In this document: piece by piece, positions 1 to 64,000 of the stretch | Layout of the letters: each line of letters starts with the position of its first letter | Numbering within the stretch: position 1 is the first letter of the stretch | Origin: Eledone cirrhosa | Taxonomy: Eukaryota | DNA: 64,000 nucleotides | Reading direction: 5' to 3' | Assembly (NCBI GenBank): GCA_964016885.1 | Contig: OZ024744.1 | Coordinates: forward strand, 132,618,001-132,682,000 | The notes under the pieces: model-generated | What the model saw: the letters and a program-made list of their open reading frames with translations, nothing else | Databases searched by the model: none | What the model was told of the DNA's origin: nothing | Made by a program: the position numbers and the translations under genes

Positions 1-50
1 AGTTAAATTGAGGTTAAGATAACTTGGGTTTGCGTTAAGATGGGGTTAAG
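1..50 (+). repeat. 3' tail of a satellite B block (16-bp TTAAGTTAAGTTGGGG family)
   Basis: Same terminal variant string (TTAAATTGAGGTTAAGATAACTTGGGTTTGCGTTAAGATGGGGTTAAG) as the ends of B1-B5. Confidence 0.93.
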
Positions 51-731
51 TTAGGTTTTTCGAAAACCTTATATAATCATTTTTATTTAGGTTCTTCGAA
101 ACACCTTATATAATCAATTTTTTTAGGTTTTTCGAAAAACCTTATATAATCAATTTTTTAATACTTTTAGAAATATTTATATATGATTTCAAATATTGAT
201 TTTATTAGGTTTTTGGAATAATCAATTTTTTTTACGTTTTTCGAAAAATGTTATATAATCAATTTTTTTTAGGTTTTTCGAATCAATTCAATTTTTATAA
301 TCAAATATTTTTAGGTTTTTAGAAAAACCTTATATAATCAAATTTTTTTAGGTTTTTCGAAAAACCTTATATAATTAATTTTTTTATACTTTTAGAAATA
401 TTTATATCTGATTTCAAATATTGGATTTTTTAGGTTTTTCGATAATCAATTTTTTTTAGATTTTTCGAAAAATCTTATATAATCAATTTTTTTACGTTTT
501 TAGAAAGACCTTATATAATCAATTTTTTCATACTTTTAGAAATATTTATATCTGATTTCAAATATTGATTTTTTTTTTAGGTTTTTCGAAATACCTTATA
601 TAATCAATTTTTTTTAGGTTTTTCAAATTACTTTATATAATCAATTTTTTTTATCTGATTTCAAATATTGATTTTTTTAGCTTTTTCGACAAAATCTTAT
701 ATAATCAATTTTTTTTAGGTTTTTCGAAAAA

Positions 732-960
732 GAATGAATTTGAGTTCATAGTCGAAATATATACTTCTGCATTAATCTTTTTACGTTTTTTTGATTTTTT
801 TTTAAAAAACGTAAAAAATTAATGCTTTTACAAATCTTTTGAAATATTTACTTTCTAGTTTCAAATTTTGCAGATTAAATTTTTCTCGAAAAACCTAAAA
901 AATCAGTTGTCGAAATCAGAAGTTAATATTTCGAAAAACGCAATTTGAAAAACTCATATT
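732..960. repeat. Landmark segment of the satellite A module (first of ~40 copies), rich in dyad symmetry
   Basis: GAATGAATTTGAGTTCATAGTCGAAATATATACTTCTGC...CAGTTGTCGAAATCAGAAG...CGCAATTTGAAAAACTCAT recurs 8, 8, 5, 6, 5 and 8 times in A1-A6 (counted by eye). Confidence 0.9.
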
Positions 961-3900
961 AATTTTTTTTCGAAAACATTATATAATCAATTTTTTAGAA
1001 ATATTTATATCTGATTTCAAATATTGATTTTTTTAGGTTTTTCGAAAACCCTATATAATCAATTTTTTTGTACTTTTAGAAATATCTATATCTGATTTCA
1101 TGTATTGATTTTTTTATATTTTTCGAAAAATCTTATATAATCAATTTTTTTACGTTTTTAAAAAAACCTTATATAATCAATTTTTTTTAGGTTTTTCGAA
1201 AAACCTTATATAATCAATTTTTTTATGTTTTTTCGAAAAATCTTATATAATCAATTTTTTTACGTTTTTAGAAATATTTATATCTGATTTCAAATATTGA
1301 TTTTTTTTAGATTTTTCGAAATACCTTATATAATCAATTTTTTTTAGGTTTTTCAAATTACCTTATATAATCAATTTTTTTTATCTGATTTCAAATATTG
1401 ATTTTTTTAGCTTTTTCGACAAAATCTTATATAATCAATTTTTTTTAGGTTTTTCGAAAAAGAATGAATTTGAGTTCATAGTCGAAATATATACTTCTGC
1501 ATTAATCTTTTTACGTTTTTTTGATTTTTTTTAAAAAAACGTAAAAAATTAATGCTTTTACAAATCTTTTGAAATATTCACTTTCTAGTTTCAAATTTTG
1601 CAGATTAAATTTTTCTCGAAAAACCTAAAAAATCAGTTGTCGAAATCAGAAGTTAATATTTCGTAAAACGCAATTTGAAAAACTCATTAATTTTTTTTCG
1701 AAAACTTATTATATAATCAATTTTTTTATACTTTTAGAAATATTTATATCTGATTTCAAATATTGATTTTTTTAGGTTTTTCGAAAACCCTATATAATCA
1801 ATTTTTTTGTACTTTTAGAAATATCTATATCTGATTTCATGTATTGATTTTTTTATATTTTTCGAAAAAGCTTAGATAATCAATTTTTTTAGGTCTTTCG
1901 AAAACATTATATAATCAATTTTTTTTTAGGTTTTTCGAAAAAACCTTATATAATCAATTTTTTTTAGGTTTTTCAAATATTGATTTTTTTAGCTTTTTCG
2001 ACAAAATCTTATATAATCAATTTTTTTTAGGTTTTTCGAAAAAGAATGAATTTGAGTTCATAGTCGAAATATATACTTCTGCATTAATCTTTTTACGTTT
2101 TTTTGATTTTTTTAAAAAAACGTAAAAAATTAATGCTTTTACAAATCTTTTGAAATATTTACTTTCTAGTTTCAAATTTTGCAGATTAAATTTTTCTCGA
2201 AAAACCTAAAAAATCAGTTGTCGAAATCAGAAGTTAATATTTCGAAAAACGCAATTTGAAAAACTCATATTAATTTTTTTTCGAAAACATTATATAATCA
2301 ATTTTTTAGAAATATTTATATCTGATTTCAAATATTGATTTTTTTAGGTTTTTCGAAAACCCTATATAATCAATTTTTTTGTACTTTTAGAAATATCTAT
2401 ATCTGATTTCATGTATTGATTTTTTTATATTTTTCGAAAAATCTTATATAATCAATTTTTTTACGTTTTTAGAAAAACCTTATATAATCAATTTTTTTTA
2501 GGTTTTTCGAAAAACCTTATATAATCAATTTTTTTATGTTTTTTCGAAAAATCTTATATAATCAATTTTTTTACGTTTTTAGAAATATTTATATCTGATT
2601 TCAAATATTGATTTTTTTTAGATTTTTCGAAATACCTTATATAATCAATTTTTTTTAGGTTTTTCAAATTACCTTATATAATCAATTTTTTTTATCAGAT
2701 TTCAAATATTGATTTTTTTAGCTTTTTCGACAAAATCTTATATAATCAATTTTTTTTAGGTTTTTCGAAAAAGAATGAATTTGAGTTCATAGTCGAAATA
2801 TATACTTCTGCATTAATCTTTTTACGTTTTTTTGATTTTTTTTAAAAAAACGTAAAAAATTAATGCTTTTACAAATCTTTTGAAATATTTACTTTCTAGT
2901 TTCAAATTTTGCAGATTAAATTTTTCTCGAAAAACCTAAAAAATCAATTGTCGAAATCAGAAGTTAATATTTCGAAAAACGCAATTTGAAAAACTCATAT
3001 TAATTTTTTTTCGAAAACATTATATAATCAATTTTTTTTTAGGTTTTTCGAAAAAACCTTATATAATCAATTCTTTTTTTGGTTTTTTCGAAAAATCTTA
3101 TATAATCAATTTTTTTACGTTTTTAGAAAAACCTTATATAATCAATTTTTTTTAGATTTTTCAAAAAACCTTATATAATCAATTTTTTTTAGGTTTTTCG
3201 AAAAACCTTATATAATCAATTTTTTTTGTTTTTTTGAAAAATCTTATATAATCAATTTTTTTACGTTTTTAGAAATATTTATATCTGATTTCAAATATTG
3301 ATTTTTTTTAGGTTTTTCGAATTACCTTATATAATCAATTCTTTTTTTGGTTTTTTCGAAAAATCTTATATAATCAATTTTTTTACGTTTTTAGAAAAAC
3401 CTTATATAATCAATTTTTTTTAGATTTTTCAAAAAACCTTATATAATCAATTTTTTTTGTTTTTTTGAAAAATCTTATATAATCAATTTTTTTACGTTTT
3501 TAGAAATATTTATATCTGATTTCAAATATTGATTTTTTTTAGATTTTTCGAAACACCTTATATAATCAATTTTTTTTAGGTTTTTCAAATTACCTTATAT
3601 AATCAATTTTTTTTATCTGATTTCAAATATTGATTTTTTTAGCTTTTTCGACAAAATCTTATATAATCAATTTTTTTTAGGTTTTTCGAAAAAGAATGAA
3701 TTTGAGTTCATAGTCGAAATATATACTTCTGCATTAATCTTTTTACGTTTTTTTTATTTTTTAAAAAAAAACGTAAAAAATTAATGCTTTTACAAATCTT
3801 TTGAAATATTCACTATCTAGTTTCAAATTTTGCAGATTAAATTTTTCTCGAAAAACCTAAAAAATCAGTTGTCGAAATCAGAAGTTAATATTTCGTAAAA

Positions 3901-5994
3901 CGCAATTTGAAAAACTCATTAATTTTTTTTCGAAAACTTATTATATAATCAATTTTTTTATACTTTTAGAAATATTTATATCTGATTTCAAATATTGATT
4001 TTTTTAGGTTTTTCGAAAACCCTATATAATCAATTTTTTTGTACTTTTAGAAATATCTATATCTGATTTCATGTATTGATTTTTTTATATTTTTCGAAAA
4101 AGCTTAGATAATCAATTTTTTTAGGTCTTTCGAAAACCTTATATAATCAATTTTTTTTTAGGTTTTTCGAAAAAACCTTATATGATCAATTTTTTTTAGG
4201 TTTTTTCTAAAAATCTTATATAATCAATTTTTTTTAGGTTTTTCGAAAAACCTTATATAATCAATTTTTTTTGTTTTTTCGAAAAATCTTATATAATTAA
4301 TTTTTTTACGTTTTTAGAAATATTTATATCTGATTTCAAATATTGATTTTTTTTAGATTTTTCGAAATACCTTATATAATCAATTTTTTTTAGGTTTTTC
4401 AAATTACCTTATATAATCAATTTTTTTTATCAGATTTCAAATATTGATTTTTTTAGCTTTTTCGACAAAATCTTATATAATCAATTTTTTTTAGGTTTTT
4501 CGAAAAAGAATGAATTTCAGTTCATAGTCGAAATATATACTTCTGCATTTTTACGTTTTTTTGATTTTTTTTAAAAAAACGTAAAAAATTAATGCTTTTA
4601 CAAATCTTTTGAAATATTTACTTTCTAGTTTCAAATTTTGCAGATTAAATTTTTCTCGAAAAACCTAAAAAATCAGTTGTCGAAATCAGAAGTTAATATT
4701 TCGAAAAACGCAATTTGAAAAACTCATATTAATTTTTTTTCGAAAACATTATATAATCAATTTTTTAGAAATATTTATATCTGATTTCAAATATTGATTT
4801 TTTTAGGTTTTTCGAAAACCCTATATAATCAATTTTTTTGTACTTTTAGAAATATCTATATCTGATTTCATGTATTGATTTTTTTATATTTTTCGAAAAA
4901 TCTTATATAATCAATTTTTTTACGTTTTTAGAAAAACCTTATATAATCAATTTTTTTTGTTTTTTCTAAAAATCTTATATAATCAATTTTTTTTAGGTTT
5001 TTCGAAAAACCTTATATAATCAATTTTTTTATGTTTTTTCGAAAAATCTTATATAATCAATTTTTATACGTTTTTAGAAATATTTATATCTGATTTCAAA
5101 TATTGATTTTTTTTAGATTTTTCGAAATACCTTATATAATCAATTTTTTTTAGGTTTTTCAAATTACCTTATATAATCAATTTTTTTTATCTGATTTCAA
5201 ATATTGATTTTTTTAGCTTTTTCGACAAAATCTTATATAATCAATTTTTTTTAGGTTTTTCGAAAAAGAATGAATTTGAGTTCATAGTCGAAATATATAC
5301 TTCTGCATTAATCTTTTTACGTTTTTTTGAAAAAATTAATGCTTTTACAAATCTTTTGAAATATTTACTTTCTAGTTTCAAATTTTGCAGATTAAATTTT
5401 TTTCGAAAAACCTAAAAAATCAGTTGTCGAAATCAGAAGTTAATATTTCGAAAAACGCAATTTGAAAAACTCATATTAATTTCTTTTCGAAAACATTATA
5501 TAATCAATTTTTTAGAAATATTTATATCTGATTTCAAATATTGATTTTTTTAGGTTTTTCGAAAACCCTATATAATCAATTTTTTTGTACTTTTAGAAAT
5601 ATCTATATCTGATTTCATGTATTGATTTTTTTATATTTTTAGAAAAAGCTTAGATAATCAATTTTTTTAGGTCTTTCGAAAACCTTATATAATCAATTTT
5701 TTTTTAGGTTTTTCGAAAAAACCTTATATAATCATTATTTTTTAGGCTTTTTCGAAAAATCTTATATAATCAATTTTTTTACGTTTTTCGAAAAAACTTA
5801 TATCAATTTTTTTTAGGTTTTTCAAAAAACCTTATATAATCAATTTTTTTTAGGTTTTTCGAAAAACCTTATATAATCAATTTTTTTTGTTTTTTCAAAA
5901 AATCTTATATAATCAATTTTTTTACGTTTTTAGAAATATTTATATCTTATTTCAAATATTGATTTTTTTTAGATTTTTCGAAATACCTTATATA

Positions 5995-6058
5995 ATCAAT
6001 TTTTTTTAGGTTTTTCAAATCACCATAAGATAATTTGAAAAACCTAAAAAAAATTGAT
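5995..6058. repeat. 30-bp-arm inverted repeat in A1 (2 mismatches)
   Basis: ATCAAT8AGGTTTTTCAAATCACC-ATAA-GATAATTTGAAAAACCTA8TTGAT; a degenerate copy of the perfect hairpin in A2-A5. Confidence 0.9.
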
Positions 6059-6757
6059 CTGATTTCAAATATTGATTTTTTTAGCTTTTTCGACAAAATC
6101 TTATATAATCAATTTTTTTTAGGTTTTTCGAAAAAGAATGAATTTGAGTTCATAGTCGAAATATATACTTCTGCATTAATCTTTTTACGTTTTTTTGAAA
6201 AAATTAATGCTTTTACAAATCTTTTGAAATATTTACTTTCTAGTTTCAAATTTTGCAGATTAAATTTTTCTCGAAAAACCTAAAAAATCAGTTGTCGAAA
6301 TCAGAAGTTATATCTCGTAAAACGCAATTTGAAAAACTCATATTAATTTTTTTTCGAAAACTTATTATATAATCAATTTTTTTATACTTTTAGAAATATT
6401 TATATCTGATTTCAAATATTGATTTTTTTAGGTTTTTCGAAAACCCTATATAATCAATTTTTTTGTACTTTTAGAAATATCTATATCTGATTTCATGTAT
6501 TGATTTTTTTATATTTTTCGAAAAAGCTTAGATAATCAATTTTTTTAGGTCTTTCGAAAACCTTATATAATCAATTTTTTTTTAGGTTTTTCGAAAAAAC
6601 CTTATATAATCAATTTTTTTTAGGTTTTTTCGAAGTATCTTATATAATCAATTTTTTTACGTTTTTAGAAATATTTATATCTGATTTCAAATATTGATTT
6701 TTTTTAGATTTTTCGAAATACCTTATATAATCAATTTTTTTTAGGTTTTTCAAATTA

Positions 6758-6934
6758 CCCCGACTTAACCCCGACTTAACTTAACCCCAACTTAACTTAA
6801 CCCCAACTTAACTTAACCCCAACTTGACTTAACCCCAACATAACTCACACCCAACTTAACTTACCCCCAACTTAACTTAACCCCAACTTGAATTAACCCC
6901 AACTTAACTTAACCCCAACTTAACTTAACGCCAA
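6758..6934 (-). repeat. Inverted satellite B island at the A1/B1 junction
   Basis: (CCCCAACTTAACTTAA)n, the reverse complement of the monomer; ends at pivot AAAGTCGGAG (6933-6942). Confidence 0.93.
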
Positions 6935-8943
6935 AGTCGGAGTTAAGTTAAGTTGGGGTTAAGCTAAGTTGGGGGTAAGTTAAGTTGGGGGTAAGTTAAA
7001 TTGGGGTTAAGTTAAGTTGGGGTTGAGTGAAGTTGGGGTTAAGTTAAGTTGGGGTTAAGTTAAGTTAGGGTTAATTTAAGTTGGGGTTAAGTTAAGTTGG
7101 GGTTAACTTAAGTTGGGGTTAAGTTAAGTTGGGGTTAATTTAGGTTGGGGTTAAGTTAAGTTGGGGTTAAGATAAGTTGGGGTTAAGTTAAATTGAGATT
7201 AAGTTAACTTGGGTTTGAGTTAAGTTGGGGATAAGTCAAGTGGTGGTTATGTTAAGTTGGGGTTAAGTTAAGTTGGGGTTAAATTAAGTTGGGGTTAAGT
7301 TAAGTTGGGTGTAAGCTAAGTTGGGGTTGAGTGAAGTTGGGGTTAAGTTAAGTTGGGGTTAAGTAGAGTTGGGGTTAAGTTAAGTTGGGGTTAAGTTAAG
7401 TTGGTGTTAAGTTGGGGTTAAGTTAAGTTGGGGTTAAGTTAAGTTGGGGTTGAGTGAAGTTGGGGTTAAGTTAAGTTGGGGTTAAATTAAGTTGGGGTTA
7501 ACTTAAGTTGGGTTTAAGTTAAGTTGCGGTTAAGTTAAGTTGGGGTTAAGTTAAGTTGGGGTTAAGTTAAGTCGGGGTTAAGTTAAGTTGGGGTTGAGTT
7601 AAGTTGGGGTTATTTTAAGTTGAGGTTATGTTAAGTTGGGGTTAATTTAAGTTGGGGTTAAGTTAAGTTGGGGTCAATTTAAGTTGGGGTTAAGTTCAGT
7701 TGGGGTTAATTTAAGTTGGGGTTAAGTTAAGTTGGGTTTAAGTTAAGTTGGGGTTAAGTTAAGTTGGGGTTAAGTTAAGTTGGGTTTAAGTTAAGTTGGG
7801 GCTAAGTTAAGTTGGGTCTAATTTGAGTTGGGGTTAAGTTAAGTTGGGGTTAAGTTAAGTTGAGGTTAAATTAAGTTGGGGTTAATTAAGTTGGGGTTAA
7901 GTTAAGTTGAGGTTAAGTTAACTTGGGGTTAAGTTAAGTTGGGGTTAAGTTAAGTTGGGGTTGAGTTAAGTTGGGGTTGAGTTAAGTTGGGGTTAAGTTA
8001 AGTTGGGGTTAAGTTAAGTTGGGGTTAAGTTAAGTTGGGGTTAATTTAAGTTCGGGTTAAGTTAAGTTCGGGGTAAGCTAAGTTGGGGTTCAGTTAAATC
8101 GGGTCTAAGTTAAGTGGGAGGTTAAGTTAAGTTGGGGTTGAGTTAAGTTGTGGTTAAGTTAACTTGGGGTTAAGTTAAGTTAAGTTTGAGTTAAGTTGGG
8201 GTTAAGTTGGGGTTAAGTTAAGTTGGGGTTAAGTTACGTTGGGGTTAAGTTAAGTTGGGATTAAGTTGAGGTTAAGTTAAGTTGTGGTTAAGTTAAGTTG
8301 GGGCTAAGTTAAGTTGGGGCTAAGTTAAGTTGGGGTTAAGTTAAGTTGGGGTTAATTTAAGTTGGGGTTAGGTTAAGTTGGGGATAAGTTAAGTTGGGGA
8401 TAAGTTAAGTTGGGGTTAAGTTAAGTTGGGTTTAAGTTAAGCTGGGGTTAAGTTAAGTTGGGGTTAAATTAAGTTGGGGTTAAGTTAAGTTTGGGTTAGG
8501 TTAAGTTGGGGATAAGTTAAGTTGGGGATAAGTTAAGTTGGGGTTAAGTTAAGTTGGGTTTAAGTTAAGTTGGGGTTAAGTTAAGTTGGGGTTAAGTTAA
8601 GTTGGGGTTAAGTTAAGTTGCGGTTAGTTAAGTTGAGTTTAAGTTAAGTTGGGGTTAATTTAAGTTGGGGTTAAGTTAAGTTGGGGTTCAGTTCAGTTGG
8701 GGTTAAGTCAAGTTGGGGTTAAGTTAAGTTGGGGTTAAGTTAAGTTGGGGTTAGGTTAAGTTGGGGATAATTTAAGTTGGGGATAAGCTAAGTTGGGGTT
8801 AAGTTAAGTTGGGTTTAAGTTAAGTTGGGGTTAAGTTAAGTTGGGGTTAAATTAAGTTGGGGTTAAGTTAAGCTGGGGTTAAATTAAGTTGGGGTTATGT
8901 TAAGTTGGGGTTAAGTTAAGTTGGGGTTAGTTTAAGTGGGGTT

Positions 8944-9288
8944 AACCCCAACTTAACTTAACCCCAACTTAACTTAACCCCAACTTCACTCAACCCCAAC
9001 TTAAATTAACCCCAACTTCACTCAACCCCAACTTAACTCAACCCCAACTTAAATTAACCCCAACTTAACTTAACCCTGACTTAACTTAACCCCGACTTAA
9101 CTTAACCCCGACTTAACTTAACCCCAACTTAACTTAAACCCCAACTTAACTTAACCCCAACTTAACTTAACCCCAACTTGACTTAACCCCAACTTAACTC
9201 ACACCCAACTTAACTTACCCCTAACTTAACTTAACCACAACTTGACGTAAACCCAACTTAACTTAACCCCAACTTAACTTAACCCCAA
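8944..9288 (-). repeat. Internal inverted satellite B island 1
   Basis: Starts in GGGGTTAACCCC (8938-8949) and ends at AAAGTCGGAG (9287-9296). Confidence 0.93.
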
Positions 9289-9947
9289 AGTCGGAGTTCA
9301 GTTAAGTTGGGGTTCAGTTAAGTTAGGCTTAACTTAAGTTGGGGTTGAGTTAAGTTGGGGGTAAGTTAAGTTGGGGGTAAGTTAAGTTGGGGTTAAGTTA
9401 AGTTGGGGTTAAGTTGGGGTTAAGTTAAGTTAGGGTTAAGTTAAGTTGGGGTTGACTTAAGTTGGGGTTAAGTTAAGTGGTGGTTATGTTAAGTTGGGGT
9501 TAAGTTAAGTTGGGGTTAAATTAAGTGGGGTTAACTTAAGTTGGGTGTAAGTTAAGTTGGGGTTGAGTGAAGTTGGGGTTAAGTTAAGTTGGGGTTAAGT
9601 TAAGTTAGGGTTAATTTAAGTTGGGGTTATGATAAGTTGGTGTTAAGTTAAGTTGGGGTTAAGTCGAGTTGGGGTTAAGTTAAGTTGGGGTTAAGTTAAA
9701 TTGGTGTTAAGTTAAGTTGGGGTTAAGTTAAGTTGGGGTTAGTTAAGTTGAGTTTAAGTTAAGTTGGGGTTAATTTAAGTTGGGGTTAAGTTAAGTTGGG
9801 GTTCAGTTAAGTTGGGGTTAAGTTAAGTTGGGGTTGAGTTAAGTTGTGGTTAAGTTAAGTTGGGGTTAGGTTAAGTTGGGGTTAAGTTAAGCTGGGGTTA
9901 AATTAAGTTGGGGTTAAGTTAAGTTGGGGTTAGGTTAAGTTGGGGTT

Positions 9948-10212
9948 AACCCCAACTTCACTCAACCCCAACTTAACTTAACCCCAACTTCACTCAACCC
10001 CAACTTAACTCAACCCCAACTTAACTTAACCCCAACTTAACTTAACCCTAACTTAACTTAACCCCGACTTAAACTTAACCCCGACTTAACTTAACCCCAA
10101 CTTAACTTAACCCCAACTTAACTTAACCCCAACTTAACTTAATCCCAACTTGACTTAACCCCAACTTAACTCACACCCAACTTAACTTACCCCCAACTTA
10201 ACTTAACCCCAA
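9948..10212 (-). repeat. Internal inverted satellite B island 2
   Basis: Starts in GGGGTTAACCCC (9942-9953) and ends at AAAGTCGGAG (10211-10220). Confidence 0.93.
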
Positions 10213-13200
10213 AGTCGGAGTTAAGTTAAGTTGGGGTTAAGTTAAGTTAGGCTTAACTTAAGTTGGGGTTAAGTTAAGTTGGGGGTAAGTTAAGTTGGGG
10301 GTAAGTTAAGTTGGGGTTAAGTTAAGTTGGGGTTAAGATAAGTGGTGGTTATGTTAAGTTGAGGTTAAGTTAAGTTAGGGTTAAATTAAGTTGGGGTTAA
10401 GTTAAGTTGGGTGTAAGTTAAGTTGGGGTTGAGTGAAGTTGGGGTTAAGTTAAGTTGGGGTTAAGTAGAGTTGGGGTTAAGTTAAGTTGGGGTTAAGTTA
10501 AGTTGGTGTTAAGTTGGGGTTAAGTTAAGTTGGGGTTAAGTTGGGGTTAAGTTAAGTGGTGGTTATGTTAAGTTGGGGTTAACTTAAGTTGGGGTTAATT
10601 TAAATTGGGGTTAAGTTAACTTTGTGGTTAAGTTAAGTTGGGGTTAAGTTAAGTTGGGGTTAAATTAAGTTGGGGTTGAGTGAAGTTGGGGTTAAGTTAA
10701 GTTGGGGTTAAGTTAAGTTGGGGTTAACTTAAGTTGGGTTTAAGTTAAGTTGCGGTTAAGTTAAGTTGGGGTTAAGTTAAGTTAGGGTTAAGTTAAGTCG
10801 GGGTTAATTTAAGTTGGGGTTGAGTTAAGTTGGGGTTAATTTAAGTTGAGGTTATGTTAAGTAGGGGTTAATTTAAGTTGGGGTTAAGTTAAGTTGGGGT
10901 TAAGTTAAGTTGGGGTTAATTTAAGTTGGGATTAAGTTCAGTTGGGGTTAAATTAAGTTGGGGTTAAGTTAAGCTGGGGTTAAATTAAGTTGGGGTTAAG
11001 TTAAGTTGGGGTTAAGTTAAGTTGGGGTTAAGTTAAGTTAGGGTTAATTTAAGTTGGGGTTATGTTAAGTTGGGGTTAAGTTAAGTTGGGGTTAAGTCGA
11101 GTTGGGGTTAAGTTAAGTTGGGGTTAGTTAAGTTGAGTTTAAGTTAAGTTGGGGTTAATTTAAGTTGGGGTTAAGTTAAGTTGGGGTTCAGTTAAGTTGG
11201 GGTTAAGTTAAGTTGGGGTTAAGTTAAGTTGGTTTAAGTTAAGTTGGGGTTAGGTTAAGTTGGGGATAAGTTAAGTTGGGGATAAGCTAAGTTGGGGTTA
11301 AGTTAAGTTGGGTTTAAGTTAAGTTGGGGTTAAGTTAAGTTAGGCTTAACTTAAGTTGGGGTTAAGTTAAGTTGGGGGTAAATTAAGTTGGGGGTAAGTT
11401 AAGTTGGGGTTAAGTTAAGTTGGGGTTAAGTTAAGTGGTGGTTATGTTAAGTTGGGGTTAAGTTAAGTTGGGGTTAAATTAAGTTGGGGTTAAGTTATGT
11501 TGGGTGTAAGTTAAGTTGGGGTTGAGTGAAGTTGGGGTTAAGTTAAGTTGGGGTTAAGTTAAGTTAGGGTTAATTTAAGTTGGGGTTATGTTAAGTTGGG
11601 GTTAAGTTAAGTTGGGGTTAAGTAGAGTTGTGGTTAAGTTAAGTTGGGGTTAAGTTAAGTTGGTGTTAAGTTGGGGTTAAGTTAAGTTGGGGTTAAGTTA
11701 AGTCGGGGTTAAGTTAAGTTGGGGTTGAGTTAAGTTGGGGTTAATTTAAGTTGAGGTTATGTTAAGTTGGGGTTAATTTAAGTTGGCGTTAATTTAAGTT
11801 GGGGTTAAGTTAAGTTGGGGTTAAGTTGAGGTTAAGTTAAGTTGTGGTTAAGTTAAGTTGGGGCTAAGTTAAGTTGGGGCTAAGTTAAGTTGGGGCTAAG
11901 TTAAGTTGGGGTTAAGTTAAGTTGGGGTTAAGTTAAGTTGGGTTTAATTTAATTTGGGGTCAACTTAAGTTGGGGTTAAGTTGAGTTGGGGTTAAATTAA
12001 GTTGGGGTTAATTTAAGTTGGGGCTAAGTTAAGTTGGGGCTGAGTTAAGTTGGGGTTAAGTTAAGTTGGGGTTAAGTTAAGTTGGGGTTAAGTTAATTTT
12101 GGGTTAAGTTAAGTTGTGGTTCAGTTAAGTTGGGGTTAAGTTAAGTTTGGGTTAATTTGGGGTTAAATTAAGTTGGGGTTAAGTTAAGTTGGGGTTAAGT
12201 TAAGTTGGGGTTAAGTTAAGTTGGGGTTAATTTAAGTTGGGGTTAAGTTAAGTCGGGGTTAAGTTAAGTCGGTGTTAAGTTAAGTTAGGGTTAAGTTAAG
12301 TTGGGGTTAAGTTAAGTTGGCTTTAAGTTAAGCTGGGGTTAAGTTAAGTTGGGGTTAAATTAAGTTGGGGTTAAGTTAAGTTGGGGTTAGGTTAAGTTTG
12401 GGTTAGGTTAAGTTGGGGTTAAATTAAGTTGGGGTTAAGTTAAGTTGGGGTTAGGTTAAGTTGGGGATAAGTTAAGTTGGGGATAATTTAAGTTGGGGTT
12501 AAGTTAAGTTGGGTTTAAGTTAAGCTGGGGTTAAGTTAAGTTGGGGTTAAATTAAGTTGGGGTTAAGTTAAGTTGGGGTTAAGTTAAGTTTGGGTTAGGT
12601 TAAGTTGGGGATTAGTTAAGTTGGGGATAAGTTAAGTTGGGGTTAAGTTAAGTTGGGTTTAAGTTAAGTTGTGGTTAAGTTAAGTTGGGGTTAAGTTAAG
12701 TTGGGGCTTAAGTTAAGTTGGGGTTAGGTTAAGTTGGGGATAAGTTAAGTTGGGGATAATTTAAGTTGGGGTTAAGTTAAGTTGGGTTTAAGTTAAGCTG
12801 GGGTTAAGTTAACTTGGGGTTAAATTAAGTTGGGGTTAAGTTAAGTTGGGGTTAAGTTAAGTTTGGGTTAGGTTAAGTTGGGGATTAGTTAAGTTGGGGA
12901 TAAGTTAAGTTGGGGTTAATTTAAGTTGGGTTTAAGTTAAGTTGTGGTTAAGTTAAGCTGGGGTTAAGTTAAGTTGGGGTTAAATTAAGTTGGGGTTAAT
13001 TTAAGTTGGGGTTAAGTTAAGTTGGGGTTCAGTTAAGTTGGGGATAAGTCAAGTTGGGGTTAAGTTAAGTTGGGGTTAAGTTAAGTTGGGGTTAGGTTAA
13101 GTTGGGGATAAGTTAAGTTGGGGATAAGCTAAGTTGGGGTTAAGTTAAGTTGGGTTTAAGTTAAGTTGGGGTTAAGTTAAGTTGGGGTTAAATTAAGTTG

Positions 13201-13269
13201 GAGATAAGTTAAGCTGGGGTTAAATTAAGTTGGGGTTAAGTTAAGTTGGGGTTAGGTTAAGTTGGGGTT

Positions 13270-13565
13270 AACCCCAACTTAACTTAACCCCAACTTAACT
13301 TAGCCCCAACTTCACTCAACCCCAACTTAACTTAACCCCAACTTCACTCAACCCCAACTTAACTCAACCCCAACTTAAGTTAACCCCAACTTAACTTAAC
13401 CCTAACTTAACTTAACCCCGACTTAACTTAACCCCGACTTAACTTAACCCCAACTTAACTTAACCCCAACTTAACTTAACCCCAACTTAACTTAATCCCA
13501 ACTTGACTTAACCCCAACTTAACGCACACCCAACTTAACTTACCCCCAACTTAACTTAACCCCAA
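13270..13565 (-). repeat. Internal inverted satellite B island 3
   Basis: Starts in GGGGTTAACCCC (13264-13275) and ends at variant pivot AAAATCGGAG (13564-13573). Confidence 0.93.
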
Positions 13566-16500
13566 AATCGGAGTTACGTTAAGTTGGGGTTAAGTTAAGT
13601 TAGGCTTAACTTAAGTTGGGCTTAAGTTAAGTTGGGGGTAAGTTAAGTTGGGGGTAAGTTAAGTTGGGGTTAATTTAAGTTGGGGTTAAGTTAAGTGGTG
13701 GTTATGTTAAGTTGGGGTTAAGTTAAGTTGGGGTTAAATTAAGTTGGGGTTAAGTTAAGTTGGGTGTAAGTTAAGTTGGGGTTGAGTGAAGTTGGGGTTA
13801 AGTTAAGTTGGGGTTAAGTAGAGTTGGGGTTAAGTTAAGTTGGGGTTAAGTTAAGTTGGTGTTAAGTTGGGGTTAAGTTAAGTTGGGGTTAAGTTGGGGT
13901 TAAGTTAAGTGGTGGTTATGTTAAGTTGGGGTTAACTTAAGTTGGGGTTAATTTAAATTGGGGTTAAGTTAACTTTGTGGTTAAGTTAAGTTGGGGTTAA
14001 GTTAAGTTGGGGTTAAGTTAAGTTGGGGTTGAGGGAAGTTGGGGTTAAGTTAAGTTGGGGTTAACTTAAGTTGGGTTTAAGTTAAGTTGCGGTTAAGTTA
14101 AGTTAGGGTTAAGTTAAGTTGGGGTTAAGTTAAGTCGGGGTTAAGTTAAGTTGGGGTTGAGTTAAGTTGGGGTTAATTTAAGTTGAGGTTATGTTAAGTT
14201 GGGGTTAATTTAAGTTGGGGTTAAGTTAAGTTGGGGTTAAGTTAAGTTGGGGTTAATTTAAGTTGGGGTTAAGTTCAGTTGGGGTTAATTTAAGTTGGGG
14301 TTAAGTTAAGTTGGGTTTAAGTTAAGTTGGGGTTAAATTAAGTTGGGGTTAAATTAAGTTGGGGTTAAGTTAAGTTGGGGTTAGGTTAAGTTGGGGATAA
14401 GTTAAGTTGGGGATAAGCTAAGTTGGGGTTAAGTTAAGTTGGGTTTAAGTTAAGTTGGGGTTAAGTTAAGTCGGGGTTATGTTAAGTCGGTGTTAAGTTA
14501 AGTTAGGGTTAAGTTAAGTTGGGGTTAAGTTAAGTTGGGGTTGAGTTAAGTTGGGGTTGAGTTAAATTGGGGTTGAGTTAAGTTGTGGTTAAGTTAAGTT
14601 GGGGTTAAGTTAAGTTAGGGTTAAGTTAAGTTGGGGTTAAGTTAAGTTGGGGCTGAGTTAAGTTGGGTGTAAGTTAAGTTGGGGTTGACTGAAGTTGGGG
14701 TTAAGTTAAGTTGGGGTTAAGTTAAGTTAGGGTTAATTTAAGTTGGGGTTATGTTAAGTTGGGGTTAAGTTAAGTTGGGGTTAAGTAGAGTTGGGGTTAA
14801 TTTAAGTTGGGGTTAAGTTAAGTTGGTGTTAAGTTGGGGGTAATTTAAGTGGTGGTTATGTTAAGTTGGGGTTAAGTTAAGTTGGGGTTAATTTAAATTG
14901 GGGTTAAGTTAACTTTGTGGTTAAGTTAAGTTGGAGTTAAGTTAAGTTGGAGTTAAGTTAAGTTGGGGTTGAGTGAAGTTGGGGTTAAGTTAAGTTGGGG
15001 TTAACTTAAGTTGGGTTTGAGTTAAGTTGCGGTTAAGTTAAGTTGGGGTTAAGTTAAGTTGGGGTTAAGTTAAGTCGGGGTTAATTTAAGTTGGGGTTAA
15101 GTTAAGTTGGGGTTAATTTAAGTTGGGGTTAAGTTAAGTTTAGGTTAAGTTAAGTTGGGGTTAAATTAAGTTGGGGTTAAGTTAAGTTGGGGTTAAGTTA
15201 AGTTGGGGTTAGGTTAAGTTGGGGATAAGTTAAGTTGGGGATAAGTTAAGTTGGGGTTAAGTTAAGTTGGGTTTAAGTTAAGTTGGGGTTAAGTTAAGTT
15301 GGGGTTTAATTAAGTTGGGGTTGAGTTAAGTTGGGGTTGACTTAAGTTGGGCTTAAGTTAAGTTGGGGTTAAGTTAAGATGTGGTTAAGTTAAGTTGGGG
15401 TTAAGTTAAGTTGAGGTTAAATTAAGTTGGGGTTAAGTTAAGTTGGGGGTAAGGTAAATTGCTGGTAAGTTAAGTTGGGGGTAAGTTAAGATGGGGCTAA
15501 GTTAAGTTGGGGTTAAGTTAATTTGGGGTTAAGTTAAGTTAGGGTTAAGTTAAGTTGGGGTTGACTTAAGTTGGGGTTAAGTTAAGTTGGGGTTATGTTA
15601 AGTTGGGTTTAAGTTAAGTTGGGGTTAAGTTAAGTTGGGGTTAAGTTAAGTTGGGGTTAAGTTAAGTTGGGGTTAAGTTAAGTTGGGATTAAGTTAAGTT
15701 GGGGTTAAGTTAAGTTGGGGTTAAATTAAGTTGGGGTTAAGTTAAGTTGGGGTTAATTTAAGTTGGGGTTAAGTTAAGTTGGGGTTGAGTTAAGTTGGGG
15801 GTAAGTTAAGTTGGGGTAAGTTAAGTTGGGTGTAAGTTAAGATGGGGTTAAGTTAAGTTGGAGTTAAGTTATTTTGGGGTTAAGTTAAGTTGGGAGTAAG
15901 TTAAGTTGGTGATAAGTTAAGTTGGGGGTAAGTTAAGTTGGGGTTAAGTTAAGTTGGGTTAAGTTGGGGTTAAGTTAAGTTAGGGTTAAGTTAAGTTGGG
16001 GTTGAGTTAAGTTGGGGTTAAGTTAAGAGGTGGTTATGTTCAGTTGGGGTTAAGTTAAGTTGGGGTTAAGTTAAGTTGGGGTTAAGTTAAGTTGGGGTTA
16101 AGATAAGTTGGGGTTAAGTTAAGTTGGGGTTGAGTTAAGTTGGGGTTGAGTTAATTTGGGGTTAAGTTAAGTTGGGGTTAACTTAATTTGGGTTTAATTT
16201 AAGTTGGGGTTAAGTTAAGTTGGGGTTAAATTAAGTTGGGATTAAGTTAAGTTGGGTGTACGTTAAGTTGGGGTTGACTGAAGTTGGGGTTAAGTTAAGT
16301 TGGGGTTAAGTAGAGTTGGGGTTAATTTAAGTTGGGGTTAAGTTAAGTTGGTGTTAAGTTGGGGTTAAGTTAAGTTGGGGTTAAGTTGGGGTTAAGTTAA
16401 GTGGTGGTTATGTTAAGTTGGGGTTAAGTTAAGTTGGGGTTAATTTAAATTGGGGTTAAGTTAACTTTGTGGTTAAGTTAAGTTGGAGTTAAGTTAAGTT

Positions 16501-18717
16501 GGGGTTAAGTTAAGTTGGGGTTGAGTGAAGTTGGGGTTAATTTAAGTTGGGGTGCAGTTAAGTTGGGGTTAAGTTAAGTTGGGGTTGAGTTAAGTTGGGG
16601 TTAATTTAAGTTGAGGTTATTTTAAGTTGGGGTTAAGTTAAGTTGGGGTTAAGTTAAGTTGGGGTTAAGTTAAGTTGGGGTTAAGTTAAGTTGGGGTTAA
16701 GTTAAGTTGGGTTTAAGTTAAGTTGGGGTTAAATTAAGTGGGGGTTAAATTAAAGTGGGGTTAAGTTAAGTTGGGGGTAAGTTAAGTTGGGGGCAAGTTA
16801 AGTTGGTGTTAAGTTAAGTTGGGGTTAAGTTAAGTTGGGGTTAAGTTAAGTTGGGTTAAATTAAGTTGGGACTAAGTTAAGTTAGGGCTAAGTTCAGTTG
16901 GGGTAAAGTTAAGTTGGGGCTAAGTTAAGTTGGGTATAAGTTGAGTTGGGGTTAAGTTAAGTTGGGGTTAAGTTAAGTTGGGGTTAAATTAAGTTGGGGT
17001 TAATTAAGTTGGGGTTAAGTTAAGTTGGGGTTAAGTTAAGTTGGGGTTAATTTAAGTTGGGGTTGTGTTAATTTGGGGTTAAGTTAAGTTGGGGTTATAT
17101 TAAGTTGGGTTTAAGTTAAGTTGGGGTTAAGTTAAGTTGGGGTTAAGTTAAGTTAGGGTTAATTTAAGTTGGGGTTATGTTAAGTTGGGGTTAAGTTAAG
17201 TTGGGGTTAAGTAGAGTTGGGGTTAATTTAAGTTGGGGTTAAGTTAAGTTGGTGTTAAGTTGGGGTTAAGTTAAGTTGGGGTTAAGTTGGGGTTAAGTTG
17301 AGTGGTGGCTATGTTAAGTTGGGGTTAAGTTAAGTTGGGGTTAATTTAAATTGGGGCTAAGTTAACTTTGTGGTTAAGTTAAGTTGGAGTTAAGTTGGGG
17401 TTAAGTTAAGTTGGGGTTGAGTGAAGTTGGGGTTAAGTTAAGTTGGGGTTAACTTAAGTTGGGGTTAAGTTAAGTTGGGGTTAAATTAAGTTGGGGTTAA
17501 ATTAAGGTGGGGTTAAGTTAAGTTGGGGGTAAGTTAAGTTGGGGGCAAGTTAAGTTGGTGTTAAGTTAAGTTGGGGTTAAGTTAAGTTGGGGTTAAGTTA
17601 AGTTGGGTTTAAGTTAAGTTGGGACTAAGTTAAGTTAGGGCTAAGTTAAGTTGGGGTTAAGTTAAGTTGGGGCTAAGTTAAGTTGGGTCTAAGTTGAGTG
17701 GTGGTTATGTTAAGTTGGGGTTAAGTTAAGTTGGGGTTAATTTAAATTGGGGTTAAGTTAAGTTGGGGTTAAGTTAAGTTGGGGTTAAATTAAGTTGGGG
17801 TTAATTAAGTTGTGGTTAAGTTAAGTTGGGGTTAAGTTAAGTTGGGGTTAATTTAAGTTGGGGTTGTGTTAAGTTGGGGTTAAGTTAAGTTGGGGATAAG
17901 TTAAGTTGGGGTTAAGTTAAGTTGGGGGTAAGTTAAGTTGGTGGTAAGTTAAGTTGGGGTTAAGTTAAGTTGGGGTTAATTTAAATTGGGGTTAATTTAA
18001 CTTTGTGGTTAAGTTAAGTTGGGGTTTATTTAAGTTGGGTTTAAGTTAAGTTGGGGTTGAGTTAAGTTGGGGTTGAGTGAAGTTGGGGTTAAGTTAAGTC
18101 GGGGTTAATTTAAGTTGGGGTTGAGTTAAGTCGGGGCTAATTTAAGTTGGGGCTAAGTTAATTTGTGGTTAAGTTAAGTTGGGGTTAAGTTAAGTTGGGG
18201 TTAAGTTAAGTTGGGGGTAAGTTAAGTTGGGGGCAAGATAAGTTGGGGTTAAGTTAAGTTGCGGTTAAGTTAAGTTGGGGTTAAGTTAAGTTGGGTTTAA
18301 GTTAAGTTGGGGTTCAGTTAAGTTGGGGTTAATTTAAGTTGGGGTTAAGTTAAGTTGGGGTTGAGTTAAGTTGGGGTTTAATTAAGTTGGGGTTGAGTTA
18401 AGTTGGGGTTGAGTTAAGTGGGGGTTGAGTTAAGTTGGGGTTAAGCTAAGTTGGGGTTAAGTTAAATTGAGGTTAAGTTAACTTGGGTTTGAGTTAAGTT
18501 GGGGTTAAGTTAAGTTGGTGTTAAGTTCAGTTCAGGTTAAGTTAACTTGGGGTTAAGTTAAGTTGGGGTTGAGTTAAGTTGGGGTTGAGTTAAGTTGGGG
18601 TTAAGTTAAGTTGGGGTTAACTTAAGTTGGGGTTAAGTTAAGTTGGGGTTAATTTAAGTTGGGGTTCAGTTAAATTGAGGTTAAGATAACTTGGGTTTGC
18701 GTTAAGATGGGGTTAAG

Positions 18718-21700
18718 TTAGGTTTTTCGAAAACCTTATATAATCATTTTTATTTAGGTTCTTCGAAACACCTTATATAATCAATTTTTTTAGGTTTTTC
18801 GAAAAACCTTATATAATCAATTTTTTAATACTTTTAGAAATATTTATATATGATTTCAAATATTGATTTTATTAGGTTTTTGGAATAATCAATTTTTTTT
18901 ACGTTTTTCGAAAAATGTTATATAATCAATTTTTTTTAGGTTTTTCGAATCAATTCAATTTTTATAATCAAATATTTTTAGGTTTTTAGAAAAACCTTAT
19001 ATAATCAAATTTTTTTAGGTTTTTCGAAAAACCTTATATAATTAATTTTTTTATACTTTTAGAAATATTTATATCTGATTTCAAATATTGGATTTTTTAG
19101 GTTTTTCGATAATCAATTTTTTTTAGATTTTTCGAAAAATCTTATATAATCAATTTTTTTACGTTTTTAGAAAGACCTTATATAATCAATTTTTTCATAC
19201 TTTTAGAAATATTTATATCTGATTTCAAATATTGATTTTTTTTTTAGGTTTTTCGAAATACCTTATATAATCAATTTTTTTTAGGTTTTTCAAATTACTT
19301 TATATAATCAATTTTTTTTATCTGATTTCAAATATTGATTTTTTTAGCTTTTTCGACAAAATCTTATATAATCAATTTTTTTTAGGTTTTTCGAAAAAGA
19401 ATGAATTTGAGTTCATAGTCGAAATATATACTTCTGCATTAATCTTTTTACGTTTTTTTGATTTTTTTTAAAAAAACGTAAAAAATTAATGCTTTTACAA
19501 ATCTTTTGAAATATTTACTTTCTAGTTTCAAATTTTGCAGATTAAATTTTTCTCGAAAAACCTAAAAAATCAGTTGTCGAAATCAGAAGTTAATATTTCG
19601 AAAAACGCAATTTGAAAAACTCATATTAATTTTTTTTCGAAAACATTATATAATCAATTTTTTAGAAATATTTATATCTGATTTCAAATATTGATTTTTT
19701 TAGGTTTTTCGAAAACCCTATATAATCAATTTTTTTGTACTTTTAGAAATATCTATATCTGATTTCATGTATTGATTTTTTTATATTTTTCGAAAAATCT
19801 TATATAATCAATTTTTTTACGTTTTTAAAAAAACCTTATATAATCAATTTTTTTTAGGTTTTTCGAAAAACCTTATATAATCAATTTTTTTATGTTTTTT
19901 CGAAAAATCTTATATAATCAATTTTTTTACGTTTTTAGAAATATTTATATCTGATTTCAAATATTGATTTTTTTTAGATTTTTCGAAATACCTTATATAA
20001 TCAATTTTTTTTAGGTTTTTCAAATTACCTTATATAATCAATTTTTTTTATCTGATTTCAAATATTGATTTTTTTAGCTTTTTCGACAAAATCTTATATA
20101 ATCAATTTTTTTTAGGTTTTTCGAAAAAGAATGAATTTGAGTTCATAGTCGAAATATATACTTCTGCATTAATCTTTTTACGTTTTTTTGATTTTTTTTA
20201 AAAAAACGTAAAAAATTAATGCTTTTACAAATCTTTTGAAATATTCACTTTCTAGTTTCAAATTTTGCAGATTAAATTTTTCTCGAAAAACCTAAAAAAT
20301 CAGTTGTCGAAATCAGAAGTTAATATTTCGTAAAACGCAATTTGAAAAACTCATTAATTTTTTTTCGAAAACTTATTATATAATCAATTTTTTTATACTT
20401 TTAGAAATATTTATATCTGATTTCAAATATTGATTTTTTTAGGTTTTTCGAAAACCCTATATAATCAATTTTTTTGTACTTTTAGAAATATCTATATCTG
20501 ATTTCATGTATTGATTTTTTTATATTTTTCGAAAAAGCTTAGATAATCAATTTTTTTAGGTCTTTCGAAAACATTATATAATCAATTTTTTTTTAGGTTT
20601 TTCGAAAAAACCTTATATAATCAATTTTTTTTAGGTTTTTCAAATATTGATTTTTTTAGCTTTTTCGACAAAATCTTATATAATCAATTTTTTTTAGGTT
20701 TTTCGAAAAAGAATGAATTTGAGTTCATAGTCGAAATATATACTTCTGCATTAATCTTTTTACGTTTTTTTGATTTTTTTAAAAAAACGTAAAAAATTAA
20801 TGCTTTTACAAATCTTTTGAAATATTTACTTTCTAGTTTCAAATTTTGCAGATTAAATTTTTCTCGAAAAACCTAAAAAATCAGTTGTCGAAATCAGAAG
20901 TTAATATTTCGAAAAACGCAATTTGAAAAACTCATATTAATTTTTTTTCGAAAACATTATATAATCAATTTTTTAGAAATATTTATATCTGATTTCAAAT
21001 ATTGATTTTTTTAGGTTTTTCGAAAACCCTATATAATCAATTTTTTTGTACTTTTAGAAATATCTATATCTGATTTCATGTATTGATTTTTTTATATTTT
21101 TCGAAAAATCTTATATAATCAATTTTTTTACGTTTTTAGAAAAACCTTATATAATCAATTTTTTTTAGGTTTTTCGAAAAACCTTATATAATCAATTTTT
21201 TTATGTTTTTTCGAAAAATCTTATATAATCAATTTTTTTACGTTTTTAGAAATATTTATATCTGATTTCAAATATTGATTTTTTTTAGATTTTTCGAAAT
21301 ACCTTATATAATCAATTTTTTTTAGGTTTTTCAAATTACCTTATATAATCAATTTTTTTTATCAGATTTCAAATATTGATTTTTTTAGCTTTTTCGACAA
21401 AATCTTATATAATCAATTTTTTTTAGGTTTTTCGAAAAAGAATGAATTTGAGTTCATAGTCGAAATATATACTTCTGCATTAATCTTTTTACGTTTTTTT
21501 GATTTTTTTTAAAAAAACGTAAAAAATTAATGCTTTTACAAATCTTTTGAAATATTTACTTTCTAGTTTCAAATTTTGCAGATTAAATTTTTCTCGAAAA
21601 ACCTAAAAAATCAGTTGTCGAAATCAGAAGTTAATATTTCGAAAAACGCAATTTGAAAAACTCATATTAATTTTTTTTCGAAAACATTATATAATCAATT

Positions 21701-24700
21701 TTTTTTTAGGTTTTTCGAAAAAACCTTATATAATCAATTCTTTTTTTGGTTTTTTCGAAAAATCTTATATAATCAATTTTTTTACGTTTTTAGAAAAACC
21801 TTATATAATCAATTTTTTTTAGGTTTTTCGAAAAACCTTATATAATCAATTTTTTTATGTTTTTTCGAAAAATCTTATATAATCAATTTTTTTACGTTTT
21901 TAGAAATATTTATATCTGATTTCAAATATTGATTTTTTTTAGATTTTTCGAAATACCTTATATAATCAATTTTTTTTAGGTTTTTCAAATTACCTTATAT
22001 AATCAATTTTTTTTATCAGATTTCAAATATTGATTTTTTTAGCTTTTTCGACAAAATCTTATATAATCAATTTTTTTTAGGTTTTTCGAAAAAGAATGAA
22101 TTTGAGTTCATAGTCGAAATATATACTTCTGCATTAATCTTTTTACGTTTTTTTGATTTTTTTTAAAAAAACGTAAAAAATTAATGCTTTTACAAATCTT
22201 TTGAAATATTTACTTTCTAGTTTCAAATTTTGCAGATTAAATTTTTCTCGAAAAACCTAAAAAATCAGTTGTCGAAATCAGAAGTTAATATTTCGAAAAA
22301 CGCAATTTGAAAAACTCATATTAATTTTTTTTCGAAAACATTATATAATCAATTTTTTTTTAGGTTTTTCGAAAAAACCTTATATAATCAATTCTTTTTT
22401 TGGTTTTTTCGAAAAATCTTATATAATCAATTTTTTTACGTTTTTAGAAAAACCTTATATAATCAATTTTTTTTAGATTTTTCAAAAAACCTTATATAAT
22501 CAATTTTTTTTAGGTTTTTCGAAAAACCTTATATAATCAATTTTTTTTGTTTTTTTGAAAAATCTTATATAATCAATTTTTTTACGTTTTTAGAAATATT
22601 TATATCTGATTTCAAATATTGATTTTTTTTAGGTTTTTCGAAAAACCTTATATAATCAATTCTTTTTTTGGTTTTTTCGAAAAATCTTATATAATCAATT
22701 TTTTTACGTTTTTAGAAAAACCTTATATAATCAATTTTTTTTAGATTTTTCAAAAAACCTTATATAATCAATTTTTTTACGTTTTTAGAAAGACCTTATA
22801 TAATCAATTTTTTCATACTTTTAGAAATATTTATATCTGATTTCAAATATTGATTTTTTTTTTAGGTTTTTCGAAATACCTTATATAATCAATTTTTTTT
22901 AGGTTTTTCAAATTACTTTATATAATCAATTTTTTTTATCTGATTTCAAATATTGATTTTTTTAGCTTTTTCGACAAAATCTTATATAATCAATTTTTTT
23001 TAGGTTTTTCGAAAAAGAATGAATTTGAGTTCATAGTCGAAATATATACTTCTGCATTAATCTTTTTACGTTTTTTTGATTTTTTTTAAAAAAACGTAAA
23101 AAATTAATGCTTTTACAAATCTTTTGAAATATTTACTTTCTAGTTTCAAATTTTGCAGATTAAATTTTTCTCGAAAAACCTAAAAAATCAGTTGTCGAAA
23201 TCAGAAGTTAATATTTCGTAAAACGCAATTTGAAAAACTCATTAATTTTTTTTCGAAAACTTATTATATAATCAATTTTTTTATACTTTTAGAAATATTT
23301 ATATCTGATTTCAAATATTGATTTTTTTAGGTTTTTCGAAAACCCTATATAATCAATTTTTTTGTACTTTTAGAAATATCTATATCTGATTTCATGTATT
23401 GATTTTTTTATATTTTTCGAAAAAGCTTAGATAATCAATTTTTTTAGGTCTTTCGAAAACCTTATATAATCAATTTTTTTTTAGGTTTTTCGAAAAAACC
23501 TTATATGATCAATTTTTTTTAGGTTTTTTCTAAAAATCTTATATAATCAATTTTTTTTAGGTTTTTCGAAAAACCTTATATAATCAATTTTTTTTGTTTT
23601 TTCGAAAAATCTTATATAATTAATTTTTTTACGTTTTTAGAAATATTTATATCTGATTTCAAATATTGATTTTTTTTAGATTTTTCGAAATACCTTATAT
23701 AATCAATTTTTTTTAGGTTTTTCAAATTACCTTATATAATCAATTTTTTTTATCAGATTTCAAATATTGATTTTTTTAGCTTTTTCGACAAAATCTTATA
23801 TAATCAATTTTTTTTAGGTTTTTCGAAAAAGAATGAATTTGAGTTCATAGTCGAAATATATACTTCTGCATTTTTACGTTTTTTTGATTTTTTTTAAAAA
23901 AACGTAAAAAATTAATGCTTTTACAAATCTTTTGAAATATTTACTTTCTAGTTTCAAATTTTGCAGATTAAATTTTTCTCGAAAAACCTAAAAAATCAGT
24001 TGTCGAAATCAGAAGTTAATATTTCGAAAAACGCAATTTGAAAAACTCATATTAATTTTTTTTCGAAAACATTATATAATCAATTTTTTAGAAATATTTA
24101 TATCTGATTTCAAATATTGATTTTTTTAGGTTTTTCGAAAACCCTATATAATCAATTTTTTTGTACTTTTAGAAATATCTATATCTGATTTCATGTATTG
24201 ATTTTTTTATATTTTTAGAAAAAGCTTAGATAATCAATTTTTTTAGGTCTTTCGAAAACCTTATATAATCAATTTTTTTTTAGGTTTTTCGAAAAAACCT
24301 TATATAATCATTATTTTTTAGGCTTTTTCGAAAAATCTTATATAATCAATTTTTTTACGTTTTTCGAAAAAACTTATATAATCAATTTTTTTTAGGTTTT
24401 TCAAAAAACCTTATATAATCAATTTTTTTTAGGTTTTTCGAAAAACCTTATATAATCAATTTTTTTTGTTTTTTCAAAAAATCTTATATAATCAATTTTT
24501 TTACGTTTTTAGAAATATTTATATCTTATTTCAAATATTGATTTTTTTTAGATTTTTCGAAATACCTTATATAATCAATTTTTTTTAGGTTTTTCAAATT
24601 ACCATAAGGTAATTTGAAAAACCTAAAAAAAATTGATCTGATTTCAAATATTGATTTTTTTAGCTTTTTCGACAAAATCTTATATAATCAATTTTTTTTA

Positions 24701-25263
24701 GGTTTTTCGAAAAAGAATGAATTTGAGTTCATAGTCGAAATATATACTTCTGCATTAATCTTTTTACGTTTTTTTGAAAAAATTAATGCTTTTACAAATC
24801 TTTTGAAATATTTACTTTCTAGTTTCAAATTTTGCAGATTAAATTTTTCTCGAAAAACCTAAAAAATCAGTTGTCGAAATCAGAAGTTAATATTTCGTAA
24901 AACGCAATTTGAAAAACTCATATTAATTTTTTTTCGAAAACTTATTATATAATCAATTTTTTTATACTTTTAGAAATATTTATATCTGATTTCAAATATT
25001 GATTTTTTTAGGTTTTTCGAAAACCCTATATAATCAATTTTTTTGTACTTTTAGAAATATCTATATCTGATTTCATGTATTGATTTTTTTATATTTTTCG
25101 AAAAGGCTTAGATAATCAATTTTTTTTAGGTTTTTTCGAAAAATCTTATATAATCAATTTTTTTACGTTTTTAGAAATATTTATATCTGATTTCAAATAT
25201 TGATTTTTTTTAGATTTTTCGAAATACCTTATATAATCAATTTTTTTTAGGTTTTTCAAATTA
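18718..25263 (+). repeat. Satellite A block A2 (~6.5 kb, 8 modules)
   Basis: Same start and end junctions as A1; its 5' portion tracks A1 at an offset of 18667. Confidence 0.95.
24574..24637. repeat. Perfect inverted repeat, 30-bp arms, 4-nt loop (A2)
   Basis: ATCAATTTTTTTTAGGTTTTTCAAATTACC-ATAA-GGTAATTTGAAAAACCTAAAAAAAATTGAT. Confidence 0.93.
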
Positions 25264-28200
25264 CCCCGACTTAACCCCGACTTAACTTAACCCCAACTTA
25301 ACTTAACCCCAACTTAACTTAACCCCAACTTGACTTAACCCCAACATAACTCACACCCAACTTAACTTACCCCCAACTTAACTTAACCCCAACTTGACTT
25401 AACCCCAACTTAACTTAACCCCAACTTAACTTAACGCCAAAGTCGGAGTTAAGTTAAGTTGGGGTTAAGCTAAGTTGGGGGTAAGTTAAGTTGAGGGTAA
25501 GTTAAATTGGGGTTAAGTTAAGTTGGGGTTGAGTGAAGTTGGGGTTAAGTTAAGTTGGGGTTAAGTTAAGTTAGGGTTAATTTAAGTTGGGGTTAAGTTA
25601 AGTTGGGGTTAACTTAAGTTGGGGTTAAGTTAAGTTGGGGTTAATTTAGGTTGGGGTTAAGTTAAGTTGGGGTTAAGATAAGTTGGGGTTAAGTTAAATT
25701 GAGATTAAGTTAACTTGGGTTTGAGTTAAGTTGGGGATAAGTCAAGTGGTGGTTATGTTAAGTTGGGGTTAAGTTAAGTTGGGGTTAAATTAAGTTGGGG
25801 TTAAGTTAAGTTGGGTGTAAGCTAAGTTGGGGTTGAGTGAAGTTGGGGTTAAGTTAAGTTGGGGTTAAGTAGAGTTGGGGTTAAGTTAAGTTGGGGTTAA
25901 GTTAAGTTGGTGTTAAGTTGGGGTTAAGTTAAGTTGGGGTTAAGTTAAGTTGGGGTTGAGTGAAGTTGGGGTTAAGTTAAGTTGGGGTTAAATTAAGTTG
26001 GGGTTAACTTAAGTTGGGTTTAAGTTAAGTTGCGGTTAAGTTAAGTTGGGGTTAAGTTAAGTTGGGGTTAAGTTAAGTCGGGGTTAAGTTAAGTTGGGGT
26101 TGAGTTAAGTTGGGGTTATTTTAAGTTGAGGTTATGTTAAGTTGGGGTTAATTTAAGTTGGGGTTAAGTTAAGTTGGGGTTAATTTAAGTTGGGGTTAAG
26201 TTCAGTTGGGGTTAATTTAAGTTGGGGTTAAGTTAAGTTGGGTTTAAGTTAAGTTGGGGTTAAGTTAAGTTGGGGTTAAGTTAAGTTGGGTTTAAGTTAA
26301 GTTGGGGCTAAGTTAAGTTGGGTCTAATTTGAGTTGGGGTTAAGTTAAGTTGGGGTTAAGTTAAGTTGAGGTTAAATTAAGTTGGGGTTAATTAAGTTGG
26401 GGTTAAGTTAAGTTGGGGTTAAGTTAAGTTGAGGTTAAGTTAACTTGGGGTTAAGTTAAGTTGGGGTTAAGTTAAGTTGGGGTTGAGTTAAGTTGGGGTT
26501 GGGTTAAGTTGGGGTTAAGTTAAGTTGGGGTTAAGTTAAGTTGGGGTTAAGTTAAGTTGGGGTTAATTTAAGTTCGGGTTAAGTTAAGTTCGGGGTAAGC
26601 TAAGTTGGGGTTCAGTTAAATCGGGTCTAAGTTAAGTGGGAGGTTAAGTTAAGTTGGGGTTGAGTTAAGTTGTGGTTAATTTAACTTGGGGTTAAGTTAA
26701 GTTAAGTTTGAGTTAAGTTGGGGTTAAGTTGGGGTTAAGTTACGTTGGGGTTAAGTTAAGTTGGGGTTAAGTTAAGTTGGGGTTGAGTTAAGTTGGGGTT
26801 AATTTAAGTTGGGGTTAAGTTAAGTTGGGGTTAAGTTAAGTTGGGTTTAAGTTAAGTTGGGGTTAAATTAAGTGGGGGTTAAATTAAAGTGGGGTTAAGT
26901 TAAGTTGGGGGTAAGTTAAGTTGGGGGCAAGTTAAGTTGGTGTTAAGTTAAGTTGGGGTTAAGTTAAGTTGGGGTTAAGTTAAGTTGGGTTAAATTAAGT
27001 TGGGACTAAGTTAAGTTAGGGCTAAGTTCAGTTGGGGTAAAGTTAAGTTGGGGCTAAGTTAAGTTGGGTATAAGTTGAGTTGGGGTTAAGTTAAGTTGGG
27101 GTTAAGTTAAGTTGGGGTTAAGTTAAGTTGGGGTTAAGTTAAGTTGGGTTTAAGTTAAGTTGGGGTTAAATTAAGTGGGGGTTAAATTAAAGTGGGGTTA
27201 AGTTAAGTTGGGGGTAAGTTAAGTTGGGGGCAAGTTAAGTTGGTGTTAAGTTAAGTTGGGGTTAAGTTAAGTTGGGGTTAAGTTAAGTTGGGTTAAATTA
27301 AGTTGGGACTAAGTTAAGTTAGGGCTAAGTTCAGTTGGGGTAAAGTTAAGTTGGGGCTAAGTTAAGTTGGGTATAAGTTGAGTTGGGGTTAAGTTAAGTT
27401 GGGGTTAAGTTAAGTTGGGGTTAAATTAAGTTGGGGTTAATTAAGTTGGGGTTAAGTTAAGTTGGGGTTAAGTTAAGTTGGGGTTAATTTAAGTTGGGGT
27501 TGTGTTAATTTGGGGTTAAGTTAAGTTGGGGTTATATTAAGTTGGGTTTAAGTTAAGTTGGGGTTAAGTTAAGTTGGGGTTAAGTTAAGTTAGGGTTAAT
27601 TTAAGTTGGGGTTATGTTAAGTTGGGGTTAAGTTAAGTTGGGGTTAAGTAGAGTTGGGGTTAATTTAAGTTGGGGTTAAGTTAAGTTGGTGTTAAGTTGG
27701 GGTTAAGTTAAGTTGGGGTTAAGTTGGGGTTAAGTTGAGTGGTGGTTATGTTAAGTTGGGGTTAAGTTAAGTTGGGGTTAATTTAAATTGGGGCTAAGTT
27801 AACTTTGTGGTTAAGTTAAGTTGGAGTTAAGTTGGGGTTAAGTTAAGTTGGGGTTGAGTGAAGTTGGGGTTAAGTTAAGTTGGGGTTAACTTAAGTTGGG
27901 GTTAAGTTAAGTTGGGGTTAAATTAAGTTGGGGTTAAATTAAGGTGGGGTTAAGTTAAGTTGGGGGTAAGTTAAGTTGGGGGCAAGTTAAGTTGGTGTTA
28001 AGTTAAGTTGGGGTTAAGTTAAGTTGGGGTTAAGTTAAGTTGGGTTTAAGTTAAGTTGGGACTAAGTTAAGTTAGGGCTAAGTTAAGTTGGGGTTAAGTT
28101 AAGTTGGGGCTAAGTTAAGTTGGGTCTAAGTTGAGTGGTGGTTATGTTAAGTTGGGGTTAAGTTAAGTTGGGGTTAATTTAAATTGGGGTTAAGTTAAGT

Positions 28201-29154
28201 TGGGGTTAAGTTAAGTTGGGGTTAAATTAAGTTGGGGTTAATTAAGTTGTGGTTAAGTTAAGTTGGGGTTAAGTTAAGTTGGGGTTAATTTAAGTTGGGG
28301 TTGTGTTAAGTTGGGGTTAAGTTAAGTTGGGGATAAGTTAAGTTGGGGTTAAGTTAAGTTGGGGGTAAGTTAAGTTGGTGGTAAGTTAAGTTGGGGTTAA
28401 GTTAAGTTGGGGTTAATTTAAATTGGGGTTAATTTAACTTTGTGGTTAAGTTAAGTTGGGGTTTATTTAAGTTGGGTTTAAGTTAAGTTGGGGTTGAGTT
28501 AAGTTGGGGTTGAGTGAAGTTGGGGTTAAGTTAAGTCGGGGTTAATTTAAGTTGGGGTTGAGTTAAGTCGGGGCTAATTTAAGTTGGGGCTAAGTTAATT
28601 TGTGGTTAAGTTAAGTTGGGGTTAAGTTAAGTTGGGGTTAAGTTAAGTTGGGGGTAAGTTAAGTTGGGGGCAAGATAAGTTGGGGTTAAGTTAAGTTGCG
28701 GTTAAGTTAAGTTGGGGTTAAGTTAAGTTGGGTTTAAGTTAAGTTGGGGTTCAGTTAAGTTGGGGTTAATTTAAGTTGGGGTTAAGTTAAGTTGGGGTTG
28801 AGTTAAGTTGGGGTTTAATTAAGTTGGGGTTGAGTTAAGTTGGGGTTGAGTTAAGTGGGGGTTGAGTTAAGTTGGGGTTAAGCTAAGTTGGGGTTAAGTT
28901 AAATTGAGGTTAAGTTAACTTGGGTTTGAGTTAAGTTGGGGTTAAGTTAAGTTGGTGTTAAGTTCAGTTCAGGTTAAGTTAACTTGGGGTTAAGTTAAGT
29001 TGGGGTTGAGTTAAGTTGGGGTTGAGTTAAGTTGGGGTTAAGTTAAGTTGGGGTTAACTTAAGTTGGGGTTAAGTTAAGTTGGGGTTAATTTAAGTTGGG
29101 GTTCAGTTAAATTGAGGTTAAGATAACTTGGGTTTGCGTTAAGATGGGGTTAAG
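25264..29154 (+). repeat. Satellite B block B2, short type (3891 bp); inverted island 25264-25440
   Basis: 16-mer array; pivot AAAGTCGGAG at 25439; no internal islands. Confidence 0.95.
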
Positions 29155-32100
29155 TTAGGTTTTTCGAAAACCTTATATAATCATTTTTATTTAGGTTCTT
29201 CGAAACACCTTATATAATCAATTTTTTTAGGTTTTTCGAAAAACCTTATATAATCAATTTTTTAATACTTTTAGAAATATTTATATATGATTTCAAATAT
29301 TGATTTTATTAGGTTTTTGGAATAATCAATTTTTTTTACGTTTTTCGAAAAATGTTATATAATCAATTTTTTTTAGGTTTTTCGAATCAATTCAATTTTT
29401 ATAATCAAATATTTTTAGGTTTTTAGAAAAACCTTATATAATCAAATTTTTTTAGGTTTTTCGAAAAACCTTATATAATTAATTTTTTTATACTTTTAGA
29501 AATATTTATATCTGATTTCAAATATTGGATTTTTTAGGTTTTTCGATAATCAATTTTTTTTAGATTTTTCGAAAAATCTTATATCAATTTTTTTACGTTT
29601 TTAGAAAGACCTTATATAATCAATTTTTTCATACTTTTAGAAATATTTATATCTGATTTCAAATATTGATTTTTTTTTTAGGTTTTTCGAAATACCTTAT
29701 ATAATCAATTTTTTTTAGGTTTTTCAAATTACTTTATATAATCAATTTTTTTTATCTGATTTCAAATATTGATTTTTTAGCTTTTTCGACAAAATCTTAT
29801 ATAATCAATTTTTTTTAGGTTTTTCGAAAAAGAATGAATTTGAGTTCATAGTCGAAATATATACTTCTGCATTAATCTTTTTACGTTTTTTTTATTTTTT
29901 TTAAAAAAACGTAAAAAATTAATGCTTTTACAAATCTTTTGAAATATTTACTTTCTAGTTTCAAATTTTGCAGATTAAATTTTTCTCGAAAAACCTAAAA
30001 AATCAGTTGTCGAAATCAGAAGTTAATATTTCGAAAAACGCAATTTGAAAAACTCATATTAATTTTCTTTCGAAAACATTATATAATCAATTTTTTAGAA
30101 ATATTTATATCTGATTTCAAATATTGATTTTTTTAGGTTTTTCGAAAACCCTATATAATCAATTTTTTTGTACTTTTAGAAATATCTATATCTGATTTCA
30201 TGTATTGATTTTTTTATATTTTTCGAAAAATCTTATATAATCAATTTTTTTACGTTTTTAAAAAAACCTTATATAATCAATTTTTTTTAGGTTTTTCGAA
30301 AAACCTTATATAATCAATTTTTTTATGTTTTTTAGAAAAATCTTATATAATCAATTTTTTTACGTTTTTAGAAATATTTATATCTGATTTCAAATATTGA
30401 TTTTTTTTAGATTTTTCGAAATACCTTATATAATCAATTTTTTTTAGGTTTTTCAAATTACCTTATATAATCAATTTTTTTTATCTGATTTCAAATATTG
30501 ATTTTTTTAGCTTTTTCGACAAAATCTTATATAATCAATTTTTTTTAGGTTTTTCGAAAAAGAATGAATTTGAGTTCATAGTCGAAATATATACTTCTGC
30601 ATTAATCTTTTTACGTTTTTTTGATTTTTTTTAAAAAAACGTAAAAAATTAATGCTTTTACAAATCTTTTGAAATATTCACTTTCTAGTTTCAAATTTTG
30701 CAGATTAAATTTTTCTCGAAAAACCTAAAAAATCAGTTGTCGAAATCAGAAGTTAATATTTCGTAAAACGCAATTTGAAAAACTCATTAATTTTTTTTCG
30801 AAAACTTATTATATAATCAATTTTTTTATACTTTTAGAAATATTTATATCTGATTTCAAATATTGATTTTTTTAGGTTTTTCGAAAACCCTATATAATCA
30901 ATTTTTTTGTACTTTTAGAAATATCTATATCTGATTTCATGTATTGATTTTTTTATATTTTTCGAAAAAGCTTAGATAATCAATTTTTTTAGGTCTTTCG
31001 AAAACATTATATAATCAATTTTTTTTTAGGTTTTTCGAAAAAACCTTATATAATCAATTTTTTTTAGGTTTTTCAAATATTGATTTTTTTAGCTTTTTCG
31101 ACAAAATCTTATATAATCAATTTTTTTTAGGTTTTTCGAAAAAGAATGAATTTGAGTTCATAGTCGAAATATATACTTCTGCATTAATCTTTTTACGTTT
31201 TTTTGATTTTTTTAAAAAAACGTAAAAAATTAATGCTTTTACAAATCTTTTGAAATATTTACTTTCTAGTTTCAAATTTTGCAGATTAAATTTTTCTCGA
31301 AAAACCTAAAAAATCAGTTGTCGAAATCAGAAGTTAATATTTCGAAAAACGCAATTTGAAAAACTCATATTAATTTTTTTTCGAAAACATTATATAATCA
31401 ATTTTTTAGAAATATTTATATCTGATTTCAAATATTGATTTTTTTAGGTTTTTCGAAAACCCTATATAATCAATTTTTTTGTACTTTTAGAAATATCTAT
31501 ATCTGATTTCATGTATTGATTTTTTTATATTTTTCGAAAAAGCTTAGATAATCAATTTTTTTAGGTCTTTCGAAAACCTTATATAATCAATTTTTTTTTA
31601 GGTTTTTCGAAAAAACCTTATATGATCAATTTTTTTTAGGTTTTTTCTAAAAATCTTATATAATCAATTTTTTTTAGGTTTTTCGAAAAACCTTATATAA
31701 TCAATTTTTTTTGTTTTTTCGAAAAATCTTATATAATTAATTTTTTTACGTTTTTAGAAATATTTATATCTGATTTCAAATATTGATTTTTTTTAGATTT
31801 TTCGAAATACCTTATATAATCAATTTTTTTTAGGTTTTTCAAATTACCTTATATAATCAATTTTTTTTATCAGATTTCAAATATTGATTTTTTTAGCTTT
31901 TTCGACAAAATCTTATATAATCAATTTTTTTTAGGTTTTTCGAAAAAGAATGAATTTGAGTTCATAGTCGAAATATATACTTCTGCATTTTTACGTTTTT
32001 TTGATTTTTTTTAAAAAAACGTAAAAAATTAATGCTTTTACAAATCTTTTGAAATATTTACTTTCTAGTTTCAAATTTTGCAGATTAAATTTTTCTCGAA

Positions 32101-33380
32101 AAACCTAAAAAATCAGTTGTCGAAATCAGAAGTTAATATTTCGAAAAACGCAATTTGAAAAACTCATATTAATTTTTTTTCGAAAACATTATATAATCAA
32201 TTTTTTAGAAATATTTATATCTGATTTCAAATATTGATTTTTTTAGGTTTTTCGAAAACCCTATATAATCAATTTTTTTGTACTTTTAGAAATATCTATA
32301 TCTGATTTCATGTATTGATTTTTTTATATTTTTAGAAAAAGCTTAGATAATCAATTTTTTTAGGTCTTTCGAAAACCTTATATAATCAATTTTTTTTTAG
32401 GTTTTTCGAAAAAACCTTATATAATCATTATTTTTTAGGCTTTTTCGAAAAATCTTATATAATCAATTTTTTTACGTTTTTCGAAAAAACTTATATAATC
32501 AATTTTTTTTAGGTTTTTCAAAAAACCTTATATAATCAATTTTTTTTAGGTTTTTCGAAAAACCTTATATAATCAATTTTTTTTGTTTTTTCAAAAAATC
32601 TTATATAATCAATTTTTTTACGTTTTTAGAAATATTTATATCTTATTTCAAATATTGATTTTTTTTAGATTTTTCGAAATACCTTATATAATCAATTTTT
32701 TTTAGGTTTTTCAAATTACCATAAGGTAATTTGAAAAACCTAAAAAAAATTGATCTGATTTCAAATATTGATTTTTTTAGCTTTTTCGACAAAATCTTAT
32801 ATAATCAATTTTTTTTAGGTTTTTCGAAAAAGAATGAATTTGAGTTCATAGTCGAAATATATACTTCTGCATTAATCTTTTTACGTTTTTTTGAAAAAAT
32901 TAATGCTTTTACAAATCTTTTGAAATATTTACTTTCTAGTTTCAAATTTTGCAGATTAAATTTTTCTCGAAAAACCTAAAAAATCAGTTGTCGAAATCAG
33001 AAGTTAATATTTCGTAAAACGCAATTTGAAAAACTCATATTAATTTTTTTTCGAAAACTTATTATATAATCAATTTTTTTATACTTTTAGAAATATTTAT
33101 ATCTGATTTCAAATATTGATTTTTTTAGGTTTTTCGAAAACCCTATATAATCAATTTTTTTGTACTTTTAGAAATATCTATATCTGATTTCATGTATTGA
33201 TTTTTTTATATTTTTCGAAAAGGCTTAGATAATCAATTTTTTTTAGGTTTTTTCGAAAAATCTTATATAATCAATTTTTTTACGTTTTTAGAAATATTTA
33301 TATCTGATTTCAAATATTGATTTTTTTTAGATTTTTCGAAATACCTTATATAATCAATTTTTTTTAGGTTTTTCAAATTA
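29155..33380 (+). repeat. Satellite A block A3 (4226 bp, 5 modules)
   Basis: Same junctions; landmarks at ~29832, 30562, 31144, 31948, 32832. Confidence 0.95.
32691..32754. repeat. Perfect inverted repeat, 30-bp arms (A3)
   Basis: Same sequence as 24574-24637, offset 8117. Confidence 0.92.
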
Positions 33381-36300
33381 CCCCGACTTAACCCCGACTT
33401 AACTTAACCCCAACTTAACTTAACCCCAACTTAACTTAACCCCAACTTGACTTAACCCCAACATAACTCACACCCAACTTAACTTACCCCCAACTTAACT
33501 TAACCCCAACTTGACTTAACCCCAACTTAACTTAACCCCAACTTAACTTAACGCCAAAGTCGGAGTTAAGTTAAGTTGGGGTTAAGCTAAGTTGGGGGTA
33601 AGTTAAGTTGAGGGTAAGTTAAATTGGGGTTAAGTTAAGTTGGGGTTGAGTGAAGTTGGGGTTAAGTTAAGTTGGGGTTAAGTTAAGTTAGGGTTAATTT
33701 AAGTTGGGGTTAAGTTAAGTTGGGGTTAACTTAAGTTGGGGTTAAGTTAAGTTGGGGTTAATTTAGGTTGGGGTTAAGTTAAGTTGGGGTTAAGATAAGT
33801 TGGGGTTAAGTTAAATTGAGATTAAGTTAACTTGGGTTTGAGTTAAGTTGGGGATAAGTCAAGTGGTGGTTATGTTAAGTTGGGGTTAAGTTAAGTTGGG
33901 GTTAAATTAAGTTGGGGTTAAGTTAAGTTGGGTGTAAGCTAAGTTGGGGTTGAGTGAAGTTGGGGTTAAGTTAAGTTGGGGTTAAGTAGAGTTGGGGTTA
34001 AGTTAAGTTGGGGTTAAGTTAAGTTGGTGTTAAGTTGGGGTTAAGTTAAGTTGGGGTTAAGTTAAGTTGGGGTTGAGTGAAGTTGGGGTTAAGTTAAGTT
34101 GGGGTTAAATTAAGTTGGGGTTAACTTAAGTTGGGTTTAAGTTAAGTTGCGGTTAAGTTAAGTTGGGGTTAAGTTAAGTTGGGGTTAAGTTAAGTCGGGG
34201 TTAAGTTAAGTTGGGGTTGAGTTAAGTTGGGGTTATTTTAAGTTGAGGTTATGTTAAGTTGGGGTTAATTTAAGTTGGGGTTAAGTTAAGTTGGGGTTAA
34301 TTTAAGTTGGGGTTAAGTTCAGTTGGGGTTAATTTAAGTTGGGGTTAAGTTAAGTTGGGTTTAAGTTAAGTTGGGGTTAAGTTAAGTTGGGGTTAAGTTA
34401 AGTTGGGTTTAAGTTAAGTTGGGGCTAAGTTAAGTTGGGTCTAATTTGAGTTGGGGTTAAGTTAAGTTGGGGTTAAGTTAAGTTGAGGTTAAATTAAGTT
34501 GGGGTTAATTAAGTTGGGGTTAAGTTAAGTTGGGGTTAAGTTAAGTTGAGGTTAAGTTAACTTGGGGTTAAGTTAAGTTGGGGTTAAGTTAAGTTGGGGT
34601 TGAGTTAAGTTGGGGTTGGGTTAAGTTGGGGTTAAGTTAAGTTGGGGTTAAGTTAAGTTGGGGTTAAGTTAAGTTGGGGTTAATTTAAGTTCGGGTTAAG
34701 TTAAGTTCGGGGTAAGCTAAGTTGGGGTTCAGTTAAATCGGGTCTAAGTTAAGTGGGAGGTTAAGTTAAGTTGGGGTTGAGTTAAGTTGTGGTTAATTTA
34801 ACTTGGGGTTAAGTTAAGTTAAGTTTGAGTTAAGTTGGGGTTAAGTTGGGGTTAAGTTACGTTGGGGTTAAGTTAAGTTGGGGTTAAGTTAAGTTGGGGT
34901 TGAGTTAAGTTGGGGTTAATTTAAGTTGGGGTTAAGTTAAGTTGGGGTTAAGTTAAGTTGGGTTTAAGTTAAGTTGGGGTTAAATTAAGTGGGGGTTAAA
35001 TTAAAGTGGGGTTAAGTTAAGTTGGGGGTAAGTTAAGTTGGGGGCAAGTTAAGTTGGTGTTAAGTTAAGTTGGGGTTAAGTTAAGTTGGGGTTAAGTTAA
35101 GTTGGGTTAAATTAAGTTGGGACTAAGTTAAGTTAGGGCTAAGTTCAGTTGGGGTAAAGTTAAGTTGGGGCTAAGTTAAGTTGGGTATAAGTTGAGTTGG
35201 GGTTAAGTTAAGTTGGGGTTAAGTTAAGTTGGGGTTAAGTTAAGTTGGGGTTAAGTTAAGTTGGGTTTAAGTTAAGTTGGGGTTAAATTAAGTGGGGGTT
35301 AAATTAAAGTGGGGTTAAGTTAAGTTGGGGGTAAGTTAAGTTGGGGGCAAGTTAAGTTGGTGTTAAGTTAAGTTGGGGTTAAGTTAAGTTGGGGTTAAGT
35401 TAAGTTGGGTTAAATTAAGTTGGGACTAAGTTAAGTTAGGGCTAAGTTCAGTTGGGGTAAAGTTAAGTTGGGGCTAAGTTAAGTTGGGTATAAGTTGAGT
35501 TGGGGTTAAGTTAAGTTGGGGTTAAGTTAAGTTGGGGTTAAATTAAGTTGGGGTTAATTAAGTTGGGGTTAAGTTAAGTTGGGGTTAAGTTAAGTTGGGG
35601 TTAATTTAAGTTGGGGTTGTGTTAATTTGGGGTTAAGTTAAGTTGGGGTTATATTAAGTTGGGTTTAAGTTAAGTTGGGGTTAAGTTAAGTTGGGGTTAA
35701 GTTAAGTTAGGGTTAATTTAAGTTGGGGTTATGTTAAGTTGGGGTTAAGTTAAGTTGGGGTTAAGTAGAGTTGGGGTTAATTTAAGTTGGGGTTAAGTTA
35801 AGTTGGTGTTAAGTTGGGGTTAAGTTAAGTTGGGGTTAAGTTGGGGTTAAGTTGAGTGGTGGTTATGTTAAGTTGGGGTTAAGTTAAGTTGGGGTTAATT
35901 TAAATTGGGGCTAAGTTAACTTTGTGGTTAAGTTAAGTTGGAGTTAAGTTGGGGTTAAGTTAAGTTGGGGTTGAGTGAAGTTGGGGTTAAGTTAAGTTGG
36001 GGTTAACTTAAGTTGGGGTTAAGTTAAGTTGGGGTTAAATTAAGTTGGGGTTAAATTAAGGTGGGGTTAAGTTAAGTTGGGGGTAAGTTAAGTTGGGGGC
36101 AAGTTAAGTTGGTGTTAAGTTAAGTTGGGGTTAAGTTAAGTTGGGGTTAAGTTAAGTTGGGTTTAAGTTAAGTTGGGACTAAGTTAAGTTAGGGCTAAGT
36201 TAAGTTGGGGTTAAGTTAAGTTGGGGCTAAGTTAAGTTGGGTCTAAGTTGAGTGGTGGTTATGTTAAGTTGGGGTTAAGTTAAGTTGGGGTTAATTTAAA

Positions 36301-37271
36301 TTGGGGTTAAGTTAAGTTGGGGTTAAGTTAAGTTGGGGTTAAATTAAGTTGGGGTTAATTAAGTTGTGGTTAAGTTAAGTTGGGGTTAAGTTAAGTTGGG
36401 GTTAATTTAAGTTGGGGTTGTGTTAAGTTGGGGTTAAGTTAAGTTGGGGATAAGTTAAGTTGGGGTTAAGTTAAGTTGGGGGTAAGTTAAGTTGGTGGTA
36501 AGTTAAGTTGGGGTTAAGTTAAGTTGGGGTTAATTTAAATTGGGGTTAATTTAACTTTGTGGTTAAGTTAAGTTGGGGTTTATTTAAGTTGGGTTTAAGT
36601 TAAGTTGGGGTTGAGTTAAGTTGGGGTTGAGTGAAGTTGGGGTTAAGTTAAGTCGGGGTTAATTTAAGTTGGGGTTGAGTTAAGTCGGGGCTAATTTAAG
36701 TTGGGGCTAAGTTAATTTGTGGTTAAGTTAAGTTGGGGTTAAGTTAAGTTGGGGTTAAGTTAAGTTGGGGGTAAGTTAAGTTGGGGGCAAGATAAGTTGG
36801 GGTTAAGTTAAGTTGCGGTTAAGTTAAGTTGGGGTTAAGTTAAGTTGGGTTTAAGTTAAGTTGGGGTTCAGTTAAGTTGGGGTTAATTTAAGTTGGGGTT
36901 AAGTTAAGTTGGGGTTGAGTTAAGTTGGGGTTTAATTAAGTTGGGGTTGAGTTAAGTTGGGGTTGAGTTAAGTGGGGGTTGAGTTAAGTTGGGGTTAAGC
37001 TAAGTTGGGGTTAAGTTAAATTGAGGTTAAGTTAACTTGGGTTTGAGTTAAGTTGGGGTTAAGTTAAGTTGGTGTTAAGTTCAGTTCAGGTTAAGTTAAC
37101 TTGGGGTTAAGTTAAGTTGGGGTTGAGTTAAGTTGGGGTTGAGTTAAGTTGGGGTTAAGTTAAGTTGGGGTTAACTTAAGTTGGGGTTAAGTTAAGTTGG
37201 GGTTAATTTAAGTTGGGGTTCAGTTAAATTGAGGTTAAGATAACTTGGGTTTGCGTTAAGATGGGGTTAAG
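33381..37271 (+). repeat. Satellite B block B3, short type (3891 bp); inverted island 33381-33557
   Basis: Same length and variant order as B2; pivot at 33556. Confidence 0.95.
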
Positions 37272-40200
37272 TTAGGTTTTTCGAAAACCTTATATAATCA
37301 TTTTTATTTAGGTTCTTCGAAACACCTTATATAATCAATTTTTTTAGGTTTTTCGAAAAACCTTATATAATCAATTTTTTAATACTTTTAGAAATATTTA
37401 TATATGATTTCAAATATTGATTTTATTAGGTTTTTGGAATAATCAATTTTTTTTACGTTTTTCGAAAAATGTTATATAATCAATTTTTTTTAGGTTTTTC
37501 GAATCAATTCAATTTTTATAATCAAATATTTTTAGGTTTTTAGAAAAACCTTATATAATCAAATTTTTTTAGGTTTTTCGAAAAACCTTATATAATTAAT
37601 TTTTTTATACTTTTAGAAATATTTATATCTGATTTCAAATATTGGATTTTTTAGGTTTTTCGATAATCAATTTTTTTTAGATTTTTCGAAAAATCTTATA
37701 TCAATTTTTTTACGTTTTTAGAAAGACCTTATATAATCAATTTTTTCATACTTTTAGAAATATTTATATCTGATTTCAAATATTGATTTTTTTTTTAGGT
37801 TTTTCGAAATACCTTATATAATCAATTTTTTTTAGGTTTTTCAAATTACTTTATATAATCAATTTTTTTTATCTGATTTCAAATATTGATTTTTTAGCTT
37901 TTTCGACAAAATCTTATATAATCAATTTTTTTTAGGTTTTTCGAAAAAGAATGAATTTGAGTTCATAGTCGAAATATATACTTCTGCATTAATCTTTTTA
38001 CGTTTTTTTTATTTTTTTTAAAAAAACGTAAAAAATTAATGCTTTTACAAATCTTTTGAAATATTTACTTTCTAGTTTCAAATTTTGCAGATTAAATTTT
38101 TCTCGAAAAACCTAAAAAATCAGTTGTCGAAATCAGAAGTTAATATTTCGAAAAACGCAATTTGAAAAACTCATATTAATTTTCTTTCGAAAACATTATA
38201 TAATCAATTTTTTAGAAATATTTATATCTGATTTCAAATATTGATTTTTTTAGGTTTTTCGAAAACCCTATATAATCAATTTTTTTGTACTTTTAGAAAT
38301 ATCTATATCTGATTTCATGTATTGATTTTTTTATATTTTTCGAAAAATCTTATATAATCAATTTTTTTACGTTTTTAAAAAAACCTTATATAATCAATTT
38401 TTTTTAGGTTTTTCGAAAAACCTTATATAATCAATTTTTTTATGTTTTTTAGAAAAATCTTATATAATCAATTTTTTTACGTTTTTAGAAATATTTATAT
38501 CTGATTTCAAATATTGATTTTTTTTAGATTTTTCGAAATACCTTATATAATCAATTTTTTTTAGGTTTTTCAAATTACCTTATATAATCAATTTTTTTTA
38601 TCTGATTTCAAATATTGATTTTTTTAGCTTTTTCGACAAAATCTTATATAATCAATTTTTTTTAGGTTTTTCGAAAAAGAATGAATTTGAGTTCATAGTC
38701 GAAATATATACTTCTGCATTAATCTTTTTACGTTTTTTTGATTTTTTTTAAAAAAACGTAAAAAATTAATGCTTTTACAAATCTTTTGAAATATTCACTT
38801 TCTAGTTTCAAATTTTGCAGATTAAATTTTTCTCGAAAAACCTAAAAAATCAGTTGTCGAAATCAGAAGTTAATATTTCGTAAAACGCAATTTGAAAAAC
38901 TCATTAATTTTTTTTCGAAAACTTATTATATAATCAATTTTTTTATACTTTTAGAAATATTTATATCTGATTTCAAATATTGATTTTTTTAGGTTTTTCG
39001 AAAACCCTATATAATCAATTTTTTTGTACTTTTAGAAATATCTATATCTGATTTCATGTATTGATTTTTTTATATTTTTCGAAAAAGCTTAGATAATCAA
39101 TTTTTTTAGGTCTTTCGAAAACATTATATAATCAATTTTTTTACGTTTTTAGAAAAACCTTATATAATCAATTTTTTTTAGGTTTTTCGAAAAACCTTAT
39201 ATAATCAATTTTTTTATGTTTTTTCGAAAAATCTTATATAATCAATTTTTTTACGTTTTTAGAAATATTTATATCTGATTTCAAATATTGATTTTTTTTA
39301 GATTTTTCGAAATACCTTATATAATCAATTTTTTTTAGGTTTTTCAAATTACCTTATATAATCAATTTTTTTTATCAGATTTCAAATATTGATTTTTTTA
39401 GCTTTTTCGACAAAATCTTATATAATCAATTTTTTTTAGGTTTTTCGAAAAAGAATGAATTTGAGTTCATAGTCGAAATATATACTTCTGCATTAATCTT
39501 TTTACGTTTTTTTGATTTTTTTTAAAAAAACGTAAAAAATTAATGCTTTTACAAATCTTTTGAAATATTTACTTTCTAGTTTCAAATTTTGCAGATTAAA
39601 TTTTTCTCGAAAAACCTAAAAAATCAGTTGTCGAAATCAGAAGTTAATATTTCGAAAAACGCAATTTGAAAAACTCATATTAATTTTTTTTCGAAAACAT
39701 TATATAATCAATTTTTTTTTAGGTTTTTCGAAAAAACCTTATATAATCAATTCTTTTTTTGGTTTTTTCGAAAAATCTTATATAATCAATTTTTTTACGT
39801 TTTTAGAAAAACCTTATATAATCAATTTTTTTTAGATTTTTCAAAAAACCTTATATAATCAATTTTTTTTAGGTTTTTCGAAAAACCTTATATAATCAAT
39901 TTTTTTTGTTTTTTTGAAAAATCTTATATAATCAATTTTTTTACGTTTTTAGAAATATTTATATCTGATTTCAAATATTGATTTTTTTTAGGTTTTTCGA
40001 AAAACCTTATATAATCAATTCTTTTTTTGGTTTTTTCGAAAAATCTTATATAATCAATTTTTTTACGTTTTTAGAAAAACCTTATATAATCAATTTTTTT
40101 TAGATTTTTCAAAAAACCTTATATAATCAATTTTTTTACGTTTTTAGAAAGACCTTATATAATCAATTTTTTCATACTTTTAGAAATATTTATATCTGAT

Positions 40201-42622
40201 TTCAAATATTGATTTTTTTTTTAGGTTTTTCGAAATACCTTATATAATCAATTTTTTTTAGGTTTTTCAAATTACTTTATATAATCAATTTTTTTTATCT
40301 GATTTCAAATATTGATTTTTTTAGCTTTTTCGACAAAATCTTATATAATCAATTTTTTTTAGGTTTTTCGAAAAAGAATGAATTTGAGTTCATAGTCGAA
40401 ATATATACTTCTGCATTAATCTTTTTACGTTTTTTTGATTTTTTTTAAAAAAACGTAAAAAATTAATGCTTTTACAAATCTTTTGAAATATTTACTTTCT
40501 AGTTTCAAATTTTGCAGATTAAATTTTTCTCGAAAAACCTAAAAAATCAGTTGTCGAAATCAGAAGTTAATATTTCGTAAAACGCAATTTGAAAAACTCA
40601 TTAATTTTTTTTCGAAAACTTATTATATAATCAATTTTTTTATACTTTTAGAAATATTTATATCTGATTTCAAATATTGATTTTTTTAGGTTTTTCGAAA
40701 ACCCTATATAATCAATTTTTTTGTACTTTTAGAAATATCTATATCTGATTTCATGTATTGATTTTTTTATATTTTTCGAAAAAGCTTAGATAATCAATTT
40801 TTTTAGGTCTTTCGAAAACCTTATATAATCAATTTTTTTTTAGGTTTTTCGAAAAAACCTTATATGATCAATTTTTTTTAGGTTTTTTCTAAAAATCTTA
40901 TATAATCAATTTTTTTTAGGTTTTTCGAAAAACCTTATATAATCAATTTTTTTTGTTTTTTCGAAAAATCTTATATAATTAATTTTTTTACGTTTTTAGA
41001 AATATTTATATCTGATTTCAAATATTGATTTTTTTTAGATTTTTCGAAATACCTTATATAATCAATTTTTTTTAGGTTTTTCAAATTACCTTATATAATC
41101 AATTTTTTTTATCAGATTTCAAATATTGATTTTTTTAGCTTTTTCGACAAAATCTTATATAATCAATTTTTTTTAGGTTTTTCGAAAAAGAATGAATTTG
41201 AGTTCATAGTCGAAATATATACTTCTGCATTTTTACGTTTTTTTGATTTTTTTTAAAAAAACGTAAAAAATTAATGCTTTTACAAATCTTTTGAAATATT
41301 TACTTTCTAGTTTCAAATTTTGCAGATTAAATTTTTCTCGAAAAACCTAAAAAATCAGTTGTCGAAATCAGAAGTTAATATTTCGAAAAACGCAATTTGA
41401 AAAACTCATATTAATTTTTTTTCGAAAACATTATATAATCAATTTTTTAGAAATATTTATATCTGATTTCAAATATTGATTTTTTTAGGTTTTTCGAAAA
41501 CCCTATATAATCAATTTTTTTGTACTTTTAGAAATATCTATATCTGATTTCATGTATTGATTTTTTTATATTTTTAGAAAAAGCTTAGATAATCAATTTT
41601 TTTAGGTCTTTCGAAAACCTTATATAATCAATTTTTTTTTAGGTTTTTCGAAAAAACCTTATATAATCATTATTTTTTAGGCTTTTTCGAAAAATCTTAT
41701 ATAATCAATTTTTTTACGTTTTTCGAAAAAACTTATATAATCAATTTTTTTTAGGTTTTTCAAAAAACCTTATATAATCAATTTTTTTTAGGTTTTTCGA
41801 AAAACCTTATATAATCAATTTTTTTTGTTTTTTCAAAAAATCTTATATAATCAATTTTTTTACGTTTTTAGAAATATTTATATCTTATTTCAAATATTGA
41901 TTTTTTTTAGATTTTTCGAAATACCTTATATAATCAATTTTTTTTAGGTTTTTCAAATTACCATAAGGTAATTTGAAAAACCTAAAAAAAATTGATCTGA
42001 TTTCAAATATTGATTTTTTTAGCTTTTTCGACAAAATCTTATATAATCAATTTTTTTTAGGTTTTTCGAAAAAGAATGAATTTGAGTTCATAGTCGAAAT
42101 ATATACTTCTGCATTAATCTTTTTACGTTTTTTTGAAAAAATTAATGCTTTTACAAATCTTTTGAAATATTTACTTTCTAGTTTCAAATTTTGCAGATTA
42201 AATTTTTCTCGAAAAACCTAAAAAATCAGTTGTCGAAATCAGAAGTTAATATTTCGTAAAACGCAATTTGAAAAACTCATATTAATTTTTTTTCGAAAAC
42301 TTATTATATAATCAATTTTTTTATACTTTTAGAAATATTTATATCTGATTTCAAATATTGATTTTTTTAGGTTTTTCGAAAACCCTATATAATCAATTTT
42401 TTTGTACTTTTAGAAATATCTATATCTGATTTCATGTATTGATTTTTTTATATTTTTCGAAAAGGCTTAGATAATCAATTTTTTTTAGGTTTTTTCGAAA
42501 AATCTTATATAATCAATTTTTTTACGTTTTTAGAAATATTTATATCTGATTTCAAATATTGATTTTTTTTAGATTTTTCGAAATACCTTATATAATCAAT
42601 TTTTTTTAGGTTTTTCAAATTA
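37272..42622 (+). repeat. Satellite A block A4 (5351 bp, 6 modules)
   Basis: Same junctions; six landmark copies. Confidence 0.95.
41933..41996. repeat. Perfect inverted repeat, 30-bp arms (A4)
   Basis: CAAATTACC-ATAA-GGTAATTTG core with full arms. Confidence 0.92.
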
Positions 42623-45600
42623 CCCCGACTTAACCCCGACTTAACTTAACCCCAACTTAACTTAACCCCAACTTAACTTAACCCCAACTTGACTTAACCC
42701 CAACATAACTCACACCCAACTTAACTTACCCCCAACTTAACTTAACCCCAACTTGACTTAACCCCAACTTAACTTAACCCCAACTTAACTTAACGCCAAA
42801 GTCGGAGTTAAGTTAAGTTGGGGTTAAGCTAAGTTGGGGGTAAGTTAAGTTGAGGGTAAGTTAAATTGGGGTTAAGTTAAGTTGGGGTTGAGTGAAGTTG
42901 GGGTTAAGTTAAGTTGGGGTTAAGTTAAGTTAGGGTTAATTTAAGTTGGGGTTAAGTTAAGTTGGGGTTAACTTAAGTTGGGGTTAAGTTAAGTTGGGGT
43001 TAATTTAGGTTGGGGTTAAGTTAAGTTGGGGTTAAGATAAGTTGGGGTTAAGTTAAATTGAGATTAAGTTAACTTGGGTTTGAGTTAAGTTGGGGATAAG
43101 TCAAGTGGTGGTTATGTTAAGTTGGGGTTAAGTTAAGTTGGGGTTAAATTAAGTTGGGGTTAAGTTAAGTTGGGTGTAAGCTAAGTTGGGGTTGAGTGAA
43201 GTTGGGGTTAAGTTAAGTTGGGGTTAAGTAGAGTTGGGGTTAAGTTAAGTTGGGGTTAAGTTAAGTTGGTGTTAAGTTGGGGTTAAGTTAAGTTGGGGTT
43301 AAGTTAAGTTGGGGTTGAGTGAAGTTGGGGTTAAGTTAAGTTGGGGTTAAATTAAGTTGGGGTTAACTTAAGTTGGGTTTAAGTTAAGTTGCGGTTAAGT
43401 TAAGTTGGGGTTAAGTTAAGTTGGGGTTAAGTTAAGTCGGGGTTAAGTTAAGTTGGGGTTGAGTTAAGTTGGGGTTATTTTAAGTTGAGGTTATGTTAAG
43501 TTGGGGTTAATTTAAGTTGGGGTTAAGTTAAGTTGGGGTTAATTTAAGTTGGGGTTAAGTTCAGTTGGGGTTAATTTAAGTTGGGGTTAAGTTAAGTTGG
43601 GTTTAAGTTAAGTTGGGGTTAAGTTAAGTTGGGGTTAAGTTAAGTTGGGTTTAAGTTAAGTTGGGGCTAAGTTAAGTTGGGTCTAATTTGAGTTGGGGTT
43701 AAGTTAAGTTGGGGTTAAGTTAAGTTGAGGTTAAATTAAGTTGGGGTTAATTAAGTTGGGGTTAAGTTAAGTTGGGGTTAAGTTAAGTTGAGGTTAAGTT
43801 AACTTGGGGTTAAGTTAAGTTGGGGTTAAGTTAAGTTGGGGTTGAGTTAAGTTGGGGTTGGGTTAAGTTGGGGTTAAGTTAAGTTGGGGTTAAGTTAAGT
43901 TGGGGTTAAGTTAAGTTGGGGTTAATTTAAGTTCGGGTTAAGTTAAGTTCGGGGTAAGCTAAGTTGGGGTTCAGTTAAATCGGGTCTAAGTTAAGTGGGA
44001 GGTTAAGTTAAGTTGGGGTTGAGTTAAGTTGTGGTTAATTTAACTTGGGGTTAAGTTAAGTTAAGTTTGAGTTAAGTTGGGGTTAAGTTGGGGTTAAGTT
44101 ACGTTGGGGTTAAGTTAAGTTGGGGTTAAGTTAAGTTGGGGTTGAGTTAAGTTGGGGTTAATTTAAGTTGGGGTTAAGTTAAGTTGGGGTTAAGTTAAGT
44201 TGGGTTTAAGTTAAGTTGGGGTTAAATTAAGTGGGGGTTAAATTAAAGTGGGGTTAAGTTAAGTTGGGGGTAAGTTAAGTTGGGGGCAAGTTAAGTTGGT
44301 GTTAAGTTAAGTTGGGGTTAAGTTAAGTTGGGGTTAAGTTAAGTTGGGTTAAATTAAGTTGGGACTAAGTTAAGTTAGGGCTAAGTTCAGTTGGGGTAAA
44401 GTTAAGTTGGGGCTAAGTTAAGTTGGGTATAAGTTGAGTTGGGGTTAAGTTAAGTTGGGGTTAAGTTAAGTTGGGGTTAAGTTAAGTTGGGTTTAAGTTA
44501 AGTTGGGGTTAAATTAAGTGGGGGTTAAATTAAAGTGGGGTTAAGTTAAGTTGGGGGTAAGTTAAGTTGGGGGCAAGTTAAGTTGGTGTTAAGTTAAGTT
44601 GGGGTTAAGTTAAGTTGGGGTTAAGTTAAGTTGGGTTAAATTAAGTTGGGACTAAGTTAAGTTAGGGCTAAGTTCAGTTGGGGTAAAGTTAAGTTGGGGC
44701 TAAGTTAAGTTGGGTATAAGTTGAGTTGGGGTTAAGTTAAGTTGGGGTTAAGTTAAGTTGGGGTTAAATTAAGTTGGGGTTAATTAAGTTGGGGTTAAGT
44801 TAAGTTGGGGTTAAGTTAAGTTGGGGTTAATTTAAGTTGGGGTTGTGTTAATTTGGGGTTAAGTTAAGTTGGGGTTATATTAAGTTGGGTTTAAGTTAAG
44901 TTGGGGTTAAGTTAAGTTGGGGTTAAGTTAAGTTAGGGTTAATTTAAGTTGGGGTTATGTTAAGTTGGGGTTAAGTTAAGTTGGGGTTAAGTAGAGTTGG
45001 GGTTAATTTAAGTTGGGGTTAAGTTAAGTTGGTGTTAAGTTGGGGTTAAGTTAAGTTGGGGTTAAGTTGGGGTTAAGTTGAGTGGTGGTTATGTTAAGTT
45101 GGGGTTAAGTTAAGTTGGGGTTAATTTAAATTGGGGCTAAGTTAACTTTGTGGTTAAGTTAAGTTGGAGTTAAGTTGGGGTTAAGTTAAGTTGGGGTTGA
45201 GTGAAGTTGGGGTTAAGTTAAGTTGGGGTTAACTTAAGTTGGGGTTAAGTTAAGTTGGGGTTAAATTAAGTTGGGGTTAAATTAAGGTGGGGTTAAGTTA
45301 AGTTGGGGGTAAGTTAAGTTGGGGGCAAGTTAAGTTGGTGTTAAGTTAAGTTGGGGTTAAGTTAAGTTGGGGTTAAGTTAAGTTGGGTTTAAGTTAAGTT
45401 GGGACTAAGTTAAGTTAGGGCTAAGTTAAGTTGGGGTTAAGTTAAGTTGGGGCTAAGTTAAGTTGGGTCTAAGTTGAGTGGTGGTTATGTTAAGTTGGGG
45501 TTAAGTTAAGTTGGGGTTAATTTAAATTGGGGTTAAGTTAAGTTGGGGTTAAGTTAAGTTGGGGTTAAATTAAGTTGGGGTTAATTAAGTTGTGGTTAAG

Positions 45601-46497
45601 TTAAGTTGGGGTTAAGTTAAGTTGGGGTTAATTTAAGTTGGGGTTGTGTTAAGTTGGGGTTAAGTTAAGTTGGGGATAAGTTAAGTTGGGGTTAAGTTAA
45701 GTTGGGGGTAAGTTAAGTTGGTGGTAAGTTAAGTTGGGGTTAAGTTAAGTTGGGGTTAATTTAAATTGGGGTTAATTTAACTTTGTGGTTAAGTTAAGTT
45801 GGGGTTTATTTAAGTTGGGTTTAAGTTAAGTTGGGGTTGAGTTAAGTTGGGGTTGAGTGAAGTTGGGGTTAAGTTAAGTCGGGGTTAATTTAAGTTGGGG
45901 TTGAGTTAAGTCGGGGCTAATTTAAGTTGGGGCTAAGTTAATTTGTGGTTAAGTTAAGTTGGGGTTAAGTTAAGTTGGGGTTAAGTTAAGTTGGGGGTAA
46001 GTTAAGTTGGGGGCAAGATAAGTTGGGGTTAAGTTAAGTTGCGGTTAAGTTAAGTTGGGGTTAAGTTAAGTTGGGTTTAAGTTAAGTTGGGGTTCAGTTA
46101 AGTTGGGGTTAATTTAAGTTGGGGTTAAGTTAAGTTGGGGTTGAGTTAAGTTGGGGTTTAATTAAGTTGGGGTTGAGTTAAGTTGGGGTTGAGTTAAGTG
46201 GGGGTTGAGTTAAGTTGGGGTTAAGCTAAGTTGGGGTTAAGTTAAATTGAGGTTAAGTTAACTTGGGTTTGAGTTAAGTTGGGGTTAAGTTAAGTTGGTG
46301 TTAAGTTCAGTTCAGGTTAAGTTAACTTGGGGTTAAGTTAAGTTGGGGTTGAGTTAAGTTGGGGTTGAGTTAAGTTGGGGTTAAGTTAAGTTGGGGTTAA
46401 CTTAAGTTGGGGTTAAGTTAAGTTGGGGTTAATTTAAGTTGGGGTTCAGTTAAATTGAGGTTAAGATAACTTGGGTTTGCGTTAAGATGGGGTTAAG
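42623..46497 (+). repeat. Satellite B block B4, short type (3875 bp); inverted island 42623-42799
   Basis: Same variant order as B2/B3 but one 16-mer shorter near 44450-44490; pivot at 42798. Confidence 0.95.
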
Positions 46498-49400
46498 TTA
46501 GGTTTTTCGAAAACCTTATATAATCATTTTTATTTAGGTTCTTCGAAACACCTTATATAATCAATTTTTTTAGGTTTTTCGAAAAACCTTATATAATCAA
46601 TTTTTTAATACTTTTAGAAATATTTATATATGATTTCAAATATTGATTTTATTAGGTTTTTGGAATAATCAATTTTTTTTACGTTTTTCGAAAAATGTTA
46701 TATAATCAATTTTTTTTAGGTTTTTCGAATCAATTCAATTTTTATAATCAAATATTTTTAGGTTTTTAGAAAAACCTTATATAATCAAATTTTTTTAGGT
46801 TTTTCGAAAAACCTTATATAATTAATTTTTTTATACTTTTAGAAATATTTATATCTGATTTCAAATATTGGATTTTTTAGGTTTTTCGATAATCAATTTT
46901 TTTTAGATTTTTCGAAAAATCTTATATCAATTTTTTTACGTTTTTAGAAAGACCTTATATAATCAATTTTTTCATACTTTTAGAAATATTTATATCTGAT
47001 TTCAAATATTGATTTTTTTTTTAGGTTTTTCGAAATACCTTATATAATCAATTTTTTTTAGGTTTTTCAAATTACTTTATATAATCAATTTTTTTTATCT
47101 GATTTCAAATATTGATTTTTTAGCTTTTTCGACAAAATCTTATATAATCAATTTTTTTTAGGTTTTTCGAAAAAGAATGAATTTGAGTTCATAGTCGAAA
47201 TATATACTTCTGCATTAATCTTTTTACGTTTTTTTTATTTTTTTTAAAAAAACGTAAAAAATTAATGCTTTTACAAATCTTTTGAAATATTTACTTTCTA
47301 GTTTCAAATTTTGCAGATTAAATTTTTCTCGAAAAACCTAAAAAATCAGTTGTCGAAATCAGAAGTTAATATTTCGAAAAACGCAATTTGAAAAACTCAT
47401 ATTAATTTTCTTTCGAAAACATTATATAATCAATTTTTTAGAAATATTTATATCTGATTTCAAATATTGATTTTTTTAGGTTTTTCGAAAACCCTATATA
47501 ATCAATTTTTTTGTACTTTTAGAAATATCTATATCTGATTTCATGTATTGATTTTTTTATATTTTTCGAAAAATCTTATATAATCAATTTTTTTACGTTT
47601 TTAAAAAAACCTTATATAATCAATTTTTTTTAGGTTTTTCGAAAAACCTTATATAATCAATTTTTTTATGTTTTTTAGAAAAATCTTATATAATCAATTT
47701 TTTTACGTTTTTAGAAATATTTATATCTGATTTCAAATATTGATTTTTTTTAGATTTTTCGAAATACCTTATATAATCAATTTTTTTTAGGTTTTTCAAA
47801 TTACCTTATATAATCAATTTTTTTTATCTGATTTCAAATATTGATTTTTTTAGCTTTTTCGACAAAATCTTATATAATCAATTTTTTTTAGGTTTTTCGA
47901 AAAAGAATGAATTTGAGTTCATAGTCGAAATATATACTTCTGCATTAATCTTTTTACGTTTTTTTGATTTTTTTTAAAAAAACGTAAAAAATTAATGCTT
48001 TTACAAATCTTTTGAAATATTCACTTTCTAGTTTCAAATTTTGCAGATTAAATTTTTCTCGAAAAACCTAAAAAATCAGTTGTCGAAATCAGAAGTTAAT
48101 ATTTCGTAAAACGCAATTTGAAAAACTCATTAATTTTTTTTCGAAAACTTATTATATAATCAATTTTTTTATACTTTTAGAAATATTTATATCTGATTTC
48201 AAATATTGATTTTTTTAGGTTTTTCGAAAACCCTATATAATCAATTTTTTTGTACTTTTAGAAATATCTATATCTGATTTCATGTATTGATTTTTTTATA
48301 TTTTTCGAAAAAGCTTAGATAATCAATTTTTTTAGGTCTTTCGAAAACATTATATAATCAATTTTTTTTTAGGTTTTTCGAAAAAACCTTATATAATCAA
48401 TTTTTTTTAGGTTTTTCAAATATTGATTTTTTTAGCTTTTTCGACAAAATCTTATATAATCAATTTTTTTTAGGTTTTTCGAAAAAGAATGAATTTGAGT
48501 TCATAGTCGAAATATATACTTCTGCATTAATCTTTTTACGTTTTTTTGATTTTTTTAAAAAAACGTAAAAAATTAATGCTTTTACAAATCTTTTGAAATA
48601 TTTACTTTCTAGTTTCAAATTTTGCAGATTAAATTTTTCTCGAAAAACCTAAAAAATCAGTTGTCGAAATCAGAAGTTAATATTTCGAAAAACGCAATTT
48701 GAAAAACTCATATTAATTTTTTTTCGAAAACATTATATAATCAATTTTTTAGAAATATTTATATCTGATTTCAAATATTGATTTTTTTAGGTTTTTCGAA
48801 AACCCTATATAATCAATTTTTTTGTACTTTTAGAAATATCTATATCTGATTTCATGTATTGATTTTTTTATATTTTTCGAAAAAGCTTAGATAATCAATT
48901 TTTTTAGGTCTTTCGAAAACCTTATATAATCAATTTTTTTTTAGGTTTTTCGAAAAAACCTTATATGATCAATTTTTTTTAGGTTTTTTCTAAAAATCTT
49001 ATATAATCAATTTTTTTTAGGTTTTTCGAAAAACCTTATATAATCAATTTTTTTTGTTTTTTCGAAAAATCTTATATAATTAATTTTTTTACGTTTTTAG
49101 AAATATTTATATCTGATTTCAAATATTGATTTTTTTTAGATTTTTCGAAATACCTTATATAATCAATTTTTTTTAGGTTTTTCAAATTACCTTATATAAT
49201 CAATTTTTTTTATCAGATTTCAAATATTGATTTTTTTAGCTTTTTCGACAAAATCTTATATAATCAATTTTTTTTAGGTTTTTCGAAAAAGAATGAATTT
49301 GAGTTCATAGTCGAAATATATACTTCTGCATTTTTACGTTTTTTTGATTTTTTTTAAAAAAACGTAAAAAATTAATGCTTTTACAAATCTTTTGAAATAT

Positions 49401-50723
49401 TTACTTTCTAGTTTCAAATTTTGCAGATTAAATTTTTCTCGAAAAACCTAAAAAATCAGTTGTCGAAATCAGAAGTTAATATTTCGAAAAACGCAATTTG
49501 AAAAACTCATATTAATTTTTTTTCGAAAACATTATATAATCAATTTTTTAGAAATATTTATATCTGATTTCAAATATTGATTTTTTTAGGTTTTTCGAAA
49601 ACCCTATATAATCAATTTTTTTGTACTTTTAGAAATATCTATATCTGATTTCATGTATTGATTTTTTTATATTTTTAGAAAAAGCTTAGATAATCAATTT
49701 TTTTAGGTCTTTCGAAAACCTTATATAATCAATTTTTTTTTAGGTTTTTCGAAAAAACCTTATATAATCATTATTTTTTAGGCTTTTTCGAAAAATCTTA
49801 TATAATCAATTTTTTTACGTTTTTCGAAAAAACTTATATAATCAATTTTTTTTAGGTTTTTCAAAAAACCTTATATAATCAATTTTTTTTAGGTTTTTCG
49901 AAAAACCTTATATAATCAATTTTTTTTGTTTTTTCAAAAAATCTTATATAATCAATTTTTTTACGTTTTTAGAAATATTTATATCTTATTTCAAATATTG
50001 ATTTTTTTTAGATTTTTCGAAATACCTTATATAATCAATTTTTTTTAGGTTTTTCAAATTACCATAAGGTAATTTGAAAAACCTAAAAAAAATTGATCTG
50101 ATTTCAAATATTGATTTTTTTAGCTTTTTCGACAAAATCTTATATAATCAATTTTTTTTAGGTTTTTCGAAAAAGAATGAATTTGAGTTCATAGTCGAAA
50201 TATATACTTCTGCATTAATCTTTTTACGTTTTTTTGAAAAAATTAATGCTTTTACAAATCTTTTGAAATATTTACTTTCTAGTTTCAAATTTTGCAGATT
50301 AAATTTTTCTCGAAAAACCTAAAAAATCAGTTGTCGAAATCAGAAGTTAATATTTCGTAAAACGCAATTTGAAAAACTCATATTAATTTTTTTTCGAAAA
50401 CTTATTATATAATCAATTTTTTTATACTTTTAGAAATATTTATATCTGATTTCAAATATTGATTTTTTTAGGTTTTTCGAAAACCCTATATAATCAATTT
50501 TTTTGTACTTTTAGAAATATCTATATCTGATTTCATGTATTGATTTTTTTATATTTTTCGAAAAGGCTTAGATAATCAATTTTTTTTAGGTTTTTTCGAA
50601 AAATCTTATATAATCAATTTTTTTACGTTTTTAGAAATATTTATATCTGATTTCAAATATTGATTTTTTTTAGATTTTTCGAAATACCTTATATAATCAA
50701 TTTTTTTTAGGTTTTTCAAATTA
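46498..50723 (+). repeat. Satellite A block A5 (4226 bp, 5 modules)
   Basis: Same length and module order as A3. Confidence 0.95.
50034..50097. repeat. Perfect inverted repeat, 30-bp arms (A5)
   Basis: CAAATTACC-ATAA-GGTAATTTG core with full arms. Confidence 0.92.
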
Positions 50724-53700
50724 CCCCGACTTAACCCCGACTTAACTTAACCCCAACTTAACTTAACCCCAACTTAACTTAACCCCAACTTGACTTAACC
50801 CCAACATAACTCACACCCAACTTAACTTACCCCCAACTTAACTTAACCCCAACTTGACTTAACCCCAACTTAACTTAACCCCAACTTAACTTAACGCCAA
50901 AGTCGGAGTTAAGTTAAGTTGGGGTTAAGCTAAGTTGGGGGTAAGTTAAGTTGAGGGTAAGTTAAATTGGGGTTAAGTTAAGTTGGGGTTGAGTGAAGTT
51001 GGGGTTAAGTTAAGTTGGGGTTAAGTTAAGTTAGGGTTAATTTAAGTTGGGGTTAAGTTAAGTTGGGGTTAACTTAAGTTGGGGTTAAGTTAAGTTGGGG
51101 TTAATTTAGGTTGGGGTTAAGTTAAGTTGGGGTTAAGATAAGTTGGGGTTAAGTTAAATTGAGATTAAGTTAACTTGGGTTTGAGTTAAGTTGGGGATAA
51201 GTCAAGTGGTGGTTATGTTAAGTTGGGGTTAAGTTAAGTTGGGGTTAAATTAAGTTGGGGTTAAGTTAAGTTGGGTGTAAGCTAAGTTGGGGTTGAGTGA
51301 AGTTGGGGTTAAGTTAAGTTGGGGTTAAGTAGAGTTGGGGTTAAGTTAAGTTGGGGTTAAGTTAAGTTGGTGTTAAGTTGGGGTTAAGTTAAGTTGGGGT
51401 TAAGTTAAGTTGGGGTTGAGTGAAGTTGGGGTTAAGTTAAGTTGGGGTTAAATTAAGTTGGGGTTAACTTAAGTTGGGTTTAAGTTAAGTTGCGGTTAAG
51501 TTAAGTTGGGGTTAAGTTAAGTTGGGGTTAAGTTAAGTCGGGGTTAAGTTAAGTTGGGGTTGAGTTAAGTTGGGGTTATTTTAAGTTGAGGTTATGTTAA
51601 GTTGGGGTTAATTTAAGTTGGGGTTAAGTTAAGTTGGGGTTAATTTAAGTTGGGGTTAAGTTCAGTTGGGGTTAATTTAAGTTGGGGTTAAGTTAAGTTG
51701 GGTTTAAGTTAAGTTGGGGTTAAGTTAAGTTGGGGTTAAGTTAAGTTGGGTTTAAGTTAAGTTGGGGCTAAGTTAAGTTGGGTCTAATTTGAGTTGGGGT
51801 TAAGTTAAGTTGGGGTTAAGTTAAGTTGAGGTTAAATTAAGTTGGGGTTAATTAAGTTGGGGTTAAGTTAAGTTGGGGTTAAGTTAAGTTGAGGTTAAGT
51901 TAACTTGGGGTTAAGTTAAGTTGGGGTTAAGTTAAGTTGGGGTTGAGTTAAGTTGGGGTTGGGTTAAGTTGGGGTTAAGTTAAGTTGGGGTTAAGTTAAG
52001 TTGGGGTTAAGTTAAGTTGGGGTTAATTTAAGTTCGGGTTAAGTTAAGTTCGGGGTAAGCTAAGTTGGGGTTCAGTTAAATCGGGTCTAAGTTAAGTGGG
52101 AGGTTAAGTTAAGTTGGGGTTGAGTTAAGTTGTGGTTAATTTAACTTGGGGTTAAGTTAAGTTAAGTTTGAGTTAAGTTGGGGTTAAGTTGGGGTTAAGT
52201 TACGTTGGGGTTAAGTTAAGTTGGGGTTAAGTTAAGTTGGGGTTGAGTTAAGTTGGGGTTAATTTAAGTTGGGGTTAAGTTAAGTTGGGGTTAAGTTAAG
52301 TTGGGTTTAAGTTAAGTTGGGGTTAAATTAAGTGGGGGTTAAATTAAAGTGGGGTTAAGTTAAGTTGGGGGTAAGTTAAGTTGGGGGCAAGTTAAGTTGG
52401 TGTTAAGTTAAGTTGGGGTTAAGTTAAGTTGGGGTTAAGTTAAGTTGGGTTAAATTAAGTTGGGACTAAGTTAAGTTAGGGCTAAGTTCAGTTGGGGTAA
52501 AGTTAAGTTGGGGCTAAGTTAAGTTGGGTATAAGTTGAGTTGGGGTTAAGTTAAGTTGGGGTTAAGTTAAGTTGGGGTTAAGTTAAGTTGGGGTTAAGTT
52601 AAGTTGGGTTTAAGTTAAGTTGGGGTTAAATTAAGTGGGGGTTAAATTAAAGTGGGGTTAAGTTAAGTTGGGGGTAAGTTAAGTTGGGGGCAAGTTAAGT
52701 TGGTGTTAAGTTAAGTTGGGGTTAAGTTAAGTTGGGGTTAAGTTAAGTTGGGTTAAATTAAGTTGGGACTAAGTTAAGTTAGGGCTAAGTTCAGTTGGGG
52801 TAAAGTTAAGTTGGGGCTAAGTTAAGTTGGGTATAAGTTGAGTTGGGGTTAAGTTAAGTTGGGGTTAAGTTAAGTTGGGGTTAAATTAAGTTGGGGTTAA
52901 TTAAGTTGGGGTTAAGTTAAGTTGGGGTTAAGTTAAGTTGGGGTTAATTTAAGTTGGGGTTGTGTTAATTTGGGGTTAAGTTAAGTTGGGGTTATATTAA
53001 GTTGGGTTTAAGTTAAGTTGGGGTTAAGTTAAGTTGGGGTTAAGTTAAGTTAGGGTTAATTTAAGTTGGGGTTATGTTAAGTTGGGGTTAAGTTAAGTTG
53101 GGGTTAAGTAGAGTTGGGGTTAATTTAAGTTGGGGTTAAGTTAAGTTGGTGTTAAGTTGGGGTTAAGTTAAGTTGGGGTTAAGTTGGGGTTAAGTTGAGT
53201 GGTGGTTATGTTAAGTTGGGGTTAAGTTAAGTTGGGGTTAATTTAAATTGGGGCTAAGTTAACTTTGTGGTTAAGTTAAGTTGGAGTTAAGTTGGGGTTA
53301 AGTTAAGTTGGGGTTGAGTGAAGTTGGGGTTAAGTTAAGTTGGGGTTAACTTAAGTTGGGGTTAAGTTAAGTTGGGGTTAAATTAAGTTGGGGTTAAATT
53401 AAGGTGGGGTTAAGTTAAGTTGGGGGTAAGTTAAGTTGGGGGCAAGTTAAGTTGGTGTTAAGTTAAGTTGGGGTTAAGTTAAGTTGGGGTTAAGTTAAGT
53501 TGGGTTTAAGTTAAGTTGGGACTAAGTTAAGTTAGGGCTAAGTTAAGTTGGGGTTAAGTTAAGTTGGGGCTAAGTTAAGTTGGGTCTAAGTTGAGTGGTG
53601 GTTATGTTAAGTTGGGGTTAAGTTAAGTTGGGGTTAATTTAAATTGGGGTTAAGTTAAGTTGGGGTTAAGTTAAGTTGGGGTTAAATTAAGTTGGGGTTA

Positions 53701-54614
53701 ATTAAGTTGTGGTTAAGTTAAGTTGGGGTTAAGTTAAGTTGGGGTTAATTTAAGTTGGGGTTGTGTTAAGTTGGGGTTAAGTTAAGTTGGGGATAAGTTA
53801 AGTTGGGGTTAAGTTAAGTTGGGGGTAAGTTAAGTTGGTGGTAAGTTAAGTTGGGGTTAAGTTAAGTTGGGGTTAATTTAAATTGGGGTTAATTTAACTT
53901 TGTGGTTAAGTTAAGTTGGGGTTTATTTAAGTTGGGTTTAAGTTAAGTTGGGGTTGAGTTAAGTTGGGGTTGAGTGAAGTTGGGGTTAAGTTAAGTCGGG
54001 GTTAATTTAAGTTGGGGTTGAGTTAAGTCGGGGCTAATTTAAGTTGGGGCTAAGTTAATTTGTGGTTAAGTTAAGTTGGGGTTAAGTTAAGTTGGGGTTA
54101 AGTTAAGTTGGGGGTAAGTTAAGTTGGGGGCAAGATAAGTTGGGGTTAAGTTAAGTTGCGGTTAAGTTAAGTTGGGGTTAATTTAAGTTGGGTTTAAGTT
54201 AAGTTGGGGTTCAGTTAAGTTGGGGTTAATTTAAGTTGGGGTTAAGTTAAGTTGGGGTTGAGTTAAGTTGGGGTTTAATTAAGTTGGGGTTGAGTTAAGT
54301 TGGGGTTGAGTTAAGTGGGGGTTGAGTTAAGTTGGGGTTAAGCTAAGTTGGGGTTAAGTTAAATTGAGGTTAAGTTAACTTGGGTTTGAGTTAAGTTGGG
54401 GTTAAGTTAAGTTGGTGTTAAGTTCAGTTCAGGTTAAGTTAACTTGGGGTTAAGTTAAGTTGGGGTTGAGTTAAGTTGGGGTTGAGTTAAGTTGGGGTTA
54501 AGTTAAGTTGGGGTTAACTTAAGTTGGGGTTAAGTTAAGTTGGGGTTAATTTAAGTTGGGGTTCAGTTAAATTGAGGTTAAGATAACTTGGGTTTGCGTT
54601 AAGATGGGGTTAAG
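50724..54614 (+). repeat. Satellite B block B5, short type (3891 bp); inverted island 50724-50900
   Basis: Same variant order as B2/B3; pivot at 50899. Confidence 0.95.
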
Positions 54615-57600
54615 TTAGGTTTTTCGAAAACCTTATATAATCATTTTTATTTAGGTTCTTCGAAACACCTTATATAATCAATTTTTTTAGGTTTTTCGAA
54701 AAACCTTATATAATCAATTTTTTAATACTTTTAGAAATATTTATATATGATTTCAAATATTGATTTTATTAGGTTTTTGGAATAATCAATTTTTTTTACG
54801 TTTTTCGAAAAATGTTATATAATCAATTTTTTTTAGGTTTTTCGAATCAATTCAATTTTTATAATCAAATATTTTTAGGTTTTTAGAAAAACCTTATATA
54901 ATCAAATTTTTTTAGGTTTTTCGAAAAACCTTATATAATTAATTTTTTTATACTTTTAGAAATATTTATATCTGATTTCAAATATTGGATTTTTTAGGTT
55001 TTTCGATAATCAATTTTTTTTAGATTTTTCGAAAAATCTTATATCAATTTTTTTACGTTTTTAGAAAGACCTTATATAATCAATTTTTTCATACTTTTAG
55101 AAATATTTATATCTGATTTCAAATATTGATTTTTTTTTTAGGTTTTTCGAAATACCTTATATAATCAATTTTTTTTAGGTTTTTCAAATTACTTTATATA
55201 ATCAATTTTTTTTATCTGATTTCAAATATTGATTTTTTAGCTTTTTCGACAAAATCTTATATAATCAATTTTTTTTAGGTTTTTCGAAAAAGAATGAATT
55301 TGAGTTCATAGTCGAAATATATACTTCTGCATTAATCTTTTTACGTTTTTTTTATTTTTTTTAAAAAAACGTAAAAAATTAATGCTTTTACAAATCTTTT
55401 GAAATATTTACTTTCTAGTTTCAAATTTTGCAGATTAAATTTTTCTCGAAAAACCTAAAAAATCAGTTGTCGAAATCAGAAGTTAATATTTCGAAAAACG
55501 CAATTTGAAAAACTCATATTAATTTTCTTTCGAAAACATTATATAATCAATTTTTTAGAAATATTTATATCTGATTTCAAATATTGATTTTTTTAGGTTT
55601 TTCGAAAACCCTATATAATCAATTTTTTTGTACTTTTAGAAATATCTATATCTGATTTCATGTATTGATTTTTTTATATTTTTCGAAAAATCTTATATAA
55701 TCAATTTTTTTACGTTTTTAAAAAAACCTTATATAATCAATTTTTTTTAGGTTTTTCGAAAAACCTTATATAATCAATTTTTTTATGTTTTTTAGAAAAA
55801 TCTTATATAATCAATTTTTTTACGTTTTTAGAAATATTTATATCTGATTTCAAATATTGATTTTTTTTAGATTTTTCGAAATACCTTATATAATCAATTT
55901 TTTTTAGGTTTTTCAAATTACCTTATATAATCAATTTTTTTTATCTGATTTCAAATATTGATTTTTTTAGCTTTTTCGACAAAATCTTATATAATCAATT
56001 TTTTTTAGGTTTTTCGAAAAAGAATGAATTTGAGTTCATAGTCGAAATATATACTTCTGCATTAATCTTTTTACGTTTTTTTGATTTTTTTTAAAAAAAC
56101 GTAAAAAATTAATGCTTTTACAAATCTTTTGAAATATTCACTTTCTAGTTTCAAATTTTGCAGATTAAATTTTTCTCGAAAAACCTAAAAAATCAGTTGT
56201 CGAAATCAGAAGTTAATATTTCGTAAAACGCAATTTGAAAAACTCATTAATTTTTTTTCGAAAACTTATTATATAATCAATTTTTTTATACTTTTAGAAA
56301 TATTTATATCTGATTTCAAATATTGATTTTTTTAGGTTTTTCGAAAACCCTATATAATCAATTTTTTTGTACTTTTAGAAATATCTATATCTGATTTCAT
56401 GTATTGATTTTTTTATATTTTTCGAAAAAGCTTAGATAATCAATTTTTTTAGGTCTTTCGAAAACATTATATAATCAATTTTTTTTTAGGTTTTTCGAAA
56501 AAACCTTATATAATCAATTTTTTTTAGGTTTTTCAAATATTGATTTTTTTAGCTTTTTCGACAAAATCTTATATAATCAATTTTTTTTAGGTTTTTCGAA
56601 AAAGAATGAATTTGAGTTCATAGTCGAAATATATACTTCTGCATTAATCTTTTTACGTTTTTTTGATTTTTTTAAAAAAACGTAAAAAATTAATGCTTTT
56701 ACAAATCTTTTGAAATATTTACTTTCTAGTTTCAAATTTTGCAGATTAAATTTTTCTCGAAAAACCTAAAAAATCAGTTGTCGAAATCAGAAGTTAATAT
56801 TTCGAAAAACGCAATTTGAAAAACTCATATTAATTTTTTTTCGAAAACATTATATAATCAATTTTTTAGAAATATTTATATCTGATTTCAAATATTGATT
56901 TTTTTAGGTTTTTCGAAAACCCTATATAATCAATTTTTTTGTACTTTTAGAAATATCTATATCTGATTTCATGTATTGATTTTTTTATATTTTTCGAAAA
57001 ATCTTATATAATCAATTTTTTTACGTTTTTAGAAAAACCTTATATAATCAATTTTTTTTAGGTTTTTCGAAAAACCTTATATAATCAATTTTTTTATGTT
57101 TTTTCGAAAAATCTTATATAATCAATTTTTTTACGTTTTTAGAAATATTTATATCTGATTTCAAATATTGATTTTTTTTAGATTTTTCGAAATACCTTAT
57201 ATAATCAATTTTTTTTAGGTTTTTCAAATTACCTTATATAATCAATTTTTTTTATCAGATTTCAAATATTGATTTTTTTAGCTTTTTCGACAAAATCTTA
57301 TATAATCAATTTTTTTTAGGTTTTTCGAAAAAGAATGAATTTGAGTTCATAGTCGAAATATATACTTCTGCATTAATCTTTTTACGTTTTTTTGATTTTT
57401 TTTAAAAAAACGTAAAAAATTAATGCTTTTACAAATCTTTTGAAATATTTACTTTCTAGTTTCAAATTTTGCAGATTAAATTTTTCTCGAAAAACCTAAA
57501 AAATCAGTTGTCGAAATCAGAAGTTAATATTTCGAAAAACGCAATTTGAAAAACTCATATTAATTTTTTTTCGAAAACATTATATAATCAATTTTTTTTT

Positions 57601-60600
57601 AGGTTTTTCGAAAAAACCTTATATAATCAATTCTTTTTTTGGTTTTTTCGAAAAATCTTATATAATCAATTTTTTTACGTTTTTAGAAAAACCTTATATA
57701 ATCAATTTTTTTTAGATTTTTCAAAAAACCTTATATAATCAATTTTTTTTAGGTTTTTCGAAAAACCTTATATAATCAATTTTTTTTGTTTTTTTGAAAA
57801 ATCTTATATAATCAATTTTTTTACGTTTTTAGAAATATTTATATCTGATTTCAAATATTGATTTTTTTTAGGTTTTTCGAATTACCTTATATAATCAATT
57901 CTTTTTTTGGTTTTTTCGAAAAATCTTATATAATCAATTTTTTTACGTTTTTAGAAAAACCTTATATAATCAATTTTTTTTAGATTTTTCAAAAAACCTT
58001 ATATAATCAATTTTTTTTGTTTTTTTGAAAAATCTTATATAATCAATTTTTTTACGTTTTTAGAAATATTTATATCTGATTTAAAATATTGATTTTTTTT
58101 AGATTTTTCGAAACACCTTATATAATCAATTTTTTTTAGGTTTTTCAAATTACCTTATATAATCAATTTTTTTTATCTGATTTCAAATATTGATTTTTTT
58201 AGCTTTTTCGACAAAATCTTATATAATCAATTTTTTTTAGGTTTTTCGAAAAAGAATGAATTTGAGTTCATAGTCGAAATATATACTTCTGCATTAATCT
58301 TTTTACGTTTTTTTTATTTTTTTTAAAAAAACGTAAAAAATTAATGCTTTTACAAATCTTTTGAAATATTCACTAGTTTCAAATTTTGCAGATTAAATTT
58401 TTCTCGAAAAACCTAAAAAATCAGTTGTCGAAATCAGAAGTTAATATTTCGTAAAACGCAATTTGAAAAACTCATTAATTTTTTTTCGAAAACTTATTAT
58501 ATAATCAATTTTTTTATACTTTTAGAAATATTTATATCTGATTTCAAATATTGATTTTTTTAGGTTTTTCGAAAACCCTATATAATCAATTTTTTTGTAC
58601 TTTTAGAAATATCTATATCTGATTTCATGTATTGATTTTTTTATATTTTTCGAAAAAGCTTAGATAATCAATTTTTTTAGGTCTTTCGAAAACCTTATAT
58701 AATCAATTTTTTTTTAGGTTTTTCGAAAAAACCTTATATGATCAATTTTTTTTAGGTTTTTTCTAAAAATCTTATATAATCAATTTTTTTTAGGTTTTTC
58801 GAAAAACCTTATATAATCAATTTTTTTTGTTTTTTCGAAAAATCTTATATAATTAATTTTTTTACGTTTTTAGAAATATTTATATCTGATTTCAAATATT
58901 GATTTTTTTTAGATTTTTCGAAATACCTTATATAATCAATTCTTTTTAGGTTTTTCAAATTACCTTATATAATCAATTTTTTTTATCAGATTTCAAATAT
59001 TGATTTTTTTAGCTTTTTCGACAAAATCTTATATAATCAATTTTTTTTAGGTTTTTCGAAAAAGAATGAATTTGAGTTCATAGTCGAAATATATACTTCT
59101 GCATTAATCTTTTTACGTTTTTTTTATTTTTTTTAAAAAAACGTAAAAAATTAATGCTTTTACAAATCTTTTGAAATATTCACTAGTTTCAAATTTTGCA
59201 GATTAAATTTTTCTCGAAAAACCTAAAAAATCAGTTGTCGAAATCAGAAGTTAATATTTCGTAAAACGCAATTTGAAAAACTCATTAATTTTTTTTCGAA
59301 AACTTATTATATAATCAATTTTTTTATACTTTTAGAAATATTTATATCTGATTTCAAATATTGATTTTTTTAGGTTTTTCGAAAACCCTATATAATCAAT
59401 TTTTTTGTACTTTTAGAAATATCTATATCTGATTTCATGTATTGATTTTTTTATATTTTTCGAAAAAGCTTAGATAATCAATTTTTTTAGGTCTTTCGAA
59501 AACCTTATATAATCAATTTTTTTTTAGGTTTTTCGAAAAAACCTTATATGATCAATTTTTTTTAGGTTTTTTCTAAAAATCTTATATAATCAATTTTTTT
59601 TAGGTTTTTCGAAAAACCTTATATAATCAATTTTTTTTGTTTTTTCGAAAAATCTTATATAATTAATTTTTTTACGTTTTTAGAAATATTTATATCTGAT
59701 TTCAAATATTGATTTTTTTTAGATTTTTCGAAATACCTTATATAATCAATTTTTTTTAGGTTTTTCAAATTACCTTATATAATCAATTTTTTTTATCAGA
59801 TTTCAAATATTGATTTTTTTAGCTTTTTCGACAAAATCTTATATAATCAATTTTTTTTAGGTTTTTCGAAAAAGAATGAATTTGAGTTCATAGTCGAAAT
59901 ATATACTTCTGCATTTTTACGTTTTTTTGATTTTTTTTAAAAAAACGTAAAAAATTAATGCTTTTACAAATCTTTTGAAATATTTACTTTCTAGTTTCAA
60001 ATTTTGCAGATTAAATTTTTCTCGAAAAACCTAAAAAATCAGTTGTCGAAATCAGAAGTTAATATTTCGAAAAACGCAATTTGAAAAACTCATATTAATT
60101 TTTTTTCGAAAACATTATATAATCAATTTTTTAGAAATATTTATATCTGATTTCAAATATTGATTTTTTTAGGTTTTTCGAAAACCCTATATAATCAATT
60201 TTTTTGTACTTTTAGAAATATCTATATCTGATTTCATGTATTGATTTTTTTATATTTTTCGAAAAATCTTATATAATCAATTTTTTTACGTTTTTAGAAA
60301 AACCTTATATAATCAATTTTTTTTGTTTTTTCTAAAAATCTTATATAATCAATTTTTTTTAGGTTTTTCGAAAAACCTTATATAATCAATTTTTTTATGT
60401 TTTTTCGAAAAATCTTATATAATTAATTTTTATACGTTTTTAGAAATATTTATATCTGATTTCAAATATTGATTTTTTTTAGATTTTTCGAAATACCTTA
60501 TATAATCAATTTTTTTTAGGTTTTTCAAATTACCTTATATAATCAATTTTTTTTATCTGATTTCAAATATTGATTTTTTTAGCTTTTTCGACAAAATCTT

Positions 60601-61255
60601 ATATAATCAATTTTTTTTAGGTTTTTCGAAAAAGAATGAATTTGAGTTCATAGTCGAAATATATACTTCTGCATTAATCTTTTTACGTTTTTTTGAAAAA
60701 ATTAATGCTTTTACAAATCTTTTGAAATATTTACTTTCTAGTTTCAAATTTTGCAGATTAAATTTTTCTCGAAAAACCTAAAAAATCAGTTGTCGAAATC
60801 AGAAGTTATATCTCGTAAAACGCAATTTGAAAAACTCATATTAATTTTTTTTCGAAAACTTATTATATAATCAATTTTTTTATACTTTTAGAAATATTTA
60901 TATCTGATTTCAAATATTGATTTTTTTAGGTTTTTCGAAAACCCTATATAATCAATTTTTTTGTACTTTTAGAAATATCTATATCTGATTTCATGTATTG
61001 ATTTTTTTATATTTTTCGAAAAAGCTTAGATAATCAATTTTTTTAGGTCTTTCGAAAACCTTATATAATCAATTTTTTTTTAGGTTTTTCGAAAAAACCT
61101 TATATAATCAATTTTTTTTAGGTTTTTTCGAAGTATCTTATATAATCAATTTTTTTACGTTTTTAGAAATATTTATATCTGATTTCAAATATTGATTTTT
61201 TTTAGATTTTTCGAAATACCTTATATAATCAATTTTTTTTAGGTTTTTCAAATTA
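54615..61255 (+). repeat. Satellite A block A6 (~6.6 kb, 8 modules; no 30-bp hairpin)
   Basis: Same junctions; eight landmark copies; no ACCATAAGGT motif seen. Confidence 0.95.
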
Positions 61256-64000
61256 CCCCGACTTAACCCCGACTTAACTTAACCCCAACTTAACTTAACC
61301 CCAACTTAACTTAACCCCAACTTGACTTAACCCCAACATAACTCACACCCAACTTAACTTACCCCCAACTTAACTTAACCCCAACTTGACTTAACCCCAA
61401 CTTAACTTAACCCCAACTTAACTTAACGCCAAAGTCGGAGTTAAGTTAAGTTGGGGTTAAGCTAAGTTGGGGGTAAGTTAAGTTGGGGGTAAGTTAAATT
61501 GGGGTTAAGTTAAGTTGGGGTTGAGTGAAGTTGGGGTTAAGTTAAGTTGGGGTTAAGTTAAGTTAGGGTTAATTTAAGTTGGGGTTAAGTTAAGTTGGGG
61601 TTAACTTAAGTTGGGGTTAAGTTAAGTTGGGGTTAATTTAGGTTGGGGTTAAGTTAAGTTGGGGTTAAGATAAGTTGGGGTTAAGTTAAATTGAGATTAA
61701 GTTAACTTGGGTTTGAGTTAAGTTGGGGATAAGTCAAGTGGTGGTTATGTTAAGTTGGGGTTAAGTTAAGTTGGGGTTAAATTAAGTTGGGGTTAAGTTA
61801 AGTTGGGTGTAAGCTAAGTTGGGGTTGAGTGAAGTTGGGGTTAAGTTAAGTTGGGGTTAAGTAGAGTTGGGGTTAAGTTAAGTTGGGGTTAAGTTAAGTT
61901 GGTGTTAAGTTGGGGTTAAGTTAAGTTGGGGTTGAGTGAAGTTGGGGTTAAGTTAAGTTGGGGTTAAATTAAGTTGGGGTTAACTTAAGTTGGGTTTAAG
62001 TTAAGTTGCGGTTAAGTTAAGTTGGGGTTAAGTTAAGTTGGGGTTAAGTTAAGTCGGGGTTAAGTTAAGTTGGGGTTGAGTTAAGTTGGGGTTATTTTAA
62101 GTTGAGGTTATGTTAAGTTGGGGTTAATTTAAGTTGGGGTTAAGTTAAGTTGGGGTCAATTTAAGTTGGGGTTAAGTTCAGTTGGGGTTAATTTAAGTTG
62201 GGGTTAAGTTAAGTTGGGTTTAAGTTAAGTTGGGGTTAAGTTAAGTTGGGGTTAAGTTAAGTTGGGTTTAAGTTAAGTTGGGGCTAAGTTAAGTTGGGTC
62301 TAATTTGAGTTGGGGTTAAGTTAAGTTGGGGTTAAGTTAAGTTGAGGTTAAATTAAGTTGGGGTTAATTAAGTTGGGGTTAAGTTAAGTTGGGGTTAAGT
62401 TAAGTTGAGGTTAAGTTAACTTGGGGTTAAGTTAAGTTGGGGTTAAGTTAAGTTGGGGTTGAGTTAAGTTGGGGTTGAGTTAAGTTGGGGTTAAGTTAAG
62501 TTGGGGTTAAGTTAAGTTGGGGTTAAGTTAAGTCGGGGTTAATTTAAGTTCGGGTTAAGTTAAGTTCGGGGTAAGCTAAGTTGGGGTTCAGTTAAATCGG
62601 GTCTAAGTTAAGTGGGAGGTTAAGTTAAGTTGGGGTTGAGTTAAGTTGTGGTTAAGTTAACTTGGGGTTAAGTTAAGTTAAGTTTGAGTTAAGTTGGGGT
62701 TAAGTTGGGGTTAAGTTAAGTTGGGGTTAAGTTACGTTGGGGTTAAGTTAAGTTGGGGTTAAGTTGAGGTTAAGTTAAGTTGTGGTTAAGTTAAGTTGGG
62801 GCTAAGTTAAGTTGGGGCTAAGTTAAGTTGGGGTTAAGTTAAGTTGGGGTTAATTTAAGTTGGGGTTAGGTTAAGTTGGGGATAAGTTAAGTTGGGGATA
62901 AGTTAAGTTGGGGTTAAGTTAAGTTGGGTTTAAGTTAAGCTGGGGTTAAGTTAAGTTGGGGTTAAATTAAGTTGGGGTTAAGTTAAGTTTGGGTTAGGTT
63001 AAGTTGGGGATAAGTTAAGTTGGGGATAAGTTAAGTTGGGGTTAAGTTAAGTTGGGTTTAAGTTAAGTTGGGGTTAAGTTAAGTTGGGGTTAAGTTAAGT
63101 TGGGGTTAAGTTAAGTTGCGGTTAGTTAAGTTGAGTTTAAGTTAAGTTGGGGTTAATTTAAGTTGGGGTTAAGTTAAGTTGGGGTTCAGTTCAGTTGGGG
63201 TTAAGTCAAGTTGGGGTTAAGTTAAGTTGGGGTTAAGTTAAGTTGGGGTTAGGTTAAGTTGGGGATAATTTAAGTTGGGGATAAGCTAAGTTGGGGTTAA
63301 GTTAAGTTGGGTTTAAGTTAAGTTGGGGTTAAGTTAAGTTGGGGTTAAATTAAGTTGGGGTTAAGTTAAGCTGGGGTTAAATTAAGTTGGGGTTATGTTA
63401 AGTTGGGGTTAAGTTAAGTTGGGGTTAGTTTAAGTGGGGTTAACCCCAACTTAACTTAACCCCAACTTAACTTAACCCCAACTTCACTCAACCCCAACTT
63501 AAATTAACCCCAACTTCACTCAACCCCAACTTAACTCAACCCCAACTTAAATTAACCCCAACTTAACTTAACCCTGACTTAACTTAACCCCGACTTAACT
63601 TAACCCCGACTTAACTTAACCCCAACTTAACTTAAACCCCAACTTAACTTAACCCCAACTTAACTTAACCCCAACTTGACTTAACCCCAACTTAACTCAC
63701 ACCCAACTTAACTTACCCCTAACTTAACTTAACCACAACTTGACGTAAACCCAACTTAACTTAACCCCAACTTAACTTAACCCCAAAGTCGGAGTTCAGT
63801 TAAGTTGGGGTTCAGTTAAGTTAGGCTTAACTTAAGTTGGGGTTGAGTTAAGTTGGGGGTAAGTTAAGTTGGGGGTAAGTTAAGTTGGGGTTAAGTTAAG
63901 TTGGGGTTAAGTTGGGGTTAAGTTAAGTTAGGGTTAAGTTAAGTTGGGGTTGACTTAAGTTGGGGTTAAGTTAAGTGGTGGTTATGTTAAGTTGGGGTTA
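61256..64000 (+). repeat. Satellite B block B6, long type (cut by window end); inverted island 61256-61432
   Basis: Variant order follows B1 beyond the point where B2-B5 diverge; pivot at 61431. Confidence 0.94.
63442..63786 (-). repeat. Internal inverted satellite B island (copy of 8944-9288)
   Basis: GGGGTTAACCCC at 63436-63447, shared private variants (CCCTGAC, CTTGACGTAAACCC), pivot at 63785. Confidence 0.93.

What the first reader, a model, noticed from the sequence alone, without database searches (positions are those of the whole stretch)
51..64000. Composite macro-satellite: two satellites with no evident monomer similarity amplified as one 8-19-kb unit with invariant junctions
Seen: all six B->A junctions read GATGGGGTTAAG|TTAGGTTTTTCGAAAACC (A starts at 51, 18718, 29155, 37272, 46498, 54615). 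All six A->B junctions read TTTTTCAAATTA|CCCCGACTTAACCCCGAC (B starts at 6758, 25264, 33381, 42623, 50724, 61256). A+B unit lengths are 18667, 10437, 8117, 9226 and 8117 bp, so borders are fixed while interiors change size. Inference: each junction arose once, and the fused unit was then amplified by unequal exchange, break-induced replication or rolling-circle copying. Regular alternation of an AT-rich dyad-rich domain and a G-tract domain could be a centromeric, subtelomeric or terminal structure. This is the best candidate for an undescribed system here, but the sequence alone does not show function.
Basis: partly seen in the sequence, partly recalled or inferred. Interest (0 to 1): 0.75.

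Follow-up and report, generated by a model that had tools for sequence, protein, structure and literature searches.

The report
AT-rich islands copied inside giant satellite
The alternating blocks are real, but they are a small slice of an 8.4-million-base array of a short G-rich repeat into which an unrelated AT-rich repeat likely entered once and was likely copied along by ordinary unequal recombination, a layout already known from beetle and human-Y satellites; a centromere role is possible but untested.

Summary
Observation confirmed: both junction 30-mers occur 6 of 6 times at the stated places, with the stated unit lengths. The interpretation needs correcting. The window lies inside an ~8.4-Mb array of the 16-bp G-rich satellite B that ends 1.15 Mb before the contig end; A is a guest. 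Invariance is local: over 731 kb of this array the exact 30-mers mark only 16 of 54 left and 11 of 54 right A-block edges outside the window, and there are three junction classes per side. In the window, 95% of unit 3's 30-mers recur exactly in units 1, 2, 4 and 5, so junctions are no more conserved than interiors. Recombinant units point to unequal exchange. The same genome holds other fixed-junction composites, including A-family with a B relative on another chromosome. Closest known: Tribolium madens TmSat2 cassettes and human Yq12. The scan found this array before on neighbouring DNA (e1-10311076, e1-10311123, e1-10311127). Verdict: new member of a known kind; centromere role open (about 0.2).

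The parts
1..50 (+). End of the preceding B block (G strand)
51..6757 (+). A block 1 (6707 bp): 36-37-bp monomers with an 18-bp perfect palindrome (example 2500-2517) and ~240-bp spacers (first at 729-968)
6758..18717 (+). B block 1 (11960 bp, long type): 16-bp monomer (example 7035-7050); starts with inverted run 6758-6934; internal inversions at about 8944-9281, 9948-10205, 13270-13558
18718..25263 (+). A block 2 (6546 bp)
25264..29154 (+). B block 2 (3891 bp, short type = long type minus about 8 kb), inverted run 25264-25440
29155..33380 (+). A block 3 (4226 bp) = A block 2 minus one 2316-bp in-register gap and two small indels
33381..37271 (+). B block 3 (3891 bp), identical to B block 2
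37272..42622 (+). A block 4 (5351 bp): recombinant, 5' subunits as in blocks 3/5/6, 3' subunits as in block 2
42623..46497 (+). B block 4 (3875 bp) = B block 2 minus one 16-bp monomer
46498..50723 (+). A block 5 (4226 bp), identical to A block 3
50724..54614 (+). B block 5 (3891 bp), one substitution from B blocks 2 and 3
54615..61255 (+). A block 6 (6641 bp): recombinant, 5' subunits as in blocks 3-5, last subunit as in block 1
61256..64000 (+). B block 6 (cut by window end), long type like B block 1, with internal inversion at about 63442-63779
39..68 (+). B->A junction, class L1 (also at 18706, 29143, 37260, 46486, 54603); the first seven A letters match the continuation of the B monomer at 6 of 7 places
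   Evidence: sequence
6746..6775 (+). A->B junction, class R3 (also at 25252, 33369, 42611, 50712, 61244), joining A to the inside of an inverted B run

Best explanation
The window is a slice of an 8.4-Mb array of a 16-base G-rich satellite (B) interrupted by blocks of an unrelated AT-rich satellite (A), which likely joined B once at a few shared letters and was then likely copied along with its B flanks by unequal recombination between misaligned units. Such exchanges can only pair A with A and B with B, so they would add or remove whole monomers and subunits inside a block and leave the junction untouched; fixed borders with elastic interiors are the default outcome and need no selection. 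Rare non-homologous deletions likely made new junctions (three classes on each side), each then spread locally. Shown: anatomy, nesting in the B array, junction classes, in-register indels, recombinant units. Inferred: order of events, the recombination route, microhomology use. The block most likely acts as constitutive heterochromatin without a role specific to the junctions.
For: B fills all samples from 127.0 to 135.35 Mb of contig C28, not 126.95 or 135.36. Junction 30-mers occur only on C28 (28 and 20 hits). 51 of 59 left junctions are one class, shared by two subfamilies ~10% apart; right junctions are 30 + 16 + 13 in three regionally separate classes. Control: 7651 of 8088 30-mers of unit 3 recur exactly in units 1, 2, 4 and 5; units 3 and 5 differ at 1 of 8117 bases. 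Length differences are whole-monomer or whole-subunit gaps (16 bp, 2316 bp). Blocks 4 and 6 are 5'/3' mosaics of other blocks. B's own strand switches behave the same way: 68 of 78 G->C and 97 of 102 C->G switches reuse one junction family. Other fixed-junction composites exist in this genome (C2, C25/C916, C28 124.7-126.4 Mb). The left junction is covered by continuous depth in raw reads of a second sample (7 reads 99+% alike).
Against: The A family meets G-rich B-type repeats at three chromosomes, each time with the same polarity (C28, C25/C916, C2), which may reflect an old adjacency or a functional pairing rather than one accident. A-family arrays lie near the middle of two giant contigs (C2 50%, C1 57%), as a centromeric satellite would. 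Several junction overlaps are only 2-3 letters, chance level in AT-rich DNA. No long reads were served, so the number and order of units rest on the assembly.
Confidence: 0.72

Rival explanations
1. Same origin, but the A/B mosaic is the functional (peri)centromere of this chromosome: dyad-rich A blocks (largest 40.9 kb, 0.27-0.31 Mb before the window) would seat the kinetochore and B would be pericentric heterochromatin.
For: A is 18% GC with 6.5 perfect 12-bp palindromes per kb against 2.2 in shuffles. A blocks are longest at 132.31-132.50 Mb and shrink outwards (1.5-2.2 kb at 132.01-132.06, 0.7 kb at 132.76-132.78). A-family arrays found on C1, C2, C25, C28. Intermixed two-family centromeres are on record (10.64898/2026.09.17.752431, passages). 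Octopod C-bands are mostly centromeric (PMC6160780, passages).
Against: A is only 43% of the richest 257 kb and absent from most of the B array; the C1 A-prime array spans only ~85 kb; C28 has A in three separate stretches (124.6, 128.5-129.6, 132.0-132.8 Mb); the chromosome arm carries many other large satellites; terminal and interstitial C-bands also occur in octopods. I could verify only 4 chromosome-sized contigs.
Confidence: 0.2
2. A blocks are a mobile element (foldback, MITE or Helitron with internal repeats) that inserted repeatedly into B at a preferred site.
For: A has hairpin-rich monomers and spacer (fold z -5.6 and -4.3) and occurs on several chromosomes.
Against: No terminal inverted repeats (A motif 380 forward, 0 reverse); no coding frame (longest 91 codons between stops, 24 from ATG); the left B flank is shared by descent while the right end differs by region; the first 100 listed of 732 A-monomer hits all lie in tandem arrays on C2 and C28, none dispersed.
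Confidence: 0.03
3. The composite was amplified mainly as excised circles (rolling-circle copying and reinsertion).
For: Units of 8-9 kb; two units differ at one base.
Against: Neighbouring units differ in length and are mosaics of one another, whereas one rolling-circle event gives identical neighbours; the composite has not spread off C28.
Confidence: 0.08
4. The periodic array is an assembly artefact (mis-joined or over-expanded repeats).
For: Units 2-5 are almost identical over kilobases; no served record spans a unit; an inverted copy of the distal end of the array sits beside a 200-N gap at 124.69 Mb.
Against: The left junction has continuous raw-read depth in another sample; six junction classes and dozens of distinct block lengths are not what a collapse or loop would make.
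Confidence: 0.05
5. B is the telomeric repeat or the block is a chromosome terminus.
For: B is G-rich on one strand, mostly oriented G-strand toward the near contig end, and 234 four-G-run motifs with loops up to 12 (none with loops up to 7) occur in 27.5 kb.
Against: B ends 1.15 Mb before the contig end, beyond which lie other satellites; B contains many inversions; 24,922 matches to 20 canonical telomere hexamers exist in the genome; B also lies mid-contig on C2.
Confidence: 0.02

Closest known systems
Tribolium madens TmSat2 cassettes within TmSat1 (PMC13081366; abstract and section 7 read)
   Same: Minor satellite embedded as cassettes in a multi-megabase major satellite; conserved transition zones on each side; variable repeat number inside; reused inversion junctions.
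   Different: TmSat1 and TmSat2 share a ~110-bp ancestor, A and B do not; TmSat2 cassettes are themselves dyads, A blocks on C28 run one way; the Tribolium mosaic is on all chromosomes, these junctions only on C28; here junction classes are regional.
Human Yq12 DYZ1/DYZ2 (10.1101/2022.12.01.518658; five passages read)
   Same: Megabase heterochromatin of alternating arrays of two different satellites, one AT-rich, varying in number and size, with large inversions.
   Different: Yq12 keeps about 1:1 monomer numbers and has kilobase monomers; here A is a minority confined to parts of the B array and monomers are 16 and 37 bp.
Ditypic intermixed satellite centromeres (10.64898/2026.09.17.752431; 11 passages read)
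   Same: Two satellite families intermixed in one region.
   Different: Those are centromere candidates shared between chromosomes; here centromere status is untested. The words octopus, cephalopod and mollusc do not occur in the main text; its supplements were not seen.

Membership tests
T. madens-type satellite cassettes | Minor satellite in blocks inside a multi-megabase major satellite | tested here: met
T. madens-type satellite cassettes | Conserved transition zones with variable interior | tested here: met
   three classes per side, 51 of 59 left junctions one class; blocks 0.7-40.9 kb
T. madens-type satellite cassettes | Reused inversion sites | tested here: met
   in B only: 68 of 78 and 97 of 102 switches
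T. madens-type satellite cassettes | The two satellites share ancestry | tested here: not met
   so it works like, but is not, that family
T. madens-type satellite cassettes | Same junctions on all chromosomes | tested here: not met
   all 28 and 20 hits on C28
Yq12-type alternating heterochromatin | Two unrelated satellites in alternating arrays | tested here: met
Yq12-type alternating heterochromatin | Fixed ratio of the two repeats | tested here: not met
   A is 43% of the richest 257 kb and absent from most B samples
Yq12-type alternating heterochromatin | On a sex chromosome | not tested
   an earlier AI note (e1-10311127) says so; not checked
Centromeric satellite | CENP-A occupancy | not testable with these tools
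   no ChIP or CUT&RUN data
Centromeric satellite | One region on every chromosome | tested here: inconclusive
   A family seen on C1, C2, C25, C28 and unplaced C916; searches list only the first 100 or best 40 places
Telomeric repeat | At the chromosome end in one orientation | tested here: not met
Telomeric repeat | Is the genome's telomerase repeat | tested here: not met
   canonical hexamer arrays abundant
DNA transposon / foldback element | Terminal inverted repeats or transposase | tested here: not met
DNA transposon / foldback element | Target-site duplication | tested here: inconclusive
   flanks are satellite; no clear duplication
rDNA intergenic-spacer subrepeat | Present in the spacer of intact rDNA units | tested here: not met
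   no A, B or C-module signal in 120 kb around intact units on C12, C4, C25, bar a 51-bp weak match in two C4 flanks

The most novel reading that the evidence does not exclude
The AT-rich, palindrome-rich A family and the G-tract B/B32 family are a recurring two-part (peri)centromeric module of octopod chromosomes: paired with the same polarity on at least three chromosomes, with the 41-kb pure A block 0.3 Mb upstream of this window as the kinetochore seat. This would give the first sequence handle on cephalopod centromeres.
Probability: 0.2. Interest if true: 0.6.

Novelty: new member of a known kind. Interest (0 to 1): 0.24.

Why it matters
As it stands it is a clean worked example that fixed junctions with elastic interiors arise by default in satellite arrays, with a control (interiors as conserved as junctions) that bears on functional readings of conserved transition zones such as those proposed for Tribolium. 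The two repeat families appear undescribed (no paper found in searches). If A marks centromeres, it would supply probes for an unmapped structure in what is likely an octopod genome with very large, possibly fused chromosomes.

Tried and rejected
rDNA-spacer origin of A, B or the GC-rich module: rejected, although a degraded 18S fragment lies next to the B array. Rfam scan of 14 loci, 94 kb: 0 matches. Coding capacity: none. Mapping the A family on all chromosomes: reference searches returned only the nearest array, so a genome-wide count was not obtained. Look-up of earlier findings by sequence: nothing. Sequencing runs: no RNA holder listed, no evidence either way; X1-X3 may be the source sample and are not counted as independent. 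A weak joint in X7 (A end to opposite-strand B, 7 reads, 22 letters on the short side) fits a direct A-to-G-strand junction but is too short to count. Translation of a zinc-finger-like array in L124 was in the wrong frame and not followed. Paper searches gave nothing useful. The octopod assignment is inference only: 2.87-kb 18S matches, a SINE-like stretch in L036 recognised from memory, 84-bp periodic arrays, and unreviewed earlier notes.

Full report
1. Observation. Both quoted 30-mers occur six times each at the stated coordinates and never on the other strand. Unit lengths are as stated. A is 18.3% GC, built of 36-37-bp monomers with an 18-bp palindrome and a ~240-bp spacer; B is 37.6% GC with a 16-bp monomer. 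The monomers are unrelated. There is no coding frame. Each B block opens with a ~175-bp inverted run; the same run occurs inside long B blocks, so the A->B junction cuts into an older B inversion.

2. Context. The window is G000:C28:132,618,001-132,682,000 of a 136.5-Mb contig in a 3.0-Gb genome. B fills every sample from 127.0 to 135.35 Mb, but not 126.95 or 135.36 Mb: about 8.4 Mb, ending 1.15 Mb before the contig end. A more diverged 32-bp relative (B32; 9 of 2000 shuffles score as high against B) borders B at 135.35 and 124.56 Mb. A blocks are guests in three stretches: 128.56-129.59, 132.01-132.79 and an inverted copy at 124.63 Mb. The contig ends in other satellites, and 24,922 matches to 20 canonical telomere hexamers exist elsewhere, so this is not a terminus. 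The animal is likely an octopod (inference; see Tried and rejected).

3. Are the junctions invariant? Only locally. In 731 kb of C28 (stretches chosen partly from pattern hits, so not a random sample; window included) there were 60 left and 60 right A edges, one of each belonging to a 220-bp foreign insert. The exact 30-mers mark 22 of 60 left and 17 of 60 right edges (16 of 54 and 11 of 54 outside the window). True left junctions fall into three classes (51, 4, 4) and right ones into three (30, 16, 13), each class regional. The main left class is shared by two A subfamilies about 10% apart; its 70 flanking bases differ at 5 places between them, close to the interior rate. Inside the window 7651 of 8088 30-mers of unit 3 recur exactly in units 1, 2, 4 and 5, and units 3 and 5 differ at 1 of 8117 bases. 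Junction identity is therefore what recent duplication gives for any site. Block sizes are not fixed either: A 0.7-40.9 kb, B gaps 0.5-28 kb.

4. Mechanism. Length differences are in-register gaps: one 16-mer between B blocks, 2316 bp between A blocks 2 and 3, about 8 kb between long and short B. A block 4 has the 5' subunits of blocks 3, 5, 6 and the 3' subunits of block 2; block 6 has the 5' subunits of 3-5 and the end and following B of unit 1. These mosaics point to unequal exchange or conversion between misaligned units (inferred); a single rolling-circle event would give identical neighbours. Homology-driven exchange pairs A with A and B with B and cannot move a junction; only rare non-homologous events make new ones. 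Junction overlaps seen in the sequence are 2-8 letters (6 of 7 at window 51-57); the short ones are chance level. B's strand switches show the same behaviour (68 of 78 and 97 of 102 reuse one junction family, in the window plus 49 loci) and can fold into long hairpins (z -23 and -35).

5. Not unique in this genome. C2:209.196-209.875 Mb is a composite of B blocks and a GC-rich module with fixed junctions; its junction is also seen in contigs of runs labelled as two other organisms. C25:19.87-19.94 Mb and unplaced C916 hold A-family blocks (spacer 88% identical to the window's) alternating with 6.6-6.8-kb B32 cassettes, with their own fixed junctions in 5 of 5 cassettes read. C2:209.877 Mb has a 1.75-kb pure A array joined to B32-like DNA. 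C28:124.7-126.4 Mb is a macro-array with an 18S fragment and a 1584-bp satellite. A-prime arrays (~70% to A) lie on C1 and C2. All three A-to-G-rich joins have the same polarity; chance gives that one time in four, so it is only a hint of an old adjacency. Intact rDNA spacers lack these repeats.

6. Reality in raw data. In run X8 (another sample and study) 7 reads are 99+% alike and depth is continuous across the left junction (8 and 2 before, 7 and 2 after; five molecules end at one place, so few independent starts). No served record spans a unit. In X6 (another organism label) the spacer is present at about 90% identity and B at only about 10-15 times its depth, against several hundred times in X1; summed depths are not copy numbers, but this suggests that B expanded recently.

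7. Comparison with what is known. PMC13081366 (abstract and section 7 read) describes TmSat2 cassettes in TmSat1 with conserved transition zones, conserved inversion sites and variable interiors; there the satellites are related. Human Yq12 alternates two different satellites (passages). The centromere atlas lists intermixed two-family centromeres and does not mention cephalopods in its main text (passages; supplements not seen). Octopod C-bands are mostly centromeric but also terminal and interstitial (PMC6160780, passages). Searches found no description of these repeats. Earlier unreviewed notes on neighbouring DNA of this array reached a similar reading; they are not independent support, and they supplied the two papers.

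8. Verdict. Real, non-coding, a new member of a known kind of satellite mosaic. Passive co-amplification 0.72; functional centromere 0.2. Interest 0.24.

Noticed in passing
G000:C2:209,196,000-209,875,000 (L063-L071, L058, L059): A 680-kb composite of B 16-mer blocks and a GC-rich module in 420-550-bp units with fixed junctions, at the midpoint of a 416-Mb contig, flanked by A-prime and A arrays; its junction appears in runs of two other organism labels.
   Followed up: partly
G000:C25:19,865,000-19,940,000 (L125-L132) and C916 (L133-L137): Second composite: A-family blocks alternating with 6.6-6.8-kb cassettes of a 32-bp G-rich relative of B.
   Followed up: partly
G000:C28:124.7-126.4 Mb (L078-L095): Macro-array of roughly 30-50-kb units holding a 5' fragment of 18S rDNA that decays into satellite, 169-172-bp spacer repeats and a 1584-bp palindromic satellite; a copy of the fragment also at C18:6.72 Mb.
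   Followed up: partly
G000:C28:124.56-124.69 Mb (L170, L171, L014, L015, L083-L086): Inverted copy of the distal end of the B array (B32, B and two A blocks) beside a 200-N gap: an inversion or duplication, or a scaffolding misplacement.
   Followed up: no
G000:C28:132.8-133.2 Mb (L006-L010): A domain of at least 0.4 Mb where B runs on the opposite strand.
   Followed up: no
G000:C28:132,444,177-132,444,396 (L194): A 220-bp foreign insert inside an A block.
   Followed up: no
L059:8720-9010 (C2:209.8787-209.8790 Mb): Repeated strand switches in a small A array at the monomer palindromes, like template-switch scars.
   Followed up: no
G000:C1:217.9-218.1 Mb and C2:0.82 Mb: Internal arrays of the canonical telomere hexamer, one near the middle of the 443-Mb contig: possible fusion scar.
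   Followed up: no
G000:C12, C25, C4, C2: Full 18S matches of about 2870 bases on at least four contigs; spacer subrepeats of 613-1429 bp.
   Followed up: no
G000:C1:251.2-251.3 Mb (L177-L179): A 25-27-bp satellite array of at least 100 kb directly beyond the A-prime array.
   Followed up: no
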